A stretch of 64,000 nucleotides of DNA from Allosphingosinicella sp. Lineage in GTDB: Bacteria > Pseudomonadota > Alphaproteobacteria > Sphingomonadales > Sphingomonadaceae. Location of the stretch: assembly GCA_036386795.1 (NCBI GenBank), contig DASVUZ010000062.1, positions 23,710-87,709 on the forward strand, given 5' to 3'. The translations under genes and the position numbers were made by a program. Positions 1 to 64,000 of this stretch are shown here, piece after piece. Position 1 is the stretch's first letter, and each line of letters opens with the position of its first letter. The notes beneath the pieces are model-generated. The model did no database searches. It was not told where the DNA came from and saw only the letters and a program-made list of their open reading frames with translations.

Positions 1-48
1 TTCAACTCCTTGGCACGCGGGGAGAAGACTCCCCGTCCGACGCGCGTC

Positions 49-1290
49 CTAATGCGCCGCGGCTGTACCGGGCTTTAACGCGCCTTGGCCGTCGAGTGCC
101 GCCTGCCGAAGCATCAGGGCGAGCAGGGCGGCGAGGATCAGCGCGGGCGCCGGCAGGTGAAGGAGTCCGAAGGTCTGGACGATCAGCGGCAGGAGGAAGG
201 CGAGCAGCAGGACGAACGAGGCCCCGCTTTCCGGGTCGCGACGAAGCCGGGCGAGCATCAGCAGCGCGGCGAGGCCGGGCACGGTCATGTCGTAGTTGAA
301 GGCGTAGGGAAGGACGAGGAAGGTCGCCACTCCGCCGGCCAGTCCGGCCGAGCGGCTGTCGCGCGGCATGTGGAGCAGCAGCGCCGCCACCGCTCCGCCG
401 GCGGCGAGGAGCTGGAGCGCCCAGGCCGCCGGGCCGCCGAAGCCGAGGGCGGTGACGGTCGGAACCACGGTCGGCATCATCGTCAGGAAATAGGTGCCGA
501 CGTCGTCGACCATCGCTCCCTGAACCCCGACCGTGACTCCGATATAGGTGCGCCACATCTCGACGCCGAAGACGAGGGCCGAGACCGCGACCAGGGCGGC
601 GACGGTGGCTCCGGCGGCGGCGAAGGCCTTCCATTCTCCCCGGCGGGCGAGGATCAGCGGCGCCAGCACGGCGAGGTGCGGCTTGACCAGCATCAGCCCG
701 ATCAGGACCCCGGCGAGGACAGGTCGGCGGGGCAGCAGGTGGAAGGCGCCGAGCCAAAGCGCTCCGATCAGAAGGCCGTAATGGCCGGCCCAGACGTTGA
801 GCAGGGTGGCGGGCGCGATCAGGGCGAGCCAGGCGGGAAGGCCCGCGTCGCGCAGATAGGGGCGGGCGGCGGCGAAGAAGGCCGCTCCGGTCAGCCCGAG
901 CCAGGCGAGCAGCGCGACCGGATAAGGGAGCAGGCCGAACGCCCAGGTGTAGAGAAGGGTCGGCGGCGGGTAGGAGTAATTGTGCGCCCGAAGCGCCCCG
1001 TCGAACAGCATGTCCTGATAGGCGCTGTACGCTTTCAGGTCGTAAAGCAGGTCGAGTCGCCCCTCCAGCGCAAGCCGGCCCGACGTCCAGACGTTGGCGA
1101 AGTCGCGGCCCCAGATCGCGGCGCCGCGGATCGACGGCCAGGGCGTGAAGCGGGTCGACAATATGTCCTGGACGAAGAGCAAGGCCGCGAGCAGGAGGAC
1201 GAACGTCCAGGCGAGAGTCCACAGGCGCTCCTGCGGCGCGGGCACGGGAGCCGCGTCCCGCCAATCGCTCTGCCTCCACGGATAAGCCAT
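49..1290 (-). CDS. Glycosyltransferase family 87 / DUF2029 (GT-C fold) membrane protein
   Basis: 413-aa polytopic ORF with GRDF..W, YSYPPP and GLMLVKPHL motifs typical of GT87/DUF2029. Confidence 0.8.
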   Translation of the reverse strand: MAYPWRQSDWRDAAPVPAPQERLWTLAWTFVLLLAALLFVQDILSTRFTPWPSIRGAAIWGRDFANVWTSGRLALEGRLDLLYDLKAYSAYQDMLFDGALRAHNYSYPPPTLLYTWAFGLLPYPVALLAWLGLTGAAFFAAARPYLRDAGLPAWLALIAPATLLNVWAGHYGLLIGALWLGAFHLLPRRPVLAGVLIGLMLVKPHLAVLAPLILARRGEWKAFAAAGATVAALVAVSALVFGVEMWRTYIGVTVGVQGAMVDDVGTYFLTMMPTVVPTVTALGFGGPAAWALQLLAAGGAVAALLLHMPRDSRSAGLAGGVATFLVLPYAFNYDMTVPGLAALLMLARLRRDPESGASFVLLLAFLLPLIVQTFGLLHLPAPALILAALLALMLRQAALDGQGALKPGTAAAH

Positions 1291-1325
1291 TCCCGCCTCC
1301 TCACCGCAGGGCTAGAAGAACAGGG

Positions 1326-1340
1326 TTAACGGATGGTTAG
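1326..1340. promoter_or_regulatory. Candidate CtrA-binding site
   Basis: TTAA-CGGATGG-TTAG on +; CTAA-N7-TTAAC on -. One mismatch to the CtrA consensus TTAA-N7-TTAAC, in a divergent intergenic region. Confidence 0.4.
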
Positions 1341-1349
1341 CGCGCGCTC

Positions 1350-1519
1350 ATCCTCCCTGTCGCCGAAGGCGATGGGGAGGGGGACCATGCGAAGCATGGT
1401 GGAGGGGCGAATGCAGGAAGGCCGAGGCCGGGATCCCGATCCTCGGACGCTGATCCGGGTATCATTCCACCACCCTTCAGGCGGTCCGCCTCCCCACTCG
1501 CTTCGCCCGCAGGGAGGAT
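1350..1519. repeat. 170-bp palindromic intergenic element (MITE/REP-like)
   Basis: Perfect terminal inverted repeats ATCCTCCCTG (1350-1359) and CAGGGAGGAT (1510-1519), with internal hairpins such as ACCATGCGAAGCATGGT. Confidence 0.75.
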
Positions 1520-1571
1520 TAATGCAGTTAAGTGTTGAATTTCGGCGCCGGAGGAGGGAGCACCGGGCGCG

Positions 1572-3164
1572 ATGATCTCCACTCCCGCCGAACGAGAGAG
1601 CGCAAGCGCCCGCCAGCCGCGCACCTGGTGGGAGCATCCGGCGATGGTCATGGCCGCCGTCCTCGCCTGCGCGATCCCGTTGCTGTGGCCGGACGTGCCG
1701 CCGCTGGTCGACCTTCCCGGCCATATCGGCCGCTATCACGTCCAGCTCAAGATCGACGGCTCGCCGCTGCTTCAGAGCTTCTACGAATTCCGCTGGGCGC
1801 TGATCGGCAATCTCGGAGTCGACCTGCTGGTCGTCCCGCTCGCAGCGCTGATCGGGCTCGAGCCGGCGGTGAAGCTGATCGTCGTCGCGATCCCCGTGAT
1901 GACCGCCGCGGGCTTCCTGTGGGTCGCCCGCGAGGTTCACGGGCGGGTCCCTCCGACCGCCTATTTCGCGCTTCCGCTGACCTACAGCTTCCCGTTCATG
2001 TTCGGCTTCGTGAACTTCGCCTTGTCGATGGCGCTCGCCTTCCTCGCCTTCGCCTTGTGGCTTCGGCTGGCCCGGCTCGGTCGCCTGAGGCTTCGAGCCG
2101 GCCTGTTCGTTCCGATCTCGATCCTGCTCTGGGTCTGCCACGCCTTCGGCTGGGGGACGCTGGGGGTGATGGCCTTCTCGGCCGAGCTGGTTCGCCAGGT
2201 CGACCTGAAGAGGCCGCTCTGGAAGGCCGGATTCAACACCGGCCTCCACTGCCTCGCGCTGGCTCCGCCGATGCTTCTGATGCTGCTGTGGCGAAGCGGA
2301 GCGGTCGCCGGAGAGACTTCGGTCTGGTTCAACTGGAGGCTCAAGAAGAACTGGATCCTGATGGCGCTCCGCGACCGCTGGGAATATTGGGATTATGCGG
2401 CGCTGGCGGTGATCGGGCTGGTCCTCGTCATCGGCCTGCTGTGGTGGAAGAGGCTCGAATATTCGCGCAACCTGGCCGCGTCGGCGATCTTCCTCGCCAT
2501 CGTCTACGTCTGCCTGCCCAGGATCGTGTTCGGCTCCAATTATGCGGACATGAGGCTCGCTCCGTTCGTGATCGCGACGGCGCTCATCGCCATTCGCTAC
2601 CGCCCCGCCTGGGCCGGCCGGGCGGGCGCCACCCTGGCCGTGGCCGGGCTCCTCTTCGCGGGGGCGAGGCTGGCCGGCAACACCTACAGCTTCTGGATGT
2701 ACGACCGGGCCTATGACCGCGAGCTGGCCGCGGTCGAGCATATCCCGAGCGGCGCCCGGGTCGTCTCCTTCGTCGGGGTCAAGTGCCGCAAGGATTGGGC
2801 GCAGACCCGGCTCGAGCACCTTCCGGCGATGGCCCTGGTGCGCCGGGACGCCTTCTCCAACGACCAGTGGTCGATGAGCGGGGCGCAGCTGCTGACCGCC
2901 ATCTATCCCGATCGCGACAGCTGGTTCTCCCGCGACCCCTCGCAGCAGGTGCTCGCCGGCCCCTGCCGCCCCGAGCGCTGGCTGACTCTCGACCAGTCGC
3001 TGATCCTCTTCCCGCGCGACAAGTTCGATTATGTCTGGCTGCTCCGCCCCCCCCGCCCGGACCCGGCGCTTCTGCGCGGGCTTCGGCCGGTCTGGCAAAG
3101 CGGCACGAGCGTGCTGTATCGAGTCGCCGACAAGAGCCCGATCCTGCTCCAGGAACCCGAATGA
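1572..3164 (+). CDS. Polytopic membrane protein, probable GT-C glycosyltransferase
   Basis: 530 aa, many TM segments, N-terminal loop motif PPLVDLPGH; stop overlaps the GT2 start. Confidence 0.6.
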   Translation: MISTPAERESASARQPRTWWEHPAMVMAAVLACAIPLLWPDVPPLVDLPGHIGRYHVQLKIDGSPLLQSFYEFRWALIGNLGVDLLVVPLAALIGLEPAVKLIVVAIPVMTAAGFLWVAREVHGRVPPTAYFALPLTYSFPFMFGFVNFALSMALAFLAFALWLRLARLGRLRLRAGLFVPISILLWVCHAFGWGTLGVMAFSAELVRQVDLKRPLWKAGFNTGLHCLALAPPMLLMLLWRSGAVAGETSVWFNWRLKKNWILMALRDRWEYWDYAALAVIGLVLVIGLLWWKRLEYSRNLAASAIFLAIVYVCLPRIVFGSNYADMRLAPFVIATALIAIRYRPAWAGRAGATLAVAGLLFAGARLAGNTYSFWMYDRAYDRELAAVEHIPSGARVVSFVGVKCRKDWAQTRLEHLPAMALVRRDAFSNDQWSMSGAQLLTAIYPDRDSWFSRDPSQQVLAGPCRPERWLTLDQSLILFPRDKFDYVWLLRPPRPDPALLRGLRPVWQSGTSVLYRVADKSPILLQEPE

Positions 3165-4207
3165 AGCCTCCGTCCCTCTCGATCGTCGTTCCCTGCTACA
3201 ACGAGGAAGCCTGCCTCGGCGAGCTGCACGGCCGGCTGACCGCCGCCGCGCGCTCGGTGGTCGGCGACGATTACGAGATCGTGCTCGTCAACGACGGCTC
3301 GCGCGACCGAAGCTGGGAGATGATGCGGACTCTGTCGGCGGCCGATCCGAGGCTGGTGGCGATCAACCTGTCGCGCAACCACGGCCACCAGCTCGCCCTG
3401 ACTGCCGGGCTCGACCTGTGCGCCGGGCAGCGAATCCTGATCATCGACGCCGACCTGCAGGATCCGCCCGAGCTGCTTCCGGCGATGATCGTCGAAATGG
3501 ACGAGCGCGGCGCCGACGTCGTCTATGCGGTGCGCAGGGCGAGGGCGGGCGAGACCGCGTTCAAGCGCGGCACTGCCAAGCTCTTCTACCGTCTCCTGTC
3601 GAGGCTCGCGGAAATCGAGATCCCGCGCGACACCGGGGACTTCCGGCTGATGAGCCGGCGCGCGCTCGACGCGCTGCTGAGCCTTCCCGAGCAGGCGCGC
3701 TTCATCCGGGGGATGGTCGCCTGGGTCGGCTTCCGCCAGGTCCCGATCGCCTACGACCGGGCCGAGCGCCATGCCGGGCAGAGCAAATATCCGCTGTCCA
3801 AGATGGTCCGGTTCGCGCTCGACGCCGTCACCGGATTCTCGACCGCCCCGCTCAGGATGGCGAGCCATATCGGCCTTTGGCTGGTCGCCGCGTCGGTGCT
3901 CCTGGTCGGCTATATCGCGGTCGGATTCTTCACCGGAAGCGCCATCCAGGGCTGGACCTCATTGATGCTGGTGGTGGTGGTGCTCGGAGCGGTGCAGATG
4001 TTCGTTCTCGGGATGATCGGCGAATATCTCGGCCGGCTCTACATGGAGGCCAAGCACCGGCCGCTCTACATCGTCGCCGAGATCGCCGGCCATGCCGGCG
4101 GGAGCGCGACGCTCGGCCATGTCGCTCACGCGGCCGAAGAGGCGGGGGCCGAGACGATCGCCACTAGCGACACTCCGGGCGGCAACGGAAGCCGGCCGAT
4201 CACGTAG
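3161..4207 (+). CDS. Glycosyltransferase family 2, GtrB/polyprenol-phosphate glycosyltransferase type
   Basis: ATG at 3161; SIVVPCYNEE, VNDGSRD, SRNHGHQ, IDADLQDPP, TGDFRLMSR; two C-terminal TM helices. Confidence 0.9.
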   Translation: MKPPSLSIVVPCYNEEACLGELHGRLTAAARSVVGDDYEIVLVNDGSRDRSWEMMRTLSAADPRLVAINLSRNHGHQLALTAGLDLCAGQRILIIDADLQDPPELLPAMIVEMDERGADVVYAVRRARAGETAFKRGTAKLFYRLLSRLAEIEIPRDTGDFRLMSRRALDALLSLPEQARFIRGMVAWVGFRQVPIAYDRAERHAGQSKYPLSKMVRFALDAVTGFSTAPLRMASHIGLWLVAASVLLVGYIAVGFFTGSAIQGWTSLMLVVVVLGAVQMFVLGMIGEYLGRLYMEAKHRPLYIVAEIAGHAGGSATLGHVAHAAEEAGAETIATSDTPGGNGSRPIT

Positions 4208-4869
4208 CGCTCGAGGCCGAATATGGCTTCGAACAGGGCGTTGAGCGGCCTCGGCGGCAGCTTGTCGTCGCTGTCCTCCTTGCGGCGCACCTTGCCCGCG
4301 AAGCGCGCCGCCGCGGCGAGCGGGAAGAGCAGGCTGTTGAACCAGCCCATCATCTCGAGCTTGAGGCCGGCCGCCTCGACCGCGGAGCGAAGAGTCCGGC
4401 GGGTGTAGCGGCGCTTGTGGTGGTTGACGACGTCGTGGGCGCTCCACATCCAGGGGTGCGCCGGGACCGCGACAAGGATACGGCCTCCGGGCCTGAGCTT
4501 TCGGGCGATGCTCTCGAGCGCCTGCCGGTCCGCCTCGACATGCTCCAGCACGTCGAGGATGGCGACGAGGTCGTAGGCGCCGTCCTCCACGCCGCTGAGG
4601 GCGGGCAGAGGCGAATCCATCACCTCATGGCCGAGCCGGGCGCTGGCGATGGCGCGGGCGGCGGCATCGATCTCGACGGCGTCGACCCCGCCGAAGCGCT
4701 TGAGCATGACGAGGTTGTGCCCGGTGCCGCAGCCGATCTCGAGGATTCGCGGATCCGCCGGAAGCCGGATTCGGCGGCGGATGAGGGCGGCGAGGATCTC
4801 GCGGCGGGCGCGGTACCACCAGTGGCGGCTGTCGAGCTCGGCCATGCGGTCATAGACGATCCTCTCCAT
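4126..4869 (-). CDS. Class I SAM-dependent methyltransferase
   Basis: MERIVYDRMAE start at 4869; ILEIGCGTG motif I, LDVLEHV, LRPGG. Confidence 0.88.
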   Translation of the reverse strand: MERIVYDRMAELDSRHWWYRARREILAALIRRRIRLPADPRILEIGCGTGHNLVMLKRFGGVDAVEIDAAARAIASARLGHEVMDSPLPALSGVEDGAYDLVAILDVLEHVEADRQALESIARKLRPGGRILVAVPAHPWMWSAHDVVNHHKRRYTRRTLRSAVEAAGLKLEMMGWFNSLLFPLAAAARFAGKVRRKEDSDDKLPPRPLNALFEAIFGLERYVIGRLPLPPGVSLVAIVSAPASSAA

Positions 4870-5273
4870 CAGCCGAACACCCACCACCGATTGAGCGCGA
4901 AGGTGACGAAGGGGGTCACGAGCACCGCCGGAACCAGCGGCCACCAGGTCGGCCCGTCGAGCAGCGGCCCCGTCAGCACCCAGGTGAAGGCGGCGTTGAG
5001 CACCAGTCCGGCCGACTGGACGAGCACGAACTTGCTCTGGGTCTCGGCCGATCCTTCGGCCTTGCTATGGCCTTTGAAGCTCCAGCGGCTGTGCAGAAAA
5101 TAGCCCACGCTGACCGCGACGGCGAAGGCGGCGAGCACGGCCAGCATCGGATGGATGACGTAGGTGGCGAGCGGCCAGTAGACGGCCGCGTAGACGAGGG
5201 TCGAAAAGGCGCCGACGAGGCCGAACCGGACCAGCTGGCCGAACAAAGGCGGTATCGCGCTGCGCAACTTCAT
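4869..5273 (-). CDS. GtrA family flippase-like protein
   Basis: C-terminal 134 aa of the 762-aa track ORF; QLVRFGLVG, YFLHSRWSF, FALNRWWVF; four TM helices. Confidence 0.88.
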   Translation of the reverse strand: MKLRSAIPPLFGQLVRFGLVGAFSTLVYAAVYWPLATYVIHPMLAVLAAFAVAVSVGYFLHSRWSFKGHSKAEGSAETQSKFVLVQSAGLVLNAAFTWVLTGPLLDGPTWWPLVPAVLVTPFVTFALNRWWVFG

Positions 5274-5354
5274 CTCAGCGCGTCCCTCCCTGCCCGGCCG
5301 CTTGCCCTTTGCCGTGCAGCGACTAATGCCGGGGCGAGGGGTTGAAAAGGGCTG

Positions 5355-7187
5355 TTGGCGATGGAGGGGCTGGACTGGCTGGAGCGGCGCAGGGGCTGGT
5401 GGGTGCTGCTCTTCTGGCTCCTGGCTTCGGCCTGGCTCCTCTACATGCGCTGGGGGCCGATCAACGCCTTCGCGCTCGGCGACACCGACGACAATCTTCG
5501 GATCATGCAGGTGCGCGGCCTGATCGCCGGGCAGGACTGGTACGACCTGCGCCAGTACCGGCTCAATCCGCCCGCCGGAGCCGACGTCCACTGGTCGCGG
5601 CTGGTCGACCTCCCAATCGCCGGAATCCGGCTGGTTCTGGCGCCGCTGATCGGCGGGCCGCCGGCGGAAAAGGCGGCGGTGGCGCTCGCGCCTTTGCTCC
5701 CGCTCGGAGTGGCGATGGCGGCGGTGGCGGCGAGCGCTCGCCGCCTGGTCGGCCCCGGCGCCTTCCCGCTGGCCATTGCATTGCTGCTGTGCGGCCATTC
5801 GGCGCGGGGCATGTGGTCGCCGCTCAGGATCGATCATCACGGCTGGCAGCTCGCCCTGCTCGCCATCGCGGTCGCTTCCCTTTGCGATCCGAAGCGGGCT
5901 CGCGGCGGCGCCCTGCTCGGAGTCTCCAGCGCCCTGTCGCTGGTGATCGGCCTCGAGATGTTGCTCTACCTGGCGCTGGCCGGAGCCGTCGTCGTGCTGA
6001 TGTGGGTCCGCGACCGCGACGAGGGCCGGCGCCTCGCCGCCTACGGAGCCAGCCTCGCCGGCGGAGGCGCGCTCGGCTTCCTGCTCTTCGCCTCTCATGC
6101 GAACCGGGCGCCGGTGTGCGACGCGCTGTCGCCGGTATGGCTGTCGGCGGTCGCCGGCGGCGGCGCCGTGGCGGTGGCCCTGGCCTTTCTCGCCCCCCGC
6201 GCCTGGACTCTTCGGCTCGCGGTCGCGGCCGCGGCCGGGGCGGCGCTGGCCGCCGGCTTCGCTCTCGCCTGGCCGAACTGCCTCGGCCGGCTGGAAGGCG
6301 CCTCGCCCGAGCTGGTCCGGCTGTGGCTCGGCAACGTCCGCGAGGCGCGCCCGATCTACATGCACGGCTACTCGACCGCGATCGCAATCGCGGCGCTGCC
6401 GGCGGCCGGGCTGATCGGCTATGCGGCGATGCTCTGGCTCCACCGGCGCGATCCGGACAGGCTCGCCGCCTGGGCGGCGACCGCCGCTCCGGCGCTTCTC
6501 GCTGCGGCCCTGCTGTTCTGGCAGAGCCGGGCCGGGCCGGCGGCCCAGCTGCTCGCCGTGCCCGGAGCGGCCGCCCTGGCCTGGCTCGCCATCGCTCGGA
6601 TCCGCGGCAGCGGCTCGCTGGCGGTCCGGGTGATCGGGGCCGCTCTCGCCTTCCTCCTCGTCTCCGGAATCCTCGTCCAGCAGGTGGTCGGCCAGTTTTT
6701 TCCGCCCAAGCCGAGGCCCGGGCTCAAGCCGGTCAACAAGGCCAACGGCCTGTGCCCCACCTTGTGGGCGCTGAAGCCGGTCGCGCTGGTGCCCAAGGGG
6801 CAGGTGCTGACCTTCGTCGACCTCGGCCCAAGGCTGATCGCCGTCACCCACCATGACGCCGTCGCCGGCCCCTATCACCGCAACGGCCGCGACATCATCG
6901 ACGTCATGCGGGCCTTCCGGGGCTCGACCGATAACGCCCGGGCGACGATCGAGCGGCGCGGGGTCGACTATGTGCTGATCTGCCCGGGCCTCTCCGAATC
7001 CACCGTCTATTCGAGCCAGGCCAAGGACGGCTTCTACATGCAGCTGGTCCGCGGCCAGGTGCCGGCCTGGCTTCAGCCGGTGCCGCTGCCGGCCGATTCG
7101 CCCTACAGGATGTGGCGGGTCGCCGAGACGAAGCCTTTGGTCGGCGGCGCGATCCAAGGCCGGGGGGCGCCGGCGGATCGGCCCTAG
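5355..7187 (+). CDS. Polytopic membrane protein, probable GT-C (oligosaccharyltransferase-like) enzyme
   Basis: 610 aa; DTDD..R acidic loop, HWSRLVD, RIDHHGWQ; TM-rich core and soluble C-terminal domain. Confidence 0.6.
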   Translation: MAMEGLDWLERRRGWWVLLFWLLASAWLLYMRWGPINAFALGDTDDNLRIMQVRGLIAGQDWYDLRQYRLNPPAGADVHWSRLVDLPIAGIRLVLAPLIGGPPAEKAAVALAPLLPLGVAMAAVAASARRLVGPGAFPLAIALLLCGHSARGMWSPLRIDHHGWQLALLAIAVASLCDPKRARGGALLGVSSALSLVIGLEMLLYLALAGAVVVLMWVRDRDEGRRLAAYGASLAGGGALGFLLFASHANRAPVCDALSPVWLSAVAGGGAVAVALAFLAPRAWTLRLAVAAAAGAALAAGFALAWPNCLGRLEGASPELVRLWLGNVREARPIYMHGYSTAIAIAALPAAGLIGYAAMLWLHRRDPDRLAAWAATAAPALLAAALLFWQSRAGPAAQLLAVPGAAALAWLAIARIRGSGSLAVRVIGAALAFLLVSGILVQQVVGQFFPPKPRPGLKPVNKANGLCPTLWALKPVALVPKGQVLTFVDLGPRLIAVTHHDAVAGPYHRNGRDIIDVMRAFRGSTDNARATIERRGVDYVLICPGLSESTVYSSQAKDGFYMQLVRGQVPAWLQPVPLPADSPYRMWRVAETKPLVGGAIQGRGAPADRP

Positions 7188-7807
7188 ACCTCGAAGCTGA
7201 CCGAGATTCCGTCGATCACGAACTGGGCTGCGAGTGCGGCGAGGATGACTCCGAGCAGGCGAGTCAGCATCGCCTCCATGCGATGGCCGAGCAGGCGCAT
7301 CAGCCAGCCGGCGGCGAGCAGCGAGATCAGGGTGAGGAGAAGCACCGCGCCGAGGGCGGCGAGCACCACCAGCGACTGGTCGAGCCCGTCGCTGCGAGCC
7401 ATCAGAAGCATGATCGAGGCGATTGAGCCCGGCCCCGCGATCATCGGGATCGCCATCGGGAAGACCGAAACGTCGTCATGCTCGGGGTCCGCCTCGACCT
7501 GCTGGGCGCGGGTCTCGCGGCGCTGGGTGCGGCGCTCGAAGACCATATCCAGAGCGATCAGGAACAGCATGATCCCGCCGGCGATCCGGAAGGCGGCGAG
7601 GCTGATTCCGAGCGTCCTCAGCAAATCCTCGCCGAGCAGGCCGAAGAAGAGCAGGATCCCGGCCGCGACCAGCGACGCCCGGATCGCCATCGACCGGCGC
7701 TGGGCGGCGGTCGCCTCCCTGGTGAGGCCGGCGAAGATCGGAGCGCAGCCGGGCGGGTCGATGACGACGAAGAAGGTGACGAAGGCCGAGAGGAAGAGAG
7801 CGGTCAC
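7184..7807 (-). CDS. marC: MarC family membrane protein
   Basis: [40 protein letters not shown]. Confidence 0.9.
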
Positions 7808-8694
7808 AGGCCCTCCGGCGGCGGCAGGCCGGCGCGGGCGTGGGCCGCGACGAGAGTGTTGCGGAGGAGGACGGCGATCGTCATCGGGCCGACCCCGCCG
7901 GGCACGGGCGTGATCGCTCCCGCGACTTCGGCCGCGCTTTCGAAATCGACGTCGCCGACGAGGCGGCCCTTGCCCTCCCCTTCGCCGGGGACGCGGTTGA
8001 TTCCGACGTCGATCACGGTGGTTCCGGGCTTGATCCAGTCGCCCCGGATCATCCCGGCTCGGCCGACGGCGGCGACGAGGATGTCGGCCCGCCGCACCAC
8101 CTCACGCAGGTCGCGGGTCCGGCTGTGGGCGATCGTCACCGTGCAATTCTCGGCGAGGAGGAGCTGGGCCATGGGCTTGCCGACGATGTTCGATCGGCCG
8201 ACCACCACCGCCTCGAGCCCCGAAAGGTCGCCGTGCCGGTCCTTCAGAAGCATCAGGCAGCCGAGCGGGGTGCAGGGCACAAGCCCCTCCTCGCCGACGG
8301 CGAGTCGGCCGGCGCTGATCGGGTGGAAGCCGTCCACGTCCTTGGCCGGATCGACCGCCTCGATCACCGCCTTGTCGTCGATCCCGGCCGGGAGCGGCAG
8401 CTGGACCAGGATTCCGTCGACATTATCGTCGTCGTTGAGCGCTCCGATCAGGGCGAGAAGCTCCTCCTGCGAAACGCTGTCGGGGAGCCGATGCTCGAAG
8501 CTCGCCATTCCGGCCTCGGTGGTCGCCCGGCCCTTGGAGCGGACATAGACGGCGCTCGCCGGATCCTCGCCGACCAGGACCACCGCCAGGCCGGGCGCCC
8601 GGCCGGCCGCGGCGGAAAAGGCCGGAACGGCCTCGGCGATCCGCTCCCGAAGCCGGGCCGCGAAGGCCCGGCCGTCGATGAGCGCGGCGCTCAC
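7804..8694 (-). CDS. folD: Bifunctional methylenetetrahydrofolate dehydrogenase/cyclohydrolase
   Basis: [45 protein letters not shown]. Confidence 0.97.
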
Positions 8695-8996
8695 CGGTAA
8701 TAGCCGGCCGCGACTTCGAACGCGACGCTTCGAAGCATCCGGTCGAGGATGAGAAGGACGATCAGGACCACCATCGGGCTGAAGTCGAGGCCGCCGAAAT
8801 CCGGAAGGATCTTGCGGATCGGCCGGTAGACCGGCTCGGTGATCCGGTCGAGCCCCTTGAGGAGCCCCCGGACGAAGTCGTTATAGGTGTTGATGACGTT
8901 GAAGGCGACCAGCCAGCTGAGGATCATCTGGATGACGATGATCCACCAGATCACCGTCAGCAGGATCAGCACAACCTGAATTAGGCCCAGCAGCAT
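8691..8996 (-). CDS. yggT: YggT family membrane protein
   Basis: [28 protein letters not shown]. Confidence 0.9.
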
Positions 8997-9125
8997 CGGT
9001 CAGTCTCCCCGCGGTCGGTCCAGCGCGATGTAGGGAAGGGGCGGGTTGGGGGCAATGCCATGGCACCCCCTCGCTGCGGCTCTCACGGGAATGACGAAGC
9101 TCGCAAAGCGCGCTATCCTGGCTCG

Positions 9126-10133
9126 ATGACCATCGCCTTTGTCCTCGCGCTCGCGGCGGCGGCTCCCCAGCCGGGCGCGATCAAGACCTTCCAGGACTGG
9201 ACGGTGGGGTGCGACAATGGCGCCGCCTGCCACGCCGTCGCCCTGATGCCGGAGGACTGGCCGGAGGACGGCCTGACGATGAGCGTCCGGCGCGGGCCCC
9301 AGCCCGGCGCGGCGCCCGAGCTGGCCTTCGATCTCGGCGCCGACAGCAGCGCCGTCGCGGTCAGCGCCGACGGCGTCCGGCTGGCCGCGCGCCTGTTCGG
9401 AAGGGAGGGCGAGACCCGGGTCGCGCCCGCCGACGCTTCGGCCCTGATCGCGGCGCTGCGTTCCGCCGGCCGGCTGGAGCTTCACTCGGCCGACGGCAAG
9501 CCGCTCGGGACCGTCTCGCTGAAGGGCGCGAGCGCGGCCCTGCTCTACATGGACGAGCAGCAGGGCCGGGTCGGCACTGCGACCGCCCTCGTCCGGCGCG
9601 GGACCCGGCCGCAGGGCCGGCTCGCCTCGCCGCCGCCTCTTCCGGTCGTCGTCGCCCGGCGAGTGCCCTCGACCCGGCCGCTGGCGCTGTCGGCGGCCGC
9701 GATTCGGGCGCTTCGCAGGAAGCATGGCTGCACGATCGACGAGGTCGGCGGCCCGGACGAGGCCGAGACCGCCGCGATCGGCCCGTCGGAGACCCTGCTG
9801 CTGCTGGCCTGCGGCTCGGGCGCCTACAATGTCAGCCACGTTCCCTTCGTCCTTCGGCGCGGCCATGGCGGCGCCGAGCTCGCGGCTTTCGACGTGAGGC
9901 CGGGCTGGTGGGCGGAGGAAGGCAAGCCGATGCTGGTCAATGCGGGCTGGGACAGGGAGCGGGGGCTGCTGGGCAGCTTCTCCAAGGGGCGAGGCCTCGC
10001 CGATTGCGGCACGACCTCCGAATATGGCTGGGACGGGCGGGCCTTCCGGCTGGTGGAGCAGGCCGAGATGGACGAGTGCCGGGGATCGCGGGACTACATC
10101 ACGACCTGGCGGGCGCGGGTGGTTCGGAAATAG
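9126..10133 (+). CDS. DUF1176-like secreted protein
   Basis: Signal peptide from ATG 9126; FQDWTVGCDN, CGSGAYN, KGRGLADCG, WDGRAF. Confidence 0.75.
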   Translation: MTIAFVLALAAAAPQPGAIKTFQDWTVGCDNGAACHAVALMPEDWPEDGLTMSVRRGPQPGAAPELAFDLGADSSAVAVSADGVRLAARLFGREGETRVAPADASALIAALRSAGRLELHSADGKPLGTVSLKGASAALLYMDEQQGRVGTATALVRRGTRPQGRLASPPPLPVVVARRVPSTRPLALSAAAIRALRRKHGCTIDEVGGPDEAETAAIGPSETLLLLACGSGAYNVSHVPFVLRRGHGGAELAAFDVRPGWWAEEGKPMLVNAGWDRERGLLGSFSKGRGLADCGTTSEYGWDGRAFRLVEQAEMDECRGSRDYITTWRARVVRK

Positions 10134-10140
10134 GGCGCGG

Positions 10141-11112
10141 CTAGGGCGCGGACCTTTCCGGTTCGGCACGCGCCAGCACCAGGGCGAAGCGCGCTTCCTC
10201 GTCGGTCCATTCCTCGACCGGAGTCCAACCGCCGGCGAGAAGCAGGAGTCGGGCGTCGCGCTCGCCATATTTGTGGCTGTTCTCGGTGTGGATGGTCTCG
10301 CCCGAGCGCATCGAGAAGGGCGTTCCGGCCACTTCGAAAGCGACGTCGCGAAGCGCCTCGAGGTGCATCTCTATCCGGCTGAGCCGCTCGTTCCAGATCG
10401 CCCGGTGGCCGAAGGCGTCGAGCGGGATGTCGCCGTCAAGCTCGCGGTTGATTCGGGCGAGCAGGTTGAGGTTGAACTCGGCCGTCACTCCCGCGGAATC
10501 GTCATAGGCGCTGAGCAGTTCCGAGGGGTCCTTGACCCGGTCGAAGCCGATGAACAGCCAGGCGCCGGTTCCGAGCGTCTGGCGCATCGAGCGGAGCAGG
10601 TCAACGCCGGTCGAGGGGACCAAGTTGCCGATCGTCGAGCCGGGGAAGAAGCCGAGCTTGGGAGAGACGGCAAGCGGCTCCGGCAAGGGGAAGGGGCGGG
10701 TGAAATCGGCTTCGATCGGATAGACGGGGAGTCCGGGAAAGTCCTCGGCGAGCGAGCTTGCCGCGTCGCGAAGGAAATCGCCGCTGATGTCGACGGGCAC
10801 GTAGGCCGCCGGGCCGGCGGCGGCGAGCAGGATCCGAGTCTTCACGGAGGCGCCCGAGCCGAATTCGACGACGGCCTGGCCCGGTCCGGCGATCCGCGCG
10901 ACGTCGGGGCAATGGCGCTCGAGCAAAGCGGTTTCGGTGCGGGTCAGATAATATTCGGGAAGCCCGGTGATCGCCTCGAACAGCTCGGAGCCGCGGCGGT
11001 CGTAGAGCCAGCGCGCCGGGACGGCGCGGATCGGCGCCGCGAGCCCGGCGAGCACGGCGTCGCGAAAGGCCTGGTCGGCGAGCAGGGACGCGCGCGGGGC
11101 GTCCATCAGCAT
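10141..11112 (-). CDS. egtD: L-histidine N-alpha-methyltransferase
   Basis: YDRRGSELFEAIT.LPEYYLTRTE, VEFGSG, FPGSTIGN, YDDSAGVTAEFNLNLL, IHTENSHKY. Confidence 0.95.
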   Translation of the reverse strand: MLMDAPRASLLADQAFRDAVLAGLAAPIRAVPARWLYDRRGSELFEAITGLPEYYLTRTETALLERHCPDVARIAGPGQAVVEFGSGASVKTRILLAAAGPAAYVPVDISGDFLRDAASSLAEDFPGLPVYPIEADFTRPFPLPEPLAVSPKLGFFPGSTIGNLVPSTGVDLLRSMRQTLGTGAWLFIGFDRVKDPSELLSAYDDSAGVTAEFNLNLLARINRELDGDIPLDAFGHRAIWNERLSRIEMHLEALRDVAFEVAGTPFSMRSGETIHTENSHKYGERDARLLLLAGGWTPVEEWTDEEARFALVLARAEPERSAP

Positions 11113-11160
11113 CCGCCCGCATCGGCTAATAACGGTTTCCCCGACCCGATCGAGCGCATC

Positions 11161-12426
11161 CTAGAGGTCCCGGGCCAAGCGGAGTCCGGAGAACATCCAG
11201 CGCTGGTGGGGGTAGAAGAAGTTGCGGTAGCTGGACCGCATGTGGCCGCGCGGAGTGGCGCAGCTGCCGCCCCTCAGGACGAACTGATTGCACATGAACT
11301 TGCCATTATACTCTCCGACCGTGCCTTCCTGCGGGCGGTAGCCGGGATAAGGCGAATAGGCGCTCATCGTCCATTCCCACAGATCGCCGAACATCTGGCG
11401 AAGGCCCGTCCCCGCGGCCGCCGCGGCCGGCCTCGCCGGGCCCGCCGAATCGAGCTGGTTGCCGCCGGCGGGGTCCAGCGGCGAGGCCGCCGACTCCCAT
11501 TCCTCCTCCCGAGGGAGGCGGGCGCCGGACCAGCGGGCGAAAGCGTCGGCCTCGTACCAGGCGATGTGGCAGACCGGCTCGGCGGGGGCGAGCGGGCGGG
11601 CGCCGTCCAGGCCGAAGCGGCTCCAGCCGTCTTTGTCGCGAATCCAGTAGAGCGGCGCCTCGATCCGGTTCTCGGCCGCCCAGGCCCATCCGTCCGCCAT
11701 CCACAGCTCCGGCCGGGCGTAGCCGCCGTCCTCGATGAAGCCGAGCCATTCGGCATTGGTGACCAGCCGGTCGGCGAGCGCGTGCGGGTGGAGCAGCGCC
11801 GAGTGCCGGGGGCCCTCGCAGTCGAAGGCGAAGCCGCGGCCGTCATGGCCGATCTCGCACAGGCCCGCTTGACCCTCGATCCACTCGAGGGGAGGGGCGA
11901 GCGGCGCCGGCGCCGGGGCGCCCGGGGGCCAGAGCGCGGGGCGGAGCGGATTCTCGGCGAAGGCGGCCTGGATATCCATCAGCATCAGCTCCTGATGCTG
12001 CTGCTCGTGGTTGAGACCCAGCTCGACCAGCGCCAGCGCTTCCCCGGGCAGGTTGGGGAAGGCGGCGACCAGGGCTTCGTCGACATAGGCTCGCCAGGCG
12101 AGGATCTCGTCCAGGTGCGGGCGGCTCAGCATGCCGCGGCGGGCCCGCGGGTGCCGGTCGCCCTCGCCTTCGTAATAGGAATTGAACAGATAGGCCCAGC
12201 TTTCGTCCCAGGGGCGGTGGCCGGGGACATGGTCGCGAAGCACGAAGGTCTCGAGGAACCAGCTGCCGTGGGCGAGATGCCACTTGGCGGGCGAGGCGTC
12301 GGGCATGGGCTGAAGGGTCGCGTCCGAGTCGGAAAGCGGCGCGGCGATCGCCTCGCTCAGAGCTCGCACGGCCCGGTAGCGCTCGGCCAGCGACGCACCG
12401 GGCGAAGGATGTGACTGGGTCGCCAT
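11161..12426 (-). CDS. egtB: Ergothioneine biosynthesis sulfoxide synthase
   Basis: SPAKWHLAH, LFNSYY, HEQQHQEL iron ligands, FGE-sulfatase-like C-terminus, EYNGKFM, NFFYPHQRW. Confidence 0.95.
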   Translation of the reverse strand: MATQSHPSPGASLAERYRAVRALSEAIAAPLSDSDATLQPMPDASPAKWHLAHGSWFLETFVLRDHVPGHRPWDESWAYLFNSYYEGEGDRHPRARRGMLSRPHLDEILAWRAYVDEALVAAFPNLPGEALALVELGLNHEQQHQELMLMDIQAAFAENPLRPALWPPGAPAPAPLAPPLEWIEGQAGLCEIGHDGRGFAFDCEGPRHSALLHPHALADRLVTNAEWLGFIEDGGYARPELWMADGWAWAAENRIEAPLYWIRDKDGWSRFGLDGARPLAPAEPVCHIAWYEADAFARWSGARLPREEEWESAASPLDPAGGNQLDSAGPARPAAAAAGTGLRQMFGDLWEWTMSAYSPYPGYRPQEGTVGEYNGKFMCNQFVLRGGSCATPRGHMRSSYRNFFYPHQRWMFSGLRLARDL

Positions 12427-12517
12427 CCGGGGCTCCTACACCAAAATATTGATGGAGGTTAGGCGTCCTCGCCGCCGGGTGGCCGCCGGCGCGTTCCGTA
12501 GCCGGCCGGGACCCAAT

Positions 12518-12599
12518 CCGTTCGGGCTGAGCTTGTCGAAGCCTTCCCTTCCCTCTGCAAGGCAATAAGACAGCCCTTCGACAGGCTCAGGGCGAACGG
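12518..12599. repeat. REP-like palindrome (CCGTTC...GAACGG family)
   Basis: CCGTTCGGGCTGAGCTTGTCGAAG pairs with CTTCGACAGGCTCAGGGCGAACGG. Confidence 0.75.
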
Positions 12600-12629
12600 G
12601 TGGGGGGTTCAACCTAATCCCATAACGCC

Positions 12630-13199
12630 CTAGCGCGTGGCGCCCGGCTTCCAGAGGACTTCGCCGCCTTCGCCGGCGGCGGCGAGCCGGGCCATTACGA
12701 AGAGATGGTCGGAGAGCCGGTTCAGGTAAATGAGGGCGGGGGGGTTGAGCGGCGCGGCCGAGGAGGCGGCGACGGCGGAGCGTTCCGCCCGGCGGACGAT
12801 GGCCCGGGCGAGGTGGATCGCCGCCGCTCCGCCGCCCCCGCCCGGCAGGATGAAGCTTCGAAGCGGCTCGAGCCGCTCGTTCATCGAGTCGATCTCGAGC
12901 TCGAGCCGGTCGATCTGCGGCTGGACGATGCGCAGAGCCATGTCGGACGGGGCGAAATCCTCGCCGGGGGTGGCGAGGTCGGCGCCGAGGTCGAACAATT
13001 CGTTCTGGATCGCGGTCAGCATCCGCCGCTGCGCCTCGTCCGCGACCTGGAGGATGGCGAGGCCGATCGCGCTATTGGCTTCGTCGACGTCGCCGATCGC
13101 CGCGAAGATGGGGTCGGCCTTGGACCGGCGGGAGCCGTCGGTGAGGCCGGACGCCCCCCTATCCCCGGTCCGGGTATAGATCTTGTTGAGCCGGACCAG
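12630..13199 (-). CDS. Cob(I)yrinic acid a,c-diamide adenosyltransferase (PduO type), probable CTG start
   Basis: Frame extends 59 codons upstream of the track ORF to (CTG)VRLNKIYTRTGD; also GDVDEANS, QNELFDLGADL, YLNRLSD. Confidence 0.9.
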   Translation of the reverse strand: MVRLNKIYTRTGDRGASGLTDGSRRSKADPIFAAIGDVDEANSAIGLAILQVADEAQRRMLTAIQNELFDLGADLATPGEDFAPSDMALRIVQPQIDRLELEIDSMNERLEPLRSFILPGGGGGAAAIHLARAIVRRAERSAVAASSAAPLNPPALIYLNRLSDHLFVMARLAAAGEGGEVLWKPGATR

Positions 13200-13202
13200 G
13201 GC

Positions 13203-13406
13203 TCAGCTCTTTCCGCCGACGACGAGCAGGAAGAGGATGACGAGGACGATCGCGACCGCCTGGAACATCACCCGCTTGCGCATCAGGTCCTGGGAGCGGG
13301 CGCCGGTAATGTCCTTGCCCGAAGCCATTCCGATCACGCCCTTGGCGAGGACGAAGAGGGTGGCTCCGGCGGCGAGGACGATCAGGATGACGAGGAATGT
13401 GCTCAT
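13203..13406 (-). CDS. Twin-transmembrane small protein (HIG1-like)
   Basis: 67 aa, two TM helices, SQDLMRKRVMFQA. Confidence 0.8.
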   Translation of the reverse strand: MSTFLVILIVLAAGATLFVLAKGVIGMASGKDITGARSQDLMRKRVMFQAVAIVLVILFLLVVGGKS

Positions 13407-13415
13407 CGCGCCTAT

Positions 13416-14282
13416 CTAGGCCTCCCCGACCGAATATCCAGAAGGCAATCGTCCGGCGAGCAGGTCCGCCGCCAGCTTCGTCGGGTCTGCGCCCGTCTTC
13501 CGAAGGGCGTCCAGCTCCGGCGCTCCGTTCCGCTTGGCGAGGCGGCGGCCGTCGGCGCCGAGCAGCAGCGGATGGTGGTGGTAGCGCGGGACCGGAAGCC
13601 CCAGCAGGGCCTGGAGCAGGCGGTGCACGTCGGTGGCGGCGTAGAGGTCGCGGCCGCGCACGACGTCCGTCACGCCCTGGCCGGCGTCGTCGACGGTGAC
13701 CGCGAGATGGTAGCTCGTCGGAGCGTCCTTGCGGGCGAGGACGACGTCGCCATGGGCCTTCGGCTCCGCCTGCACCTCGGTATCGCCGTCGTTCCAGTAG
13801 AGCGGACCCGCCTCGGCCGAGGCCCTCGCCGAGTCGAGGCGCCAGGCATGCGGCTCGGCGGCCGCCCGGTGGGCCCGCTCCTCGGGCGCCAGGGCGCGGC
13901 AGGTGCCCGGATAGAGCGGTCCGTCCGGCCCGTGCGGCGCGGCGGCGCTGGCGGCGATCTCGGCGGCGATCGCGGAGCGGGTGCAGAAGCAGGGATAGAC
14001 GAGGCCAGCGCTCTTCAGCCGACCGAGCGCTTCGGCGTAGTGGTCGAGCCGCTCGGACTGGAAGAGAATCTCGCCGTCCCAGTCGATGCCGAGCCAGGCG
14101 AGATCCTCGATGATCGAATCGACATGCTCGGCCCGGGATCGGCCGGGGTCGATATCCTCGATCCTGAGAAGGAAGGCTCCGCCCCGGCTGCGGGCGAAAT
14201 CGTGCGCGAGCAGGGCCGACAAAGCGTGGCCCAAATGCAACCGTCCGGTCGGGCTCGGAGCGAAACGCGTGACGACGCGCAT
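13416..14282 (-). CDS. gluQ: Glutamyl-Q tRNA(Asp) synthetase
   Basis: TRFAPSPTG.LHLGH, LRIEDID, YPCFCTR, YHLAVTVDD, VRGRDL, LAKR; no anticodon-binding domain. Confidence 0.9.
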   Translation of the reverse strand: MRVVTRFAPSPTGRLHLGHALSALLAHDFARSRGGAFLLRIEDIDPGRSRAEHVDSIIEDLAWLGIDWDGEILFQSERLDHYAEALGRLKSAGLVYPCFCTRSAIAAEIAASAAAPHGPDGPLYPGTCRALAPEERAHRAAAEPHAWRLDSARASAEAGPLYWNDGDTEVQAEPKAHGDVVLARKDAPTSYHLAVTVDDAGQGVTDVVRGRDLYAATDVHRLLQALLGLPVPRYHHHPLLLGADGRRLAKRNGAPELDALRKTGADPTKLAADLLAGRLPSGYSVGEA

Positions 14283-14432
14283 CAGCGGTCTTGACCCGGA
14301 GAGTCGCGCCATGCTGTCATGGCTTCGTCACCCTCCCGTGGGAGGGGGGCTTGGACAGGGGCAGGGCTTCCCAGTCCTGGGTGCGACAGGCCGGGCGTCT
14401 TTCCCCATGACGACGGGGCGAATGCGCGGCGC

Positions 14433-14999
14433 ATGTACCATCCCGACCTTCTCCGCCATCCGGACGCCTGCCCGGCGCTGGTGCTCAACGCCGACTACAC
14501 GCCGCTGAGCTATTATCCGCTCAGCCTGTGGCCGTGGCAGACGGCGGTCAAGGCCGTGTTCCTCGAGCGGGTCGACATCGTCGCCCAATATGTCCGCGAG
14601 GTGCACAGCCCGACCCGCACCCTTCAGCTGCCCTCGGTGATCGCTCTCAGGCAATATGTCCGGCCGAGCGAGAATCCCGCCTTCACCCGGTTCAACCTGT
14701 TCCTTCGCGACCGGTTCGAATGCCAATATTGCTCGGCCACCGCCGAGCTCACCTTCGACCATGTCGTTCCGCGCGCCCAGGGCGGACGCACGACCTGGGA
14801 GAATGTCGCCACCGCCTGCGCGCCCTGCAACCTCCGGAAGGGCGGCCGGACGCCCGCCCAGGCGCGGATGAACCTCAACCGCCGCCCCTACCGGCCGACT
14901 AGCTGGCAGCTTCAGGAGCATGGCCGGAGCTTCCCGCCCAATTACCTGCACGAGAGCTGGCGCGATTATCTCTATTGGGACATCGAGCTGGAGGCCTGA
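14433..14999 (+). CDS. HNH endonuclease
   Basis: LVLNADY, CQYC, TFDHVVPR..GG, W.NVATACAPCNLRKG. Confidence 0.9.
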   Translation: MYHPDLLRHPDACPALVLNADYTPLSYYPLSLWPWQTAVKAVFLERVDIVAQYVREVHSPTRTLQLPSVIALRQYVRPSENPAFTRFNLFLRDRFECQYCSATAELTFDHVVPRAQGGRTTWENVATACAPCNLRKGGRTPAQARMNLNRRPYRPTSWQLQEHGRSFPPNYLHESWRDYLYWDIELEA

Positions 15000-15489
15000 A
15001 CGCCCGCCCGAAGGGCCGGAAGTTCCGAAGTTGGCCGAAAAATAAAAATCCTTCCGATCAGTCGTGCGCCATTGATCGGTTTTCCCGATTTATCGGGGGC
15101 CGCGTAAGTCGCGACGCCGATTCCGTTCTCACGATAGGAAAGAGCCAGGTCAGGACATAGCATGAACCAACCCAATGCTCAATTCGTGCTTCCGCGCCCG
15201 CGGACGAAACGATCGGCCCACTTTTCCGGGCGCCGGCCGGGGCGTCCGGTGGACGGCGCCGGACGCGCGCCGGAGCGTTGCCGGGCTCCCGCCGGCCCAG
15301 TGCGGGGCCGGTGCGGGGCCTCTGCCGGGCCGGTGCCGTGCGCTGCCGGGCCGGTGCGGCGGGGCGGGATGGCGGGCGGCGGAACTCCTCGCGCCCCCTT
15401 TGCAAAAGTTTGCAAAGGAGCGCCCGCACTCCGCGGCGACTCGCCCGCAAGGACAGCTTTTCGATTGCGCGGCGGGGGCGGGCGCGGCC

Positions 15490-17379
15490 ATGAGGCAGGC
15501 GATGAGCGACGCCGCCTCCCGTATCGTGGATCTGGTCCGGCGCGGCGATCTTGCCGCGGCGGAAGCGCTTGGCCACTCGGCGCTGAGCGAGCGGCCGGGG
15601 GATATCGAGGCGAGGGTCGCACTCGCCAACCTCAAGGCGATGAAGGGGGACGTCGCCGGAGCCGAGGCCTTGTGCACGACGGATGCGCCCGAGCTGCTCC
15701 GGCTCAGGGGCTATTTGCTTCTGTCGCAGGGCCGGGCCGGGGAGGCCGCGGGCTGCTACGAGCGGATCGTCGAGGCCGACCCCTCCGACTGGGAGATCTG
15801 GAACAATCTCGGCAACGCGCGAAGCGCCGCCGGCGACCTTTCCGGGGCGGTCGACGCGCTCGGCCGGGCGCGGCGGCTTCGCCCCGATCTCGCTCCGATC
15901 CAGTTCAACTATGCGACGTGCCTCGCCGCCGCCGGCCGGCTCGAGGAGAGCCTGGAGCCTTATGCGCAGGCGGCCCGGCTCGAGCCGGGCAATCCGGCGC
16001 CGGCGCTCGCGCTCGGCAAGCTGCTTCGCCATCTCGGCCGCAATCGCGAGGCGATCGAGCCGCTGGGCGACGCCGCCCGGCTCGCCCGTCGCGAAGCCGA
16101 GGCCCAGGTCGAGCTCGGACGCGCGCATGCCGGGCTCGCCGAGCTGGACGCGGCCGAGGCCGCCTATCGCGAGGCGCTGCGCCGGCAGCCCGGGCTCGCA
16201 ATCGCCTTCCTCGAGCTCGGAATCGTCCTCGAGCGCGGCAACCGGATCGAGGGACTCGGCCCGCTTCTTGGCGAAGCCCGGGCGCAGGGGGTTCCGGCCG
16301 GCGACCTCGCCTATCTCGACGCGCTTCGCCTCCGCGACGAGGGGCGGATCGACGAAGCCCTCGAAGCCGCGCGGCGGGCGCCGGCGCAGTTCGAGCCGGG
16401 GCGAAGGGCGCTTCTGATCGGCAAGCTCGCCGACCGGGCCGGCGATTCCGAGGCGGCATTCGAGGCGTTCCGCGAGGCGAATGCGATCGCCGCGGCGGAG
16501 CCGGCCGCGGCCGGCGCCGACGCCGCGGGGTTCCGGCGAAGGGTCGAGGCCCTGACCGATTTGGTGTCGCCCGGCTGGGCGGCGGGATGGGTTCCCGCCG
16601 GCCCGGCCGAGCGGGCGCCACCGGCCTTCCTGGTCGGCTTCCCCCGCTCGGGAACGACCCTGCTCGACACGGTGCTGATGGGCCATAAGTCGATCGAAAT
16701 TCTCGAGGAGGAGCCGATCCTCGAGCGGGTCGGAGACAAGCTTGGCGGCTTCGAGCGGCTGCCGGGGCTCGGCGCGGACGAGATTGCGAGCCTGCGCGCG
16801 CTCTATTTCGAGCAGATGGACCGGCTTCTCCCGGAAGCGGCCGGAAGCACGGTGATCGACAAGCTTCCGCTCAACCTGCTCGCGGCGCCGCTAATCCATC
16901 GGCTGTTTCCCGACGCTTCTATCGTCTTCGCCCAGCGCCACCCCTGCGACGTCGTCCTGTCCTGCTTCATGCAGGGCTTCGAGCTCAACGACGCCATGGC
17001 CAATTTCCTCGACCTCGGCGACTCGGCGCGCCTCTACGACCTCGTCCTCGGCTTCTGGGAGAAATGCCGCGACTCGCTGCCGCTGAAGGTCCACGTCGTC
17101 CGCTACGAGGCGCTGGTCGAGGATGTCGAGAGCGAGGCGAGGAGCCTGCTCGATTTCCTCGCCTTGCCCTGGGACCCCGCCGTGCTCGACCACCAGCGCA
17201 CCGCCCAGGCGCGAGGCACGATCAGCACTCCCAGCTATTCGCAGGTCATCCAGCCCATCTATCGCGAGTCGAGCGGGCGCTGGGAGCGTTACCGCGAGCA
17301 AATGGCGCCGGTCCTCCCGATCCTCGCGCCCTGGGCGCTTCGCCTCGGCTACGGCGACATCCTCCAGCCGGAGCGCTGA
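15490..17379 (+). CDS. TPR-repeat sulfotransferase family protein
   Basis: N-terminal TPRs; PAPS motif FLVGFPRSGTTLL, IDKLPLN, RHPCDVVLSC, STPSYSQV. Start uncertain (15490 or 15502). Confidence 0.85.
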   Translation: MRQAMSDAASRIVDLVRRGDLAAAEALGHSALSERPGDIEARVALANLKAMKGDVAGAEALCTTDAPELLRLRGYLLLSQGRAGEAAGCYERIVEADPSDWEIWNNLGNARSAAGDLSGAVDALGRARRLRPDLAPIQFNYATCLAAAGRLEESLEPYAQAARLEPGNPAPALALGKLLRHLGRNREAIEPLGDAARLARREAEAQVELGRAHAGLAELDAAEAAYREALRRQPGLAIAFLELGIVLERGNRIEGLGPLLGEARAQGVPAGDLAYLDALRLRDEGRIDEALEAARRAPAQFEPGRRALLIGKLADRAGDSEAAFEAFREANAIAAAEPAAAGADAAGFRRRVEALTDLVSPGWAAGWVPAGPAERAPPAFLVGFPRSGTTLLDTVLMGHKSIEILEEEPILERVGDKLGGFERLPGLGADEIASLRALYFEQMDRLLPEAAGSTVIDKLPLNLLAAPLIHRLFPDASIVFAQRHPCDVVLSCFMQGFELNDAMANFLDLGDSARLYDLVLGFWEKCRDSLPLKVHVVRYEALVEDVESEARSLLDFLALPWDPAVLDHQRTAQARGTISTPSYSQVIQPIYRESSGRWERYREQMAPVLPILAPWALRLGYGDILQPER

Positions 17380-17383
17380 GCCG

Positions 17384-18982
17384 ATGCGGGATTTCTCGCA
17401 GCTGCTCGACGGCCTCGTCTACACCCGCTCGCGAAACGCCAAGCTCAAGCTGATCGGCGATTATCTTCGCCGCACGCCCGATCCCGACCGAGGCTATGCC
17501 CTGGCCGCCCTGACCGGCGAGCTCGACCTGCCCGGAGTGAAGCCCGCGGCGATCCGGGCGATCGTCGAGGAGCGCGTCGATCCCACGCTCTTCTACATGA
17601 GCTGGGACTATGTCGGGGACATGGCCGAGACGGTCTCGCTGCTGTGGCCGAAGCGGATCGACCAGCCCGCCGAGATCGACGACGGGTCCCTTCGGATCGC
17701 CAATGTCGTCGAGCGGCTTCAGACCCTCGGCCGGGCGGAGGCGCCGGGCGCGCTCGCCGGGATGCTCGACCATCTCGACGCCAGCGGCCGCTACGCCTTG
17801 CTCAAGCTGGCGACCGGCGAATTGAGGATCGGCGTTTCGGCCCGGCTCGCCAAGACGGCCGTGGCGCAGGCCTTCGGACTCGATGTCGATGCGGTCGAGG
17901 AGGTCTGGCACGGCCTCGGCCCGCCCTACCTTCCGCTCTTCGCCTGGGCGGAGGGGCGGGGGCCGCAGCCGACGGCCGAGGACGTGCCGGTCTTCCGGCC
18001 CTTCATGCTCGCCCACCCGCTCGAGGATTTGCGGGTCTCGCTCGACGATTATGCGGCGGAGTGGAAATGGGACGGGATCCGCGTCCAGATCGTCCGGGCC
18101 GGAGGCGAGACCCGGCTCTACAGCCGGGCCGGCGACGACATCAGCCGCTCCTTCCCGGAAGTGGCCGAAGCGTTCGGCGTCGACGCAGCGGTCGACGGCG
18201 AATTGCTGGTCAAGGGGGAGTTTCAGGGCGCCGACGCCCATGGCGGCGCGGCGGCGAGCTTCAACGCCCTTCAGCAGCGGCTTGGGCGAAAGCTCGTCTC
18301 GGCGAAGATGCTGAAGGACTATCCCGCCTTCGTCCGATTGTACGACATCCTGTTCGACGGGCGCGAGGATTTGCGGCCGCTCCCCTGGGAGAAGAGGCGG
18401 GCCCGCCTTGCGGCGCTCGTGCCCCGGCTCGACCCCGACCGGTTCGACCTGTCCGCGCTGATCGAGGCGGAGGGCTTCGAGGCGCTGGAGGAGATTCGCG
18501 CCGGAGCCCGCGACGCCTCGATCGAGGGGGTGATGCTGAAGCGGCGCGACAGCCCCTATACGACGGGCCGCCGGACCGGCCTCTGGTACAAGTGGAAGCG
18601 CGACCCGCTCGTCGCCGACTGCGTGCTGATGTACGCCCAGCGCGGAAGCGGCAAGCGCTCCTCTTATTATTCGGACTTCACCTTCGGCTGCTGGACCCAA
18701 GAGGGCGAGCTGCTCCCGGTCGGCAAGGCCTATTTCGGATTCACCGACGAGGAATTGCTGTGGCTGGACCGGTTCGTTCGGACGCGGACGGTGCAGCGCT
18801 TCGGCCCGGTCCGCGAGGTGGAGAAGAGCCTGGTCCTCGAAGTCGCGTTCGATTCGATCCATTCGAGCAAGCGCCACAAGTCCGGCCTCGCCATGCGCTT
18901 TCCGCGAATCTCCAGGATCCGGACCGACAAGCCGGCCTCCGAGGCGGATTCGATCGAGGCCCTGAAGCGGCTCGCGACCTAG
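17384..18982 (+). CDS. ATP-dependent DNA ligase (DNA-damage-response type)
   Basis: PFMLAHP, motif I EWKWDGIR, VDGEL, EGVMLK, WYKWK, RFPRI. Confidence 0.92.
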   Translation: MRDFSQLLDGLVYTRSRNAKLKLIGDYLRRTPDPDRGYALAALTGELDLPGVKPAAIRAIVEERVDPTLFYMSWDYVGDMAETVSLLWPKRIDQPAEIDDGSLRIANVVERLQTLGRAEAPGALAGMLDHLDASGRYALLKLATGELRIGVSARLAKTAVAQAFGLDVDAVEEVWHGLGPPYLPLFAWAEGRGPQPTAEDVPVFRPFMLAHPLEDLRVSLDDYAAEWKWDGIRVQIVRAGGETRLYSRAGDDISRSFPEVAEAFGVDAAVDGELLVKGEFQGADAHGGAAASFNALQQRLGRKLVSAKMLKDYPAFVRLYDILFDGREDLRPLPWEKRRARLAALVPRLDPDRFDLSALIEAEGFEALEEIRAGARDASIEGVMLKRRDSPYTTGRRTGLWYKWKRDPLVADCVLMYAQRGSGKRSSYYSDFTFGCWTQEGELLPVGKAYFGFTDEELLWLDRFVRTRTVQRFGPVREVEKSLVLEVAFDSIHSSKRHKSGLAMRFPRISRIRTDKPASEADSIEALKRLAT

Positions 18983-19007
18983 CTCGAGCCGCTCGAGGAG
19001 ACCAAAT

Positions 19008-19094
19008 CCGTCATTGCGACCGCGGCGAAGCAATCCGGCGCCGCCTCCGACGCGCGGCCGGATTGCCGAGTCGCTTCGCTCCCCGCAATGACGG
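19008..19094. repeat. REP-like palindrome (CCGTCATTGCG family)
   Basis: CCGTCATTGCG..GCGAAGCAATCC pairs with GGATTGC..TCGC..CGCAATGACGG. Confidence 0.75.
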
Positions 19095-19224
19095 GCGCCT
19101 GGCGTCCATTAACCTTTGGCCCGCCCCTTTCCCCTTTTGGAACGGTGAAAATCGAGGGGCTGACAAGGCCGCCGCGGTGGAACAAGCCACAATTGCGAAA
19201 CTGCCTTTTCAAGGGGTTAAGGTC

Positions 19225-19479
19225 ATGGCGAGCTTCAATCTCGAAATGCAGGAGGAGGTCTTCCCGCACGATCCGCAGCAGCGCGGCTATTGCATCCAGT
19301 ATCGCGAGGACGAGGTGAACCACTGCCCCGGCTGCGGGCGCACCCACTGGTATGTGGGCCGGGTCTCGGCCGAATGCGGCTTCTGCTCGACCGCGCTGCC
19401 GCTCGCGACGGCGAGCAGCCGAGGCGCCGGAACCCACAGCCGGGGCCACCGGCCGATGGAGCTGAGGGACGCGGCGTAA
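19225..19479 (+). CDS. Small putative zinc-ribbon protein
   Basis: 84 aa from ATG 19225; CPGC-x12-CGFC (NHCPGCGRTHWYVGRVSAECGFC). Confidence 0.65.
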   Translation: MASFNLEMQEEVFPHDPQQRGYCIQYREDEVNHCPGCGRTHWYVGRVSAECGFCSTALPLATASSRGAGTHSRGHRPMELRDAA

Positions 19480-19480
19480 G

Positions 19481-19597
19481 CCGTCGTCCCGGCGGAAGCC
19501 GGAGGGCGTAAGTCGTCATCCCGGCGGAAGCCGGGACCTCAGGACAAGACGTCCCGGGTGGGTCTCCCCGAGATCCCGGCTTTCGCCGGGATGACGG
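19481..19597. repeat. REP-like palindrome (GTCATCCCGGCGGAAGCCGGG family) with a duplicated left arm
   Basis: 30-bp unit at 19473-19502 and 19505-19534 (2 mismatches); inverted arm CCCGGCTTTCGCCGGGATGACGG. Confidence 0.75.
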
Positions 19598-19613
19598 CGC
19601 GCTTTGCGCGCCG

Positions 19614-20354
19614 TCAGAAGGGCAGCCAGCGATTCTTCTGGCTGAAGCGCATGTAGCCGGCGTTCACGCCCAGGCGGGCGCCCACTCCGACCCGGACCGG
19701 GATCAGGACGACATCGCCGCGCCGCAAGTAGCTCGCGGTGAATCCGCCGACGACATAGGCGTTGCCCTCGGCGGCCGGATAGCGGCGGAACAGCCGGGCG
19801 CTGTCGTGGAGGTTGTAGACCAGCACGAACACCTTGTCGGCATTGGCCCCGAAGTCGAAGCCGACCGACGGGCCGGTCCAGTAGACCGGGCGGTCGCCCT
19901 CGATCTGGTGGTGGAGAGTGCCCGAGCCGTAGCGGACTCCGGCGATGAACGCTCCGCCCGCCTCGCGGCCGGTGATGTAGGCGCTGGGCTCGCCCTGCTT
20001 TCGAAGAAGGTCCTCGATCAGGTCGGCCAGGCCCTCGGCGCCCTTTCCGAACACGCCCTCGGCGGCGCTGAACACGTCCTTGCGCGGAATGGTCGGGGCC
20101 GCGGCGGCGGGAGCCGGCCCCTCGGCGGCGGGGGCGGCCTCGGCCGGCTCGCCCTCGGCCGAGTCCCGCGGGCCGGAATCGACCGGCTGATATTCGCTCT
20201 CGTCGGCCTCCCAGCCGGGCTCGGCGGCGGTCGCCGGCGGCGCCGGTCCGGCGGCGGTGTTGGGATCGATGGTGGAAACCTGGGCGGGCGAGGCGGCGGC
20301 GGCCAGCGCCAGCGCGGCCGCGGCCGCGAGCCTCAACAACATGGGCCTCAGCAT
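19614..20354 (-). CDS. eipA: DUF1134 (EipA-like) exported protein
   Basis: Signal peptide; GREAGGAF..GVRYGSG, YWTGPSVGFDFG, AAEGNAYVVGG, GARLGVNAGY. Confidence 0.8.
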   Translation of the reverse strand: MLRPMLLRLAAAAALALAAAASPAQVSTIDPNTAAGPAPPATAAEPGWEADESEYQPVDSGPRDSAEGEPAEAAPAAEGPAPAAAAPTIPRKDVFSAAEGVFGKGAEGLADLIEDLLRKQGEPSAYITGREAGGAFIAGVRYGSGTLHHQIEGDRPVYWTGPSVGFDFGANADKVFVLVYNLHDSARLFRRYPAAEGNAYVVGGFTASYLRRGDVVLIPVRVGVGARLGVNAGYMRFSQKNRWLPF

Positions 20355-20617
20355 GTCTCTACTCCCCCTTGCGCTCGGGGAAGGAAGCTAATGCCGCCAG
20401 AGCTTTCGCCGCAATGAACGGGCGACGACCCGAGTCGATATTGCGCCGGAACGGTTTGACGGGGCCGCTTTTTCGGTCCCGGCGGGGTCCTTGCCGTAAG
20501 ACTCCGGGCTTCGGATTGCGGAAAATCCCGGGTCTTTCCGCGGGGCGGGCGGGCCCCGGCCCAAGCTTGGTTGAACGATCGGATCGCCGCCTATATAGGC
20601 CCTGCTTCGGCGCGCCT

Positions 20618-20710
20618 GGAGACGTGGGTGAGTGGCTGAAACCAGCGGTTTGCTAAACCGCCGTAGGGGGATTACTCCTACCGAGGGTTCGAATCCCTCC
20701 GTCTCCGCCA
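20618..20710 (+). tRNA. tRNA-Ser(GCT)
   Basis: GGAGACG acceptor stem, GAGTGG D-loop, GCGGT-TTGCTAA-ACCGC anticodon arm, long variable arm, GTTCGAATC, encoded CCA. Confidence 0.97.
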
Positions 20711-20715
20711 GAGCC
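20696..20715 (+). repeat. attL core (20-bp direct repeat)
   Basis: CCTCCGTCTCCGCCAGAGCC, identical to 59249-59268. Confidence 0.92.
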
Positions 20716-20824
20716 ATTATTCGCCGGCGTTCGCCCTCAACCGAAATCCTGTAAAATCCCCTCTGAGGACGGCGCCGCGGCCGTTCGCGAAGGATCGTTG
20801 ACGTTCGCCCTCAGCCGCCATAAA

Positions 20825-20846
20825 GTGTGGGAACATTTGAGGGAGC
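20825..20846 (+). promoter_or_regulatory. Putative integrase arm-type site (left end)
   Basis: GTGTGGGAACATTTGAGGGAGC, two imperfect 11-bp units; 16/22 identical to 59185-59206 and 17/22 to 39450-39471. Confidence 0.55.
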
Positions 20847-20850
20847 GGAA

Positions 20851-22032
20851 ATGGCCGGTCTCACCGTCACCGAAGTCAGGAACGCCAAGCCCGGGCGCCA
20901 TGCGGACGGGAAGGGGCTGTACCTGCTGGTGAAGCCCAGCGGGGCGAAATCCTGGGTCATGCGGGTCCAGGTGGGCGGAAGGCGCCGCGATTACGGCCTC
21001 GGCTCCGTCGATATCGTCTCCCTGGCGGAAGCTCGGGACCGGGCGCTGGAGTGCCGGAAGATGGCCAAGAACGGCCTCGACCCTTCTCTCGAGCGCAAGA
21101 AAGCCCAGAGGGCGATCCCGACTTTCGAGGAGGCCGCCCGTAGCTACCACGAGGCGGTCAAGGCGAGCTGGCGCAACGGAAAGCATGCCGACCAGTGGCT
21201 AAGCACCCTCGTGGCCCACGCCTTCCCCACGATCGGGGCGATTCGCGTCGACCATATCGAAGCTCCCACAGTCCAGTCCGTGCTCCTGCCGATCTGGCTC
21301 ACCCTGCCGGAGACGGCCCGGCGCGTCCGGCAGCGAATCGGCTCGGTCCTCGACTTCGCCCACGGCCAGGGCTGGCGGGCCACCGAAACTCCGCGGAACG
21401 CGATCAACTCGCTGATGAAGCGGATCAAGCAGCCGCGCCGAAGCGGCGGCTTCGCGGCCATGCCCTATGCCGAGCTCCCCGCATTCATGGATGGGTTGCG
21501 CTCCGAATCGCCCACGGTCGGCCGGCTCGCCCTCCAGTTCCTGATCCTTACCGCGGCACGTTCGGGCGAGGTCCGCGGCGCCCGCTGGGAGGAAATCGAC
21601 CTCGAAAAGGCCCAGTGGAACATCCCGGCGAACCGGATGAAGTCTGGCGAGGCGCACAGCGTGCCCCTCACCCCGGCCGCCGTCGAGGTTCTTCGGCAGG
21701 TGAGAGAGATCACGCCGATTCGCAAGGGGCAGCCGATCTTCCCCGGCCTGAAGGGCAAGCCGCTCAGCGACGCGACCCTGGCCAAGGTGCTCCGCGTCGG
21801 CGGCGGCGACTCCTACACCGTCCACGGCATGCGCTCGACCTTCCGCGACTGGCTCGCCGAGCAGACCAGCTTCCCCGGCGACTGGGCCGAGGCGGCGCTG
21901 GCCCACACCCTCTCGAACAAGGTCGAGGCCGCCTACAAGCGCACCAAGTTCCTCGAGCAGCGGCGCAAGCTCATGGCGGCTTGGAGCGATCACCTCGCCG
22001 CAGCCTCGAACGTCGTCAGCTTGGCCGGGTGA
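20851..22032 (+). CDS. P4-like tyrosine integrase with N-terminal arm-binding domain
   Basis: GLYLLVKPSGAKSW; catalytic R (ARSGE), HGMR, LAH, AY. Confidence 0.95.
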   Translation: MAGLTVTEVRNAKPGRHADGKGLYLLVKPSGAKSWVMRVQVGGRRRDYGLGSVDIVSLAEARDRALECRKMAKNGLDPSLERKKAQRAIPTFEEAARSYHEAVKASWRNGKHADQWLSTLVAHAFPTIGAIRVDHIEAPTVQSVLLPIWLTLPETARRVRQRIGSVLDFAHGQGWRATETPRNAINSLMKRIKQPRRSGGFAAMPYAELPAFMDGLRSESPTVGRLALQFLILTAARSGEVRGARWEEIDLEKAQWNIPANRMKSGEAHSVPLTPAAVEVLRQVREITPIRKGQPIFPGLKGKPLSDATLAKVLRVGGGDSYTVHGMRSTFRDWLAEQTSFPGDWAEAALAHTLSNKVEAAYKRTKFLEQRRKLMAAWSDHLAAASNVVSLAG

Positions 22033-22041
22033 CGACAGGCA

Positions 22042-22692
22042 ATGGCGGCAAAGCGAGCTGCGGAGTCGCCAGAATGGATTACGCCCGGTGAAGGACTGGG
22101 CGCTCTCCTAAAGGCGGGGCGCCGGCCGGACGAGGCCAGGGTCGTTATTTTCCGGGGACTTCAAACAGAGAGCTTCCTCGGTCGGGCAAAACGCATTGTG
22201 AGCGAATACTCCGATGGCACCGTCACGGAGCATCTCGATCACGCAGTCCCAGGCCAAGTCTGGCAACGCTGCCCGCTCCCTCCTTATGGTCACCTATTCT
22301 GGTCGGCCGGCGACATCCGCATGGATCCAATGCCGCTGCCCGACGAAACCGTGGTAAAGGTTCACGGCGAGCCCATCGATCTTCCGTTCGGCTACTTGCC
22401 CCCGATTGTTACGGTAACGGGCTTTCGAATACCGCTGCTCGCGGTGGTGGAACTCGGCGGCATCTTCGATCGCCCAGCTGGCCGAGGCCGCCGGCCCGGC
22501 GTCGGCGGATTCGCGAAAGCCGACGCACCCCTGGTCGAGGAGATGCATCAGCTCCTGCTGGACGGCGCCGTTGGCTCTGTTCATGCGGCCGCGGTCCAAG
22601 TCACGCCTAAGGCTATTGGGACCGGCGAGCCGGAGGCAAGGGCGAGACGTCTCGCCAAACGCTACAAAGAGGTCTTCCCGGACGCTCCATAA
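22042..22692 (+). CDS. Hypothetical protein of the element core
   Basis: 216-aa ORF directly after the integrase; possible DNA-binding C-terminus (GRGRRPG...RRLAKRY). Confidence 0.6.
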   Translation: MAAKRAAESPEWITPGEGLGALLKAGRRPDEARVVIFRGLQTESFLGRAKRIVSEYSDGTVTEHLDHAVPGQVWQRCPLPPYGHLFWSAGDIRMDPMPLPDETVVKVHGEPIDLPFGYLPPIVTVTGFRIPLLAVVELGGIFDRPAGRGRRPGVGGFAKADAPLVEEMHQLLLDGAVGSVHAAAVQVTPKAIGTGEPEARARRLAKRYKEVFPDAP

Positions 22693-22778
22693 GACGCACT
22701 TAAACTTCAAAGACATTCGCCGACGGTTGTGGAGATTCGGCACCGGTCGCCGGCATCCCTGCCGGCACGGAGGCAGGA

Positions 22779-22946
22779 ATGGAAAAGATCGCAGTTTCGA
22801 TCGGGGAGGCAGGCAGGTCGATCGGGATCGGCCGGACCAAGGTGTACGAGCTGATCAACGAGGGGCGTCTGAAGACTTTCAAGCTGGGTCGGCGCACCTT
22901 GGTGACGGTGGCGTCGATCCACGCGCTCATCGCCTCGGTCTCCTGA
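22779..22946 (+). CDS. AlpA/excisionase-like HTH protein (55 aa, below the ORF-track cut-off)
   Basis: MEKIAVSIGEAGRSIGIGRTKVYELINEGRLKTFKLGRRTLVTVASIHALIASVS; purine-rich RBS upstream. Confidence 0.85.
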   Translation: MEKIAVSIGEAGRSIGIGRTKVYELINEGRLKTFKLGRRTLVTVASIHALIASVS

Positions 22947-22959
22947 GCGGCGTCGGATC

Positions 22960-23517
22960 ATGGGCTCCCGAAGGCGCCGGGGCGCCAAGTCCGACCATCG
23001 CGCCGACACGAGGGGCGGCCGCTTCGTGGGCCTCCCGCACGTCGTCCTTGAGAGCGAGGCCTACCGGCATTTGTCTCCCATCGAACGGGCAGTTCTCGTC
23101 GAGATCCTCGCCAGGTTCACCGGATACAATAATGGCGAGATAGCAATCAGCTATCGGGAGCTCGCGCATCGTCTCAATCGGAAGAACGAGGCGCCTTTCG
23201 GCCCAGCTGTCGCCAAGCTGATCGTCCACGGTCTCATCGACATCACCACGGAGGCGCGATGGAAGGACCGGCGCGCTCGGGAATATCGATTGACCTTCAT
23301 CAGCACCACCGACGGCGCGGGCCGGCACGTTGCGGCGACGAACGAATACCGGTCATGGGTGCCGGAAGAAAGAATCAGCACTACCGACGTGGTAGCAGCA
23401 CCAGCGGAATCTACTACGACATCGGTAGTAGCCGTTGCGCAGCCCGCTACCGCGTCGGTAGCAGCCCGCACGCAAATCCGAGGATCCCGGCCTCCTCGCC
23501 TACTACTGGTGCGGTAG
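22960..23517 (+). CDS. Winged-HTH protein, putative replication initiator
   Basis: RFVGLPHVVLES..Y..LS, NNGEIAISYRELAHRL; the 3' end carries 33-bp-spaced palindromic repeats. Confidence 0.6.
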   Translation: MGSRRRRGAKSDHRADTRGGRFVGLPHVVLESEAYRHLSPIERAVLVEILARFTGYNNGEIAISYRELAHRLNRKNEAPFGPAVAKLIVHGLIDITTEARWKDRRAREYRLTFISTTDGAGRHVAATNEYRSWVPEERISTTDVVAAPAESTTTSVVAVAQPATASVAARTQIRGSRPPRLLLVR

Positions 23518-23535
23518 CCCTTATAAATAACCATA
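23381..23535. repeat. Four iteron-like CTAC-N6-GGTAG repeats plus AT-rich tract (putative ori)
   Basis: CTAC at 23381, 23414, 23447, 23503 (spacing 33, 33, 56); TTATAAATAA at 23521-23530. Confidence 0.65.
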
Positions 23536-23928
23536 GGGTGGGTGCCGGCGAAGCATGCTCGCCCGGTCGCGCGCTACCCATAAGCGCCGTAGCGATCGGG
23601 CGAGCTTGCGAGTCGCTGCCGCTCACGCCTGCGGATAGTCGAGGGACTTCGCCCTTCTTCTCGCACGCGCCAGCGTGCGCCCGGTCACTCGCGGGCTGGA
23701 CCCGCCCATGCCGCCCGCGACCGCCAAACATGCCACTCGACACCGCGCGGTGTCCAAGCCGAAGGTTTCCTTTACCCTGACTTTACCGACCGGGCGCAAC
23801 GTGAACCGTCTCGTCGCACCCAGGGTGTTGATACGAGGGGCTTTTTTGGCATTTTGGCACTTTCTGCCGGGTGAAGTGGGTAAAGGAATCGGGAGCCCTG
23901 CTTCAGCTCGGACACCGGATCACGGCTA

Positions 23929-24657
23929 TCATGGCTTCGCTCCCCGGCGCAGACGCACCAGCCGGCGCAGATCCGGCATCCACTTGGTCCTGAAGAGCAA
24001 CCAGAAACCGGTGATCGCCAGCCAGATGATCCCGAAGGCGACAGTCACGATGAGCGGGTGGTTGAAGCTGGTCCGGTTCACATAGTCCATGTTGTGGAGC
24101 ATCCAGGCCAAGTCCCAGATCCGCCAGGTGTCGTTCCTCCGCTCGAGCAGCTTCCCTGTCTCGCCGGACACGTAGAAGCTGCTGTTCGCATCATCGCTAA
24201 AGTCGACGCGCCAAATCGGCAGCTTGTGCTCCCTCACGGCGAGCTCCAGCTGGCCCAGCCGCGTCACCGATGAGACCTTGCCGCCGCCGGAATATGCTGC
24301 CCCGGCCACCTTTCTGGCGAGAAGTCCGTCGACTTGGACCGGGCGCCCATCAGCAGCATCGAAGAGCCGAAGGCCGGCAGGGGTCGCCACTTCGAGCACC
24401 CGGCGATCAAGGAGCGGGCGGACCGTGAGGCCGGTGATCGGCTGGCTTCCCAGAGACCGCCGAACCTCGGGCCAGGCGGAGCCGCCAGAGGGCAAGGCCG
24501 GCGCGGCCGCGGCGGGACGTGCCTCACCTCCCGCAACCGTCTCCATGTCGAGGAGCGCCATCGTGGCGCCGCTTACCGTCCAGATCATGAACTGGAGCCC
24601 GAGGATGAGCCCGATCCACTTGTGGATCCGGCGCAGGAGAGGCGCTGAGAGGATCAT
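23929..24657 (-). CDS. PepSY-associated TM protein
   Basis: RRIHKWIGL, W.VSG, WRIWDLAWMLHNMDY. Confidence 0.8.
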   Translation of the reverse strand: MILSAPLLRRIHKWIGLILGLQFMIWTVSGATMALLDMETVAGGEARPAAAAPALPSGGSAWPEVRRSLGSQPITGLTVRPLLDRRVLEVATPAGLRLFDAADGRPVQVDGLLARKVAGAAYSGGGKVSSVTRLGQLELAVREHKLPIWRVDFSDDANSSFYVSGETGKLLERRNDTWRIWDLAWMLHNMDYVNRTSFNHPLIVTVAFGIIWLAITGFWLLFRTKWMPDLRRLVRLRRGAKP

Positions 24658-25364
24658 GGCCGCGCCTTCCTGCGCTTCCGGCGCGGAAAGCTATAGACGA
24701 GTAGCCAAGCGCCGGAGAGGGCCATTAGGGCGGCGGCCCAGGTGAAGGCCCGAAGCAGCGGGTTGTTCACGTTGTCGCGCGTCTCGTAGTCCATGATGTG
24801 GAGCATCCAGGCGAAGTCGAAGACCCGCCACAGCTCGTGCCGGCGCGACACCAGCTCGCCCGTCTGGGGCGAGAAATAGAGCGTCGGCTTGTTCCAGCCG
24901 TCGAAGTCCGCCCGCCACAGGGGCGGCTTCCTGGACCTGATCTCGCCGGGAATCTTGTCGATGAGCGCGACCCTGACCAGCCGCTCGTCGCCGGTGAACC
25001 AGTGATCTGCAAGCTGGCGGATCTGCGCCGCCGAGGGCGGCGGCAGCCTTTCGCCTGTCGTCGCGTCGACCAGCGAGGCTCCTCCCTTCCTCGAGACGAT
25101 GTAGGTCGGCCGGTCGAGCAGCCAGTGAAGCCGAACGCCGTCCGCCCCGGCCACCGATCGGGCCGCCGCGAGCGGGTCGATCAGCCTTGCCGGGTCGATC
25201 GGGCGGGCCGCGGCGTGGCGGATGAAGTGGTCGCCGTGGATGATGTCGATGTGGACGACCGTCATGTAGAGGCCGGTCAGAGTCCAGATCAGCGCCTGGA
25301 GCCCGACGAAGAGTGCCAGCCACTTATGAGTCCGCCTCGCCAGCAATGGTGCCGATATCGCCAA
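24654..25364 (-). CDS. PepSY-associated TM protein (paralogue)
   Basis: RRTHKWLAL, WTLTGLYM, WRVFDFAWMLHIMDY. Confidence 0.8.
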   Translation of the reverse strand: MAISAPLLARRTHKWLALFVGLQALIWTLTGLYMTVVHIDIIHGDHFIRHAAARPIDPARLIDPLAAARSVAGADGVRLHWLLDRPTYIVSRKGGASLVDATTGERLPPPSAAQIRQLADHWFTGDERLVRVALIDKIPGEIRSRKPPLWRADFDGWNKPTLYFSPQTGELVSRRHELWRVFDFAWMLHIMDYETRDNVNNPLLRAFTWAAALMALSGAWLLVYSFPRRKRRKARP

Positions 25365-25439
25365 CCTGAAGCTCCTGCCTGCCTACTCAGCGCAGTCCGG
25401 GGCCACCACTCCGGCCCCGGACCGCCCTTCACTGGAACA

Positions 25440-25835
25440 TCAGCAGTGACCTGCCGCCCGGTGCTCGGGCAAGCATTCCGCTTTCGCCGGGGGAGAAGGC
25501 TCAGCCTTCGGCGCCGCCTTCGGGGCCTCGGCCTTTGGTTTCGGCGCGTCAGCCTTCGCCTTGGGCGGGGCCTTCTGAGGCGCCGGCGGCGCGGGCGCGA
25601 TCTTCACTGCCGCCGGCTCGTTGGCGGCCGCGGGCTCGACCTCGGGCTCCGGCGCGGCGGCGACGTTCGCCTGAACTGCCGCATTCGGGATCTCCGGATC
25701 CACGATCATGCCGTTGTCGACGATGTTCTGCCCATTCGCCGCGGCGTGATTGCCGTGGGACGGCGCCTCGCTCCCGCAACCGGCAGTCAGCGCCAGCAGG
25801 GCGACGCCCAGTCCCAGCTTCGATATGGTCTTCAT
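25440..25835 (-). CDS. Putative metal-binding lipoprotein
   Basis: Lipobox LTAGC, Pro/Ala/Lys linker, C-terminal CLPEHRAAGHC. Confidence 0.7.
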   Translation of the reverse strand: MKTISKLGLGVALLALTAGCGSEAPSHGNHAAANGQNIVDNGMIVDPEIPNAAVQANVAAAPEPEVEPAAANEPAAVKIAPAPPAPQKAPPKAKADAPKPKAEAPKAAPKAEPSPPAKAECLPEHRAAGHC

Positions 25836-25866
25836 CGCTTTCTCCTTCTCAACTCAAATTCAGATT

Positions 25867-26511
25867 TCACCAGTCCATGTGATCGATGCCGTGGACGAGG
25901 GCGCCGCCAAACCATCCCTGGACGACGATCGCTGCCGTGATGCCCGCGAGCGCCGCAATCATTCCCGGCCGCCGGTCGTCTTCCGGCCGCTTCCAGGCCC
26001 AGATCGCCAGCGTGAGCCCGGAGAGGCCAATGGCGGTCCCGAGCCAGCGGTGGACGCGAAGCAGCGGGTCCGTGTCCGTCAGGGTCAGTCCGCCGGTGAG
26101 CCAGCCCAGCACCATCGCAATCGGAGCGATGATCCCGCCGGCCACGACCAGAAATTGGACCGGGGCCGCAAAGGCGGGTCTCCTTCGGCCGACGATCGCG
26201 GTGAATAAGGCGGCCGGGAAGAACGCGAGCGGGAAGTGGATGACGATCGGATGCAGCCGGCCCAGCCAGTCGCCGAACCGCTCCAGCGTCGACATTTCGG
26301 CGCGATCCTCGTCCATCTTCTCCATCATGCTGCTCATGTCGTGGCCGGCCATGGGGGCGTCCGTCGCTCCTGCGGCGCCTGAAACCGACCCCTGCTGAGC
26401 CGCCGCCGGGGGAGCATGCCTCTCCTTCTTGTGAGCGGCCGCAGGCGACACGCCGAGGGCAAGGGCGGCCAGCCAGAGCGCGATCAGCGCCGCCAGGCGG
26501 GTCAGAACCAT
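25867..26511 (-). CDS. DUF2231 membrane protein
   Basis: LHPIVIHFP, HRWLG, QGWFGGALVHG; Met/His-rich N-terminal linker. Confidence 0.8.
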   Translation of the reverse strand: MVLTRLAALIALWLAALALGVSPAAAHKKERHAPPAAAQQGSVSGAAGATDAPMAGHDMSSMMEKMDEDRAEMSTLERFGDWLGRLHPIVIHFPLAFFPAALFTAIVGRRRPAFAAPVQFLVVAGGIIAPIAMVLGWLTGGLTLTDTDPLLRVHRWLGTAIGLSGLTLAIWAWKRPEDDRRPGMIAALAGITAAIVVQGWFGGALVHGIDHMDW

Positions 26512-27659
26512 GCCCTCACTCCCACCAGGAAGTTCAAGCCTCCGGCCCGGTCGCCGGCGGCGCGGCGGAAGTCAGCGGTGTCGCCGAAGGCGCGCTCGTA
26601 AGCGACGCCGACATAGGGCGCGAACTCGGGCACGATCTCGTAGCGGAGGCGAAGCCCGAGCTCGGCGGTGGAGAGGCCCGAGCCGATTCCCAGCTCTGGG
26701 ACATCCTGGGCGGCAAGGTCGAACTCGATTCGCGGCTGCAGGATCAGCTTCTGGGTCAGCCGCTGGTCGTACTCGGCCTCGAAGCGGGCCGTGACGTCGC
26801 CCTTGTGGGAGACGAACGCCGCGGCATCGATCTCGAACCAGTAGGGAGCAAGCCCCTCGATCCCCAGCACCAGGTGCGCCCGCTCCGGATCCGGCCGGAA
26901 GTCGTAGCGAACGCCTGCCTGCAGATTCCACCATGGATTGATGGCCCGGCTCCAGAGCGCCTGGACCTCGGCATGCTCGGGGCTGCGGCCGAACTCGCCC
27001 TCGAGCTCGGTCTTCAGCCAGAGCTTGTTGATGTCGCCGCCATACCAGGCCTCGCCCTCGACCAGATAGCCGTCGCGGCCCTTCCTGATCCGCGCCTCGA
27101 CCTGGTCGAGCATCACCTTCGAGGTGACGATCGAACCATGCTCCCCACGAAGCTCTTCCCGCGCCTCGGCCATCGACTCGCGGCCGAAGACCGCGTCTGC
27201 GGCATGGGCAGGGCCCGAGAGTGCACCGGGCGGCGGAGGTGCAACCGGGGGAGCGGGCATCTCCCCGCCCATCGTGTGGCCCGCATGCGGATCGGGGACC
27301 GCGGGCGCTGGCCCAGCAGGCAGCATGCAATGACCCATGGCCGCATGTTCCGGCGAGCAGGCCGGCGCAGTCGCCGGTACCGCCGCGGGCGCAGGCGCAG
27401 GCGACGGCAAGGTGCAATGCCCCATCGCGGCATGCTCGGGCGAGCAAGTCTGAGCTGGCGCCGGAGTGAGAGCCGGCGATGGCGTCGGAGCTGAAGCGGG
27501 CAGCTTGCAGTGACCCATTGCCGCGTGCTCGGGGCTGCAGGTCACCGTCGCCGGCGGGGCAGGTGCCTGAGTCGGCGCAGGCGCCGCGTGTCCCGCATGC
27601 TGCGCCAGGGCCGGGCTCGCCAGACTCGTGGCGAGGAGAAAGGGGATCAAGCGCTTCAT
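26502..27659 (-). CDS. copB: Copper resistance outer-membrane protein B
   Basis: GEAWYGGDINKLWLK, GLAPYWFE, EYDQRLTQKLILQP, GLRLRYEI..EFAPYVGV, terminal WF; three CSPEHAAMGHC repeats. Confidence 0.93.
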   Translation of the reverse strand: MKRLIPFLLATSLASPALAQHAGHAAPAPTQAPAPPATVTCSPEHAAMGHCKLPASAPTPSPALTPAPAQTCSPEHAAMGHCTLPSPAPAPAAVPATAPACSPEHAAMGHCMLPAGPAPAVPDPHAGHTMGGEMPAPPVAPPPPGALSGPAHAADAVFGRESMAEAREELRGEHGSIVTSKVMLDQVEARIRKGRDGYLVEGEAWYGGDINKLWLKTELEGEFGRSPEHAEVQALWSRAINPWWNLQAGVRYDFRPDPERAHLVLGIEGLAPYWFEIDAAAFVSHKGDVTARFEAEYDQRLTQKLILQPRIEFDLAAQDVPELGIGSGLSTAELGLRLRYEIVPEFAPYVGVAYERAFGDTADFRRAAGDRAGGLNFLVGVRAWF

Positions 27660-29488
27660 GCCGCGTCTCCATCGAGGGGCCGAACCGTCACGACACGCAT
27701 CATCCCGGCGTGCATGTGGAGCAGGAGGTGACAGTGGAACGCCCAGTCTCCGGGCGCATCGGCGGTCATGTCGAAGCTCAGCTTCGCCCCTGGCAGCACC
27801 ATCACCGTGTGCTTGATCGGCTTGGCATCCTGGCCATTCACGACCTCGAAGAAATGGCCGTGAATGTGCATCGGATGGGTCATCATCGAGTGGTTGATCA
27901 TCGTCACCCGGACCCGCTCGTTGCGCTCAAAGCGGATCGGCTCTGGATTCTCGCTGAACTTCTCACCGTCGATCGACCACATGAACCGCTCCATGTTGCC
28001 GGTCAGGTGGACCTCGACGGTCCGCGCGGGAACGCGGGTGTCGGTGCTGGGCGTCAGCGCCTGCAGATCGCGATAGGTCAGCACCTTGTGGCCGACATTA
28101 TCGAGGCCCAGGCCCGGATCGCCCGTGCGGTCCACCGGCGCCATCGCGATCGAGTCCACGCCCACCCCCACCTTGACGTGCGGAGGCACCTTCGACTTGT
28201 CGCGCATGTTCATGCCGCTCATGTCCATCGGGGCAGGCGAGGACCCCCCGCCGGCCGATGAGGCCGCGTGGCTGGAGTGATCCATCCCGGCCATTGCGCC
28301 GCCCGCAGCTGTACCCGCGCCGCCACCGTGGCCCATGGAACCGTGGTCCATGCCGCCCATACCCATGTCCTTCATGGTCAGGACCGGCCTCTGCCGGAGC
28401 GGGGGGATCGCCGCGCTCATGCCCATACGAGGCGCCAGCGTCGCCAGGCCCATGCCGGAGCGGTCCATCGCCTCGGCGACGAAGGTGTAAGCCTGGTCCC
28501 GAGGCTCGACGATCACGTCATAGGTCTCGGCATTGCCGATCTGGAGTTCATGGACATCGACCGGCACAACGTTCTGGCCGTCGGTGGCGACGACCTTCAT
28601 GTCCAAGCCCGGAATCCGGATATTGAAGATCGTCATCGCGGCGGCGTTGATGATCCGAAGCCGTACCCGCTCGCCGGGCCTGAACAGGCCGGTCCAGCTG
28701 TCGACAGGCCCATGGCCGTTGATGAGGTAGGTATAGGCCGCGGCGGTCACGTCGAGGATGTCGGCCGGATCCATCCGCATCTTGGCGAACATCTTCCGGT
28801 CGGCGGCCGGCATCTGCTGCTCGGGATCGCCGCTGAGGCGCCCCAGCAGGGTCATCTTCTGCCGGTTGAAGTAGCCGCCTTCCTTCTTGAGCTTGGTGAT
28901 GAGCTCGTGCGGGTGCCGGAAGGTCCAGTCGGAGAGCACGATCACATGCTCCCGGTCGTAGGCGACCGGGTCGGCACCGGCCGGATCGATTACGATCGGC
29001 CCGTAATGACCGAGCTGCTCCTGGAGCCCCGAATGGCTGTGATACCAGTAGGTGCCCGACTGCTTGATCGGAAACTCATAGACGAAGGTCGACTTCGCCT
29101 TGATCCCAGGGAAGCTCACCCCGGGCACGCCGTCCATCTGGAACGGCAGGATGAAGCCGTGCCAGTGGATCGAGGTGTCCTCGTCCAGCCGGTTGTTGAC
29201 CGTAATCCGGACGTTCTGCCCCTCGCGCAGCCGGAGCAACGGGCCCGGCACCGTGCCATTGATCATCACCGCATGGACGCTTCGACCGCGCACCTTGAAG
29301 GGGCTCTTGCCGATCTCGAGCGCGATGTCCTCGCCCGAAAGGGTCGGCAGTGTCGGCGCGAGGCCGCTCGTCCCGGTCTGAGCCCAGGCGGGGAACAGGC
29401 CCGGCATGCCGAGGCCAAAGGTGCCGAGGGCTCCGGCGCGGAGCAACGTCCGGCGGTCTACTGAAAACTGATCCATGATAATCCTCAC
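27656..29488 (-). CDS. copA: Multicopper oxidase, CopA/PcoA family (Tat-exported)
   Basis: Twin-Arg DRRTLL; HWHG, WYHSH, HPMHIHG, HCHLLLHM. Confidence 0.95.
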   Translation of the reverse strand: MRIIMDQFSVDRRTLLRAGALGTFGLGMPGLFPAWAQTGTSGLAPTLPTLSGEDIALEIGKSPFKVRGRSVHAVMINGTVPGPLLRLREGQNVRITVNNRLDEDTSIHWHGFILPFQMDGVPGVSFPGIKAKSTFVYEFPIKQSGTYWYHSHSGLQEQLGHYGPIVIDPAGADPVAYDREHVIVLSDWTFRHPHELITKLKKEGGYFNRQKMTLLGRLSGDPEQQMPAADRKMFAKMRMDPADILDVTAAAYTYLINGHGPVDSWTGLFRPGERVRLRIINAAAMTIFNIRIPGLDMKVVATDGQNVVPVDVHELQIGNAETYDVIVEPRDQAYTFVAEAMDRSGMGLATLAPRMGMSAAIPPLRQRPVLTMKDMGMGGMDHGSMGHGGGAGTAAGGAMAGMDHSSHAASSAGGGSSPAPMDMSGMNMRDKSKVPPHVKVGVGVDSIAMAPVDRTGDPGLGLDNVGHKVLTYRDLQALTPSTDTRVPARTVEVHLTGNMERFMWSIDGEKFSENPEPIRFERNERVRVTMINHSMMTHPMHIHGHFFEVVNGQDAKPIKHTVMVLPGAKLSFDMTADAPGDWAFHCHLLLHMHAGMMRVVTVRPLDGDAA

Positions 29489-29566
29489 TGGCGAGCGCCG
29501 TCGAAAGGCGCGCGCAGGCCATCAGCCGAGCACGAAGCGGCGGCTGCCGCCGCCTCGCGACTTCGG

Positions 29567-29800
29567 TTACTGCTGGGGCTTCTGGTGCTGCTGATGCTGG
29601 CCAATGTCGTGGCCGGCATGTTCGTCCTGACCAGCACCGGCTTTGCCGTGCTTGTCGCAGCAGTCCATCTTCATGCCCATCTTCTCGCAGCAGCACTCCA
29701 TCTTCTTCTCCGGCGCGGGGGCTGGAGCGGGAGCTGCCTGAGCATGGGCACCGGCGGGGAGAGCGATCGCAAAGGCGAGGGCGGTCAACATCTTCTTCAT
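29567..29800 (-). CDS. Small secreted Cys/Met/His-rich putative metal-binding protein
   Basis: Signal peptide; MECCCEKMGMKMDCCDKH, DEHAGHD; GGAG RBS. Confidence 0.75.
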   Translation of the reverse strand: MKKMLTALAFAIALPAGAHAQAAPAPAPAPEKKMECCCEKMGMKMDCCDKHGKAGAGQDEHAGHDIGQHQQHQKPQQ

Positions 29801-29830
29801 GAGGTCACTCCGGGAAAATCGAGAAAGGTC

Positions 29831-30304
29831 TCAGATCTTCAGGAGTCCTCGGGGAGGGGGCGTCGCTGCCTCTGGTACAAGGCCGTGGGGCACGGACACC
29901 AAAGCCGGCATCCGCTGGGGACCATGACTCAGAACCTGTGGTTCGAGCTGGCCGCCAACGGCCGGGATCGCGGGAACGGCGGCGCAGGCCTTGACGCAGT
30001 CGCTGTCGGGGGACCCGCAAGGCTGATCCATCGGCTGGTCGCCCATGTCCTTGCAAAGCTGCATAGCCGCCATCGAGGCATCGCCGGCCTCGTCGCCAGG
30101 CATCTCGTGACCCGCCATCCGATGGCCCTCGGCCGCCATCGCCGCATGATGCGCGGTCGCTGATGCGGGCGCGGCGACGAACGTGGTGAGCGGCGACAAA
30201 GCCAGCGCCAGGATGGTCAGAAACCGGATGAGACGCGTGAGGGACACGCGGCGCAGATAGGCCCACGGTCCGCCGGTTACAATGGTCCGGAATCGGATGT
30301 TCAT
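29831..30304 (-). CDS. CopL/DUF2946-like metal-binding protein
   Basis: ATGA overlap with the cueR stop; His/Met-rich, C..PC...DC..AC, C-terminal TPPPR. Alternative GTG start at 30247. Confidence 0.6.
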   Translation of the reverse strand: MNIRFRTIVTGGPWAYLRRVSLTRLIRFLTILALALSPLTTFVAAPASATAHHAAMAAEGHRMAGHEMPGDEAGDASMAAMQLCKDMGDQPMDQPCGSPDSDCVKACAAVPAIPAVGGQLEPQVLSHGPQRMPALVSVPHGLVPEAATPPPRGLLKI

Positions 30305-30696
30305 GACGCCTTCCCCTCGAGACCGCCCAGGATCGGGCAGTCGGGGCGATCGTCGCCGTGGCAATTGGCGGCAAGATGCTCGAGCGACTTCCTCATCGCA
30401 TCGAGCTCCTTCGCCTTGCGCTTCAGCTCCGCGGCCCGGGCCAAAGCCAGGGCCTTCACGTCGGCACTGGCGCGACCCCGGTCCTGCCAGAGCGCTAGCA
30501 GCTTGCCGATCTCCTCGATCGGAAAACCGAGGTCCCGGGCCCGCCGGATGAACAGCAGCGTGTTGACGTCGCGCTCGTCGTAATCCCGATAGCCCGAGTC
30601 CCGCCGCGCCGCTTTCGGCATCAGCCCGATCTTCTCGTAGTGACGGATCATCCGCTCGCTGACGCCGCTCTCTGTCGAAGCCTGCCCGATCTTCAT
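30301..30696 (-). CDS. cueR: Cu(I)-responsive MerR-family regulator
   Basis: MKIG..S...[21 protein letters not shown], metal loop [10 protein letters not shown]. Confidence 0.93.
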
Positions 30697-33050
30697 AACC
30701 GCACCCCTCTCAGCCGGAGCGAGTTGCCGATCACCGCCACCGAGCTCAATGCCATCGCCGCGCCGGCGATCATGGGGCTCAGCAGGAGCCCGAAGAGCGG
30801 GTAGAAGACCCCCGCCGCGATCGGCACGCCAGCCCCGTTGAAGACGAACGAGAAGAACAGGTTCTGGCGGATGTTGCTCATCACCGCCCGGCTGAGGCGC
30901 CGTGCCCGGACGATGCCGCCGAGGTCGCCCTTCACCAGAGTGACCGCCGCGCTCTCCATGGCCACGTCCGTCCCGGTCCCCATCGCGATGCCGACATCGG
31001 CGGCCGCGAGTGCCGGGGCGTCGTTGATCCCGTCGCCAGCCATAGCGACACGGCGGCCAGCGGCTCTCAGGCGCTCGACCACGGCCTGCTTCTGGTCCGG
31101 CAGCACGTCGGCGATGACCTCGTCGATCCCGCCCACCTGGCGAGCCACCGCATCGGCGGTGCGCTGGTTGTCGCCGGTCAGCATCACGACCCGGACGCCG
31201 TCGCGGCGAAGCTCGGCGATGGCCTGCGCGGCGCTCTCCTTGACGGGATCCGCCACGGCAATGAGGCCTGTAAGCTTGCCGTCGACCGCCACGAACATGA
31301 CGCCCTGGCCTTCCGAACGGAGCTCGTCTGCACGGGTCATGAGCGGAGAGGGATCGACGCCCAGATCGGCGAGCAGGACCTTGTTGCCCAAAGCCACGCT
31401 CCGGCCCTCGACAGTGCCGCTCACGCCCTTGCCCGTGTGCGACGCAAAGTCCGTCGCCGCGGTCAGGGTGAGGCCGCGCTCCTCGGCGCCCTCGACGATC
31501 GCCGCGGCAAGCGGGTGCTCGCTGGCGCGCTCCAGAGCGGCCGCCAGACGAAGCACTTCCGCCTCGTCGGCGCCTTCGGCCGGGACCACTCCGGTCAGCT
31601 TCGGCTTACCGAGAGTCAGCGTCCCGGTCTTGTCGACCACCAGGGTGTCGATCCGCTCCATCAGCTCGAGTGCCTCGGCATTCTTGACCAGGACCCCGGC
31701 GCCGGCGCCGCGACCGGTCCCCACCATGATCGACATCGGAGTGGCGAGCCCGAGGGCACAGGGACAGGCGATGATCAGCACGGCCACCGCATTGACGAGG
31801 GCATAGCTCAACGCCGGCTCCGGCCCGAACAGGGCCCAGACACCGAAGGACAGTACCGCAATCATCACCACCGCCGGCACGAACCAAGCCGAGACCTGGT
31901 CGGCGAGCTTCTGGATCGGGGCACGCGAGCGCTGCGCCTCGGCGACCATCCGCACGATCTGCGAAAGCATCGTGTCCTGGCCGACGCGTTCGGCGCGCAT
32001 CAGGAGGCCGCCGGTGCCGTTGACGGTGGCGCCGGTGACCTTCTCGCCGGGCACCTTCTCTACGGGAACAGGCTCGCCGCTGATCATGGATTCGTCGACC
32101 GAAGAGCGGCCTTCGACCACCTCGCCGTCGACCGGCACCTTCTCGCCAGGGCGCACGCGGAGCAGATCGCCAACATGGACGTGGCCCAGGTCGATGTCTT
32201 CCTCGCGGCCATCCGCCCGGACTACCCGGGCAGTCTTCGGCGCGAGCCCGAGCAGGGCGCGGATCGCCTTTCCTGTAGCAGACCGGGCACGGAGCTCGAG
32301 CACCTGGCCGAGCAGGACCAACGTAGTGATCACAGCCGCCGCCTCGAAATAGACCGGCACCATCCCGCCCATCGTGTGGAAGGAGGGCGGGAACAGGTTC
32401 GGCGCCAGCGTCGCGACCAGGCTGTAGGAATAGGCGACGCCGACCCCGAGACTGATCAGAGTGAACATGTTGAGGTTGCGGCTCTTCAGCGACGCCCAGC
32501 CGCGCTCGAAAAACGGCCAGCCTCCCCAGAGCACCACCGGAGTGGCGAGGGCGAGCTGCACCCACACCGAGGTCCGCATCGGCAGCCAGTGCCAGCCGAG
32601 CAGCTCCGAGCCCATCGCGAGGACGAAGAGAGGCAGCGATAGCGCCGCGCTCACCCAGAAGCGGCGGCTCATGTCGATCAGCTCAGGGTTCGGCCCCTCG
32701 TCGAGAGTCGGCATCTCCAGCTCGAGCGCCATTCCGCAGATCGGGCAGCTGCCCGGTCCCACCTGGCGGATCTCGGGATGCATCGGACAGGTCCAGATCG
32801 CGCCCTCAGGCACATCCGCCACCGCCGTCGCCTCAGCCTTCGGATGCAGGTAGCGATCCGGATCGGCGACGAACTTGCCGCGGCAGCCCGCGCTGCAGAA
32901 ATGATAGGTCGTGCCGCCGACCTCGTGGTGATGCGGGGTCGTCCCCGGATCGACGGTCATCCCACAGACGGGATCCTTCGCCTTGGCCGACGGGGCGGCC
33001 TCGGCTTGATCGTGATGGCAATGTCCGGCGTGCTTATGATGAGCGTCCAC
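30693..33050 (-). CDS. Copper-translocating P1B-type ATPase with YHS and CPMHP metal-binding domains
   Basis: [51 protein letters not shown]. Confidence 0.95.
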
Positions 33051-33101
33051 GAGACTAGTCCTCTCGAGTCAAATCGCCGGTGATTCGGCCTGTGGACCCT
33101 C

Positions 33102-33132
33102 ACATGGTGTCTGACACAGTGTCAGAGTCAAG
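33102..33132 (-). promoter_or_regulatory. MerR/CueR-type promoter and operator for the ATPase-cueR operon
   Basis: On -: CTTGAC-N19-CCATGT with the dyad TCTGACAC-T-GTGTCAGA (33110-33126) filling the spacer. Confidence 0.75.
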
Positions 33133-33271
33133 CGCGCTCGCTGATAGCGTGGCGTCAGTTTGAAATTTGCCGCTCGAGCGCGCGGTCCGACAGTTGCGCG
33201 CCCGAAAAGGCTGAGCCGTCCCTCGGGCTCGGGGGCCTTACAAGAAGCCCGCTGGCTGATATGCTGTTCCC

Positions 33272-33631
33272 ATGGGACGCCGCTTGGAGGCCTGGAGGAA
33301 GGAAACCAAAGAAGGCTATGCCGGCCTCGCCTGGTTCGTATTCTTCGCCATGGTCCTCGCGGGGCCAGGGTTGCTCGCCTACCAGGCTTACCGTTGGCTG
33401 AGGTGGGGAGCCTGGCACACTATCAGCGTCCGCGACTGGTTGGAGTGGGCCAGCTTCGGCACCCCCCGAGTAGGCTGGGTCGGCGTTCAGCGCATAATCG
33501 ATTTCCTGCTGTCGCTTCCTTTATGGCTGGTCACGCCAGCTGTTGGCATCCTGCTGCTCTGGTTGTTCTTTTGGGGGCCCGAGGATCGTCGCCGGGAAAG
33601 AGAGCGCGCCGCGACATTTTCAAACTCATGA
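33272..33631 (+). CDS. Hypothetical two-TM membrane protein
   Basis: 119 aa, Trp-rich, two hydrophobic helices. Confidence 0.55.
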   Translation: MGRRLEAWRKETKEGYAGLAWFVFFAMVLAGPGLLAYQAYRWLRWGAWHTISVRDWLEWASFGTPRVGWVGVQRIIDFLLSLPLWLVTPAVGILLLWLFFWGPEDRRRERERAATFSNS

Positions 33632-33746
33632 CTCGAGCACCATCTCAGCGCTCCGTTTCTAGAGCCCAAGCCGCGGCCCTAACAAAGCGGGTATTGCCGA
33701 CCGTTCCTTGCTGCCATCCCAGACGCTAGCCGCGGTGCAGCTCAGA

Positions 33747-34268
33747 TCATTCAGCTCGCAGGAAGGCAGCGAAGAGTTCGTCGGCCTTCGCCCGTCCCTG
33801 CGCCAGCTCGGCCTCGTCCCTATAGGGTCGGACGAGGGTCGGCATAGGCCCCCCATGAGTCAGCCTCAGGGATACCACCTCCACGCCAGTGGCGATCAGC
33901 CACCAGCTTCCGCCGCCCGGCGTGAAGAGTTGAAAGCCGCTCAGGACGACAATCCCGACGTCCCACAAATAGGTGTCGACGGTCAGTCCGTTGCGGCCTT
34001 CCCCCTCCGAAAGGCATCCGACCATTAACGTCACCTGCCGTCGTCGCGCCCAAGCCATCATTTCTTCTTGGGGCGGGGCGGCGCCGACGACGATACCGAG
34101 GTCGACGTTCGGAACGGGAAAGTGCCGGAGCTCGGGGATAGGCGGCTCCTGCTCGCTCAGACTATCGCCGATTCGGGCCGACATCCTTGCAGCCAGGAAG
34201 AGTTGGGCTCGCCGGCCTCGGCGATGGTCCGCAGGAGATGGCGTGGTCGGATGAGTGGCAGAGCTCAT
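33747..34268 (-). CDS. Hypothetical protein
   Basis: Protein-like composition in the C-terminal ~145 aa; start uncertain. Confidence 0.4.
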   Translation of the reverse strand: MSSATHPTTPSPADHRRGRRAQLFLAARMSARIGDSLSEQEPPIPELRHFPVPNVDLGIVVGAAPPQEEMMAWARRRQVTLMVGCLSEGEGRNGLTVDTYLWDVGIVVLSGFQLFTPGGGSWWLIATGVEVVSLRLTHGGPMPTLVRPYRDEAELAQGRAKADELFAAFLRAE

Positions 34269-34357
34269 GAAGCGCCTTTGGCTTAACGGGTGGGCAGGCG
34301 AGTTTGTGGGACCGGCTCAGCGCGGAGCCGGTTCTCCGATCGCCTCTTCCGGGATGC

Positions 34358-34687
34358 TTAGCGATTGTCCCCGAGGACGATCGTGGCCAGGAACCTCCGC
34401 ATCTCTGCGCAGACGGCGTTAGTGCGGCCGATGATGTGGCAGTCGCCTTCGCGCATCATCCAGACGCGGCCGTGCTCGTCGACCTCGAACTCGAGCTCGA
34501 CGTCCGTGCGAAGCTGAGCTTCGCTGAGCCCCGCGGCGGGTCCCTCGGCAATGGCGTCGGCCGCCATCGATGCATAGGCCGCCGCCTTGTACAGCTTCGC
34601 TTCGTCCAGCTCGGCTGCAAGCCGTGTCGCGGCATTGCTCAGGCGCAGAGTCGGCAGAGGATAGGTAAGATCCGGTTCGTCGGTCAC
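34358..34687 (-). CDS. Hypothetical protein
   Basis: 109 aa, globular-looking composition. Confidence 0.5.
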   Translation of the reverse strand: MTDEPDLTYPLPTLRLSNAATRLAAELDEAKLYKAAAYASMAADAIAEGPAAGLSEAQLRTDVELEFEVDEHGRVWMMREGDCHIIGRTNAVCAEMRRFLATIVLGDNR

Positions 34688-35142
34688 AGCCCGTCCTGAA
34701 GGTCAGGTGTGTCTTAGCGGGCGAGCTGAACGAAGCGGCGAGGCGCGCAACCGGCTGCCGGAAGGCACTGGCCGAAACGCCTGCCGGCGCGTGCTCGAGA
34801 TGGTGGGGAGATCTCGCATCGGGTCATTCTCCACGATCGGGGAGAAGCCCGCCCCCGGGCATCGCCTCCGAGTTGCGAGGCGATGCCGGCCGGAACCGGA
34901 CGTTGATAACCTGCGAGTAACAGGCGCGGACACCTTTGGTCGGGCGGCCGTAGCCACGACGACTTGGACATAGCGCCGCCATCCGGTCGACCAGCGGTCG
35001 AATACCGGTTCTACTCGCGAGGTTATCAAGCCTCGACCCACCAAAAGCGGTGGGCCGCGCAAGTTAGTCACGCGAAACTGTAAAAATCAAGCATTGATTC
35101 ACCGGTTTCCGTAGAATCTCGTCATCGCCGGCCCGCGATCGC

Positions 35143-36042
35143 TTAGTCGGGCTGCGCAAGCCTCTCCCGGCAGACGCGCTCCACGATCTGCTGAAGCCCG
35201 GTCACCCGTTCGGTGAGCCAGTTCAGCTCTTCGTCGTAGATCTTGTAGTGCGGCGAATAGCGGGCGTTGACGTAGGCCTGGCGCAGCAACTCGAAAGCGC
35301 GCCGCTCGAATTTGCCCTCTCGAGGCCACGCCTCGATCAGAGCCGGGGCGATCTGCTCGGCCTGGGACCTCAGGAAATTTAGCTTGTGGGACTTCGGGCT
35401 GTAGAGCGTCAGCACCAGCAGTACGCAGTGATAGAAGCGCTCTGCGGCCTGGTGCAGCTCAAAGGCGGCCTTGTTCGACCAGCCCCGACCGGCGGCATCC
35501 TGGCCGTGGACCAGAAACTGGCCCGCGCTCGGGAACCACTCGTTGAAGTAAGCCGCGGCCTCTGCCCGCTGCTGCTCCGGCGGCAGCCTCCGAGGTGTCG
35601 CGAACGGAAACCCTTCGGCCTCATAAAGCGCCACCCCGTGCTCGGCGATGTCGACGAAGAAGGGGCGCCCGCGCTCGAGCTGGCTGTTCACGTCGCTGAG
35701 CGAGTGGACGATGAAGTTGACCGGCGCGCTGAGGGTCTTCGCGATCGAAGTCTCTCGAAGCAGCCTGTCGTCGGCTACCGACCAGAAATCCACCACGTCG
35801 GTCAGCCGCTCGTCGCTGACGACCACGAGGATGTCGTAGTCGGACCGATAGCCGCCAACGGGATCGTCTACCCACCCGCCGCGGGCGTAGGAGCCGTAGA
35901 GCACCACCTTGAGAATGCGGCCGCCCTTCTTCCACCCCTGGGTCGCCCGAGCGGTCACTGACTCGAACTCCTCGAAGAGAATGCGCACGACAAGTGCGAG
36001 CTCGCGCTGCTTCGTCGAAGGAAGGTCAAGGTCGGTTCGCAT
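35143..36042 (-). CDS. Fused nucleotidyltransferase (MNT)-HEPN protein
   Basis: LYGSYARG..SDYDIL (MNT); AAFELHQAAER, AYVNARY (HEPN). Confidence 0.9.
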   Translation of the reverse strand: MRTDLDLPSTKQRELALVVRILFEEFESVTARATQGWKKGGRILKVVLYGSYARGGWVDDPVGGYRSDYDILVVVSDERLTDVVDFWSVADDRLLRETSIAKTLSAPVNFIVHSLSDVNSQLERGRPFFVDIAEHGVALYEAEGFPFATPRRLPPEQQRAEAAAYFNEWFPSAGQFLVHGQDAAGRGWSNKAAFELHQAAERFYHCVLLVLTLYSPKSHKLNFLRSQAEQIAPALIEAWPREGKFERRAFELLRQAYVNARYSPHYKIYDEELNWLTERVTGLQQIVERVCRERLAQPD

Positions 36043-36170
36043 CTAGCCCCTGTTGACCGGATTACCGGTAGCACCTGACGTTCGTCCTAGCGCCGATTGT
36101 CCTCGACCGCCACGTCCGCCCGCAGCATCGTCTTAGAGGACCACTACGGGCCTCTCCTCAGTGGCCGGGG

Positions 36171-37235
36171 CTATTGTCTTTCGATGCTGGCCAACCAGTC
36201 CATCAGGATCTGCGGCAATGCGAGCCGACCCCCCGCCACGCGCTCGCGATCCTCCTCCCAAGGGAAGTCGGTGATAGGAATGCCGCGGTCGCCCAGTTCC
36301 TGCATGAAGTCCCCGAACCGGCGTATAGCTGCCATCCACTGATCTTGGGGTATCTTGACGGGCGGGTCCTTCAGTCCACCTATGGCGCATAGGAGCGCGG
36401 TCTCGTCGAAACGGTCCCTGAGCTGCTCCCTAGTGAGGCTACGCAGATAAGGGTTGCGGCTGTACTCTGTGCGCCAGCGCTCCGAGCGAGGCGCGATTTC
36501 GGGGATATGGTCGATCGTCACAAACTCATCGACTGAACCGATTGGCTCTTGGTCGTACCCGTTTTCGCTTCCCCACCGGTGGGCGACCAGGTCCAGCACA
36601 TCGCCCTTCCACGGGTGGTCGTAACAGCCGGGACCTTCGATGGTGACAATGGGATAGGTCAGCTTGTTGTTCTTCACCGTGGCATGGCGCTGGGTGAGGT
36701 ACAGGATGCCATCCACATGCCCGTAAAGCGGCCCATCCCCGTCCGTGCGCCGCACGGCGTGCCAGAGGATGTACGAGACGGTATGAGGGTCGTAGATCTC
36801 GTGATCCTCATTCACGAGCACCAGCAGTCGCACCATGTTTTGCCGCGGAAAGGAAGCCTCATGCGCCCGGAGTTGGCGGTTGGCCTTTTTGAGGTGATTG
36901 ATGATTGCTCGCCCGACACGGTCAATCATGCGACGCCTCACGCCGTCAGGGTCGTCCAGGTTCTTGATGAAGGACTCCATCGGGGCGGAACCGAGAAAAA
37001 TCGGCCAATCCTCTCGCTGCCGTAGCTCGTCAGTGAGGTTGTCGATCCGTTCGGTCGCCGGCTCCTCCAGCGTCTTGAGCTCGACCGCCAAAAGGCCTCG
37101 AAGGCAGGCGTAATCGATCCGTGTGGCCTCAGGGGAATGAGTATCGTCGAGCGAGACTCCGCCAAGCGTCGCCGTCAGATACTCTACCACCCGTGGCGTA
37201 AGGGGCCCGATCTTTCCAGTTCGCTCGATCCGCAT
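36171..37235 (-). CDS. Hypothetical protein with a PD-(D/E)xK-like motif
   Basis: 354 aa; RIDYACLRGLLAVELKTL fits D-x(n)-ExK. Confidence 0.55.
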   Translation of the reverse strand: MRIERTGKIGPLTPRVVEYLTATLGGVSLDDTHSPEATRIDYACLRGLLAVELKTLEEPATERIDNLTDELRQREDWPIFLGSAPMESFIKNLDDPDGVRRRMIDRVGRAIINHLKKANRQLRAHEASFPRQNMVRLLVLVNEDHEIYDPHTVSYILWHAVRRTDGDGPLYGHVDGILYLTQRHATVKNNKLTYPIVTIEGPGCYDHPWKGDVLDLVAHRWGSENGYDQEPIGSVDEFVTIDHIPEIAPRSERWRTEYSRNPYLRSLTREQLRDRFDETALLCAIGGLKDPPVKIPQDQWMAAIRRFGDFMQELGDRGIPITDFPWEEDRERVAGGRLALPQILMDWLASIERQ

Positions 37236-37404
37236 GGCTCACAGGTAGGAGTGTCGCCCTGCGTGGGGAAGTCGACGATCCGGGTGGAGATGCACTCTAA
37301 AGGCTCGGTAAGATTTGCAGATCACCGATGGGCCGGACGCCCCCGGGCGCCTGGAAGGCCCTTAGGTCGCAAAGGCCTTGTGATGCCACGCGCCGCCAAT
37401 GCGC

Positions 37405-38766
37405 CTAAGTTGCGCGAAATTTGACTCTGTCGAGGCCATCCAGAAATGCCTGACGCGAGTCGAAAATAGTCAGGCCGGTGATGGCTTTGTGAAAGGCAAT
37501 GAAAGCAAGCCGGAAGAGTCCATCCGCAACCTCCTCTTCTGCGATGCCCGCGAGACGGTGAACGATGCCGGATCGGAAAGCATAGGCTCTCTTGTAGGTC
37601 GAGACAGCCTCAAGCCGCTCACTTTGCGTGTGTGCGGTTAGGAAGGCCACCCGATCCGCCACCGAATACTGAATTGGTTCGCTCTCGTCCCGGACGAGCA
37701 GACATTCGAGGGCGGAGATGGCACCAACGAGGCGATCGCCAGCGTCGTACCGACCGATGGCGCGGCAGAAGCCGAAGAAAGCGTGGCGAAGCCGCTCCGC
37801 GAAATCGTTCAAAGGTCGCCCATCGAAGAAATGGCCGATGTTGGCCAAGCTTCCATTGGTGAGCTGCTCGATGTCCGGCGCCGACAATTTCCACATAGCG
37901 AGGCCGGCGTGGAAGAACTCGGCTTCAGCTCCGACAAGACGAGAATCTTCGAGCCGTAGCATTTGGATCGAGGGCAACGGATCGTGTCCGAGCGGATGTA
38001 CCGGACTTGGCACAGTCGCGGAGATCGCCGCGGGTGACATGAAGCGGATCACGCCGGCGACATCCCGCGCGACTTCCAGGGCCCGGTCAGCGGCGAAGCG
38101 CTTTTCACCCAGCGTCCGCACCTCGACGGCCGCCACATTGCCGAGCTTTCGGCCAAGCTCTTCGCTGCTGCGTCCAGCATTCTCCTTGTCAGGATGGCGC
38201 TCTCGAGCGCGCTGCGCGGCCTCCTCAAACAATTCAGGTGGCACGGTGATTAGGCGAACCTCTCCGATCTTGAAGTCGTGCGCGATCTCCAGATAGGCTA
38301 GCGGGACCAGGTAAACGTGCTCTGCGTAGGCGCGGCTGCACTCATTCAGCAGGTGCGACGCGAGGCCAACCGCCGTCTTCCCCGTCGATGACGCTTGGCA
38401 CCAAGTAATCACCGCCCTCTCCAGAAATCTTCGGGAAAAGCCGCTGCGGAACGGTTGCTTCCGGCCAACATCTTCAACCAAGAGGCGCAGCTCACGATAG
38501 CCGGGACCGCTGAGCGTCATCTGCTCGGCCCCTTCATAGTAATACCAGCCGGTGGTGCGGAGGCCGGCGTCGCAAAGCTCCCCAAAGGGGTCGCTGGCAA
38601 TCGCGTGAACGACCTCAGCAGGGCGGCGGCTCTCGAAGGGTTCAGGGGGCGACGGCGGAGGCGGCCTGCGCTCGAATAGCGCGAGCAGGCGATCACCTCG
38701 GCGATCGAACGACGCTGCCGCCTTTGGATGGAGCGCCTGCGCATCGAAGGAGGCTCCGTTGCTCAT
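37405..38766 (-). CDS. Apea-like HEPN domain protein
   Basis: C-terminal ISALECLL...ADRVAFL...AYAFRSGIVH (R-x4-H). Confidence 0.75.
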   Translation of the reverse strand: MSNGASFDAQALHPKAAASFDRRGDRLLALFERRPPPPSPPEPFESRRPAEVVHAIASDPFGELCDAGLRTTGWYYYEGAEQMTLSGPGYRELRLLVEDVGRKQPFRSGFSRRFLERAVITWCQASSTGKTAVGLASHLLNECSRAYAEHVYLVPLAYLEIAHDFKIGEVRLITVPPELFEEAAQRARERHPDKENAGRSSEELGRKLGNVAAVEVRTLGEKRFAADRALEVARDVAGVIRFMSPAAISATVPSPVHPLGHDPLPSIQMLRLEDSRLVGAEAEFFHAGLAMWKLSAPDIEQLTNGSLANIGHFFDGRPLNDFAERLRHAFFGFCRAIGRYDAGDRLVGAISALECLLVRDESEPIQYSVADRVAFLTAHTQSERLEAVSTYKRAYAFRSGIVHRLAGIAEEEVADGLFRLAFIAFHKAITGLTIFDSRQAFLDGLDRVKFRAT

Positions 38767-38854
38767 CGGAAGAGCCTCTACTGGCGCAACGCCTCAGCTC
38801 AAAGGCCCGATGCATCTGACATCGATCGGTCGACGTTGAGGCTTGCCGTGCCTC

Positions 38855-39058
38855 CTAGCGAATACCACGCCGCGACAGGACTTTTGCAGCCTGGATCAGA
38901 GAGGCAGCGTCCTGGCACGCTTGGTCGAGGTCGCTGAGCCTCAGCTCCACCTCCCGTTCGGTCGCTGGCATTGGTGTCAGCGCAACGGGGCCGTTGTCTT
39001 CCATGATGATGCCGACGGCTGCGCTGAGCCGTTCCACCAATTCGTTCGCTTCAGCCAC
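38855..39058 (-). CDS. Small hypothetical protein
   Basis: 67 aa, helical composition. Confidence 0.4.
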   Translation of the reverse strand: MAEANELVERLSAAVGIIMEDNGPVALTPMPATEREVELRLSDLDQACQDAASLIQAAKVLSRRGIR

Positions 39059-39175
39059 GCGGTCCTCCTGCTCCAGAGGCCAGGCTCGCGCCTGCCCCGC
39101 CTAGATATATGAACCTCATATACCGTTTGCGCGCGTGTAGGGAAGCCACCACTTCAATTTCCTGCGCGGGGGCGG

Positions 39176-39433
39176 GTGGCGAGATCCACACATTCGGAGC
39201 CGTACAAGCTCCTGCTCGAGATGCTGATTGAGGCGCGGATGCGGGCCGGCGTGACTCAGGTCGAGCTTGCTGCTCGCCTTGGTCGACCCCAGCCCTTTAT
39301 CTCCTTCGTCGAGCGTGGCGAGCGCCGCGTCGACGTGATCGAGTTTTACGCGATCATGAAGGCGCTCGGCGCCGACCCGGAGCTGACCTTCCGGGAGCTG
39401 ATCGGGAAGCTGCCCGACAGGCTCGAAATTTGA
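39176..39433 (+). CDS. XRE-family HTH regulator
   Basis: EAR..AGVTQVELAARLGRPQ.FIS.VERGERRVDVIEF. Confidence 0.9.
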   Translation: MARSTHSEPYKLLLEMLIEARMRAGVTQVELAARLGRPQPFISFVERGERRVDVIEFYAIMKALGADPELTFRELIGKLPDRLEI

Positions 39434-39449
39434 CGACCGATACCCGCCC

Positions 39450-39548
39450 TTGTGGGTACATATGGGGGAACGCCTCCGGCTCTCCACCAGATAGTTTAGC
39501 GATTACGGTGTCTTAGGCCGCCTGGATTGGCAGACAATGCCTCCGCCA
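39450..39548 (+). other. Internal arm-type site and degenerate att copy (relic element end)
   Basis: TTGTGGGTACATATGGGGGAAC (17/22 to the left arm site), then GCCTCCGCCA at 39539-39548 (9/10 to the tRNA 3' end). Confidence 0.5.
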
Positions 39549-39839
39549 TAGGCTGAAATGGCCGAGAGCTAAAAGTCCGCTTCAAACGGCGAAGGCTCGA
39601 CAGTAGCCATTTGCGTGGCGCGATAAATAGTCGGTAGGGTGCTGTCAGTCCAATGCGAGCCCCTTTTTTAGTAATGCGGGGCAGCCTTGTGAGGGCGCGC
39701 CTGAGCTCGCGATATACTGCCACTCAGCTATGAGGCGGGTGCACAAAGCATCCTATGCCAACACGCTGTTTTGAGTGGTCAAGGATAGCCCGACCCTACC
39801 ACTAGCCGGGGACGGTCAATCCGCCGCGGCGGATCTGGG

Positions 39840-40979
39840 TCAACTGATGGGCCGGGCTCGGCCCACCTGCGCCTCGTCGCCTTCGAGTCGGACCACCCAG
39901 CTGCCGGCGCCATCCTCGCCAGCGCGGCGGGGCATGGCGCCAGGCGTATCGCTGGGACTATCGGCCGTTTTTAGAGGCTTTGGCAGGCGGCCGTCGATCG
40001 CGTCGCTGATCGAGTGGCGCTCGATGCCGACAAAAGTCGGCTTGAGCGCCAGCCGCGCCAAGGCTTCCTGATCGGCGATCGACAGGTCAGTTTCCCCGAG
40101 CGGCCCACCCTTGGTTACAAAGCCACCGATCACCTCGTCGTCAGGCGCACCTTGGGCGCGATTGACACGATAGGTCTCGGTGCGGTCCAGCGCGCCGCGC
40201 GCTGTCTCAGCCGCCGCCTCGCGGCGGTTTTTAAATCGCTCCCGGATCAGCCCGTGAATCGGCTTGGCGAGCTGCTTATGGCCCAGCGCATCGAGTAGGC
40301 TCGCTATGTGCCAGCGAGCGATCCCCAGTGCCAGGGCCTCGACCTCCTCGGGCGCGATCGCTCCTTCCTCGTCGGGATCGTGCACCCAAAGCATCGGCTG
40401 GCTAGCGATGGGTGTCGAAAATCCCCAGCGCGTGGCGATGGCGAAGCGCTTGAAAGGCGCCAGGGCAGCCCCGGCCCTGATCTCGGCGCGCTGCGCCTGG
40501 GAATAGGCGCGGGCCAAGGCCGCCTCGGGGCCTTTCGGATGATGGCAGCCCTTGGCCTCGACGATCGCCATGCCGGGGGCCACGCCCCAGGCGACCCAGT
40601 CAGGCATGTCGCCGTTCGCTCCCGCGACACGGTGGAGCGCACCGTGCAGGTGCCCGGTCAGCGTCATCGGCGGTTTGCGGACATGGGTGAAGTGCGTCAG
40701 CCCAAGGAACTTCGTCGCATAGGCGCGGGCGACGAACCGGCCGAACAATCCGGATATCGCCGTCTTCACCTCGCGGGCATGGCCAAGCTGCTGGGCAAAG
40801 GTGAAAGTCGAGGCAGCGGGATCGAGCAGAGCGTCGAGGATCTTCCAGTTGCCCACCGCGGCGCCGGGCGTCTGCAAGATCTCGAGTAGCCCAGCATCCT
40901 CGATTTCCCGAACTGTCAGGTCGATCGTCGAAGCCGTGCTCGCGGTCGGTGTGCTGAAGCGATGGGCAAAATTCGGCAT
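39840..40979 (-). CDS. Putative PD-(D/E)xK nuclease
   Basis: MPDWVAW...AIVEAKG; start chosen at ATG 40979 (frame is open to 41105). Confidence 0.65.
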   Translation of the reverse strand: MPNFAHRFSTPTASTASTIDLTVREIEDAGLLEILQTPGAAVGNWKILDALLDPAASTFTFAQQLGHAREVKTAISGLFGRFVARAYATKFLGLTHFTHVRKPPMTLTGHLHGALHRVAGANGDMPDWVAWGVAPGMAIVEAKGCHHPKGPEAALARAYSQAQRAEIRAGAALAPFKRFAIATRWGFSTPIASQPMLWVHDPDEEGAIAPEEVEALALGIARWHIASLLDALGHKQLAKPIHGLIRERFKNRREAAAETARGALDRTETYRVNRAQGAPDDEVIGGFVTKGGPLGETDLSIADQEALARLALKPTFVGIERHSISDAIDGRLPKPLKTADSPSDTPGAMPRRAGEDGAGSWVVRLEGDEAQVGRARPIS

Positions 40980-41181
40980 AAGCCCACATCGCACCAAAGC
41001 AAGGTGAGGCCAAACCGAGATTGGTCGAGTATAGGCACGGGCGCCCGCGGCGGATAGTCGCCTCCCAACAATCCCCTCCGCCATCAACACTGGCGCAGCT
41101 AGCAAGGCCTCCTAAATAGGATCGAAAGAATAGAGCGGTGCCGTGCCGGAAAATCGCGGCATCAAACCCGGGGATGCCAGG

Positions 41182-44100
41182 ATGAAGTGGATCACGACCG
41201 CGCAGCTCGACGCATGGGGACGGACAAGAACGTCAGAGACCGAGCTCCCGGGCATGATCTCCGATCTTGTCCGCGCGACAGCGCCAGACATCACCGCAAT
41301 CCGCTTTCCGACCGGTGAGAAGGGCCAGGTCCGTGGCTTCGACGGCGTGCTCGACAGCTCGGTCGAGGTCCTGAATGTTCCACAGGGAAGATCCTATTGG
41401 GAGTTCGGCACCGAGGCGGGTCACCAGGCCAAGGCACTCAAAGACTTCAAAAAGCGCACCGACCAGGTCAGCGCCACCGATCAAGCGGAGGCGACGTTGG
41501 TTCTCGTCACCCCCTTCACCTGGGATTCCTCCGATTCAAAAAACAAGATCGAGGATTGGGAAAAGGCCCGCAAGAAGGAGTCCGAATGGAAGAAGGTCAA
41601 GCTGATCGACGGGGCGCAGCTTGAGGACTGGCTCGCCGAATGCCCCGCAGTGTCGGCCTGGCACGCGAAGAACACTCTTCGGGTCGCCCCGCGGGAGGGC
41701 GTGCGCAGCACGGATGATTATTGGTTTGATTTCGCGGACCGATTCGACCCCCGGCTGATCGAGGAAATGCTCCTCGCCGAGCGCGAACGTCAGGTCGACG
41801 AACTGCTGACCGGCTTGATGGGCCCGCCCCAGCCGCTGCGCTTTATCGCCGATTCGCCAGACGAGGTGACTGCGTTCGCGGTGGCCGCAATCCGCTCGGC
41901 AAAACCCGAGGTGAAGCTGTTCCTCGAAGCGCGGACGCTAGTCGTCGACACTTCCGACGCCGCGCGCGAGCTGGCGGGCAAATCCAATCTGGTATTCCTG
42001 GTCCGCGGCGAAGCGGCGCGCGCGCCGGGTCAGCTCGGCGACACTGGCCCGACCCTCGTGCCGCTCGGCCGGCAACAGGCCGTTAAAAAGGGCACCCTGC
42101 TCGAACGCCCCAGCAGCTTCGCCATGGCGAACGCGCTTGCCAAGATGAACCAGCCCCAGGCCCGCGCGGAGGCGCTTGCCAAGGGCTGCGGCCGCAGCCT
42201 CACCGCGCTTGCCCGGCAAATCCCCGGTGGCACCTGCGAAGTGCCGGATTGGGTCGAGCATGCGCAATTGCTGCTTCCCGCCATCCTTGCCGGGGGATGG
42301 GACAGTACCAACCCGCTCGATCAAGCCGTGGTGACCACGCTCGCCGGCGCCAGCAGCTATACTAATTATGAAAGCAGGATTCGCGGCTTCGTCGAAGGTT
42401 CGGACCCGGCGCTAGATCGCGAAGGCACGGTCTACAAAGTGCGCGCCCCGATGGACGCGTTCGTACATGCCGGCCACCACATTGGCCGCGAACATTTGGC
42501 GCTCCTCCGGCCGGTGCTCGAGCAGGTATTCAGCGTGCTTGATCCCGACCCCGATCCCGACGAGTCGTTTCGCTTTGGCGCGGAACGGGTGCCGCGATAC
42601 AGCGACTGGCTGCGCGATGGCCTCGCCAACACGCTGCTTTTGATCGCGCTCTGGCAGGACACCGCGCGGCTCGATTTGACCCCAGGAGAGGGGCAGGCGT
42701 TCGCCGATAAAGCCATTGGCGAGCTTCCGGGTCTCAAGACCAACGCCAGGCTCCTCACAAGTCTCAAAAACGAGCTGCCAATTCTGGCGGAGGCAGCCCC
42801 AGATGTTTTTCTGTCGGCCCTCGAGCACATGCTCGAGGGCGAGGGAGCAGCGATCCGCCCGATCTTTGATGAGGTTTATGGTCTGTCCTTCCGAACCTCG
42901 CGCCACACCGGGGTGCTATGGGCATTGGAGACGCTTGCCTGGGATTCGCGGCGGCTACGGCGCGTAGCGCTGATCCTGGCGCGCCTCGCCGAGATCGACC
43001 CCGGCGGCCGGCTGGCCAATCGTCCCGATGCGAGCCTTGCCGATATCTTCCTGCCCTGGCATCCCGGCACGCATGCGCCGGCCGATGCTCGGCTTTCGGT
43101 TGTCGACGATATCATCGCGTCGCACCCGCAGGTGGGATGGAAGCTGCTGCTCCGGTTACTGCCCGACGAGATGCGCATCACAAGCGGCACGGCGCGGCCG
43201 CGCTTGCGCGAGTCGGACGTCCCGGCACCAGCAGTGACGCATCACGACCTGGCCCTCGCCTATGATGCGCTAATCACCCGGGCGATCGCGGCGGCGGCGG
43301 GCGATCCGGCGCGCATGCAGGAACTGCTGCGGCCGATGATGCGGTTCGCGCCACAACAGCGGGCGGCGGCGCTCCGGGCGCTGGACGATACGCTCGCCAG
43401 CGCCACTGGTGAGGTTCGCGAACAGCTCTGGACCGGGTTGCGCAGCACGTTGCGGCAACACGAACGGTTTCCGGACGCTGATTGGTCGCTTCCGACCGTG
43501 GAGCTTGCCGAGGTACGCCGCATCGTCGGTGCCTATGCGCCCGCCGATCCGGTCGTGTCGGTCGCTGAGCTGTTCGATGTCCGCGCGCTTGAGCGCGACG
43601 ATGCTGCCGCCGCTGCTGAGCGCGCGCGTGTGGTCGAGAAGCTATATCTCGAGCAGGGCTCCGAGGCGGTGCTCGCGCTCGCCGGCACCGCACGGATGTG
43701 GCATCTCGTGGTGCGCGCGATTGAGGACAGTGGGCTCGACACCGCGCAGGTAGAGACGTTGCTCCGGAAGAGCTTCGCTGCAGAGCCGGGTGGGTCGCTC
43801 GCAACCGCGCTCGCCTCGGTCTACCGCCGCCGCACCGACGAGGCCGCGGCGCTCCTGCTAGTGAAGGAGCTCCACTGCGCCTCCGGCAACGACGATGCCA
43901 CCGCCGCGTTGCTGTTTGCCTGGCCAGACGAGCAAGAGACCTGGCAGGCGCTACCCAAGATCGGGACCGGCGTGGAGGATAGCTATTGGCGCCACGTGAA
44001 GCCCTTCTGGATCGAGGGATCCCCACCGCTGCTGGTCGAGCGAGTGACGCGCCTACTCGAATATGGACGGGCGATCGCTGGCCTCGAATCGGCGCTGAAC

Positions 44101-44922
44101 CGGCTGGTCGACATTCCGACCGATCTGCTGTTCCGGCTGCTCGATGCGATTGTAGACGAGATCAACAGCGGGACTGCGCAGAGCATGGTAGCGGGCATGC
44201 TGGACTATGATCTCGAACAAGCCTTCCGTGCTCTCGATGCCCGCGATGCAGATGCCCTTGAGATCGGCAAGCGGGAATATGCCTTGCTGCCGCTGCTCGA
44301 ACGACAGGAGCGGCCGCTTCGCCTGCACGGCCTGATGCTCGCGGATCCGGAGTTGTTCCACAGTATCGTACGCGACGTCTATCGCGGCGACAACGACCCG
44401 CCGCCGGATGAAGCAAAGCTCGACCCGGCCGAGCGGGGCCGCTGGCGTCAGGCATATCGATTGCTCTCGAGTCTCGACCGGACCCCCGGCTTCCTGTCGG
44501 ATTCACCGGATCACGGCGTGCTGACGGCATGGATCGACCGGGTCCGCGAGCTCGGGCGCCAACATGAGCGCGCTGAGGTGACCGACGTCGTGATCGGGCA
44601 GGTCCTAGCCCATGCGCCGCAGGACGATGCGGATGGGGCATGGCCGCACCGCTTTGTTCGAAATGAGATCGAACGCGCCGCGAGCGATGAACTGGAACGA
44701 GGCATCCAAACTGAGCGATTCAACATGCGCGGCGTCACGACGCGCGGCATGTATGATGGCGGCGATCAAGAGCGCGTGCTGGCCGACGAATATCAGGGCC
44801 ATGCGCGCGCCAGTCATCGCTGGCCGCGGACGGCGGATATGCTGGAGCGCATGGCCGCCGGGTGGGCGCGCGATGCCGAGCGCCAGGATTTGGAAGCCCG
44901 GCAGCGGCGGCTGAGGAGCTAG
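41182..44922 (+). CDS. Large putative defence protein: N-terminal nuclease-like domain, degenerate NTPase-like region, helical repeats
   Basis: 1246 aa from ATG 41182; IRFP.G...GFDG...YWEFGT; no intact Walker A (FIADSPDE at the expected place); long helical C-terminus. Confidence 0.6.
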   Translation: MKWITTAQLDAWGRTRTSETELPGMISDLVRATAPDITAIRFPTGEKGQVRGFDGVLDSSVEVLNVPQGRSYWEFGTEAGHQAKALKDFKKRTDQVSATDQAEATLVLVTPFTWDSSDSKNKIEDWEKARKKESEWKKVKLIDGAQLEDWLAECPAVSAWHAKNTLRVAPREGVRSTDDYWFDFADRFDPRLIEEMLLAERERQVDELLTGLMGPPQPLRFIADSPDEVTAFAVAAIRSAKPEVKLFLEARTLVVDTSDAARELAGKSNLVFLVRGEAARAPGQLGDTGPTLVPLGRQQAVKKGTLLERPSSFAMANALAKMNQPQARAEALAKGCGRSLTALARQIPGGTCEVPDWVEHAQLLLPAILAGGWDSTNPLDQAVVTTLAGASSYTNYESRIRGFVEGSDPALDREGTVYKVRAPMDAFVHAGHHIGREHLALLRPVLEQVFSVLDPDPDPDESFRFGAERVPRYSDWLRDGLANTLLLIALWQDTARLDLTPGEGQAFADKAIGELPGLKTNARLLTSLKNELPILAEAAPDVFLSALEHMLEGEGAAIRPIFDEVYGLSFRTSRHTGVLWALETLAWDSRRLRRVALILARLAEIDPGGRLANRPDASLADIFLPWHPGTHAPADARLSVVDDIIASHPQVGWKLLLRLLPDEMRITSGTARPRLRESDVPAPAVTHHDLALAYDALITRAIAAAAGDPARMQELLRPMMRFAPQQRAAALRALDDTLASATGEVREQLWTGLRSTLRQHERFPDADWSLPTVELAEVRRIVGAYAPADPVVSVAELFDVRALERDDAAAAAERARVVEKLYLEQGSEAVLALAGTARMWHLVVRAIEDSGLDTAQVETLLRKSFAAEPGGSLATALASVYRRRTDEAAALLLVKELHCASGNDDATAALLFAWPDEQETWQALPKIGTGVEDSYWRHVKPFWIEGSPPLLVERVTRLLEYGRAIAGLESALNRLVDIPTDLLFRLLDAIVDEINSGTAQSMVAGMLDYDLEQAFRALDARDADALEIGKREYALLPLLERQERPLRLHGLMLADPELFHSIVRDVYRGDNDPPPDEAKLDPAERGRWRQAYRLLSSLDRTPGFLSDSPDHGVLTAWIDRVRELGRQHERAEVTDVVIGQVLAHAPQDDADGAWPHRFVRNEIERAASDELERGIQTERFNMRGVTTRGMYDGGDQERVLADEYQGHARASHRWPRTADMLERMAAGWARDAERQDLEARQRRLRS

Positions 44923-45389
44923 CTCTTTCCGCTGTCGTACGATGATCCAAGCCGCCGGGCGCCAGTCCTGCGCGCTCGCGGCTTGCCGCGTGGGCAGCAG
45001 ACTCCGGGCCGGGGCGCGCATGGATCGGCGCCTGTTTGGCGGAACGCCAGCTTTTAGGATCGACGCTTAAATCGTCGACCGGGCAATTGGGTGCAAAGTG
45101 GACATTGAACGCGCGGTGATGCGACCCAGTCGCTTACGGAGAGAGGTAGGCAGACACCACGTCTGCCATGGTTGAATTTAGCCGATCGCGGAGGGGCAGC
45201 TCGCAGGCGATCAGGGGTTAGCGGACCTGGGTTCAGCTAGATGCATAAGCTGCCTGGGACCCACAAGTAGGCGTTCCCGTCGGCGGCGAGGAAGCCTAGT
45301 AGGGTGAGCTCGCTTGGCAGCCCTGCACTGACACCACCTCGGGCGTGGAGCTATCGTCTTCGCTCAGGAATCCGCCTTCCGCGTCTTGG

Positions 45390-48300
45390 CTACGGAGCCA
45401 GATTTTGTCGCCGCCGCTTTCTTGCTCGCGGGGCCCTGTTTGACCGCCGCTTAGCTGCGCGGTCTAGTGCCGCGACGTCGAGCACGACAATGTCGGTGCG
45501 CGCGCGCAACTCCGGCGACAAGTCCGCCTCGAGTAACGCCGCAAGCTCCTGCCCGGAGGTCGGCACCACTCCATCCCTGCGAGCGGGCGGGGGTGCGACA
45601 TCGCCGAACCAGAAGATGAGCAACACTCCGTAGCCATCGGCACCCTCGTCAGCAACATAGCCTTGAAGTTGGCCTTCAGCCGCGTGCCAAAGGTCAGAAT
45701 GGTAATGGCGTTTCGCTTCGATCGGCAGGTTACGAGAGGCGCCTGATACGATGAGAACATCGGCACGGCTGTCGTCACGGCGCTGCGCTTCAGGGAGCGC
45801 GACAGCAATCCGGTACTTCACAAGCCGGTCATGAAGCCGGGTCAACGTGATGTCGCGCGCAATGTTCTCGATCTTGGGCGTCGTCGGTTTTCCATGCGCG
45901 TCGGTATTCCAATAGTCACGCCATGGGCTAGTGGCGCCCGTGCGCAGCTCCCGCGCGAACCGCCGCAGCTCGTTGACGACGACCGCCCGCAAATCCGCGG
46001 CGTTGACGGGAGCGCGACCCGCAAGCGCCTCGGCGACCGCCGCCGCATCAGGGGGGAGAAACTCAGCGTCACGCCGGGCGCGGCCCTGCTGCTCGGCCGC
46101 ATGCTTTAGAGCTGCATCCCATTTAGGATAGGCGGTGAGCTTAGCCTTCAGCGCGGCGATCGCGGCGGTAGCGTCGGGCGTGGCTAGCGCAGCGAGCCGA
46201 TTGAGGAAGGCGTTGCCGGCGTCGCTCTGGCGGTGTGATTGCAGAACCCGGCCGCTGCGCCGCTCGACATAGGGCTCCGCATGAGGCGCCACAAGTGCGA
46301 ACATTCCGGCCGCAATCGCCACCTGCTCCACGCCACTGCCGCGTGGAAAAACGTCGATCAGCCGGGTGCCCGATATCCCGTCGCACAAGGCGAGCAGATC
46401 CGCGTCGTCATTGCCAGACAGTGGATCACGGCCGCCGAGGGGGTCGAGCGCGAACAAGGTGAGGCCCCAGATCGCCCGCTGCTTTGCGGGCAGTGCCGAG
46501 CCGGCGAGAGCCGCGGCAGCGATTCCAGCCAGCGCGGCCCGGTCTAGGTGCTTTGCGGCCACCGCGATCAGGGTGCGCAGCGTGTCGGGCGGGAGCGCGG
46601 GATGGCGGGTCAGCATCGCCGCGCTCGCGAGCGCCACCGCTTTTCCGCCCCCATCGTCGCCGGCCTGATGCCAGTGGTTGCTGTGCCCGCCATGGGCGAG
46701 GATCGCCTCCCAGTAGCTCTCGAGGGCGGCGGCGCCGGCGACCGGGTCCAGGTTGAGTCGGTCCCAGGCCCAGCGCTCGAGGGCCTCGCGCGACCCGCTG
46801 GGGTGGGTGATCCAGCCGCTGCGCAGCACGATTATCGCGAGCGTGAGCGGCAGCGTAAGGAGGTCATAGTCGCCTTCCGACCGGAGCCGGTCCAATCCGG
46901 CCATCGCGGCATATTCGGAATAAAAATGGCCTCCCTTCGCCTCGAACTGGCCAAGTGTTTCGGGATGGACACCGGGAGTGTCGGCAGTCGCGAGGACGCG
47001 CCAGCCGGTTAGGATGGCGTCGAGCACCGCATCGTCGCTTTCGGCGGCGACTCGCTCCAGCCCCGACTGAGCGGCTTCCTTCTTGTCGCGCGGGTGGAAA
47101 TAGATTTCGGCAGCCCAGGCGAGCGTCGACTTGTAAAGCGCGCTGGCGATGCCGGCGATGTTACGCCGGAGCGTAGCGAGCTGCTTCGAGCGACGCTTTG
47201 CTTCGGCCTGACCGGTCTGACGCGCCCGCGTATACTGGCGCATCCGCCAGCGTTCGATGTCGACGACAGTGAGCTCGCGCAGCAGCCGCTTGCCGCTGCG
47301 CCGCATCGATTCGAGAAATGCGAATAGGCGCCAGTAAGCGTCCTGGCCAACATCGTAGCGCCGTGCGAGGTTCACCGCGATCGCGAGCGGACGTCGTTGA
47401 ATTGCGCCCTTCGCCTCCGCCGCGCGCGTCACGAGATGGTCGAGGATCTGGCCGTTCGGCGAGCCAGCGACCATGATATAGTAGGTGCCGATCATCCACG
47501 GGCCCTCGGCCGGATCGTCGGTCCCGAGGATCGATTCGAACAAGGCTAGCTCGCGCGACGGATTCGCCTTCAGCCATTCGGCCACGGCCGGCCGGGTGGC
47601 GTTGCGGAGATTGGTCCATTTGTCTTCGCGAGCGTGGACTAGCCAGCGCCACAATCGCGGCGCATCGAGGTCCGGGGTGCCGCGGATCGCAGCAGCAAGA
47701 GCATGGTCGAGAAGGTCCTCGACCTCGACGTCATGCCGACGCCCGCGCTCGGATGACAGCCAATCAAGCGGCGCATCGAACAGCGCCGGGCGCGGGTGCG
47801 CGACGAGGAAGCTGCGTAGGCCGTAAAGGCGCATGATCACATTATCATCGGGCAGTCGTACGAAATCGCCGATTAGGCTGGTGAGGTCGGCGAGGGTGAT
47901 CAGCTCGGGGGGCATCGCGCTCAATAACTCGGCGCGCACGGCCTCGCGCGCGGCCGAACGCGGCTCGGCGGAGAGCGCGTCGAAGAGGTCGCGGCGCGCT
48001 GCAGCGGGATCCGCCTGACCGTTAAGCCAAGCGTCGGTGGCCCGGGTGCGCTGCCACTCTGGCCGGGCCGGATCGAGGGCGATGGCTCGCAAGCGAGGTT
48101 TGAGCGACGCCACCGGCGGGCCGGCGCCGAGCACCTCATAGACCGTCATCATGCGGTGGGTGCCGTCGCCCTTTTCGATTGCGTGCGCTAGATCCTCGCT
48201 CAACTCCTCGCAGGCGAGCCCGCCGACCGACGTGGTGCCAACGTCTGAGGCGCGAAAATAGGGGTCGTGACGGTCAAGGTTGGCCAGCATTGCTCGCTTG

Positions 48301-49505
48301 GCGGCTGTGTCGAACACCGCGGCGTCACCATAAACGAGAGCGCTGACCGCATCGGCCTCGACCAGCTCGCGCGCCTCAGCATGCGCGCCGAACTTGGCGA
48401 GGTGGGCGGCGAACCAGGCGTAAAGCCCGCGCAGGTCGGTGGGCGCGCGGCCGTCCTTGCCGGTGATGAGCGCCGCGGCGCGGCCCAACGGCAGCGCCGC
48501 AGTGCTTGCGCCGCCGATTATCGCGCGGGCGAGCGCGCGGCCGCCGAGGAACTCGGCGATCGTCCGGTGAACGGGTTCGAACGCTTCGCCTTCACCGCGA
48601 AACAGCGCTGAGCCGACAAGATCGTCGACGAGCGGCGGGTCGAAACCCAGGGCGCTCGCCGGCAGATTGGCGCGCGCGTCGCCCGAGCGGGGCAGCGCTC
48701 CCGAGCGCCAAAGGAAGCGGCTACCAGTCACGAGCAAGAAGAGGCTCGTTGTGGCGGCCGCGGTGAGGATCGCCTCCGCGCTGGCGCGGCTGCGGTCAAG
48801 TCGATGGACCTTATTCTCTTCGTGGGCGAGCGCGCTGGTCGCCTGATCGAACAACGCAAACCGGGTGGTCGGCCATGGCTTGTCGCCGATCACCGCCTCA
48901 CGCAGCAACTTGAGGCTGAGTGGGCTTTCGAGCAGGCCACCGGCGCCCATCGCGAGCGCGCGGTCGACGAACGACTCGGGGTCGGCCTCGCCCAGCGCCT
49001 GCAGCACGGCGAGCGCCTCGGGGATTTCGAGCGGGAGCAGTTGCGCCACGGTGATGGGAGCGCCCGCGGTGGTGCGGCGGATCGCGTCGAGATCGGCGCC
49101 TTTCTGCCAATCCTCTGCACGGCAGGTCAGCCGCCACTGCGGCGTGCCGGCGGCGCGGATCGCGCCCACCAGCTGATGGACCTTGTCGAGATCGGTGGCA
49201 CCGACGCGATACTCGTCGAGTGCGTCGAGGAACAGCGTGCCGCCTGGCAGGTCAACGCTGTTGTTGATCAGTTCGCGGACCTTGATCACCGTAGTGCCGG
49301 CGGCGGCTGCCTCGACTTCGAGCACCGTCGTTTTGCCGATGCCGGGTTCGCCGAGTAGGACGAGATAGGGCCGGTCGCGCAGCGATGAGATGGTCGCCGC
49401 CGCCGCGGCGTCGCGGCCTCCATCTAGAATTTGGACTCGTCGATCGAGCATCGTTTGTCCGTCTATGGGCTCGCGAAATTGGCGCCGAGCGGTGTCCGAG
49501 ACCAA
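45390..49505 (-). CDS. STAND/NACHT-like NTPase with C-terminal PD-(D/E)xK nuclease
   Basis: Walker A GEPGIGKT, Walker B LFLDALDE, RLTCR, QLLPL; C-terminal RADVLI...IEAK..Y...W. Confidence 0.8.
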   Translation of the reverse strand: MVSDTARRQFREPIDGQTMLDRRVQILDGGRDAAAAATISSLRDRPYLVLLGEPGIGKTTVLEVEAAAAGTTVIKVRELINNSVDLPGGTLFLDALDEYRVGATDLDKVHQLVGAIRAAGTPQWRLTCRAEDWQKGADLDAIRRTTAGAPITVAQLLPLEIPEALAVLQALGEADPESFVDRALAMGAGGLLESPLSLKLLREAVIGDKPWPTTRFALFDQATSALAHEENKVHRLDRSRASAEAILTAAATTSLFLLVTGSRFLWRSGALPRSGDARANLPASALGFDPPLVDDLVGSALFRGEGEAFEPVHRTIAEFLGGRALARAIIGGASTAALPLGRAAALITGKDGRAPTDLRGLYAWFAAHLAKFGAHAEARELVEADAVSALVYGDAAVFDTAAKRAMLANLDRHDPYFRASDVGTTSVGGLACEELSEDLAHAIEKGDGTHRMMTVYEVLGAGPPVASLKPRLRAIALDPARPEWQRTRATDAWLNGQADPAAARRDLFDALSAEPRSAAREAVRAELLSAMPPELITLADLTSLIGDFVRLPDDNVIMRLYGLRSFLVAHPRPALFDAPLDWLSSERGRRHDVEVEDLLDHALAAAIRGTPDLDAPRLWRWLVHAREDKWTNLRNATRPAVAEWLKANPSRELALFESILGTDDPAEGPWMIGTYYIMVAGSPNGQILDHLVTRAAEAKGAIQRRPLAIAVNLARRYDVGQDAYWRLFAFLESMRRSGKRLLRELTVVDIERWRMRQYTRARQTGQAEAKRRSKQLATLRRNIAGIASALYKSTLAWAAEIYFHPRDKKEAAQSGLERVAAESDDAVLDAILTGWRVLATADTPGVHPETLGQFEAKGGHFYSEYAAMAGLDRLRSEGDYDLLTLPLTLAIIVLRSGWITHPSGSREALERWAWDRLNLDPVAGAAALESYWEAILAHGGHSNHWHQAGDDGGGKAVALASAAMLTRHPALPPDTLRTLIAVAAKHLDRAALAGIAAAALAGSALPAKQRAIWGLTLFALDPLGGRDPLSGNDDADLLALCDGISGTRLIDVFPRGSGVEQVAIAAGMFALVAPHAEPYVERRSGRVLQSHRQSDAGNAFLNRLAALATPDATAAIAALKAKLTAYPKWDAALKHAAEQQGRARRDAEFLPPDAAAVAEALAGRAPVNAADLRAVVVNELRRFARELRTGATSPWRDYWNTDAHGKPTTPKIENIARDITLTRLHDRLVKYRIAVALPEAQRRDDSRADVLIVSGASRNLPIEAKRHYHSDLWHAAEGQLQGYVADEGADGYGVLLIFWFGDVAPPPARRDGVVPTSGQELAALLEADLSPELRARTDIVVLDVAALDRAAKRRSNRAPRARKRRRQNLAP

Positions 49506-49600
49506 CTTTATCGGACAGCGGAGCGGGATCGGCCCGCTGTCGATTTGACCCGGAACCGGCGGGCGGCTCGCGGGTATGTCTGTTAGGAGGAAGGCGAACG

Positions 49601-49918
49601 GTGGACAAGAAGCTGCATCGTCGCCGCGCGCGGCGCGCCTGGCCGAAGCTCGTCGCCGCCGCGAAGCGCGGTAAGCCGCTTAGCTACAAGGAGCTCAGTG
49701 CCAGCATCGGAGAGCATTGGCGCGCCGCGAGCTGGTTTCTCGGCGTGATCCAACGCTGCTGCGCGAAGATGGGGCTGCCGCGGTTGCAGGCGCTTGCGGT
49801 TAACCAGCAGACCCGCATTCCCGTCAAGGGCTATTCCGGCAGCCGCGGAAGGCGCGCGCACGCGCGAGAGGTCGAGCGGGTACGCGAGCAATGCTGGCCT
49901 AAGAAGGCGCCGTTCTAA
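49601..49918 (+). CDS. Small winged-helix-like protein
   Basis: GTG start with AGGAGG RBS at 49585-49590; LSYKELS..IG...FLGVI..CC...GLPRLQALAVN. Confidence 0.65.
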   Translation: MDKKLHRRRARRAWPKLVAAAKRGKPLSYKELSASIGEHWRAASWFLGVIQRCCAKMGLPRLQALAVNQQTRIPVKGYSGSRGRRAHAREVERVREQCWPKKAPF

Positions 49919-50927
49919 GCCTAACCGATCTTCAGGTGCTCGGCTCGAGCCGCGACAAGAGATATTGCCGAGCCACTCACTTTACCCAAACGGGTAGAGG
50001 CCCCCGGCGTCGCAGCTGCCGGCGCAGCAAGGCTCTCGGCTATATCTCGGGACAGACGCTACAGCGGCTCATCGTCCTGACCCACTGGGGAATAGAAACC
50101 CGTGCAAAAGGAGACGCCGCGGCCACTTCTGTCAACGACGTAGGCATCACAATGACCGAGAGCTGCGCAGCGAACCCTGATCAGGGTACAGCCTCCGCAT
50201 TGCTCCCACAGCTCATCCACGAGCCGAAAACGAGCGTCCAGCCGTGGCTCGATCTCGTCTTAATCTCGGTCCGCTTCCAGCTCTCGCAGACTCCTTGCAT
50301 TTCCTTTCACCAGTGGAAACCCTCTCTGCGGGGATAATCGACTACAATCAGAGCTTTATGCCTGCTCTGACGATGAAGGCTACCGCGAGTAGGTGAAAGC
50401 GTAGTGAAAGGAATTGAACTTGGTAGACGGTTCCCTCGAAGACATTCGCCACCCTTCGACCTCTCCTTCAGTGACCGTACCGAATGGCGCTCCATGTCTC
50501 AGGCGGGCCTGAGGTCCGGCGCCGACATTCTCTTATCTCCTCACATAGCGTGTGAGACGCGGTAGCGAGGCTAAGTCACAGGGATCAAATCTTTATTTTG
50601 GCACGTCGTGCGAAGCGCAGCTGCGAAAAAAGATAAGGCTAGGATAAGATATCCGCTGACCGACAGGCGAAGGGGGCCCTCCAGCCAGTACGGTCGGGGT
50701 ACGGTCCGGCCGCCGGCGGAGGCGAACCCACGGTTAAACCCCAACAAATCGCGGAGCCGATTGCCGAGAGATTTGATGATTTTTTCCGGGGGATCCTCCG
50801 CTTGCGGGCACCGCGCGCGAGACGGCAGTAAACCGCTATTGTCGGCTCGCCTGGCTACGGCAAATTTGTCCATATTTCGTTCCACCATTCCAAATGCGCC
50901 AGCCGAGCGCCATAGTGCGATGATCAA

Positions 50928-53900
50928 GTGATCAGGAGCTCGACCCTGACGAAATCCGAACCGAGATTGCCGGAAAGCGCCGCGGACGAGCACGACTTCT
51001 GGAAGCTGGGGCCCAGGAGGTTCGAGCACCTCGCGCGGGCGCTGCACGGGGCGCAGCCGGGGATATTCGGCGACAGCCTCTATGGTCCGGATGGCCAAAT
51101 CCAATTTGGTGCAGACCACGTAGCGCATCGGCGCACCAGCTCAGGCCCCGAGCTCGAAGTCGGCCAAAGCAAAGCCTATCGTAGGTTTACCCCTCAGCAG
51201 GTTAGGACGGCCGCGGACCAGTTCCTGGAACATTGGGACGTCCATTGGAGCGGCAAGAACGTCCGTCGTTTCATCCTGTTCGTGGGGTGCGCGATCAAGT
51301 CTCGAGCTGCCCACGACGAGATCCTCACCCAGGTCGCCCGATTCGACGAACTCGGCATCGAGTTCGTGGTCTGGGACGCGAACGCGATCTACGATCGACT
51401 GGCAGGCGCACCAACGGTGGTCCGCGGCCATCTCGACCAAGGGTGGTATGAGCGCCTCTTTGGCCCGCAGGTGGGCCCCCTCACTGGCCTGCAGAAGGAC
51501 CTTCAGCTCGGCGATTTCGGTGCAGCAAACGTTGCCGCTTATGTGGGCCAGCTCAACCTTGCACAGAGTGCCCTGGTTGACGAGCTTAAGCGAAGCATTC
51601 GCCGCGGGGAATCAGAACGAGCGCGAATGACGCTCGAGCAGGCACTGTTCCAGTCAGCCGCTGCGTCTGCCTCAGCGCCAGAGACGAGAGCGAGCATGCT
51701 GCGTCTTCTCGCGGGCCTGCTGATCCGACAGGAGGCGTTCGAGCGGGCGAAAGCACTTTTCGACGAAGCCGACGCCCTGGATGGCGGGTCATCGGAGCGT
51801 GGCCGCGCTATCCTCGCCCTGGAAGCGATAGGGCCGGAAGCGGCCCTGTCCCAAACCGCAGAGACGACATCCCCTGAAGTCATCGAGGTCCGCACGATCG
51901 CGTACCTCAGGCTGAACCAAGTTCAAGAGGCGCTAAGGAGCCTAGCGGACGTTCCCAAAGGGCCAACCGGAGCTGAGACCCTCAGGCTTAGGGCGCTGGC
52001 GCAGCTATTGATCGGCGACCGCGCGAACGCCGTCTCATCCGCCCGCGAGGCCGTTTCACGGGATTCGGACAATCGGGCTTGCCGCCAGATGTTGGCGATT
52101 TGCCTGTTCCACCATGCGCTTTCTCCTGTTGTTGAGCCTATTGTTGGAGAATGGCCACACCCCGTTGATCAGCCACTCGTGCGCGAGAGCGACGACGCCG
52201 TTCGCGACCTGACCGAGGCGTCTGAACTCTTTGCAGATCTGTCCAGCCAGCCCGACCTTCGCGATCGAGACTCGATGGCAGCATGGCTCCTCGGCACGCT
52301 CGCATGTCTTCCTCGCCGTCGTTCCGAGGCTCAGCTATTGCTTGAGCAGCTACTCCTCGGTGATCGGTTTTCCGCGCCAGCGGTCGCCTGGGGAATGGCA
52401 AGGGGGTTGGATTTCGATCGAGTGGCTGCCGGGCGCCAACTTGATGCTCTCATTGCTGAGCGGCCGGATGATCTCGAAATCCGTCTCATTCGAATTGCTC
52501 TGGCTGTGCAGACCCGTGAATTGCCGCTCGCCAAGCGCCTGCTGAAAGAGGGAATGGCGAAGCCGGAGGCAGCGGGCGAGCAGCCGTCGTTCGCCTACTG
52601 GTCAGTAGTGCTTGACCTAGAGGGCGGCCGCCCGCTTTCGAAAGAGGCGATGGCGACTTATCCTTGGGTCGCATTCCGAGCAGCTCTTCGACTGCGCCCC
52701 CGTAAGAAGCGGCTTCAGGAGATCGACCGCCTGGCGAAGGATGCGGCCGCTCCTGGGGGCGATCGTCGAGTTCTATTGGCGGCGCTCCAACACCTCCTGG
52801 AGGGCGGACGGCATAATACGCCGGCCGACGCCGCTCACATACTGATAGAGGAGGTGGACACCGCTGAGGCGATCGCTGTGGCCGCACATGCGCTTTATCA
52901 GGCCGACCGCCCCGGGGAGGCCTTGGCGGCGCTCCAAAACGTGTCGGCCTTCCCCGACTCGAGACTCCCGGTAGATTTGGAACGACTGCGCGTCGCAAGC
53001 TTGACCGCCTCAGGCGAACTCCTCGAGGCGACGCGGGAGAGCCGCCGCATCGCGGAGACGACGCTGTCCCCGGGCGATCTCTGGCAATCCATCAACCTTC
53101 AATTGGCTGTCGGCGCCGTGCCTGCCGCCATCGCTCTGTACGAGCGGCATGCCGACAAATTGGCCGATCCACACCCCGGACATATCCACCTGGCTGCCCT
53201 TGCGCTCCATCACGACCGAGGCGCCGCGATCCGGATTACGCGGACCCTTGCCAGTCATGTTCCGGACGAACTCGTCACCGGTACGTACGGATTGGCGGCC
53301 AAGCTGAACCTGGCAGCCGAGCAAGACATGCTGGTTGAGCGGATACAGGATCTTGGAAGGCGCGGCGCCGAAGGCGTCCAGATGATCTCGGACATCGATA
53401 CTGTCGTGGAGATGATGAAGAAGCGCCGGGCCGCGGCGGACGAGGCCTACGAGAAGTACCAGCGCGGGCACATTCCCATCCATGCGATGGCCCGGTCCAA
53501 TCCGGGAGCGCTCGCGCAGCTCTACCTAGGCAGACTGGTAGTGCCGGAACCGGAGGGCGCGCAACCGCCCCCGTTATTTGCCCGCTACGGGCGCCGGTAT
53601 GAGCAGCCTTGGCCCGCCGAAGCGAGCGACGTCGTCCTGACCGCCGACGTTACGGCTCTGCTCACGGCTCATGGCTCGGGCATACTCGATTCCGTTGAGC
53701 GCGCCTTTCGACCGATCAGGATCGCGCCTGACATCCAAAATGCGCTGGCGGAGATTCGCTCGAGCCTGGAACCGGCCCAACCATCCCGCGTCGAAGCGAA
53801 GCGGGCAGTTTTGAGCCTTCTTGATGATTGTCGACTGAGCTGCCGGTCCTCGGACCTGGAAATTGATACCTACAAGGTGCGCTGGGATCTGGAGGGGAAT

Positions 53901-56900
53901 GATCCAGCGAATACGCTCAACCTTTCGCGCCTCGTATCTCTAATGAAGATAGACAACCGGCGTGAGCTGGGCGCCATCCGGAAGAAGCTGGGGACGACGA
54001 TCGTGGAGCCAGCTATCGGGCCAGCGCCGAAAGCGGGCAGCCAGATTAGCTTGGACGGGGTGATGGTTGTGACCCTGGCCGAGGTCGGAGCCCTCCCTCA
54101 TCTGCTGAACTCCTTTAAGCTCGTAATTGAGCCCGAAGAAGCTGCCACTCTACGGTCGGAGATCGCTGCAGATGAGCAAGCTGCGGTGGTATTGGCCTCG
54201 CTGAACAAGCTCATAAGCCGACTGGCGACAGGGATCGGGGACGGCACCTACTCCTTTGTCCCGCCTACGTCTGACCACGACGACCCATTAGGCCGGTCCT
54301 TCTTCCAAGTGGTCTCTTCCATGAAGCAGCCGGGGTCGACTCTTTGGATAGACGACCGATTCACCACCGCCTTTGAGACCCCATTCTTCCGCACAGTGAC
54401 CACTGCGGAGATTCTCGGGGCTCTGGCTAGGTACGAGCGGATCGACGGTCGGGTGCGGTCGGAATGTCGTCAGCGGCTGCGGAAGGCCCATTGGCTCTTC
54501 CTCGACATCCACGCCGAGGAAATCACCCAGTACCTTCGCGAAGCCGTTGCCGATGGAGACGTCAAGGCAACGGAAGACCTCGCAATCCTTCGGCGGGGCG
54601 CCGCCGCAAACGATCTCAATCGTCGCTGGTTTCAGTTTCCGGATGATGAGGCCGCCAAGAAAGGCGCGCGCGGCGAGCTGCCGTTCCTTCTCGACACTGG
54701 TAACGCCGCCGCGGACGTGCTTCGCGAATTATGGAATGACGAAAGCCTTGCGATCGAGGATGCTAAGGCAGCTTCCTCGTGGCTTGCCGAGTACCTCGAT
54801 CCTGAGTTGCTTTCGCTGAGCGTGCTCGCGCCCGAAGATCCGCGCAACGACCTGCTCGTCGGGCTCCATCTGGCCCAGTTGGTGATGGTGGGCATCCAGC
54901 TCCTTCCGCCCAAGTCGAAGCGCGATCGTCTCCGCTCCTACCTAGACTGGGTGTGGGAAACCGTGATCGACGAACGCTTACGTATGCGGCCGGAGATGCA
55001 GGAGCCGTTCGAGGCGGCTCTCGAGCGATATCTGATCGATCTGCTGGAGGACGACCCTTCACTGCACAGACCGACTTGGATCGCGCTTGCCGGAAACCTG
55101 ATCAATTCGCTGCCGAAAGCGCCGCGCCTTCGATTGCTCGAACGGCCCAAAATCCGAGGCGCCTTCGGAAACCCCGATCACGGCAATATAACAATCGACG
55201 AGCTGCAATTTGACGAGGTCGATTTCTGGAAGGCCGCCGCCTCCGCAAGCGTCAATCAGGCTGCCACACTGAGCACGGTGACAGGGAAACAGGCCACCCT
55301 GCGCCTCCGCCCGGCTACGGATAGGCACGCGGCCAGCCTCGACCTAAAGATCGGCAGGCGAACCTTGCACCTCGATGACTGGCCGGCGAGGGTTGCCGCA
55401 CCAGCACGGGACATCAGGCGCACAGCGATCGCCGAGAAAGCGGACCTTCTCGATATGGCGTCAGATCGGCTGGATCGGCTGGCGGCAGATCTCGCGCGGG
55501 TGCGCCCCGCTTGGAAGCGTCCCATGCGCGTGATGCAGCTAGCGGGCAAAACATTGCCCTCTTGGTACGCGGACCTGGAGGGCGATCTCCGACAGCAGAA
55601 GCCCTTTAAGGCTACAGTGCTGGTCCCTCAGGAGCTGCCGCCGATCCTGGCCTACCTCCGACTGTCCACCGACACAGATCAGGCGGTCGGAGACCTCATC
55701 CGCGAACGTGGACTTATGGTGACCATCCAGCGGTGGAGCCATCTGCCAGTCCCGCCGCCCGAAGCTCTTCTCGATGAGATAGAGCGCGCTACGCCAGCCG
55801 ACATAAACGCACTGATGAACCTCGTGACCGATGCGAGCCGCGGTGTCTGGAGCAGGATGTTTGTGGCGGGAATCTTGTGGGCCCGCGGCCAGGGCGATGA
55901 GGAAATTCGTCCCCGTCTAGCTCGCGCGGTACTCGAGATCGCCTCAAAGGAGGGCGTAGCCGAAGAATGGGCACTCTACAGCACCGCCGCCCATTTCTTC
56001 GCTTCTGAGTTTGCTCGGCTGGACGGGTGGTCCGATCTCACAGCTCGCCAACAACTCGCCGTTGCCTGGGTTCATGCGGGCGAGGTGGCGCAGCGCCTGA
56101 TGGATGCCACTAAAGATCTTCGCCGCACGGCGAGGTGGCTGGAAAGTTCGCGTCTGATTTCGCCGCGAACTCTTGTCCGAGAACGCGCCGGCTATGCGGG
56201 CGACTTCGCCGATCCGTCGCATGTGACGCCGGCACGGCTTCGGCTATTGGCTACCGGGCCGTATCTTGTGGAATTGGTGCGGGACCCCGTATGCGGCCCA
56301 GAAGCCAAAGAGCTCCTCATCGATCATATGGGGGAACGGACCGAAAGCGGCCTGCTGCCGCGCTCGGATACGCTTCAGGCCGGGCTCTGCATCAGTGACT
56401 GTCTCGGCAGCTATCTCGCTGCTGACCTCGGGAGAATGACCGATGAAATCCTCCCTGGGTCGATAATATTCTCCAGAGACGGTCTCACGGACCTGCTTCG
56501 CAGCTCCTTGGAGGAGCCAGCCGACTCGAGAGCGTTCCGTGTGGTGTGGAGTCATCTGCTCGGCGTCACGAGCGGCTTCCTAGCGAGTTCCTCCCTATCG
56601 GCGCTGGCGAGGCGGCGGGTGTACGATCTCGACCTTACTTCGCAGGAAGATGGTCTGCGCCACGCCAGGGAGGTCCTACAGGCGATCACAAGGCTTGCCG
56701 GGGCGAACGGATGGCTTGACCTCGCTCCCGCTATCGACGCCGCGTCGATAGCGCTCTCGCGCGAAGCGCGGGAGCCGGAGGACGAGGATATCCGTTCGCT
56801 GAGCACCATGTTGGAGATCGCATTCTGGCGGGCCCGCCTGGAAGACGATCTCGACGCCCGCACCGCCATCTTCGCCAGAGATCTCGAGCGCCTCGCAGCG

Positions 56901-57017
56901 CACCCAAGGCTCAAAACGGCAGCTGAAGGGGCAGCCGGTCGGTTCGCTACGGCCCTCGCAGGCCGCCACGCGGCGCCGTTTATCGACCTCCTCGCGAAGC
57001 TGCGGGCGCAACGGTAG
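50928..57017 (+). CDS. Giant putative defence protein: Mrr/REase-like nuclease + TPR + PIN-like domain(s) + helical C-terminus
   Basis: 2029 aa; FEHL..LYGPDGQ.QFGAD..QSKAY; TPR-like helices; ADVTALL and LWIDDR PIN-like motifs; no Walker A seen. Confidence 0.7.
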   Translation: MIRSSTLTKSEPRLPESAADEHDFWKLGPRRFEHLARALHGAQPGIFGDSLYGPDGQIQFGADHVAHRRTSSGPELEVGQSKAYRRFTPQQVRTAADQFLEHWDVHWSGKNVRRFILFVGCAIKSRAAHDEILTQVARFDELGIEFVVWDANAIYDRLAGAPTVVRGHLDQGWYERLFGPQVGPLTGLQKDLQLGDFGAANVAAYVGQLNLAQSALVDELKRSIRRGESERARMTLEQALFQSAAASASAPETRASMLRLLAGLLIRQEAFERAKALFDEADALDGGSSERGRAILALEAIGPEAALSQTAETTSPEVIEVRTIAYLRLNQVQEALRSLADVPKGPTGAETLRLRALAQLLIGDRANAVSSAREAVSRDSDNRACRQMLAICLFHHALSPVVEPIVGEWPHPVDQPLVRESDDAVRDLTEASELFADLSSQPDLRDRDSMAAWLLGTLACLPRRRSEAQLLLEQLLLGDRFSAPAVAWGMARGLDFDRVAAGRQLDALIAERPDDLEIRLIRIALAVQTRELPLAKRLLKEGMAKPEAAGEQPSFAYWSVVLDLEGGRPLSKEAMATYPWVAFRAALRLRPRKKRLQEIDRLAKDAAAPGGDRRVLLAALQHLLEGGRHNTPADAAHILIEEVDTAEAIAVAAHALYQADRPGEALAALQNVSAFPDSRLPVDLERLRVASLTASGELLEATRESRRIAETTLSPGDLWQSINLQLAVGAVPAAIALYERHADKLADPHPGHIHLAALALHHDRGAAIRITRTLASHVPDELVTGTYGLAAKLNLAAEQDMLVERIQDLGRRGAEGVQMISDIDTVVEMMKKRRAAADEAYEKYQRGHIPIHAMARSNPGALAQLYLGRLVVPEPEGAQPPPLFARYGRRYEQPWPAEASDVVLTADVTALLTAHGSGILDSVERAFRPIRIAPDIQNALAEIRSSLEPAQPSRVEAKRAVLSLLDDCRLSCRSSDLEIDTYKVRWDLEGNDPANTLNLSRLVSLMKIDNRRELGAIRKKLGTTIVEPAIGPAPKAGSQISLDGVMVVTLAEVGALPHLLNSFKLVIEPEEAATLRSEIAADEQAAVVLASLNKLISRLATGIGDGTYSFVPPTSDHDDPLGRSFFQVVSSMKQPGSTLWIDDRFTTAFETPFFRTVTTAEILGALARYERIDGRVRSECRQRLRKAHWLFLDIHAEEITQYLREAVADGDVKATEDLAILRRGAAANDLNRRWFQFPDDEAAKKGARGELPFLLDTGNAAADVLRELWNDESLAIEDAKAASSWLAEYLDPELLSLSVLAPEDPRNDLLVGLHLAQLVMVGIQLLPPKSKRDRLRSYLDWVWETVIDERLRMRPEMQEPFEAALERYLIDLLEDDPSLHRPTWIALAGNLINSLPKAPRLRLLERPKIRGAFGNPDHGNITIDELQFDEVDFWKAAASASVNQAATLSTVTGKQATLRLRPATDRHAASLDLKIGRRTLHLDDWPARVAAPARDIRRTAIAEKADLLDMASDRLDRLAADLARVRPAWKRPMRVMQLAGKTLPSWYADLEGDLRQQKPFKATVLVPQELPPILAYLRLSTDTDQAVGDLIRERGLMVTIQRWSHLPVPPPEALLDEIERATPADINALMNLVTDASRGVWSRMFVAGILWARGQGDEEIRPRLARAVLEIASKEGVAEEWALYSTAAHFFASEFARLDGWSDLTARQQLAVAWVHAGEVAQRLMDATKDLRRTARWLESSRLISPRTLVRERAGYAGDFADPSHVTPARLRLLATGPYLVELVRDPVCGPEAKELLIDHMGERTESGLLPRSDTLQAGLCISDCLGSYLAADLGRMTDEILPGSIIFSRDGLTDLLRSSLEEPADSRAFRVVWSHLLGVTSGFLASSSLSALARRRVYDLDLTSQEDGLRHAREVLQAITRLAGANGWLDLAPAIDAASIALSREAREPEDEDIRSLSTMLEIAFWRARLEDDLDARTAIFARDLERLAAHPRLKTAAEGAAGRFATALAGRHAAPFIDLLAKLRAQR

Positions 57018-57093
57018 CCTCGAGTCGCGCGAGGTTCATCCCTGTCACATCGCGGTAGCTCGGCCTCTCTGAAACTTACCTGATGGCGTGGCC

Positions 57094-58125
57094 TCAGCCG
57101 AAGGACAAGCTGAGGAAATTGTCGGTGCCGTGTTGGTTCGAACCGAACCGCACCTTATAGTCCGGACCCAGCGCGGCGGCGTGCGTCTCTGCGCTCGCGG
57201 GATCAGGGTGAAGTCCGGCAAAATGCCAAGGAGCAGAGCGCACGACGCCGTAGCCGCGATACCAGCCGGGATTGGAGGCATCGAGGAAGGGCATCAGGTT
57301 CTGAATCGGAAACCCACCGAACCACAGGCCGAAGCCCACGCCCCAGCCGCTTTCGTCGGGCTCGATACTCGAGCTGACCAGTCCGACGATCTCACCGGCC
57401 TCGTTGAACAAGGGACCGCCACTCATCCCCGAGCGCCAATTCGCCTTGAGCTCGACGATCGGCCAAGGACGTGACTGGCCGAGCCCCTGCGGATGGATGG
57501 CTACGACCTCCCCGATCGCGCCGTACATCCGCTCGACGTATCGGGGCTGCTTGGGCAGCGGTTCATCCTGTACCAATCCGAGTTCGGGGTATCCGATTGC
57601 CAGAAGGCGGTCGCCTATCGCCGGAGGTGTGCCCGAGCAGCGCAACGGCAGCGGCGCCAGCCGCTTCGCACGTTCTTCAGACTGAATAGCGAGGCTGAGC
57701 CGCAGGCAGTCCGCCAGGATCTTCGAACCGCTCTTGCCGGAGACGAAGTTGTGAAACGGATCCTGCGGACTCAGGTCGACGAAGCCATGCATGCCATTCA
57801 ACGGCGCGAACAGCTCCTGTGGCAATCCGACCGTCCCAAAGACGATGCCGATGTTGAGCATCGCGACCGGTATCTCCTCGAACTCCGGCGGCGGCTTTGC
57901 GAGGTCGACATGCTCGAAGATGTGCTGCGCGGTGAGGAAGCCGCGGAATGGATCAGCGCAGAAGGCTGTGCCGAGGCCGGTCAGATGCCCGGTCTTACGA
58001 TTGACGGAAAGCAATGGGAGAATTGATTCGCGCACTCCGAACGGATCCTCGATACGAAACTCCGCCGGGTCTTGGTCGGACTTGGGAAGGACTGGGAATG
58101 GCACGCGACAGAAACCTCCCTCCAA
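57094..58125 (-). CDS. Trypsin-like serine protease
   Basis: LTAQH (His), ADCLRL (Asp candidate), GMSGGP (Ser); no signal peptide. Confidence 0.85.
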   Translation of the reverse strand: MEGGFCRVPFPVLPKSDQDPAEFRIEDPFGVRESILPLLSVNRKTGHLTGLGTAFCADPFRGFLTAQHIFEHVDLAKPPPEFEEIPVAMLNIGIVFGTVGLPQELFAPLNGMHGFVDLSPQDPFHNFVSGKSGSKILADCLRLSLAIQSEERAKRLAPLPLRCSGTPPAIGDRLLAIGYPELGLVQDEPLPKQPRYVERMYGAIGEVVAIHPQGLGQSRPWPIVELKANWRSGMSGGPLFNEAGEIVGLVSSSIEPDESGWGVGFGLWFGGFPIQNLMPFLDASNPGWYRGYGVVRSAPWHFAGLHPDPASAETHAAALGPDYKVRFGSNQHGTDNFLSLSFG

Positions 58126-58203
58126 TGCCTTATCGTCGATGCGATGAGGCTCTCACTCCGCGGCCATCGCTTGGCGGATATTGACGACCACGCCTAAGCA
58201 ACT

Positions 58204-59148
58204 TTGGTGATCTCGCTCCACGCCTTTGTTGACGATTCCACAAGCGACGTCGATGATCGCCGCCTGTTCCTCGCCGCCTACATTAACGGGGCTGGCCCCT
58301 GGATCGATTTCGGTCATGAATGGCGTGCAGCGCTCGCCGAGCCCCCGGGCATCGCTTATCTGAAGATGGCGGAAGCGCAGAATCTGAGAGGCGAGTTCAA
58401 AGGCTGGTCGGCGACCGATCGGGACTCAAAGATCCTTCGCCTGGCGCACGTGATCGCGGCGAGTCGGCCTTGGTCGGTATATTGCTCGGTCAGCCGGAGG
58501 GACTATGCGCGGATCGTAGCGCCGGCCGCGCCCTATCCGCTCAAACAGCCTTATTTCTGCTGCTTCTGGGGGATCATTCGTACGTCGGCCGATTACCATC
58601 TGCACCTCGATAACGACCGTCCCGCCGACACTCACCCCATTCCGCCGCTTCAATACGTGTTCGACGAGCAAGGCGGGCTCGGGACCGATGCGGCGCTCTG
58701 GTATGCGTGGCTCAAGCAGACACAGGAACCGCCGATCGCCGCGCTGATGGGCGATCAGCCTATTTTCGGCGACGACAAAGCCATGATGGGACTGCAGGCG
58801 GCGGACATGCTCGCCTGGCACGTGCGGCGGCGGCACGAGCGCGGCCCGGACGGCCTTCAACCGATCCTCGACCTGCTGCTCGGAGACGGCGCCTGTCGGG
58901 AAGTCGACGCTGCGGCGCTTGAGCTATGGGCTAGGGAATTTCGTCGCATACCTGGGGTCGCTGGTGTCCAAACGAAGCGGGAGTGGCACGAGACCCGAGC
59001 TGCGGCACTAGCAGCTATTGAGGCTGGCGAGTCTCCCCCGGCTACGAGCTTGGCACGTCTGCGCTGGCTGAGTTTCAAGGTAGCTTGGCGTCGGCTGGCG
59101 AAAGGCTGGCGACGTCGCGTTCGACGAAGGAACCGACGGAGCCGTTAG
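58204..59148 (+). CDS. DUF3800 family protein
   Basis: AFVDDS at the N-terminus, YVFDEQ, GLQAADMLAW; basic C-terminal tail. Confidence 0.8.
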   Translation: MVISLHAFVDDSTSDVDDRRLFLAAYINGAGPWIDFGHEWRAALAEPPGIAYLKMAEAQNLRGEFKGWSATDRDSKILRLAHVIAASRPWSVYCSVSRRDYARIVAPAAPYPLKQPYFCCFWGIIRTSADYHLHLDNDRPADTHPIPPLQYVFDEQGGLGTDAALWYAWLKQTQEPPIAALMGDQPIFGDDKAMMGLQAADMLAWHVRRRHERGPDGLQPILDLLLGDGACREVDAAALELWAREFRRIPGVAGVQTKREWHETRAAALAAIEAGESPPATSLARLRWLSFKVAWRRLAKGWRRRVRRRNRRSR

Positions 59149-59184
59149 CGCCCCGGTTTTCGTTCCTGACATTGTGGACGGCAG

Positions 59185-59206
59185 GTGAGGTAACAAACGA
59201 GGGAAC
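59185..59206 (+). promoter_or_regulatory. Putative integrase arm-type site (right end)
   Basis: GTGAGGTAACAAACGAGGGAAC, 16/22 identical to the left site. Confidence 0.5.
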
Positions 59207-59248
59207 GGTGCCACTTTCACCGCCATTTTCTCTCACAAAGTACCGCAG

Positions 59249-59268
59249 CCTCCGTCTCCGCCAGAGCC
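59249..59268 (+). repeat. attR core (duplicated tRNA-Ser 3' end)
   Basis: CCTCCGTCTCCGCCAGAGCC, identical to 20696-20715. Confidence 0.92.
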
Positions 59269-59324
59269 TCGCCGCCGGACTGCGCCCGCGGCCCGTTCGG
59301 CCCGCCCGATGCGAGGGGCGAGGA

Positions 59325-60023
59325 TCAGGCGCCGGCGCCGCCCTCAAGCGAATAGCCCGCCGAGCGGACCGTCCGGATGAGATCGGGGCGGCCGCCCTCG
59401 TTCAGGGCCTTGCGGATCCGGCGGATGTGGACGTCGACGGTGCGCAGGTCGAGGTCGGAGCCCTCGGCCCAGACGGTGTCCAGCAGCCCTTCGCGGGTGA
59501 AGACCCGGCCCGGGCTTTCCATGAAGTGGCGAAGAAGCCGGAATTCCGACGGCGTGAGGTGGACCGGGCTTCCGCCGCGCCAGACCCGGTAGCTGGCGAG
59601 GTCCATCTCCAGGTCCTCGAAGGTCAGGGTCCCGCCGGCCAGCGCCGGCCGGACCCGCCTCAGCACGGCCGCGACCCGGGCGAGCATCTCCTTGGGCGAG
59701 AAAGGCTTGGTGATGTAATCGTCGGCGCCGGTGTCGAGTCCCCGGATCCGGTCGGTCTCCTCGCCCCGGGCCGTCATCATGATGACGGGGATCTGCCTCG
59801 CCTTCGGCATTCTCGCCAGCTGGCGGCAGACCTCGATCCCCGACGTGCCCTCGATCATCCAGTCGAGCAGGACGAGATCGGGGGCGGACTCGCGCACCAG
59901 CAGAAGGGCCTCGTCGCCGCTCGCCGTCTGCCGGGTCTCGTAGCCCGCCTTGTCGAGATGGAAGCGGATCAGCTCGACGAGCGCCCGGTCGTCCTCGACC
60001 AGAAGGATCCGGCCGCGGGTCAC
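59325..60023 (-). CDS. phoB: Phosphate regulon response regulator
   Basis: GTG start overlapping the phoU stop; ILLVEDD, LLDWM, GADDYITKPF, RTVDVHIRR. Confidence 0.93.
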   Translation of the reverse strand: MTRGRILLVEDDRALVELIRFHLDKAGYETRQTASGDEALLLVRESAPDLVLLDWMIEGTSGIEVCRQLARMPKARQIPVIMMTARGEETDRIRGLDTGADDYITKPFSPKEMLARVAAVLRRVRPALAGGTLTFEDLEMDLASYRVWRGGSPVHLTPSEFRLLRHFMESPGRVFTREGLLDTVWAEGSDLDLRTVDVHIRRIRKALNEGGRPDLIRTVRSAGYSLEGGAGA

Positions 60024-60724
60024 CTGTCCGCCGCGCCGGTCGTGTCGGCGCCCCGCTCGCGCTCGCCCAAATGGCCGCCGGTGGCGGCGAAATAGACCAT
60101 CTCCGCGATGTTGGTCGCATGGTCCCCGATCCGCTCGAGATTCTTGGCGACGAACAGCAGGTGGGTCGCCGCGGTGATGTTGTTCGGGCTTTCCATCATG
60201 AAGGTGAGAAGCGTGCGGAAGATGGAGTTGTAGAAATCGTCCACGGCCCTGTCGCGCTCGCACACCAAGGCGGCCTGGGCGGAATCGCGGGCGACGAAGG
60301 AATCGAGCGCGCTTCGGACCATCTCGGCGACGATCCGGCCCATTTCGGGGAGAAGCGAGAGCGGCCGCAAATTGGGGCTGTCCTCGATCGCCGGCACCCT
60401 CTTGGCGATGTTCTTGGCATAGTCGCCGATCCGCTCGACGACGCCGACGATCTTGAGCGCCGCGACCACTTCGCGCAGGTCGTCCGCCATCGGCGCCCTG
60501 AGGGCGATGATCTGGACCGCCAGCCGCTCGATCTCGGCCTCCATCGAGTCGATCCTCCGGTCGCCCTCGACGACCTGGCGGGCGGCGTCGGCGTCGCGGC
60601 CGGAGAGCGCTCGCATCGAGGCGGCGATCGCCGCCTCGGCGAGCCCGCCCATCTCGGCGATGCTGGCCCGAAGCTGGTTGAGATCGTCGTCGAAGGCCTT
60701 GAGCGTGTGACCCGTGCTTGCCAT
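60020..60724 (-). CDS. phoU: Phosphate signalling protein PhoU
   Basis: HTLKAFDDDL, RAPMADDLR, ERIGDYAKNIA, LERIGDHATNIAE. Confidence 0.96.
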   Translation of the reverse strand: MASTGHTLKAFDDDLNQLRASIAEMGGLAEAAIAASMRALSGRDADAARQVVEGDRRIDSMEAEIERLAVQIIALRAPMADDLREVVAALKIVGVVERIGDYAKNIAKRVPAIEDSPNLRPLSLLPEMGRIVAEMVRSALDSFVARDSAQAALVCERDRAVDDFYNSIFRTLLTFMMESPNNITAATHLLFVAKNLERIGDHATNIAEMVYFAATGGHLGERERGADTTGAADR

Positions 60725-60735
60725 GTCCAATTCCC

Positions 60736-61563
60736 TCAGCCGTAGCGGCCGGTGATGTAATCCTTGGTCCTCTCGACCCTGGGATTCGTGAAGATCTGCG
60801 ACGTCTCGCCATATTCGACCAGCTCGCCGAGATGGAAAAAGGCCGTTCGCTGCGACACGCGCGCCGCCTGCTGCATGTTGTGGGTGACGATGACGATCGC
60901 GTAGCGGCCGCGGAGCTCGTGGATCAGCTCCTCGATCTTGGCGGTGGCGATCGGGTCGAGGGCCGAGCAGGGCTCGTCCATCAGGATCACCTCCGGATCG
61001 ACGGCGATGGCGCGGGCGATGCACAGCCTTTGCTGCTGGCCGCCGGAGAGTGCGGTGCCGCTTTCGGCGAGTCGGTCCTTAACCTCCTCCCAGAGGCCGG
61101 CGCGCTTCAGCGATCGCTCGACGATGGCGTCGAGCTCCTGCCGCCCCGCCGCAAGCCCGTGGATTCGGGGCCCGTAGGCGACGTTCTCGAAGATCGACTT
61201 GGGGAAGGGATTGGGCTTCTGGAACACCATCCCGACCCGGGCGCGCAGCTGGACCACGTCCATTCCGCTCGAATAGATGTCCTCGCCGTCGAGCTCGATC
61301 GCCCCGCTCACCCGGGCGCTGGCGATGGTGTCGTTCATCCGGTTGAGGGTCCGAAGGAAGGTCGACTTGCCGCAGCCCGATGGCCCGATGAAGGCGGTGA
61401 CATGCTCCTGCCGGACGTCGATCGAAACCTGCCGGATCGCCTGCTTCTCGCCGTACCAGACGTCGACGTCCCGGGCGCTCATCTTCGGCGCCGGAGCCCG
61501 CTCCGCCGGTGCGGCCGCGCCGGGCCCGCTTTCCACTTTCCAGTCCTCGATCATCAACGTCAC
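60736..61563 (-). CDS. pstB: Phosphate ABC transporter ATPase
   Basis: [37 protein letters not shown]. Start GTG 61563 or ATG 61554. Confidence 0.96.
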
Positions 61564-62813
61564 CAGCGCCTCTCGAACCTGTTCCGCAAGTAGATGGCGA
61601 TGCCGTTCATCGCCATCAGGAAGACCAGAAGCACGATGATCGCCGCCGAGGTCTTTTCGACGAAGCCGCGGCTGACCTCGTCCGACCAGAGGAAGATCTG
61701 CACCGGCAGCACCGTCGCCGGATCGGCGAGGCCGCCGGGCGGAGTGGAGATGAAGGCGCGCATTCCGATCATCAGAAGCGGCGCGGTCTCGCCGAGCGCC
61801 CGCGCCATTCCGATGATCGTGCCGGTGAGGATCCCGGGAAGCGCCAGCGGAAGCACGTGATGATAGACGACCTGGATCCGGCTCGCTCCGACTCCGAGCG
61901 CGGCGTCGCGGATCGACGGAGGCACCGACTTGATCGCGTTGCGGCCGGCGATGACGATCACCGGCATGGTCATCAGGGCCAGGGTGAGGCCGCCCACCAG
62001 GGGCGCGGATCGCGGCATGTGCAGGGTGTTGAGGAAGACGGCGAGGCCGAGCAGCCCGAAGATGATCGAGGGCACCGCGGCGAGGTTGTTGATCGACACC
62101 TCGATGAGGTCGGTCCAGCGGTTCCTCGGCGCATATTCCTCGAGATAGACGGCCGACAGGACTCCGACCGGGAAGGCGATGGCGAGCGTGACCAGCATGG
62201 TCAGGAGCGAGCCCTTGAAGGCGCCCCAGATGCCGACGGCGGCCGGATCGGTGGCGTCGGCCGAGGTCAGGAAATCGCCGTTGAAGCGGGTTCGCGCGGA
62301 GTCCCTCGCGCTGAGCTCGGCGTAGGCCCGCTCGGCGGCCGGGTCGCCGTCGCTCTTGGCGGCGATGTCGATTCCGGTGGAGGCTGGAAGCCACAGGCCG
62401 GCGGAGCGGGTGAGCAGCGAGGGATCCGCCTCGATCGAGTCGAGGACGCTTAGCCAGGCCGTATCGGCGAACAGCCTCGCGCCCTCGCGGCCATATTGCG
62501 CCTCGGCCGCCTTCGCGACGATGCCCTGCAGGTCGGATCCGGCGAGAGCCGCCTTGGCTCCGCTCGCCCGGACCGTGGCCGGGTCCAGGAACAAAGGCGC
62601 CCTCGCGAAGTCGATGTCGAGGCGCACCTCGGTCCGGGTGAAGCCGCGGGCGCCGTTCGACACCATGGTGAAGAGGAGCAGCGCCAGGAATCCGGCCGAC
62701 AGAAGGATCGCCCCGAGGCCGATCCAGCGGAAGCGGCGCTCGGCGGCGTAGCGGCGGGCGATCCGGCCGCTCATCTCCGGCGAGCGCCAGTCGGTGGGGG
62801 CTCGGGCGGTCAT
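61560..62813 (-). CDS. pstA: Phosphate ABC transporter permease
   Basis: [30 protein letters not shown]. Confidence 0.95.
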
Positions 62814-62986
62814 CCTGCGCGCCCCCTTCCGTCATGCCGGACTTGGTCCGGCATCCACCTTTTCTTCCCGCCGCAGCGGACAGGGAAGGTGGACCCCGGA
62901 TCAAGTCCGGGGTGACGGCCTTGGTCGAGGCCGGGGCGAGGACTCCCGGTCACTGGGCGGTGCCGGCGGTTGCGGTCGTCAGTCAT
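62810..62986 (-). other. 58-codon bridging ORF spanning the REP between pstC and pstA
   Basis: ATG at 62986 lies inside the pstC 3' end; its TGA (62812-62810) overlaps the pstA ATG; frame translated by hand with no internal stop. Confidence 0.45.
62829..62918. repeat. REP-like palindrome (CCGTCATGCCGGACTTG family)
   Basis: CCGTCATGCCGGACTTGGTCCGGCATCCACC pairs with GGTGGACCCCGGATCAAGTCCGGGGTGACGG. Confidence 0.78.
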
Positions 62987-64000
62987 AGGCTTCGCGATAT
63001 TTCTTCACGACGCGAAGGGCGACGATGTTGAGCAGCAGGGTGACGATGAACAGGACCAGGCCGAGCGCGAAGGCGGCGAGGGTCTTGGGGCTGTCGAACT
63101 CCTGGTCGCCGGTCAGAAGCTGGACGATCTGGGTCGTCACGGTGGTGACGCTCGCGAAGGGATTGGCGGTGAGGTTCGCCGAGAGGCCGGCCGCCATCAC
63201 CACGATCATCGTCTCGCCGATGGCGCGGCTGACGGCGAGGAGGACTCCGCCGACGATTCCCGGCAGCGCCGCGGGGACGAGCACCTTTCGGATGGTCTCG
63301 GACGTGGTCGCGCCCATCGCCAGCGATCCGTCGCGCATCGACTGCGGCACCGCCGTCAGCGAATCGTCCGCCATCGAGGAGACGAAGGGAATGATCATGA
63401 TCCCCATGACGAGGCCGGCCGCGAGCGCGCTTTCCGAAGACGAGGGAATTCCGAGCGACTGGCCGAAATCGCGGACCGCCGGGGCGACGGTGAGGGCCGC
63501 GAAATAGCCGTAGACGACGGTCGGAATGCCGGCGAGCATCTCGAGCAGCGGCTTCATCCAGCGGCGCACCACCGGTCGGGCATATTGGGTGAGGTAGATG
63601 GCGCTCATCAGGCCCAGCGGAATGGCGACGATCATGGCGATGATCGCACCGATGAAGACGGTGCCCCAGAAGAGCGGGACGGCGCCGAATGCGCCCGACG
63701 AGCCGGCCTGATCGGCGCGGATCGCCGTTTGCGGGCTCCAGGTCGACCCGAACAGGAACTCGACCGGCGAGACCATGCTGAAGAAGCGCAGCGATTCGAA
63801 AAGAAGCGAGAGGACGATTCCGAGCGTGGTCAGGATCGCGATCAGCGAGGCGAGCAGAAGGGCGAGCATCACCAGACGCTCGACCCGGGTGCGGGCGCGG
63901 AAAGCGGGGCCGATCCGGCTGTAGGCGAAGGCCCCGCCGGCGAAGGCGAGGAGCAGGGCGGCGACGGTTCCGATCAGCCGGTAGCGGGAAAGCGCCGAAT
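62979..64000 (-). CDS. pstC: Phosphate ABC transporter permease (5' end outside the window)
   Basis: FRARTRVER, FGAVPLFWGT, LEMLAGIPTVVYG, SRAIGETMIV. Confidence 0.95.
   Translation of the reverse strand, partial: SALSRYRLIGTVAALLLAFAGGAFAYSRIGPAFRARTRVERLVMLALLLASLIAILTTLGIVLSLLFESLRFFSMVSPVEFLFGSTWSPQTAIRADQAGSSGAFGAVPLFWGTVFIGAIIAMIVAIPLGLMSAIYLTQYARPVVRRWMKPLLEMLAGIPTVVYGYFAALTVAPAVRDFGQSLGIPSSSESALAAGLVMGIMIIPFVSSMADDSLTAVPQSMRDGSLAMGATTSETIRKVLVPAALPGIVGGVLLAVSRAIGETMIVVMAAGLSANLTANPFASVTTVTTQIVQLLTGDQEFDSPKTLAAFALGLVLFIVTLLLNIVALRVVKKYREAYD

Follow-up and report, generated by a model that had tools for sequence, protein, structure and literature searches.

Among the lambdoid phages, iteron sequence and initiator specificity vary together, and plasmids of the pSK41 type carry their origin inside the rep gene. 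The lambda O protein begins with an N-terminal winged helix, and its gene then contains four dyad-symmetric iterons and an AT-rich tract (PMC7466680). The iterons of the RepA_N initiators, which include the RepA proteins of the staphylococcal plasmids pSK41 and pTZ2162 and of the Vibrio satellite PLE, are semi-palindromic, and the RepA of PLE, an integrated satellite that depends on helper-phage functions for its replication, acts as an initiator only (PMC7145576). In the alphaproteobacterial repABC replicons oriV lies within the coding sequence of repC itself at an A+T-rich region, RepC is an incompatibility determinant as well, and repC is without iterons (PMC3155836). Phage satellites need a replication function of their own after excision (PMC10085698), and the initiators of SaPI and P4 have helicase and/or primase activity (PMC7145576).

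The locus analyzed here lies in a 64-kb stretch of DNA (the window, to which all positions refer) and consists of a gene for a winged-helix protein with an array of four dyads and an AT box at its 3' end. Compared with the described systems, gene and array most likely represent an iteron origin within the gene of an O-like initiator, a protein that belongs to an unnamed family tied to integrated islands and satellite-like elements and is without a loader of its own. The order of elements within the gene is that of lambda O (the iterons begin near codon 117 in O and near codon 141 in the window gene), the family has weak sequence and fold similarity to O, and the origin-encoded part of O is a flexible linker comparable to the predicted disordered tail of the window protein. 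The dimensions differ, since the lambda iterons of 18 bp stand 20-24 bp apart beside an AT tract of about 40 bp (lambda annotation), whereas the window array has 17-bp dyads 33 bp apart in a three-plus-one arrangement and a 12-bp box. Furthermore, lambda O loads the helicase through its C-terminal domain and the neighboring P gene, whereas the window protein ends in unit 4 of the array and has no loader gene beside it, and lambda is a phage whereas the host element in the window is an integrated island.

The RepA_N initiators provide the best PDB fold matches but differ from the window protein in that the sequence match to the family is not significant, the fold scores are weak and the PLE origin lies in a non-coding region. 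RepC, for which no homology to the window protein was detected, is far larger and belongs to plasmids and secondary chromosomes. Phage satellites (SaPI/PICI, P4 and cf-PICI) share the order of int, AlpA/Xis and a replication gene followed by cargo or head genes, and in some relatives of the window module genes for HNH, TerL, protease, capsid and portal are present, whereas none for a tail was seen; in contrast to the SaPI and P4 initiators, the window protein has neither helicase nor primase activity. Elements of the PICI and cf-PICI type measure about 10-15 kb and carry an integrase, an AlpA-type regulator, a replication gene and hijacking or capsid genes; the integrase and excisionase-like HTH_17 genes of the window belong to an island of 38.6 kb. 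To our knowledge, all known satellites are smaller than this island.

The island at the tRNA-Ser gene

The initiator-like gene is part of a module at the left end of a 38.6-kb island that is inserted at a tRNA-Ser gene and bounded by a 20-bp direct repeat (table 1). Its start follows the excisionase-type HTH_17 gene after 13 nt. Downstream of the ORF are PepSY genes on the minus strand and copper-resistance genes, and the cargo of the island as a whole comprises copper resistance and defense. The original prediction had described a compact replicon of a small integrative element, a description that does not fit an island of this length. A right border close to the module was considered and rejected: the tRNA 3' end has no second copy in 24 kb, and the real repeat is found at 59.2 kb. 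As for a relic end near 39.5 kb, the match at that place is limited to 8 bases. The nearest repeat for the island being that distant, the dyads are therefore not recombination arm sites, and in relatives cargo likewise stands between the dyads and the att site. ORF216 was rejected as a conserved partner or loader, as it is confined to the clade of the window and matches no family.

Table 1. Features of the island module and its borders (positions in the window)
Feature	Position	Strand	Basis or remark
tRNA-Ser(GCT), integration target	20618-20710	+	ARAGORN
attL copy of the 20-bp direct repeat CCTCCGTCTCCGCCAGAGCC, left island border	20696-20715	+	
Tyrosine integrase (Arm-DNA-bind_3, Phage_int_M, Phage_integrase)	20827-22032	+	Pfam
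ORF216, variable accessory gene, no family	22042-22692	+	Restricted to the clade of the window (42-44% identity)
Excisionase/AlpA-like HTH_17 gene	22779-22946	+	Pfam HTH_17 1.6e-8, TIGR01764 7.5e-7
Initiator-like gene, 185 aa	22960-23517	+	AF2 model, PHROG over family alignment, 100 homologues
Dyad unit 1, ACTACCGACGTGGTAGC	23380-23396		Family-wide 17-mer register
Dyad unit 2, ACTACGACATCGGTAGT	23413-23429		Within 7-7-7 palindrome 23411-23431
Dyad unit 3, GCTACCGCGTCGGTAGC	23446-23462		Perfect 6-N5-6
Weak A-tract motif CGCAAATCCG (family version CGGAAAACCGCCAAA)	23471-23480		About 30 bp before unit 4
Dyad unit 4, ACTACTGGTGCGGTAGC	23502-23518		Contains stop codon
Conserved AT box CCTTATAAATAACCATAG (family consensus CTTATAnnTAAGCCATAC)	23519-23536		Non-coding in the window
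Clade-specific hairpin, 18-nt arms 23553-23570 and 23592-23609	23553-23609		Arms 89% complementary
attR copy of the 20-bp direct repeat CCTCCGTCTCCGCCAGAGCC, right island border	59249-59268	+	

The dyad array and the AT box

Within the whole 64-kb window, the motif CTAC-N6-GGTAG matches only at 23381, 23414, 23447, and 23503 (six strand hits on four sites vs. 0.03 expected from shuffled sequences; 0 of 100 shuffles reached six). The spacings between the units are 33, 33, and 56 bp, and units 1 and 3 are perfect CTACC-N5-GGTAG dyads. All four units lie in the 3' end of the initiator-like ORF, where the array starts at codon 141 and encodes an 11-residue repeat; unit 4, 56 bp from unit 3, is in a different frame from units 1-3, and the TAG stop codon of the ORF (23515-23517) falls inside it. 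The AT box abuts unit 4, and its AT-rich part, which includes TTATAAATAA at 23521-23530, is only about 12 bp long; for 400 bp to the left and to the right, no 12-mer is richer in AT. The four units with their spacings, their place in the 3' end of a wHTH ORF as the source of the 11-residue repeat, and the AT tract had all been predicted from the sequence, and the coordinates and the translation agree with that description in every case. Inspection of the AT box by eye for a DnaA box, an IHF site or a CtrA site gave a best DnaA-box match of 6/9, and none of these sites is claimed.

A protein search yielded 100 homologues of 125-313 aa, which have an N-terminal region of about 130 residues in common and variable tails. 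A total of 58 loci with homologues were fetched from genomes, metagenomes, IMG/VR, and assemblies. Of 47 distinct loci, 46 contain three 17-bp dyads (6-N5-6) at a spacing of exactly 33 bp, together with a fourth dyad and the AT box. In these 46 loci the first three dyads begin 84-120 nt past the AREYRLTF codons in constant codon phase, and the fourth dyad lies 54-78 bp beyond the third and is directly followed by a box with the consensus CTTATAnnTAAGCCATAC. Gene-specific repeats at the same position in homologues, on which the original prediction had proposed to be checked, are thus a nearly constant feature of the family, with sequences that are specific for each element, an outcome in favor of that prediction. 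An unbiased scan of 676 spacing pairs (20 to 45 bp) chose the pair (33,33) in 41 out of 44 loci. The A-tract motif CGGAAAACCGCCAAA is found about 30 bp ahead of unit 4 in most loci, and the window copy is in another reading frame than its counterpart in locus L007.

The units of one locus share 88% identity in the half-sites, 65% in the N5 spacer, and 33% in the linkers, a gradation that is the footprint expected of a dimeric DNA-binding protein and not of a selected peptide. An 11-residue repeat is encoded, and selection of the peptide as such, or chance or slippage, could in principle have produced the array without any role for the DNA. This is extremely improbable, given that the half-sites are conserved whereas spacers and linkers are not, that dyad symmetry is meaningless for a peptide, that the tail is predicted to be disordered, and that the motif count is far above the chance expectation. 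Furthermore, unit 4 and the box are retained where the frame shifts and where a stop codon intervenes. The ORF of most loci crosses the fourth dyad and the box, and the two together then encode L-I-x-K-P-Y. In the window and in L001, the 56-bp spacing shifts the frame to a stop codon in unit 4 and leaves the box non-coding, in L008 and L041 the box follows the stop codon in a third frame, and in L032 and L053 the ORF ends earlier and both unit 4 and the AT box are still present. The array therefore acts as DNA, unit 4 and the box being kept even where they are no longer part of the ORF or are read in a different frame.

The sequence of the dyads varies by element (GCTGAC/GTCAGC, GCTGAG/CTCAGC, GCTACC/GGTAGC, GGTAAC/GTTACC, GGTGCC/GGCACC, GGTGAC/GTCACC, GGTTCC/GGAACC, GTTCGT/ACGAAC, and others) and goes with the recognition-helix region, that is the turn and the start of the helix (window residues 72-86): TTNFRxIG occurs with GCTGAC, NYGSIG with GCTGAG, NSNRGxA with GGTAAC, and NNxRIA with GGTGAC, a co-variation that is confounded by shared ancestry. 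A single MAG carries three copies of the gene with three different dyads (L005, L011, and L015).

Only in about half of the loci does the AT box rank, alone or in a tie, as the 12-mer richest in AT, and a plain unwinding element was rejected as its description for this reason. The conservation of the box sequence fits a specific recognition or cleavage site equally well as an unwinding element, and counts to that extent against an origin.

The protein, its relatives and their gene context

An AF2 model built with the family alignment places a winged-helix domain at aa 20-135 (pLDDT >90) and predicts a disordered tail at aa 140-184 (pLDDT <50) that is exactly the repeat-encoded part. The window protein is without a C-terminal domain, as the ORF stops in unit 4. 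A Pfam search with the window protein matched no family, including HTH_36, and its sole PHROG match was phrog_270 (“replication initiation protein”, E 0.017). Among 30 members of the family, phrog_270 (replication initiation) was matched by 20 (best E 9.5e-8), the DnaD-like phrog_186 by 16 (best E 1.2e-5), and the O-like phrogs 345, 678, and 391 by 13, 8, and 8 (best E 7.6e-6, 3.7e-6, and 8.9e-4, respectively); the Pfam families HTH_36 (PF13730) and Phage_rep_O (PF04492) were matched by 14 (best E 2.8e-5) and 4 (best E 4.6e-4), and RepA_N (PF06970) gave no significant match (1 of 30 members, E 0.19). Pfam matches of 40 more distant members comprised a Cro/YdaS-like C-terminus in four, MarR_2 in three (best E 6.5e-6), and Phage_rep_O in one, and many of the long members end in a Cro/YdaS-like HTH. 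The excess of MarR_2 over Phage_rep_O among these 40, like the lack of a Pfam family for the window protein, is an observation that speaks against an origin.

An hhalign comparison with lambda O alone was in the right register at 3% probability and E 0.015, the lambda O relatives obtained being too alike for a useful profile. Given the few and mixed Pfam matches among distant members and the weak alignment with lambda O, the window protein is provisionally not filed in PF04492. The top PDB fold matches are the N-domains of RepA_N initiators (4pql, 4pt7, and 5kbj; E 3e-3 to 2e-2, TM about 0.46), with MarR-type regulators close behind and E-values that are modest throughout. Matches among the predicted viral structures of BFVD include “lambda GpO N-terminal”, a replication initiator and a replisome organizer. 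Remote homology and fold of the lambda-O and RepA_N kind favor the original prediction of an initiator, whose function in replication is putative.

The resemblance to MarR-type regulators, together with the Cro/YdaS-like ends of many long members and the TATA-containing box that abuts unit 4, would suit an operator array, in which a winged-helix regulator acts via the four dyads to repress or activate its own gene or those downstream, with the AT box just past unit 4 as a -10-like promoter element. Such an array is unlikely. A simple sigma-70 scan found no promoter at the AT box, and the box is in most loci situated 100-400 nt within the initiator-like ORF, where a promoter would have no gene to serve. 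Operators would be expected upstream of the gene, where none is seen, and an array of three sites strictly phased at 33 bp, a further site and an AT box, placed directly after the DNA-binding domain, matches the layout of known origins.

A distant relative is found in vB_Pae_U1, a 16-kb Pseudomonas element, where a gene annotated as “replication protein O” proved to be a homologue by hhalign (97.6%, E 4e-12). The gene order of this element is int, cox, small ORFs, the O-like gene and then a DUF3631 gene annotated as a primase, and four GGTACA-N5-TGTACC dyads at the 3' end of the O-like gene extend into the next gene. The same 6-N5-6 design at the same place and the primase-annotated neighbor support a role in replication. 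In the loci of the family, the initiator-like gene is always preceded by an integrase gene and an AlpA/HTH_17 gene and the downstream cargo varies. Among 138 downstream ORFs from about 33 loci, no functions recur apart from large terminase (5), capsid (4), and HNH (2); helicase, primase and loader families do not, which counts against an origin. Outside the window, the module is carried by islands and by capsid-encoding satellite-like elements of varied size. L019/L024 contain TerL, capsid, protease, and portal genes and L069 contains TerL, protease, and a probable capsid gene, in each case with no tail genes seen, and by this gene content they look like capsid-forming satellites or small prophages.

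The terminase genes raise the question of a packaging module, in which the protein would resemble the specificity subunit of a small terminase, the dyads would resemble cosB or pac sites and the AT box would be cut by the element's own or a helper terminase. Pac sites inside terS genes and layouts of wHTH, R-sites and bend, as in lambda Nu1 with cosB, are established precedents for packaging. An HNH endonuclease gene and a large terminase gene lie within about 0.1-0.6 kb downstream in five loci, no separate small-terminase family was recognized in L007, L009, and L019 when the small neighboring ORFs were searched, and the sequence of the AT box is constant across elements with differing dyads, as a shared cleavage site would be. 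However, no small-terminase family is found among the Pfam and PHROG matches of 30 + 40 + 2 members, whereas most of the 30 match replication-initiator families. In L069, six ORFs separate the gene from the large terminase; one is NusG-like, and another, of 123 aa, overlaps the start of the terminase and is a better TerS candidate. The Pseudomonas homologue adjoins a primase-annotated gene, and packaging genes are absent nearby in most loci (in the window they were looked for as far as 29 kb). Packaging is accordingly an improbable function of the array, slightly less probable than a role as operators.

A transfer origin of a mobilizable island, with the protein as a relaxosome accessory and the AT box as the nick site for a helper relaxase, would match the juxtaposition of a short conserved sequence and element-specific inverted repeats, and the 38.6-kb island has an integrase and no visible transfer genes near the module. 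It is very unlikely, as relaxase and coupling-protein families are absent among the neighbors, related elements have capsid and terminase genes instead, the homology points toward replication initiators and four phased dyads are atypical of an oriT.

Of 200 genomes sampled from the bacterial family to which the window belongs, 17 contain a member of the protein family. In a representative library the family comprises 153 clusters at E <= 1e-30, and the wider superfamily 4,317 clusters at E <= 1e-3. No clear homologue was found on 72,556 PLSDB plasmids, where a single weak match was partial (41% coverage, 38.7% identity, E 8e-5), a result that likewise counts against an origin.

The proposed origin and the adjoining hairpin

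The segment 23380-23536 is probably a cis-acting array for the protein encoded with it and the replication origin of the island, dependent on the host or on a helper phage. The place of the gene after int and AlpA/Xis, which corresponds to the slot of replication genes in phage satellites (PMC10085698), is in favor of an origin. The winged-helix domain (aa 20-135) would bind as a dimer to each 17-bp dyad, whose 6-bp half-sites are 11 bp apart from center to center. The 33-bp spacing of the first three dyads amounts to about three helical turns and would place the dimers on roughly the same face of the DNA, and the fourth dyad, 56 bp further on, is located beyond the bend-prone A-tract motif and adjoins the AT box. 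As in the lambda O-some, the bound array may distort the DNA and open or mark the AT box for replisome loading, presumably after excision of the island by the upstream integrase and excisionase. Because the element is without a helicase, primase or loader and the protein of this clade is without a C-terminal domain, helicase and primase would be loaded via host factors or a helper phage, as with the RepA of the Vibrio PLE satellite.

A broader and more tentative proposal is that the proteins form a large unnamed family of minimal initiators, each consisting of a winged helix and a disordered tail encoded by the origin itself. With the aid of a helper or the host, these proteins could replicate tRNA-gene islands after excision, as well as capsid-forming satellites, in the Sphingomonadaceae and beyond, and dozens of natural specificity pairs of protein and site on the fixed 33-bp scaffold would avoid incompatibility between co-resident elements. 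If the array is an origin, a common but unannotated class of islands and satellite-like elements in alphaproteobacteria thereby gains its replication module, and such islands could amplify after excision with only one small DNA-binding protein of their own. Carriers of the module bring metal-resistance and anti-phage cargo. With their constant spacing, the approximately 45 natural combinations of a recognition helix with its half-site offer a system for the study of the diversification of winged-helix specificity and the avoidance of cross-talk between co-resident elements. For annotation, the array explains the odd 11-residue repeat and provides a DNA signature of three dyads 33 bp apart, one more dyad and then CTTATAnnTAAGCCATAC.

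The array is followed in the window by a hairpin (table 1), whose fold as single-stranded DNA has a z-score of -3.3 compared with shuffled sequences. A stem of about 18 bp had been part of the original prediction; it is real in the window, and as a feature of the family it is restricted to the clade of the window, L001, and L026, where its bases are almost unchanged despite an identity of only about 60% for the L026 protein. A genome-wide REP or MITE was rejected, as the hairpin is single-copy in the 3.87-Mb genome, and so was a known RNA, as no Rfam family matched. The homology of the backbone stops at 23610, the last base of the hairpin, in the comparison with L026 and at 23717 in the comparison with L001. 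On these alignments the hairpin is a clade-specific end-piece of the module and the right end of the conserved backbone, and it could function as a terminator without a T-run or as an accessory of the origin, for example a priming signal.

Variation in the dyads and the C-terminal modules

The hairpin loop contains GCTAC-N11-GTAGC, in which the window's half-sites are paired for a fifth time, lying further apart than in the four units. This pair is probably not a true dyad unit, since its left half is not conserved in L026, a compared locus of the same clade. In the C-terminal parts of the family alignments (A1 and A5), two unrelated modules are seen beyond the AT box, and each long family member ends in one or the other: a Cro/YdaS-like HTH with the motif G-T-x-S-K-F, or a zinc-ribbon motif of the FCS type (R-F-C-S-x-x-C-R). 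The window's clade contains neither module. A single Sphingomonadaceae MAG (CANJRZ01) harbors three family members on three contigs (L005, L011, and L015) and their dyads are all different (GCTGAG, GGTGCC, and CTGCGG type), the pattern expected if specificity divergence prevents cross-talk between co-resident elements.

Satellite-like relatives

Packaging and head genes are present in two Sphingomonas elements about 10-12 kb long, both of which also have an integrase, HTH_17, and the initiator-like gene. The first (L019, the same as L024 from IMG/VR) further encodes HNH, TerL, capsid, protease, portal, and connector; in the second (L069) these are TerL, a protease, and a gene that probably encodes the capsid. 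Tail genes were seen in neither element, and both resemble capsid-forming satellites, here of an alphaproteobacterium. The 16-kb record of the Pseudomonas "phage" vB_Pae_U1 (PP003913.1, L067) contains int, cox, an O-like gene, and a DUF3631 "primase", with four GGTACA-N5-TGTACC dyads running from the end of the O-like gene into the start of the next gene; it looks like a satellite-type element.

Coordinates of features in the window and the compared loci
Feature	Locus	Position
Direct repeat, first copy	window	20696-20715
Direct repeat, second copy	window	59249-59268
ORF216	window	22042-22692
ORF216 counterpart	L001	5091-5729
Overlapping palindrome	window	22750-22777
Hairpin loop pair	window	23573-23595
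Sphingomonas element	L019	7264-19012
Four dyads	L067	4163-4290

Island borders and the integrase-excisionase interval

A 20-bp direct repeat, CCTCCGTCTCCGCCAGAGCC, encloses a 38.6-kb tRNA-Ser island whose cargo includes copper-resistance and defence genes. At the supposed relic island end near 39.5 kb, the common bases number only ~8. ORF216, located between the integrase and excisionase-like genes, gave no family match and its protein is only 42% identical to the counterpart in L001 (a MAG); the flanks share 89% (integrase) and 94% (xis-rep-ori block) nucleotide identity. The interval is a hypervariable cassette slot. Directly 5' of the excisionase-like gene lies an overlapping palindrome (CCGGCATCCCTGCCGGCA / TGCCGGCACGGAGGCAGG), which may serve the xis-rep operon as its operator or as a terminator.

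What the first reader, a model, noticed from the sequence alone, without database searches (positions are those of the whole stretch)
35143..59148. ~24-kb candidate defence hotspot: about eight nuclease-like domains plus a protease, not matching a system I can name
Seen in series: MNT-HEPN; ExK protein; Apea-like HEPN; XRE; PD-ExK nuclease; 1246-aa nuclease/degenerate-NTPase; 1371-aa STAND-nuclease; small wHTH; 2029-aa REase-TPR-PIN; trypsin; DUF3800. No methyltransferase, cas gene, CD-NTase or RT is recognisable. Known: defence genes cluster in tRNA-integrated islands, and HEPN, PD-(D/E)xK, PIN and STAND are typical effectors or sensors. Inference: several single-gene sensor-effector systems, some likely undescribed. 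This is the best candidate for a new system in the window.
Basis: partly seen in the sequence, partly recalled or inferred. Interest (0 to 1): 0.85.

Follow-up and report, generated by a model that had tools for sequence, protein, structure and literature searches.

The report
Defence-gene cargo of a tRNA-Ser island
The 24-kb stretch is the cargo end of a 38.5-kb mobile island inserted at a tRNA-Ser gene and carries about ten independent, mostly single-gene candidate anti-phage modules; its three giant genes turn out to be relatives of kinds already described, two of them as unusual variants.

Summary
All eleven listed genes exist where stated, except that the XRE gene lies on the + strand and the small wHTH could not be verified. 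The cluster lies inside a 38.5-kb integrative island bounded by a perfect 20-bp repeat (20696-20715 and 59249-59268) at tRNA-Ser. The island also carries an integrase and a copper-resistance cassette.

"Not matching a system I can name" is only partly right:
- **The 1371-aa NACHT protein** matches NCBIfam "antiphage EruA" over its full length (841 bits, below the 1000-bit cut-off).
- **The 2029-aa protein** belongs to the TPR-GreA/B-C-PIN class of Kaur et al. 2021. It is a rare ~2000-aa variant: REase head, HTH, two PINs, permuted GreA/B-C.
- **The 1246-aa protein** is a remote relative of Avs8A/PD-lambda-4A without a Walker A motif. Its family has at least 272 sequence clusters and no annotation in any library searched.

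The 453-aa HEPN, the 354-aa and 378-aa PD-(D/E)xK-like proteins and both giants occur elsewhere without the window's neighbours. They are therefore independent single-gene modules, not operon systems. No function was tested here. Verdict: an ordinary defence island holding new variants of known kinds. Interest is moderate.

The parts
20696..20715 (+). attL: 20-bp repeat CCTCCGTCTCCGCCAGAGCC overlapping the 3' end of tRNA-Ser(gct) (tRNA 20618-20710)
20827..22032 (+). tyrosine integrase of the island (Arm-DNA-bind_3, Phage_int_M, Phage_integrase)
35143..36042 (-). A: fused MNT (GSYARG...SDYD) and HEPN protein, 299 aa
   Evidence: Pfam HEPN and Polbeta. Cluster members are named nucleotidyltransferase/HEPN. 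A 55%-identical homologue sits in another island, L040.
36171..37235 (-). B: 354-aa PD-(D/E)xK-like protein (D41, E52-L-K54; NEDHEIYDP motif)
   Evidence: Alignment invariants. Six metagenome loci carry it without A or C homologues. No Pfam, PADLOC, NCBIfam or PDB hit.
37405..38766 (-). C: 453-aa Apea-like HEPN protein; the R398-SGIV-H403 motif lies at 37558-37575
   Evidence: stand-alone in the defence-type contexts L007 and L009
39176..39433 (+). XRE-type HTH regulator, 85 aa, divergent from C
   Evidence: PHROG transcription-regulator hits; ORF list
39840..40976 (-). E: 378-aa PD-(D/E)xK nuclease-like protein (GDMPDW 40596-40613; IVEAKG 40548-40565); the ORF extends to 41105
   Evidence: 345 representative homologues. 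Invariants D123, P125, D126, W127, E140, K142, G143. Only a sub-threshold FAN1 VRR-NUC match at the motif.
41182..44922 (+). F: 1246-aa Avs8A-like protein. It has a nuclease-like head (D54, E74), an alpha/beta domain with IADSPDEV where a P-loop is expected (41845-41868), and a helical sensor. The Avs8A-homologous segment is aa 503-792 (42688-43557).
45390..49451 (-). G: EruA-family NACHT NTPase (called as 1353 aa; ORF extends to 49505). Walker A GEPGIGKT lies at 49329-49352; the C-terminal RADVLI...IEAK nuclease motif lies at 45708-45767.
49598..49918 (+). possible small wHTH ORF, divergent from G; unverified
   Evidence: ORF only; the stretch 49598-49918 gave no PHROG hit, and the enclosing ORF 49385-49918 no Pfam, PADLOC or NCBIfam hit
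50967..57017 (+). H: 2016-aa (2029 from GTG at 50928) TPR-GreA/B-C-PIN-class protein. Domains in order: REase head (51084-51173 motifs), TPR region, HTH (53394-53597), PIN1 (D907, 53637-53663), PIN2 (WIDDRF, 54345-54362), permuted GreA/B-C-like beta domain (about 55194-55352), helical tail.
57094..58125 (-). I: cytoplasmic trypsin-like serine protease (TAQH 57916-57933; GMSGGP 57412-57429) with a C-terminal 60-aa domain shared with small phage and plasmid ORFs
58204..59148 (+). J: DUF3800-like protein, 314 aa
   Evidence: 23.9 bits, cut-off 21; N-terminal FVDDS motif
59249..59268 (+). attR: second copy of the 20-bp repeat; end of the island
   Evidence: conserved flank resumes at about 59324

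Best explanation
The region is the right-hand cargo of a 38.5-kb integrase-borne island inserted at the 3' end of tRNA-Ser. The cargo is a string of independent, self-contained candidate anti-phage modules. Each is one polypeptide that joins a sensing part to a nucleic-acid- or protein-cutting part.

Inferred mechanisms (none was tested here):
- **G (EruA-family NACHT):** an NTP-dependent switch. A phage cue bound by its roughly 900-aa helical region would drive oligomerisation and activate the C-terminal PD-(D/E)xK nuclease.
- **F:** an Avs8A-like pattern-recognition protein. Its solenoid would bind a phage protein (Avs8 senses the major capsid protein) and so activate the N-terminal nuclease-like head. 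It has no Walker A, so activation would probably not need NTP hydrolysis.
[quoted passage not shown] Following the Kaur et al. model, it would dock on RNA polymerase through the GreA/B-C-like domain and cut transcripts with its PIN domains. The N-terminal REase would serve as a second, suicidal effector.
- **A and C:** HEPN RNases.
- **B and E:** stand-alone PD-(D/E)xK nucleases.
- **I and J:** a protease and a DUF3800 protein of unknown role.

The gene order is shown and modularity is supported by the homologue loci. The biochemical activities and anti-phage function are inferred from homology and context.
For: Island: tRNA-Ser, integrase, 20-bp attL/attR repeat, GC drop, conserved flank from about 59324.

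G: NF058535 antiphage_EruA, E 2.4e-252, aligned 22-1344 against 1-1317 of 1318 model positions. It sits in a continuum of full-length matches scoring 815-997 bits in other Pseudomonadota. Walker A and the D...EAK motif are present.

F:
- AF2 model has pLDDT 87.8.
- The best PDB fold match is Avs4 8dgf_A, E 2.6e-5; SAMD9 is also listed.
- 18 of 38 family members hit PADLOC PD-Lambda-4_A, best E 3e-8.
- hhalign against four Avs8A-like proteins gives 96% probability, E 4e-9, collinear. The N-terminal domains align collinearly at P 1.4e-3.
- Seven contexts, all without a conserved partner (three of them also tested by tblastn with the island's proteins). Four are in mobile elements, including a P4-like integrative element, and one lies beside Lamassu-type genes.

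H:
- PF24407 matches 18 of 18 members, PIN-TPR-GreABC 11 of 18, Permuted_GreAB-C 2 of 18, and TPR/ANAPC3 also match.
- The Permuted_GreAB-C match in homologue P0018 maps to H 1423-1475, which is the small beta domain of the AF2 model.
- Invariant residues: D55, D63, E77, Q80, K82, D907, E924, D1142, D1143.
- It is stand-alone in four contexts, one of them beside a 1768-aa PNP_UDP_1 protein.
- Class description: PMC8195603. Validated example: 10.1101/2024.11.07.622273.

C and B: stand-alone, with conserved catalytic motifs.
Against: - No experiment or expression data were examined, so every function rests on homology and neighbourhood.
- G scores below NCBIfam's equivalog cut-off (841 against 1000 bits) and is only 25-30% identical to other family members. 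I could not find the publication that defines EruA.
- In H itself the PIN and GreA/B-C models stay below Pfam cut-offs. Foldseek returned only generic solenoids.
- F's nuclease head lacks the canonical Lys of ExK (it has WEFG). Its central domain could not be aligned significantly with the Avs8A NTPase (P 0.083).
- I, J and the wHTH have no informative relatives.
- The same island carries copper resistance, so cargo here is not exclusively defensive.
Confidence: 0.75

Rival explanations
1. Some of the genes form multi-gene operon systems: C-B-A under the divergent XRE regulator, the divergent pair E-F, and the divergent pair I-J. In that case sensor and effector are split between proteins.
For: C, B and A are co-oriented with short gaps (169 and 128 bp) and sit opposite an XRE gene. 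E and F, and I and J, are divergent with short spacers. In L039 an E-like gene sits beside a trypsin-like protease and an ATPase. In L040 an A homologue lies about 2 kb from a decayed E homologue.
Against: tblastn with all island proteins found no A or C homologue in the six B loci, no A or B homologue in the three C loci, and no E homologue in the three F loci tested; the other three F loci were read only from their gene tables, which cannot show a family that has no Pfam model. The F and H families keep a constant length and have changing neighbours. I has no homologue in 350 genomes of the order, so I-J linkage cannot be tested.
Confidence: 0.12
2. The cluster serves the island itself rather than the host. 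The nucleases and RNases would then be addiction (toxin-antitoxin-like), exclusion or element-competition modules, with no role against phage.
For: Everything lies inside one integrative element. MNT-HEPN fusions and HEPN proteins are classical toxin-antitoxin parts (general knowledge). F homologues sit in transposon, IS or integrative contexts.
Against: The closest named relatives are anti-phage proteins: EruA by NCBIfam, Avs8 (PMC13581612; 10.1101/2025.07.02.662641) and Bab/Agp (10.1101/2024.11.07.622273). Sensor-sized solenoids of 700-900 aa are not needed for addiction. Defence and element competition are not mutually exclusive.
Confidence: 0.1
3. Part of the cargo is decaying or non-functional, and the resemblance to effectors is a remnant. 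Candidates are F's lost P-loop, H's weak PIN and GreA/B-C matches, the orphan protease, and the 1-kb ORF-free stretch before H.
For: F has no Walker A. H's own domains score below cut-off. An E homologue in G193 is frame-shifted. The stretch 49950-50930 has no convincing ORF.
Against: Open frames of 1246, 1371 and 2029 aa remain intact in a 65% GC genome. The F family keeps 50% mean column identity, about 65 invariant residues and a fixed length across at least 272 clusters from several proteobacterial classes. The H family keeps its putative catalytic residues. Loss of ATPase motifs has a functional precedent in KpAvs8 (PMC13581612, legend of Extended Data Fig. 11).
Confidence: 0.05

Closest known systems
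EruA (NCBIfam NF058535, 'NACHT domain-containing antiphage protein EruA')
   Same: G aligns end to end with the 1318-position model (E 2.4e-252). It has the N-terminal NACHT Walker A, a long helical middle and a conserved C-terminal D...ExK region.
   Different: G scores 841 bits against the 1000-bit equivalog cut-off and is only 25-30% identical to sampled family members. It is a divergent subfamily, and no experiment covers this branch. The defining paper was not found in the library.
TPR-GreA/B-C-PIN ('TGP') conflict proteins (Kaur et al. 2021, PMC8195603); validated example Agp of Bab/Agp (10.1101/2024.11.07.622273)
   Same: H has a variable N-terminal effector (REase is one of the 13 listed), TPR repeats, a PIN of the PF20698 type and a GreA/B-C-type domain. 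It is a stand-alone gene with changing neighbours.
   Different: H has about 2000 aa, which I recall to be roughly twice the length of Agp (not checked here). The order is TPR-HTH-PIN-PIN-(permuted GreA/B-C)-540-aa helical tail, instead of TPR-GreA/B-C-PIN. There is no amyloid motif or Bell partner. Only 18 clusters were found in 5.8 billion proteins, almost all from Sphingomonadales.
Avs8A / PD-lambda-4 protein A (STAND NTPase with Mrr nuclease; senses the major capsid protein: PMC13581612; 10.1101/2025.07.02.662641)
   Same: F has the same length class (1246 against about 1283 aa) and the same layout: nuclease-like head, alpha/beta domain, helical sensor. The sensor start (F 503-792 against Avs8A 528-815) shows significant collinear profile homology. 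The Foldseek top hit is another Avs, Avs4.
   Different: F has no Walker A anywhere conserved; IADSPDEV stands where Avs8A-like proteins have GxxGxGKT. The head has D...E-F-G instead of D...Q-x-K. No conserved downstream (Avs8B-like) gene appears in any of the seven contexts. PADLOC scores are about 20 bits, against 640-2490 bits for true members. KpAvs8 with degenerate Walker motifs is a published precedent. Its relation to F could not be tested.
HEPN-MNT modules and Apea-like HEPN proteins (Anantharaman et al. 2013, PMC3710099)
   Same: A has both MNT and HEPN domains. C keeps an invariant R-x4-H motif, and a homologue carries the Apea-like HEPN name.
   Different: In A the two domains are fused in one chain rather than encoded as a gene pair. 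C matches no Pfam model at E below 0.01.

Membership tests
EruA (NCBIfam NF058535) | Full-length match to the family HMM | tested here: met
   Residues 22-1344 align with 1-1317 of 1318 positions, E 2.4e-252.
EruA (NCBIfam NF058535) | Score at or above the curated equivalog cut-off (1000 bits) | tested here: not met
   841 bits. Among the 401 Pseudomonadota genomes searched, 4 exceed the cut-off and about 10 more (besides G's own) have full-length or near-full-length matches at 815-997 bits.
EruA (NCBIfam NF058535) | NACHT-type Walker A and Walker B | tested here: met
   GEPGIGKT at aa 52-59 and LFLDALDE at aa 91-98.
EruA (NCBIfam NF058535) | Protection against phage | not testable with these tools
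   Needs plaque assays.
TPR-GreA/B-C-PIN class (Kaur et al. 2021) | TPR or alpha-solenoid region | tested here: met
   ANAPC3 in 6 of 18 members, plus TPR_14 and TPR_2 hits. One homologue is named a TPR repeat protein.
TPR-GreA/B-C-PIN class (Kaur et al. 2021) | PIN domain of the class-specific type (PF20698) | tested here: inconclusive
   H itself scores 18.5 bits, E 0.0026, against a cut-off of 27.8. Eleven of 18 family members match, best E 2.7e-5. D1142 and D1143 are invariant.
TPR-GreA/B-C-PIN class (Kaur et al. 2021) | GreA/B-C domain | tested here: inconclusive
   No match in H itself. Permuted_GreAB-C matches 2 of 18 members. In homologue P0018 it scores 24 bits (cut-off 27) at aa 1418-1467, which maps to H 1423-1475, a beta mini-domain in the model.
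TPR-GreA/B-C-PIN class (Kaur et al. 2021) | Variable N-terminal effector and stand-alone gene | tested here: met
   REase-like invariants D55, D63, E77, Q80, K82. Four contexts show no conserved neighbour.
Avs8 / PD-lambda-4 protein A | Match to the PADLOC PD-Lambda-4_A model at family level | tested here: not met
   F scores about 20 bits over 86 residues. True members score 640-2490 bits.
Avs8 / PD-lambda-4 protein A | Homologous sensor region | tested here: met
   hhalign 96% probability, E 4e-9, 262 collinear columns.
Avs8 / PD-lambda-4 protein A | P-loop (Walker A) of a STAND NTPase | tested here: not met
   No conserved GxxxxGK[ST] in 38 members. The four Avs8A-like proteins all have it at aa 218-242, counted from the start of the protein.
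Avs8 / PD-lambda-4 protein A | Mrr-type nuclease head | tested here: inconclusive
   Collinear alignment at P 1.4e-3. D54 and E74 are invariant, but the motif reads E-F-G rather than (E/Q)-x-K.
Avs8 / PD-lambda-4 protein A | Operon partner Avs8B | tested here: not met
   No conserved downstream gene in any of the seven contexts (window, L004-L006, L047-L049).
HEPN-MNT | HEPN and minimal nucleotidyltransferase domains | tested here: met
   HEPN 32.1 bits (cut-off 22). Polbeta 25.4 bits (cut-off 26.9), with GSYARG...SDYD present.
PADLOC-defined defence systems (v2.0.0) | Any protein reaching a system model | tested here: not met
   Only weak partial hits: PDC-S09, PD-Lambda-4_A and the protease domain of RT-Protease_XI.

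The most novel reading that the evidence does not exclude
The F family would be a distinct, widespread branch of STAND-derived pattern-recognition nucleases. It has at least 272 clusters, about 1245 aa per protein, spans several proteobacterial classes, and carries no Pfam, NCBIfam or PADLOC family assignment. On this reading it has discarded the P-loop entirely and fires its nuclease head on binding a phage structural protein, without any NTP switch and without a partner. That would be an NTP-independent descendant of an NLR-like receptor.
Probability: 0.3. Interest if true: 0.7.

Novelty: new variant of a known kind. Interest (0 to 1): 0.5.

Why it matters
The island gives three ready-made test cases for how large single-chain immune sensors vary.
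- **F** is an Avs8-like protein with no nucleotide-binding loop. It could show whether STAND-type receptors can work without their switch.
- **H** is a 2000-aa TPR-GreA/B-C-PIN variant with two PINs and a restriction-type head. It could test the proposed RNA-polymerase-docking model.
- **G** is a divergent EruA.

The region also yields four unannotated small effector families (B, C, E, I) for defence-system catalogues. As a defence island in itself it is ordinary.

Tried and rejected
- **attR search:** a 25-nt search for the tRNA 3' end with 3 mismatches found no attR, and the repeat finder missed it. A k-mer search then found the 20-bp repeat.
- **Empty site:** looking for one in relatives failed. 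Both flanks are conserved but lie on different contigs or far apart.
- **EruA literature:** searches for 'EruA' or 'Eru' as a defence system found nothing relevant. Erebus/Hypnos (Avs10) was considered as the source of the name and could not be linked.
- **Sequence searches of PDB:** nothing for F, G, H or the B family.
- **Foldseek on H:** the C-terminal 1200 aa returned only importin-like solenoids from PDB and nothing from BFVD, so the PIN and GreA/B-C folds could not be confirmed structurally.
- **Pfam models on the own genome:** Permuted_GreAB-C and PIN-TPR-GreABC gave no useful match in H.
- **Close-relative scans:** scans of genome contigs for I and E found none.
- **Second PADLOC model:** PDLC03990 proved to be a shorter model of the same Avs8A proteins, not a KpAvs8-type family. 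The supplements of the Avs paper are not held. The relation of F to KpAvs8 therefore stays open.
- **Rfam:** no match in 33-60 kb.
- **Rejected ORF:** the 123-aa minus-strand ORF at 39116-39487 was rejected as a gene.

Full report
**Setting**

The window comes from a genome of about 68-70% GC whose closest protein matches are to Sphingomonadales. A tRNA-Ser(gct) gene lies at 20618-20710. A tyrosine integrase follows at 20827-22032, then a copper-resistance cassette: PepSY_TM proteins, CopB, a multicopper oxidase, a MerR regulator and a P-type ATPase. A perfect 20-bp repeat, CCTCCGTCTCCGCCAGAGCC, occurs at 20696-20715 (the tRNA 3' end) and again at 59249-59268. GC falls to 0.60-0.64 inside this interval. 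Nucleotide homology to same-genus genomes resumes at about 59324, with a response-regulator gene and an ABC ATPase gene. The finding (35143-59148) is therefore the right-hand cargo of one 38.5-kb integrative island. An empty site could not be shown, because the two flanks are not adjacent in relatives.

**Observation**

The XRE gene is the + strand ORF 39176-39433 (PHROG regulators), not the overlapping 123-aa minus-strand ORF, whose translation looks spurious. The small wHTH at about 49598-49918 matched nothing. Gene callers on record use 299 aa for A, 354 for B, 1246 or 1259 for F, 1353 for G and 2016 or 2029 for H. E most likely starts at M44, giving 378 aa, because homologues align from residues 1-3 of that form.

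**G, 1371 aa**

NCBIfam NF058535, 'NACHT domain-containing antiphage protein EruA', matches G end to end. The E-value is 2.4e-252 and the score 841 bits, below the 1000-bit equivalog cut-off. In the search of 401 Pseudomonadota genomes (G's own among them), 33 have a match at E <= 1e-10, 4 exceed the cut-off, and a further group including G forms a continuum of full-length or near-full-length matches at 815-997 bits. G is only 25-30% identical to those proteins. The C-terminal region carrying RADVLI...IEAK is the best conserved part. Walker A (GEPGIGKT) and Walker B (LFLDALDE) are intact. G is thus a divergent member of a named anti-phage family. I could not find the paper behind the name.

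**H, 2029 aa**

- **Pfam matches.** HTH_upstream_double_PIN matches at aa 823-890. Scanning all 18 family members gave PF24407 in 18, PIN-TPR-GreABC (PF20698) in 11 (best E 2.7e-5), Permuted_GreAB-C (PF24388) in 2, and TPR/ANAPC3 in several.
- **The known class.** These domains are the parts of the TPR-GreA/B-C-PIN conflict proteins of Kaur et al. 2021 (PMC8195603). Those authors describe a variable N-terminal effector (REase is one of 13 listed), a constant TPR-GreA/B-C-PIN core, and mostly stand-alone genes. They propose docking on RNA polymerase, transcript cleavage by the PIN domain, and a back-up suicidal effector. One member, Agp of the E. coli Bab/Agp pair, protects against T5 (10.1101/2024.11.07.622273).
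- **Structure and mapping.** The AF2 model of H 820-2019 (pLDDT 84.2) shows two alpha/beta PIN-like modules, a helical region, a small beta domain at H 1420-1483 and a helical tail. The Permuted_GreAB-C model hits homologue P0018 at aa 1418-1467 (24 bits). That stretch maps to H 1423-1475, which is exactly the small beta domain.
- **Conserved residues.** Family-wide invariants include D55, D63, E77, Q80 and K82 in the head, D907 and E924 in PIN1, and D1142 and D1143 in PIN2.
- **Limits.** Foldseek gave only solenoid matches. In H itself the PIN and GreA/B-C models stay below cut-off.
- **Rarity and context.** Only 18 clusters were found among 5.8 billion proteins, nearly all from Sphingomonadales. 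The neighbours differ in every context: a RelA_SpoT-like gene and a serine recombinase; a TonB receptor and a MarR regulator; a 1768-aa PNP_UDP_1 protein.

H is therefore a rare, double-PIN, permuted-GreA/B-C variant of a known class.

**F, 1246 aa**

- **Library searches.** There is no Pfam or NCBIfam family hit, and PADLOC gives only a 20-bit hit to PD-Lambda-4_A.
- **Family.** It is large, with at least 272 clusters at 90% identity, and spans alpha-, beta- and gammaproteobacteria. Length is fixed at about 1245 aa, and every named member is called 'hypothetical protein'.
- **Fold.** With a 74-sequence alignment, AF2 gives pLDDT 87.8. The best PDB match is Avs4 bound to a phage portal (8dgf_A, E 2.6e-5). 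Solenoid proteins and SAMD9 follow.
- **Homology to Avs8A.** Eighteen of 38 members hit PD-Lambda-4_A, best E 3e-8. PD-lambda-4A is Avs8A, an Mrr-nuclease STAND NTPase that senses the major capsid protein (10.1101/2025.07.02.662641; PMC13581612). I retrieved four Avs8A-like genes and compared profiles. F 503-792 aligns with Avs8A 528-815 at 96% probability, E 4e-9. The N-terminal domains align collinearly at P 1.4e-3.
- **Missing P-loop.** All four Avs8A-like proteins have GxxGxGKT at aa 218-242, counted from the start of the protein. F-family members have no conserved Walker A and carry ADSPDEV at that place, with D224 invariant. The central domains could not be aligned significantly (P 0.083).
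- **Precedent.** The legend of Extended Data Fig. 11 of PMC13581612 states that KpAvs8 has degenerate Walker motifs. Loss of ATPase motifs in Avs8-like sensors is therefore not new. Whether F is close to KpAvs8 could not be tested.
- **Contexts.** Seven contexts show no conserved partner. They include TniQ with transposases, a resolvase, IS66 with a resolvase and integrase, a P4-like integrative element, and a Burkholderia island carrying LmuB_C and QueC genes.

**Small genes**

- **A** is a fused MNT-HEPN protein.
- **C** has only 12 clusters. Its R-x4-H motif is invariant, and one homologue carries the name 'Apea-like HEPN'. Homologues sit beside nSTAND3 and TIR genes, or Cap4-nuclease and RT genes, without B or A.
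- **B** has six metagenomic homologues with invariant D41, E52, K54 and a NEDHEIYDP motif, again without A or C nearby.
- **E** belongs to a family of 345 representatives of about 375 aa, with invariant GDxPDW and EAKG and no Pfam model. Its only PDB signal is a sub-threshold FAN1 VRR-NUC match at the motif.
- **I** is a trypsin-like protease with His and Ser motifs. It has no homologue in 350 genomes of the order. Its last 60 aa match small ORFs of lambdoid and Pseudomonas phages and of plasmids.
- **J** is a marginal DUF3800 match.

**Reading**

The genes are independent modules. tblastn with all island proteins against the fetched homologue loci found no co-occurring neighbour, except an A homologue about 2 kb from a decayed E homologue in another island. 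It argues against the C-B, E-F and I-J pairings proposed in sibling notes; the I-J pairing itself could not be tested.

The claim that nothing can be named is refuted for G and H, and softened for F. What is new is at the level of variants:
- a P-loop-less, partner-less sister family of Avs8A;
- several unannotated small effector families.

None of the functions has been tested. The mechanisms given above are inferences from the cited families.

Noticed in passing
window 57094-57300 (I, aa 275-342): The last 60 or so residues of the trypsin-like protein match phrog_4280 (E 6e-19). They also match stand-alone ~65-aa ORFs in lambdoid phage mEp237, in Pseudomonas phages, and on Burkholderia, Enterobacter and Salmonella plasmids. 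A protease is thus fused to a small phage- and plasmid-borne domain of unknown function.
   Followed up: partly
window 19513-19598 and 62819-62900: Two short (~85 nt) dispersed repeats. Each matches dozens of places at 80-93% identity in this genome and in same-genus genomes. The second forms tandem arrays on other contigs, for example G000:C11:40857-41732. These look like REP- or MITE-like elements.
   Followed up: no
window 49950-50930: About 1 kb upstream of H has lower GC (~0.60) and no convincing ORF. Rfam finds nothing there. It could be a long leader or promoter region, or a gene remnant.
   Followed up: no
L040 (G193:C32) 5189-8819: Another alphaproteobacterial island carries a 55%-identical A (MNT-HEPN) homologue, then a 449-aa ORF of unidentified function, then a frame-shifted E homologue. 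The A and E families therefore travel in the same kind of island.
   Followed up: partly
L039 (G347:C1) 7698-12785: An E-like 411-aa gene lies next to a 356-aa trypsin-like protease and a 779-aa ATPase with a GYGKT P-loop, in a 47% GC genome. This may be a multi-gene system that contains an E-type nuclease.
   Followed up: no
L011 (G360:C1) 484-5256: In a genome of the same family as the window's organism, the frame holding the Avs8A-like match stays open for about 340 codons upstream of the match, and that stretch includes an XRE-type HTH (GLSQRALASLAGVSVPTVNAFEQG). It could be an N-terminal extension or a separate upstream gene read through in frame.
   Followed up: no
window 39116-39487 (-): A 123-aa ORF overlaps the XRE gene on the opposite strand. 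It has an implausible translation and no hits. It is a likely over-call in a high-GC genome.
   Followed up: yes
window 33160-35071: Four ORFs of 120-190 aa lie between the copper ATPase and gene A. None has a Pfam or NCBIfam hit, and the two also put through PADLOC have none there either. Their function is unknown, and they may separate the two cargo blocks.
   Followed up: no

Follow-up and report, generated by a model that had tools for sequence, protein, structure and literature searches.

The larger of two divergent genes in the window, by which we mean the whole 64,000-nucleotide stretch of DNA analysed here, encodes a protein that is distantly related to Avs8A and collinear with it over the full length, but without the ATP-binding loop. 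To our knowledge, the mechanistic models proposed for Avs proteins and for eukaryotic NLRs all make the nucleotide-binding domain the switch that licenses oligomerisation; a family that is intact, strongly conserved and horizontally mobile, and that combines a sensor and apparent catalytic residues with the lack of a P-loop, would be a natural test of whether this switch is dispensable. We consider it reasonably probable that each of the two genes is a cargo module in its own right, independent of the other, within the defence section of an integrative island, the large one being an Avs-type sensor-nuclease and the small one a separate PD-(D/E)xK nuclease.

Gene arrangement and genomic context

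The preliminary description of this locus had reported head-to-head genes about 200 bp apart, and both proved to be intact, divergent ORFs on either side of a 202-bp spacer (Table 1). Because the family alignments start at MPxF and MxWIT, we place the start of the small gene at ATG 40979 and that of the large gene at ATG 41182; longer TTG and GTG frames found no support in these alignments. A scan of the spacer for promoters and terminators revealed none above background and no sigma-70-like consensus site, and an inverted-repeat scan of the same 202 bp revealed nothing notable and no operator-like repeat. The spacer is ~80% identical to the upstream region of an 84%-identical large-gene homologue (locus L011). 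The motifs quoted in the preliminary description were all recovered. In the small protein PDW occupies residues 126-128 and IVEAKG residues 139-144; the large one has GFDG at 52-55, WEFG at 73-76, RGVTTR from 1183 and DGGDQER from 1192, and the long helical region described in it corresponds to residues ~475 to the end, which are predicted to be entirely alpha-helical.

Both genes lie inside an island at a tRNA gene. A 23-nt repeat of the tRNA end was sought as attR and was absent, a 15-nt exact repeat being present instead, and GC content is mostly 0.60-0.68 within the island, the opening 20 kb of the window having values of 0.68-0.72. The convergent neighbour of the large gene matches NF058535 (antiphage_EruA) over its full length (E=2.4e-252) at 841 bits, which is under the curated cut-off of 1000; the island also has, close by, a gene for a HEPN-NTase and one whose product carries a double-PIN-associated HTH. 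No canonical Avs8A was found in the window's genome. Avs8 senses HK97-fold capsid proteins (10.1101/2025.07.02.662641; PMC13581612), and the EruA/Avs10 family also senses capsid proteins (PMC13581612); the island thus holds no fewer than two adjacent genes of capsid-sensor type, namely the large gene and the Erebus/Avs10-type gene.

Table 1. Positions in the window of the island, the two divergent genes and the parts of their products
Feature	Positions	Strand	Basis or remark
Integrative island at tRNA-Ser(GCT), ~38.5 kb, both genes inside	20618-59263	.	tRNA, integrase, repeat, GC
tRNA-Ser(GCT)	20618-20710		Island end
Tyrosine integrase	20827-22032		Island
Small gene, 379 aa	39840-40979	-	ORF; start from family alignment
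Small protein, predicted nuclease core, residues 65-200	40380-40787	-	E70 (REVK helix), D127 (PDW), E141-x-K143 (IVEAKG), Q161
Divergent spacer, 202 bp	40980-41181	.	Sequence
Large gene, 1246 aa	41182-44922	+	ORF; start from family alignment
Predicted Mrr-like PD-(D/E)xK nuclease domain, residues 1-165	41182-41676	+	Model topology, hhalign, conservation
Compact alpha/beta domain, residues 214-310, at the position of a STAND nucleotide-binding domain	41821-42111	+	Model, alignment
ARELAGKS, residues 261-268, chance Walker-A-like string	41962-41985	+	Regex, alignment, model topology
Helical bundle and beta-hairpin (winged-helix-like), residues 311-470, at the position of STAND HD/WHD	42112-42591	+	Model, conservation
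Alpha-solenoid sensor, residues 475-1246	42604-44919	+	PADLOC, hhalign against Avs8A
NMRGVttRGmYDGGdQER, residues 1181-1198	44722-44775	+	Best-conserved motif at the C-terminus in this family
Erebus EruA/Avs10-type antiphage NACHT protein, convergent neighbour of the large gene	45390-49505	-	NCBIfam NF058535
Exact 15-nt repeat of the tRNA 3' end	59249-59263		Island end

Architecture of the large protein

The N-terminal domain of the large protein is, judging from its motifs and profile matches, a variant Mrr-type PD-(D/E)xK nuclease domain of the form D...ExG...K. Residues 1-165 have a predicted alpha-beta-beta-beta-alpha-beta topology in the AF2 model, with G-F-D54-G and W-E74-F-G76 followed by K84 on the next helix, and in a domain-level hhalign comparison residues 19-163 aligned with the nuclease domain of Avs8A (16-173; E=4.2e-5, P=70%; reversed control, E=0.51). 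Across the family alignment of 125 sequences, the residues aligned at D54 were aspartate in 123 of 123 cases and those at E74 glutamate in 124 of 124. The window protein has a glycine (G76) in place of the canonical ExK lysine; a lysine at this position occurred in 11 of the 125 sequences, with K84 otherwise. K84 was found in all 113 sequences that lack K76 and have residues at both positions, and 9 of the 11 sequences with K76 are without K84, so that the two lysines are almost mutually exclusive (p=3.5e-11 by Fisher's test without correction for phylogeny; the sequences with K76 fall into two clades). On this pattern of conservation, K84 appears to stand in for the canonical K76 lysine in the window protein, and the invariance of D54 and E74 together with a lysine kept at 76 or 84 suggests that the nuclease is probably active.

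The sensor half of the protein (residues ~504-1242) is, by profile comparison, homologous to the sensor of Avs8A, also named PD-lambda-4A and reportedly described by Vassallo et al. in 2022. With broader profiles, residues 504-1242 aligned with Avs8A 530-1281 and thus reached the very C-terminus (E=1e-13, P=98%, 677 columns), residues 506-719 aligned with Avs8A 525-735 at E=4e-9, and a second collinear match linked residues 20-341 to Avs8A 17-380; reversed, block-shuffled and neighbour-protein controls gave E values of at least 0.03. Identity between the two sensors is roughly 16%. The PADLOC model PD-Lambda-4_A was matched over 86 residues (573-658; 19.9 bits, E=2.9e-5) and not at full length, true Avs8A sequences scoring 640-2488 bits. 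After the nuclease, the conserved motif IDGxxLExWLxxCPAVxxW corresponds to LDFxGxSQLAxWxEQYPSVALW of Avs8, and in the C-terminal motif the residues N1181, M1182, R1183, G1184, G1193, G1194, E1197 and R1198 are invariant among 53 sequences. When the entire AF2 model (pLDDT 87) was compared with the PDB by Foldseek, the top solved structure was Avs4 bound to portal (8dgf; E=1.2e-6, with a low TM-score of 0.19), a match ~100-fold better than those to generic solenoids; SAMD9 was among the matches too.

The absence of an intact P-loop at the position where a STAND NTPase would have one had been noted from the window sequence, and it now extends to the whole family. The expected Walker A site reads ADSPDEV (residues 223-229) in the window protein, and GxxxxGK[ST] occurred at the aligned site in 0 of 125 family members, including relatives at ~650 bits from other classes, against a P-loop in 16 of 16 Avs8A sequences; the loop is missing family-wide and was not lost by recent decay. 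In the model, strands alternate with helices in residues 214-310, where D224, A231, F232, R262 and L307 are nearly invariant in the family alignment, and R297, the would-be sensor-1 arginine, is kept in only 76 of 125 sequences. The string ARELAGKS fits a loose Walker A regex, which was matched within residues 150-420 in 4 of 59 relatives; we rejected it as a cryptic P-loop because it is modelled as helix-loop-strand where a P-loop needs strand-loop-helix, and the family consensus at this site is AGRxLxxxxNL. Residues 311-470 hold the conserved ARGCGRSLtALaR, with G337, L343 and R345 conserved, and are collinear with the 'GNARVALAIA' region of Avs8A but only weakly similar to it in hhalign; the same weak path places ADS... 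on the Walker A strand and LVFLLRG on the Walker B strand, and pairs ARGCGRSLtAL with the GNARVALAIA helix.

These observations bear on the earlier reading of the protein as an Avs/NLR-like, NTP-independent nuclease with a 'dead NTPase'. The sensor homology, the nuclease variant and the missing P-loop all agree with it; however, residues 165-480 taken alone, compared with the Avs8 NTPase by a 125-sequence profile, gave an hhalign E of 0.1, the same as the control, and so have no significant profile similarity to that domain. That this domain derives from a STAND module and is now dead we infer from its position, from its topology, in which alternating strands and helices followed by a helical and hairpin region are compatible with NBD-HD-WHD, and from the full-length fold match to Avs4, not from its sequence.

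The small protein

The small protein had been described as a PD-ExK nuclease, and its invariant residues and predicted topology fit this description. It appears to be a stand-alone PD-(D/E)xK (VRR-NUC/RecB-like) protein of nuclease fold that belongs to a separate unannotated family, for which we found 746 homologues. Among 48 sequences E70, D127, E141, K143 and Q161 never vary, and in the AF2 model (pLDDT 89, pTM 0.90) the motif residues sit on the expected elements of an alpha-beta-beta-beta-alpha-beta core, with a helix at 69-90, then strands carrying D127 and E141/K143, then a helix at 152-162; additional conserved domains are present at the N-terminus (EIEDAG..LQTPGA) and, rich in beta-structure, at the C-terminus. 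The family profile aligned over residues 118-170 with the VRR-NUC motif region of FAN1 at E=0.26, and Pfam VRR_NUC was matched by 1 of 48 members (E=0.018), the window protein itself having no Pfam match. A fold search of the PDB and BFVD gave no match at E<=0.001 and, in the PDB, nothing below E=0.1; the weak nuclease matches were scattered among YqaJ (best in BFVD, E=7e-3), VRR-NUC, RecU and AdnA (best nuclease in the PDB, E=0.17). As a candidate Avs8B homologue the small protein was rejected, since blastp, hmmsearch and hhalign all remained at noise level. Its product is probably one more effector of conflict or abortive infection that acts on its own.

Distribution and mobility of the large family

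The large family comprises 6,051 clusters or representatives at 50% identity, and its homologues number more than 700 at 90% clustering. It occurs in 444 species genomes of many phyla, from Proteobacteria to Bacteroidota, Acidobacteriota, Cyanobacteria and Cloacimonadota. Searches of Pfam, NCBIfam and PDB sequences with both proteins returned nothing useful, an NCBIfam tail_join_FII match (19 bits) being below cut-off and disregarded. The large family is nevertheless already catalogued, because the phrog_18693 HMM (PHROGs v4) matches the large protein at full length (E=0, 1320.6 bits, residues 1-1245 against 1-1255 of 1258). Despite this PHROG entry, the family is not typically phage-borne among GenBank phages, since that collection gave a single, fragmentary match. 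In every database consulted the labels read 'hypothetical' or, for relatives that carry a HigA/Xre HTH head, 'HTH regulator', 'HigA family addiction module antitoxin', 'addiction module' or 'XRE family transcriptional regulator', and recognition of the family would fill this annotation gap; the addiction and regulator labels derive from the small HTH head only, which the window protein does not have.

The large gene is stand-alone and mobile. Over 79 loci its only recurrent neighbours are integrases and recombinases, family members lie on plasmids of many genera, and in comparison with a relative at 86% protein identity DNA homology ends within 12 bp of either end of the ORF. In Kushneria and Rhodopseudomonas the gene is solitary among housekeeping genes. 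Of 5,426 complete E. coli genomes, 188 (~3.5%) contain DNA with similarity to the family, and E. coli O104:H4 has a 1248-aa member, 35% identical over its full length, that lies head to head with canonical Avs8A and Avs8B.

Alternative explanations and proposed mechanism

The preliminary description had suggested that the two divergent genes may be co-regulated, and the neighbourhood comparison spoke against this suggestion. A two-gene system controlled from the shared spacer would accord with the head-to-head layout, and also with the loci L011/L012, the one exception in the comparison, where the 84%-identical homologue keeps the spacer and ~59 nt from the start of the small gene survive as a relic, so that the arrangement predates the window's genome. 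However, the small family was found at 0 of 79 large-gene loci and the large family at 0 of 81 small-gene loci, the two families occur together only in the window's genome among 401 sampled, and large-gene relatives at 84-86% identity are intact without the small gene, even where it has been lost. The spacer offers no operator-like repeat, and the small protein is unrelated to Avs8B. The comparative data thus largely refute a two-gene system, which we regard as highly improbable; the adjacency of the two genes is historical, not functional, and the 'pair' is not to be handled as a system. A search of the window for conserved partners of the small gene yielded none, as the proteins flanking it elsewhere (HipA, AbiJ/Abi_C and unknowns of 195, 278, 313, 430 and 492 aa) are mutually unrelated and have no counterpart there. 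Quite improbable, too, is a non-immune role of the large protein in mobile-element maintenance, exclusion or regulation: HTH fusions and addiction-module or XRE-regulator annotations among relatives, and the constant link with integrases and plasmids, could be read in this way, but the annotations come from the HTH head alone, the window protein has none, the neighbourhood is of defence type, and over half of the protein is homologous to a validated antiphage sensor.

Two further alternatives accept the immune context and differ on what the large protein does in it. That it is a helper, decoy or regulator of a canonical capsid-sensing STAND neighbour, in the manner of paired plant NLRs, seems improbable to us; the arrangement in E. 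coli O104:H4 and the capsid-sensing family of the convergent EruA/Avs10-type neighbour would suit such a role, but no STAND neighbour recurs over the 79 loci, the gene stands alone in two genera, the window's genome has no canonical Avs8A, and catalytic D/E residues and a compensating lysine under apparent selection would be needless in a pure decoy. We also consider it unlikely that the middle domain was never an NTPase, so that a nuclease and an Avs8-type sensor were joined by an unrelated alpha/beta and helical linker in a monomer or dimer without NLR-like oligomerisation. The lack of significant profile similarity between residues 165-480 and the Avs8 NBD favours such a linker, as do an alpha/beta part of only ~90 residues, which is small for a STAND NBD, the absence of a P-loop from relatives at any depth, and literature in which Avs sensors are reused without STAND, the Avs7-type sensor working without this domain in Dsr1, for example. 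What argues against it is a collinearity with Avs8A that begins at residue ~16 and runs to the end of the protein, in chains of 1246 and 1283 residues, together with the weak hhalign path that pairs the Walker A and Walker B strands and the GNARVALAIA helix, and with Avs4 as the top PDB structure for the entire chain.

If the large protein is an Avs-type sensor-nuclease, as we prefer to think, its alpha-solenoid would wrap some conserved protein of the phage; this trigger may be a capsid protein, as it is for the homologous Avs8, an extrapolation from ~16% sensor identity. Binding of the trigger would lift autoinhibition, copies of the protein would associate by way of what remains of the NBD/winged-helix module, with no need to bind or exchange nucleotide, and the nuclease domains brought together in this way would degrade DNA and abort the infection. 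More tentatively, we speculate that the large family could be a major class of NLR-like receptors without a nucleotide switch, in which the invariant acidic loop A-D224-S-P-D-E and the arginines around it fix the former NBD, activation is purely ligand-driven and the nuclease has rebuilt its active site, the catalytic lysine having left the ExK beta-strand for the helix that follows (K84). Were this true, ATP binding and exchange would be dispensable for such receptors.

Comparison with known systems

In comparison with Avs8A, the large protein is of nearly equal length (1246 and 1283 aa) and collinear layout: both have an N-terminal Mrr-type PD-(D/E)xK domain, then the motif hDxxxLxxWLxxxPxVxxW, a middle alpha/beta and helical module, and an alpha-solenoid whose homology extends right up to the C-terminus. 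The differences are that the large protein has neither Walker A nor Walker B, ADSPDEV and LVFLLRG standing in their places, that its nuclease motif is D...ExG plus K84 where Avs8A has D...QxK, and that its gene has no co-oriented downstream Avs8B-like gene as in the Avs8 system, the next gene being convergent. A P-loop-less Avs8-type protein has already been published: Lee et al. (Nature 2026, PMC13581612) describe the natural KpAvs8 as having degenerate Walker motifs, and they cloned and assayed it and modelled it together with its target. By this description KpAvs8 has the property that defines the large family, and it may be either a member of that family or a decayed canonical Avs8A. The small protein shares with VRR-NUC/RecB-like nucleases such as FAN1 the motif order E ... 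PD ... ExK ... Q, but has added terminal domains and no significant HMM or fold match to them. Phrog_18693, which the large protein matches at full length, is an entry without function or domain annotation. Avs4 requires ATP and has intact Walker motifs; it has no sequence similarity to the large protein and a TM-score of only 0.19 to its model, and yet in the large protein nuclease, switch and helical-repeat sensor follow one another as they do in Avs4 and the STAND-NLR class.

The integrative island and its gene content

GC content is ~0.68-0.72 over the first 20 kb of the window and mostly lower, ~0.60-0.68, between ~22 kb and ~60 kb. Because a tRNA-Ser(GCT) gene, a tyrosine integrase and a 15-nt copy of the tRNA end bound this ~38.5-kb region, it is an integrative island, and the right-hand repeat coincides with the renewed rise in GC. 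On the island, genes for copper resistance (CopB, a multicopper oxidase and a P-type ATPase) precede a conflict-type gene run that comprises a HEPN plus nucleotidyltransferase protein, two unannotated proteins, the small and large genes, an EruA-matching frame, a 2029-aa protein with a double-PIN-associated HTH and a trypsin-like protease. The EruA-matching frame, convergent to the large gene, scores 841 bits against a curated cut-off of 1000 (NCBIfam antiphage_EruA), and its product is predicted to be a divergent Erebus/Avs10-type protein. The small and large genes are divergent with a spacer of 202 bp, homologue alignments begin at the ATGs of both, and all of the motifs that the preliminary description quoted for their products were found in place.

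Coordinates of the island boundaries, the two nuclease-fold genes and the EruA-type neighbour
Feature	Position in window	Strand	Remark
tRNA-Ser(GCT) gene	20618-20710		left start of low-GC region
Tyrosine integrase	20827-22032		just after tRNA-Ser(GCT)
Small gene	39840-40979	-	379 aa from ATG, intact
Large gene	41182-44922	+	1246 aa from ATG, intact
Residues 74-84 of large protein	41401-41433	+	K76/K84 site
EruA-type neighbour, 1371-aa frame	45390-49505	-	NCBIfam antiphage_EruA over full length, E=2.4e-252
15-nt exact direct repeat of tRNA-Ser 3' end	59249-59263		copy of 20696-20710; right island end

The two divergent genes are not a functional pair

The preliminary description suggested possible co-regulation of the two head-to-head genes, and the comparison of loci does not bear out a partnership. 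No small-family member lies within 4 kb of a large-family gene in 79 loci from different species, and no large-family member within 5 kb of a small-family gene in 81 loci. Unrelated genes flank the large-gene homologues of Kushneria, Leisingera and Rhodopseudomonas and those of two metagenome relatives of 84-86% identity, and the only recurrent neighbours in the 79 loci are tyrosine integrases (9) and serine recombinases (6). In a sample of 401 genomes from the phylum, the large family is present full-length in 7 (the window's own included) and the small family in 3, and both occur together only in the window's own genome. DNA homology with a homologue of 86% protein identity reaches only 12 bp beyond the start and stop codons, and the unit of exchange is therefore essentially the large ORF. 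A homologue of 84% identity (L011/L012) retains the upstream spacer and, as a relic, ~59 nt from the beginning of the small gene (L011:8721-8779), with the same start (MPTF...) before the remnant becomes frameshifted and diverged; thus, the head-to-head layout predates the window's genome, and loss of the small gene left the large gene intact. The small protein is also unrelated to Avs8B, with which canonical Avs8A is paired.

The small family (746 clusters of ~375 aa, without annotation) is separate from the large family. The confident model of the small protein (pLDDT 89, pTM 0.90) places the invariant residues E70 on a long helix, D127 (of PDW) at a strand start, E141-x-K143 (of IVEAKG) on the next strand and Q161 on the following helix, so arranged that the core is predicted to be PD-(D/E)xK of the VRR-NUC/RecB-like kind. 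Library support is statistically weak: the family profile reaches the motif region of the FAN1 nuclease at E=0.26, Pfam VRR_NUC is matched by 1 of 48 members (E=0.018), and fold searches returned nothing at E<=0.001, with weak nuclease matches (AdnA, YqaJ, VRR-NUC, RecU) scattered. Its contexts are variable, mobile-element and defence-like: the gene stands alone in the window, directly follows AbiJ/Abi_C in a Sphingomonas element and elsewhere follows another gene. A single clade, which makes up 1 of the 12 clusters at 60% identity and 44 of the 81 loci, lies within a conserved hipB-hipA-X-AAA-ATPase operon. We regard the small protein as a separate, putative conflict-type nuclease.

In the operon, seen in metagenome loci of the small family (L144-L203; e.g. 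L187:3406-4992, L154:6089-8815), the order is Xre-type HTH, HipA-like kinase, small nuclease and an ATPase of ~870 aa with a GDNGAGKS Walker A, often with a further ~450-aa protein downstream; the median gap at the small nuclease is 24 bp, and the whole resembles a multi-gene, HipBA-linked module that is as yet undescribed. A small-family copy in one genome (G168:C32:54083-54827; L040, L042, L043) lies in three pieces in different frames and is probably a pseudogene.

A large, widespread protein family

The large protein has no match in Pfam or in a PDB sequence search, and its single NCBIfam match, below threshold, was disregarded; phrog_18693 (PHROGs, function unknown) matches it full-length. 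Its homologues form >700 clusters at 90% identity, nearly all of 1240-1250 aa and all 'hypothetical', and when 1.84 billion representatives (50% clusters) were searched exhaustively with phmmer, 6,051 of them reached E<=1e-3 and 2,565 reached E<=1e-30. A pattern scan with one genome per species found the family in 444 species, drawn from Alpha-, Beta- and Gammaproteobacteria, Acidobacteriota, Bacteroidota, Cyanobacteria, Verrucomicrobiota, Cloacimonadota, Ignavibacteria and one Firmicute; plasmids of many genera carry it too. Of 5,426 complete E. coli genomes, 188 contain family-like DNA, and the annotation beneath the listed matches reads 'hypothetical protein'; among named relatives, those of Pacificimonas are nearest (81-82% identity). 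The large gene is one further member of a big, interesting and unnamed family.

Distant members (L027, L030, L031, L032; plasmid matches H3-H12 and H16) carry an in-frame N-terminal HigA/Xre-type HTH head of ~90-110 aa, giving total lengths of 1346-1359 aa, and owe to it their annotation as 'helix-turn-helix transcriptional regulator' or 'HigA family addiction module antitoxin'. Towards the C-terminus, the family is most conserved in NMRGV..RG.YDGG.QER (residues 1181-1198, window 44722-44775), a motif with eight invariant residues, a pLDDT <50 at 1185-1192 and no clear Avs8A counterpart.

An Avs8-like nuclease and sensor

The sole defence-model match of the large protein is PADLOC PD-Lambda-4_A (residues 573-658 against 591-676 of 1283). 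PD-lambda-4 is Avs8 by its current name, and Avs8A, which HK97-fold major capsid proteins activate, combines an Mrr nuclease domain with a STAND NTPase that has a P-loop and with a helical sensor (PMC13581612; 10.1101/2025.07.02.662641). With reference Avs8A genes taken from other genomes, profile-profile comparison of four Avs8A sequences with the large family gave E=4e-9 over residues 506-719, and 59 family members (six distant) against 16 Avs8A gave a match of 504-1242 to 530-1281 (E=1e-13, 98% probability), spanning the whole sensor to the last residues; controls with reversed columns, block-shuffled columns and two large helical window neighbours reached no better than E=0.03. The second-best match is collinear (residues 20-341 to 17-380, E=2e-3; E=2e-4 with 125 sequences), the nuclease domain alone matches Avs8A at E=4.2e-5 (70% probability; reversed control 0.51), and a post-nuclease motif, IDGxxLExWLxxCPAVxxW, resembles LDFxGxSQLAxWxEQYPSVALW of Avs8. 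The confident AlphaFold2 model (mean pLDDT 87) is nearest, among solved structures, to Avs4 bound to phage portal (8dgf, E=1.2e-6), followed by generic alpha-solenoids at ~1e-4, with SAMD9 also in the list; TM-scores are low (0.19), as expected with long flexible multidomain chains.

The nuclease signature is PDGGID...FQIK (Mrr) in Avs8A but RGFDG...WEFG in the large family. Conservation of G52, D54, W73 and E74 is complete or almost complete in 125 family sequences. At position 76, that of the canonical lysine, 110 of them have glycine and 11 lysine. Wherever K76 is lacking and both positions are occupied (113 sequences), the next helix carries K84; of the 11 K76 sequences, which split into two clades only ~38% identical to each other, 9 have no K84 (Fisher p=3.5e-11, uncorrected for phylogeny). 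This near-perfect exclusion suggests migration of the catalytic lysine within the PD-(D/E)xK site, which would argue for selection that keeps the nuclease active.

The middle domain and comparison with known Avs8 systems

Avs8A has GxSGxGKT (16 of 16 sequences), whereas the large family has A-D-S-P-D-E-V after a beta-strand. A P-loop at the aligned site was found in 0 of 125 members, including relatives of only ~650 bits, some with HTH heads, so that its loss would be ancient and family-wide rather than recent decay. A weak alignment path places LVFLLRG at the Walker B strand, TLVPLGR at the sensor-1 strand (R297 in only 76 of 125) and ARGCGRSLtALaR at the GNARVALAIA helix of Avs8, and modelled residues 218-305 alternate between strand and helix in four to five units, after which come a helical bundle and a beta-hairpin. 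ARELAGKS (261-268) was rejected as a P-loop: its likeness to Walker A is due to chance, its structural context is the wrong one, and it is not conserved. The main rival reading is that the middle domain never was an NTPase; it is favoured by the profile comparison of the middle region alone with the Avs8 NTPase region, which is not significant (E=0.1, same as control). A STAND origin of the module is hence inferred from its position, its topology and the whole-chain Avs4 match. Of the 'dead-NTPase' nuclease proposed in the preliminary description, the sensor-nuclease without a P-loop thus stands, and the dead NTPase becomes a putative ancestry of the middle domain.

In E. coli O104:H4 (locus L204, NZ_CP027394.1, 1734817-1742882), a 1248-aa family member without a P-loop (35% identical over full length) stands head to head, 468 bp apart, with a canonical Avs8A (1283 aa, 93.5% identical to the reference, Walker A intact) followed by Avs8B in an ssrA-integrated island, and the window's large gene adjoins the EruA/Avs10-type gene. 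Both neighbourhoods would fit cooperation of the large protein with a canonical capsid sensor, a reading to which we give a low probability; the window's genome has no canonical Avs8A. In another genome (G024), canonical Avs8A is split into two ORFs.

The large protein is predicted to work like an Avs8-type sensor-nuclease, yet without the defining NTPase and without Avs8B, and for lack of these two it is filed as a variant of Avs8 rather than a member. Avs7-type sensors likewise function in proteins without a STAND domain (Lee et al., PMC13581612), and the idea of a nucleotide-independent Avs8 has a precedent in the same work in KpAvs8, described as an Avs8-type protein with degenerate Walker motifs.

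Follow-up and report, generated by a model that had tools for sequence, protein, structure and literature searches.

Does the large reading frame at 45390..49505 on the minus strand of the window (the whole 64,000-nucleotide stretch of Allosphingosinicella sp. DNA analysed here) encode a new class of NLR-like protein, or a member of a described family? The initial annotation had proposed a STAND NTPase of inverted architecture, with the NTPase at the N-terminus and a nuclease at the C-terminus, and had taken this arrangement as the mark of a distinct class. Using profile searches, AF2 models, Foldseek comparisons and alignments of homologues, we found that the unusual NTPase-first, nuclease-last layout is real but not new, being normal across the Erebus/Avs10 family. 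The gene product is probably an antiphage NLR-like receptor that works as a single protein and belongs to the Erebus (EruA)/Avs10/bNACHT64 family, within a divergent, mostly alphaproteobacterial sub-clade.

Gene start and N-terminal NTPase module

The frame at 45390..49505 is a single ORF of 1371 aa when counted from its TTG codon. The alignment of homologues and the EruA profile both open at the ATG at nt 49451 and not at the upstream TTG, and the same ATG is the start, reading M(L/I)DRRV, in the homologues and in the database copy of the protein (P0003, 1353 aa). Because the homologues and P0003 begin at this ATG, 18 codons downstream of the TTG, we took the gene as 45390..49451; ATG 49451 is likely the real start, giving 1,353 aa. 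The features are as follows, with residues numbered from the ATG unless the TTG form is named.

45390..49451, minus strand: complete gene for a 1353-aa Erebus/Avs10-type STAND protein (ORF with ATG start; stop codon included)
49452..49505, minus strand: in-frame 18-codon extension to TTG (ORF listing; translation improbable)
48252..49451, minus strand: NACHT-type NTPase module, residues 1 to about 400, with nucleotide-binding, helical and winged-helix parts (AF2, Foldseek, profile)
49329..49352, minus strand: Walker A GEPGIGKT, residues 34–41, or 53–60 of the TTG form (translation)
49212..49235, minus strand: Walker B LFLDALDE, residues 73–80 (translation)
46152..48251, minus strand: middle region, residues about 401–1100, a presumed helical sensor with the lowest conservation (identity, profile, AF2)
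45393..46151, minus strand: C-terminal PD-(D/E)xK nuclease-like domain with helical lead-in and Lys/Arg-rich tail, residues 1101–1353 (AF2, Foldseek, profile)
45711..45791, minus strand: predicted catalytic core E1221...D1231...E1245-x-K1247, translation EAQRRDDSRADVLIVSGASRNLPIEAK
45711–45767, minus strand: RADVLIVSGASRNLPIEAK, P0003 residues 1229–1247 (translation)

Six residues of Walker A (G34, E35, P36, G37, G39 and K40) were invariant in both the 25-homologue and the 36-homologue sets, as were D76, L78, D79 and E80 of Walker B, which has the NACHT-style D-x-x-D-E form. Also invariant, in the 25 homologues, were the motifs TCR (R111) and FEPxH (H295), presumably the NACHT sensor-1 and the winged-helix histidine, respectively. 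In the AF2 model of residues 1–540 (pLDDT 85, pTM 0.81), the P-loop strand begins at residue 29 and is preceded by a short beta-hairpin alone, so that space for an N-terminal effector domain is absent, as had been argued from the early position of Walker A. Foldseek comparison of this model with the PDB gave 31 matches at E≤1e-3 (lowest E 2.6e-7), including NOD2, NLRC4, NAIP5, NLRP3/9, Avs4, Avs5 and Avs3, which bears out the proposed N-terminal NTPase, and the NTPase piece by itself scored 397 bits against EruA profile positions 1–504. On the window protein, Pfam-A returned only sub-threshold P-loop matches (AAA_16 and nSTAND3, E about 0.009) and PADLOC 2023 only a noise-level match to PtuA. 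PF28130 (DUF8371), which is absent from the Pfam copy searched, is precomputed on many of the homologues.

The best structural matches, animal NACHT NLRs (NOD2, NLRC4/NAIP and NLRP3), share with the window protein the D-x-x-D-E Walker B and the FxxxH winged-helix motif, whereas it lacks their CARD, PYD and LRR. For output it would rely on a predicted enzyme attached in cis to its C-terminal end, where the animal proteins use an N-terminal adaptor domain. We also considered an N-terminal effector encoded separately upstream, and rejected it: upstream there is only one ORF, a divergent 104-aa gene without a family match, and the neighbourhoods of the homologues hold no conserved partner.

C-terminal nuclease-like domain

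The RADVLI...IEAK motif, singled out near the C-terminus in the initial annotation, lies at residues 1229–1247, and the key residues E1221, D1231, E1245 and K1247 were invariant across 25 homologues sharing 38–74% identity. Such conservation of E/D/ExK far exceeds that of a chance motif. The AF2 model of the domain (pLDDT 83.6) has an alpha-beta-beta-beta-alpha-beta core, in which D1231 opens one strand and E1245-x-K1247 lies within the next; the modelled strand order and the positions of these residues are those of a PD-(D/E)xK core, which bears its acidic residues and Lys on the second and third strands. PD-(D/E)xK nucleases made up 17 of the 20 best PDB matches of this model in Foldseek, the best matches including Can2, SfsA, EcoO109I, NucS/EndoMS, McrC, PspGI, EcoRV and a Cas4-family protein, among others. 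Probabilities reached 0.99, with a best E of 2.5e-3 and TM-scores of about 0.3, and no match of the model reached E≤1e-3. A profile of the domain found nothing meaningful among PDB sequences, and Pfam-A gave no match on the C-terminus. The likeness to PD-(D/E)xK nucleases (Can2/Card1, NucS/EndoMS, SfsA, Cas4 and type II restriction enzymes) is one of predicted core topology and of E/D/ExK positions, in contrast to sequence, at which level there was no match to solved structures. A Cas4-type cysteine cluster is absent from the window protein. After the ExK strand, its sub-clade reads QLQGY where a congeneric EruA reads QLAAQQ, and we take the resulting Q-x-x-x-Y helix to resemble that of RecB/Cas4-like members.

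By itself, the C-terminal piece matched EruA profile positions 1103–1317 at 232 bits. The domain has 2,647 representative relatives, and in the best 150 of the 2,647 it stands at the C-terminal end of the protein. We conclude that this domain is a predicted PD-(D/E)xK-like nuclease with intact catalytic residues, in keeping with the nuclease fold first suggested for it. It could be read instead as a DNA-binding or regulatory module; the protein would then depend on a partner whose gene lies elsewhere, or be a STAND regulator without a role in defence. The weak Foldseek values and the absence of Pfam and PDB sequence matches are consistent with such a role, as is the Lys/Arg-rich tail, whose role could be no more than DNA binding. 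We consider this very unlikely given that E, D and ExK are invariant down to 38% identity and lie on the canonical strands of the model, and that the homologues have no conserved gene neighbour. Moreover, in every Avs family tested, Avs10 included, loss of the effector abolished cell death (Lee et al., PMC13581612), and the present family has no other candidate effector domain.

Probable placement in the Erebus/Avs10 family

The NCBIfam model NF058535.1, 'NACHT domain-containing antiphage protein EruA' (profile length 1318, equivalog cut-off 1000 bits), matched the window protein end to end (E 2.4e-252, 841 bits), with residues 22–1344 of the TTG form aligning to profile positions 1–1317 of 1318. 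The N-terminal, middle and C-terminal thirds matched their own parts of the profile separately and in order (397, 171 and 232 bits). Collinear profile homology, an N-terminal NACHT, a homologous C-terminal domain and a single-gene mobile distribution, the features by which membership of the broad EruA/Avs10 family was judged, were all found. On this evidence we place the window protein as a predicted divergent yet complete member of the described Erebus EruA / Avs10 / bNACHT64 family. Within the family, we assign it to a putative sister sub-clade and not to the EruA equivalog, because its 841 bits miss the cut-off and its close relatives score 776–873 bits.

EruA copies above the cut-off were present in two related genomes (1098 and 1080 bits). 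The 1098-bit congeneric EruA (genome L005) is 1325 aa long; its Walker A falls near residue 36 and its D...ExK in the C-terminal part, and its module order and motifs are the same as those of the window protein. The likeness to Erebus EruA is collinear over the whole length, with NACHT first, a homologous middle and a homologous C-terminal E/D/ExK domain, and it extends to the size (about 1,330–1,350 aa), the single gene and the patchy mobile distribution. The difference lies in the score below 1000 bits and in the identity to the congeneric EruA, which is ~30% and confined to the two end modules (BLASTP). The sub-clade of the window protein appears to be divergent and mostly alphaproteobacterial; the alphaproteobacterial clade comprises several hundred 90%-identity clusters, all about 1,350 aa. 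The HyoA model (Hypnos, NF058534.1) gave no match to the whole window protein at E≤0.1 and a weak match to the C-terminal piece only (E 5e-4, 17.8 bits). A blastn search of the E. coli genomes with a Pantoea homologue, seeking a PGAP-named EruA, gave no match.

Erebus, Hypnos and bNACHT64 are grouped as Avs10, a STAND family, in the main text of Lee et al. (Nature 2026; PMC13581612), the name Erebus coming from van den Berg et al. 2024 (ref. 16 of PMC12803255). Avs10 is described there as a sensor of the phage major capsid protein that brings about cell death via its effector domain; the tested member, EhAvs10, recognises the A-domain of this HK97-fold protein. In all Avs families tested, Avs10 included, cell death was lost when the effector domain was mutated or deleted (PMC13581612, main text). 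That main text nowhere states the location of the Avs10 effector. In the portion of the literature covered, the Avs10 sensor–target complex is represented by AlphaFold models only, and an experimental structure was not found; Kaur et al. 2020 held nothing directly relevant on C-terminal effectors in STAND proteins. The likeness to Avs10, as described in the main text of PMC13581612, consists in a STAND NTPase, a helical sensor and an effector, there needed for cell death, and the window protein is tied to Avs10 by way of the EruA and HyoA models of NCBIfam, not through reference sequences.

Avs1–5 and Avs7 (Gao et al. 2022; Lee et al. 2026) have the STAND NTPase and a large helical sensor in common with the window protein; they work by abortive infection, and their effector is often a PD-(D/E)xK nuclease (Mrr or Cap4). 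They carry this effector at the N-terminus and the sensor last, whereas in the window protein ~30 residues precede the P-loop and the nuclease-like domain follows the sensor. The window protein thus appears distinct from Avs1–5, yet it would form no new class, because EruA/Avs10 has already been published. The proposal of a distinct NLR-like class gives way to a described family with this layout, Erebus EruA, published as Avs10: the antiphage EruA model matches the whole length, and the congeneric EruA has the same layout. It is legitimate to ask how an effector located behind the sensor is fired in an NLR-like machine, but the question concerns the whole published family rather than this locus. 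PADLOC 2023 and the Pfam copy searched gave no significant match for the window protein and its relatives. With the present placement, the name of predicted Erebus/Avs10-type antiphage NLR-like nuclease can be given to a large 'hypothetical protein' and to its several hundred relatives in alphaproteobacteria. The gene also brings one more sensor variant, a divergent one, into a family reported as a phage capsid protein sensor.

Middle region, proposed mechanism and genomic setting

Conservation is lowest in the middle region, where mean column identity is 0.36–0.54 at residues 650–1100, versus 0.6–0.75 in the flanking modules. The AF2 model, which extends to residue 540, is all-helical from residue 296 to 531. 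The ~900 aa of helical repeats described in the initial annotation merge two elements: the NACHT module's own helical and winged-helix parts, which extend to about residue 400, and a middle region of ~700 aa. With BLASTP, the central ~540 aa could be aligned neither with the congeneric EruA nor with the Pantoea homologue, so the trigger may differ in the sub-clade of the window protein. One reading along these lines keeps the family and the effector, with the sub-clade responding to another phage protein or to a host perturbation, not to the HK97-fold capsid protein. The low conservation, the failed BLASTP alignments and a whole-protein score under the equivalog cut-off all point that way. However, residues 540–1080 alone still matched EruA profile positions 539–1015 collinearly (E 4.5e-50, 171 bits). 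In PMC13581612, fold recognition by Avs sensors extends to targets that have next to no sequence in common, and the Avs10 group itself takes in the divergent Erebus and Hypnos proteins. On balance, we judge a non-capsid trigger to be unlikely.

The preferred reading, an Erebus/Avs10-type receptor, would operate by analogy with the published family. At rest, the protein would be monomeric and autoinhibited. Once a phage has infected the cell, the middle region would bind a freshly synthesised phage protein, the HK97-fold major capsid protein being the likeliest candidate, after which the NACHT module would swap its nucleotide and oligomerise. The oligomer would draw the C-terminal nuclease domains together, leading to DNA cutting, and the infected cell would die before phage release. 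A doubtful extension would make the alphaproteobacterial clade a separate Avs10 sub-family whose sensor reads a non-A-domain phage component, and, as the nuclease comes after the sensor, would give the whole family an effector assembly different from the solved tetramers of Avs proteins with N-terminal effectors; in such an assembly, the nuclease domains might pair at the oligomer rim or between oligomers.

The gene lies in an island of ~38.5 kb, with tRNA-Ser and an integrase on one side; on the other, the 3' end of the tRNA recurs as a direct repeat. Homologues stand alone beside transposases or integrases, their neighbourhoods lacking a conserved partner gene, and full-length copies occurred in only 3 of 41 related genomes. 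The system is single-gene, patchy and linked to mobile elements. In one related genome the EruA copy carries an in-frame TAA, and an Azospirillum plasmid holds a 289-aa C-terminal remnant adjoining IS21; both would fit a view of the window gene as a decaying or inactive copy carried by the island. This is hardly credible for a frame that is open for all 1353 aa, with its conserved motifs intact and a length as in the homologues. The homologues in the plasmid collection are every one labelled 'hypothetical protein'. An MNT-HEPN gene and a PD-lambda-4-like gene, both defence-like, lie on the same island. The convergent neighbour of the window gene is a distant PD-lambda-4 (Avs8)-like gene, Avs8 being another family reported to sense capsid protein.

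Module order of the window protein

The gene was read from one long open reading frame that can be counted from a TTG. The database copy of its product, P0003 (1353 aa), and all homologues start 18 codons inside this TTG, at the ATG at nt 49451, with M(L/I)DRRV, and the first position of the NCBIfam EruA profile NF058535.1 also coincides with this ATG. Because all of these begin there, we took the gene to be 45390..49451 and numbered residues from the ATG.

Features of the EruA-like gene
45390..49505, minus strand: single long open reading frame, 1371 aa counted from TTG
Residues 34-41, minus strand: Walker A, GEPGIGKT, from the translation
Residues 73-80, minus strand: Walker B, LFLDALDE, from the translation
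45393-45470, minus strand: Lys/Arg-rich tail RRSNRAPRARKRRRQN, the last ~25 residues, after the nuclease domain; low model confidence

Both Walker motifs are intact, and both are invariant in two alignments (25 and 36 homologues). TCR (R111) and FEPxH (H295) are likewise invariant among homologues and are consistent with sensor 1 and the winged-helix histidine of NACHT proteins, respectively. Residues 1-540, modelled with AF2 (pLDDT 85, pTM 0.81), have just a short beta-hairpin before the P-loop strand and leave no space for an N-terminal effector, in agreement with the initial annotation, which had remarked on a Walker A motif this close to the N-terminus. Foldseek comparison of these 540 residues with the PDB returned 31 matches at E<=1e-3 (best E 2.6e-7), among them NOD2, NLRC4, NAIP5, NLRP3/9 and the bacterial Avs4, Avs5 and Avs3, identifying the N-terminal part as a NACHT-type STAND module.

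The second motif that had been singled out, RADVLI...IEAK near the C-terminus, spans residues 1229-1247. It is no chance occurrence, since homologues at only 38-74% identity all retain the catalytic residues E1221, D1231, E1245 and K1247. The model of the last 242 residues (pLDDT 83.6) runs helix, strand, strand (with the D at its start), strand (with ExK within), helix, strand, and 17 of its 20 best PDB matches by Foldseek are PD-(D/E)xK nucleases: Can2, SfsA, EcoO109I, NucS/EndoMS, McrC, PspGI and EcoRV, as well as a Cas4-family protein, OkrAI, SfiI and a cap-snatching endonuclease. Scores were modest (best E 2.5e-3, TM ~0.3), in part because ~70 residues of helical lead-in were included, and a sequence profile search of PDB sequences found no solved relative of the domain. 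The structural matches and the invariance of the catalytic residues together give good support, short of proof, for a nuclease fold, and the proposed order of NTPase first and nuclease last stands. Most homologues carry a similar basic tail (PRKKR-like), and that of the window protein may contact DNA.

Assignment to the EruA family

The window protein has the look of an orphan because neither Pfam nor PADLOC 2023 gave a significant match, and its layout had been put forward as a distinct, new NLR-like class. That proposal gives way to a curated family with the same layout, NF058535.1 ("NACHT domain-containing antiphage protein EruA", NCBIfam release 20). The protein matches this profile end to end, from position 1 to 1317 of 1318 (E 2.4e-252), at 841 bits, below the curated equivalog cut-off of 1000. 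Each third matches alone and in collinear order: the N-terminal third at positions 1-504 (397 bits), the middle third at 539-1015 (171 bits, E 4.5e-50) and the C-terminal third at 1103-1317 (232 bits).

Of 41 related genomes, three contain a full-length copy, and two of these copies exceed the cut-off (1098 and 1080 bits). The 1098-bit EruA, encoded by a congeneric genome, is 1325 aa long, with Walker A at about residue 36 and a C-terminus reading ...GDIACEYGNLHLPIEVKGQWH... Identity to the window protein is ~30% in the NTPase and nuclease modules, and BLASTP gave no alignment between them. This pattern recurs in a 1344-aa homologue on a Pantoea plasmid (776 bits). Since the profile thirds are collinear and a cut-off-passing EruA has the same order, NTPase, sensor, nuclease is the family's own layout, and sequence comparison places the window protein in a divergent sister sub-clade of EruA. 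The 1080-bit copy, in a genome of the same order (L006, G031:C4:626726-630733), contains one in-frame TAA, possibly marking a pseudogene or a sequencing error.

The names Erebus (EruA), Hypnos and bNACHT64 reportedly trace back to van den Berg et al. 2024 and Kibby et al. 2023. With a divergent sensor, the trigger of the window protein's sub-clade is the least certain step of the mechanism we propose by analogy with the family: the middle region would bind a phage protein, most likely a capsid protein, the NACHT module would then oligomerise, and the C-terminal nuclease domains would jointly become active, killing the cell. Lee et al. (bioRxiv PMC12803255; Nature 2026, PMC13581612) grouped Erebus, Hypnos and bNACHT64 as Avs10, reported that phage major capsid protein triggers Avs10 cell death, and presented AlphaFold structure-prediction models with Avs10 bound to the capsid A-domain at its penton/hexon-forming interface. 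Their main text (PMC13581612) gives the usual STAND order as effector, NTPase, sensor, and that main text is silent on the reversal in Avs10. The window protein is thus a divergent addition to a known, experimentally characterised kind, and the interest left is family-wide: how an effector placed after the sensor is activated.

Spread and conservation

A word-index search found 321 homologue clusters at E<=0.001; in most of the 120 listed, length is ~1,350 aa, and among these the named ones come mainly from Alphaproteobacteria (Sphingomonas, Bradyrhizobium, Bosea, Methylobacterium, Mesorhizobium), together with Paraburkholderia. Mean column identity is 0.6-0.75 in the two enzymatic modules versus 0.36-0.54 in the middle region, as would be expected for an immune receptor. 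A search with the C-terminal domain as profile gave 2,647 matches among representative proteins at E<=0.001 (1,038 at E<=1e-30), and in all of the best 150 the domain ends at most ~95 residues from the C-terminus. The simplest reading of the shorter proteins among the matches listed would be that they are gene calls on short contigs, cut at the N-terminus.

An annotated 289-aa protein on Azospirillum sp. B510 plasmid pAB510e (L004:5809-6678) corresponds to the C-terminal part of EruA only (NF058535.1 positions 1044-1316, 280 bits), with E/D/ExK motifs intact and an IS21 a few kb away. It would be a remnant left by truncation, or else the nuclease in stand-alone form.

A mobile island carrying the gene

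Homologues in a Sphingomonas genome and on a metagenome contig are solitary and adjoin transposase or integrase genes; these two neighbourhoods had no common neighbour gene. The window gene, too, is carried on a mobile element: a tRNA-Ser, an integrase and a direct repeat delimit an integrative island of ~38.5 kb, whose cargo comprises copper-resistance and defence genes.

Features of the island, in window coordinates
20618-20710: tRNA-Ser(GCT)
20827-22032: tyrosine integrase adjoining the tRNA-Ser (Arm-DNA-bind_3, Phage_int_M, Phage_integrase)
35143-36042, minus strand: MNT-HEPN-like protein, 299 aa, in which a Pol-beta-type nucleotidyltransferase is fused to a HEPN domain; weak PADLOC PDC-S09 match
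41143-44922, plus strand: 1246-1259-aa protein, convergent with the EruA-like gene; weak PADLOC PD-Lambda-4_A match
49604-49918, plus strand: small 104-aa ORF, divergent from the EruA-like gene
50928-57017, plus strand: 2029-aa ORF; sole family match HTH_upst_double_PIN (residues 823-890, E 4.5e-11)
57094-58125, minus strand: trypsin-like peptidase; weak similarity to PADLOC RT-Protease_XI (protease part)
58204-59148, plus strand: DUF3800 protein adjoining the peptidase, at the right end of the island
59248-59263: direct repeat, 15/16 match to the tRNA 3' end

The 2029-aa ORF had no match in PADLOC or NCBIfam; the 104-aa ORF had no family match and does not occur beside the Sphingomonas or the metagenome homologue. 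No Pfam domain was found in the convergent 1246-1259-aa protein, which has ~490 homologues of nearly equal length. The weak PD-Lambda-4_A match recurs in 12 of 18 members of its family (best E 1.6e-6), always over one and the same part of the profile. PD-lambda-4 corresponds to Avs8, likewise reported as a capsid protein sensor, and two putative capsid sensors may therefore be neighbours here.
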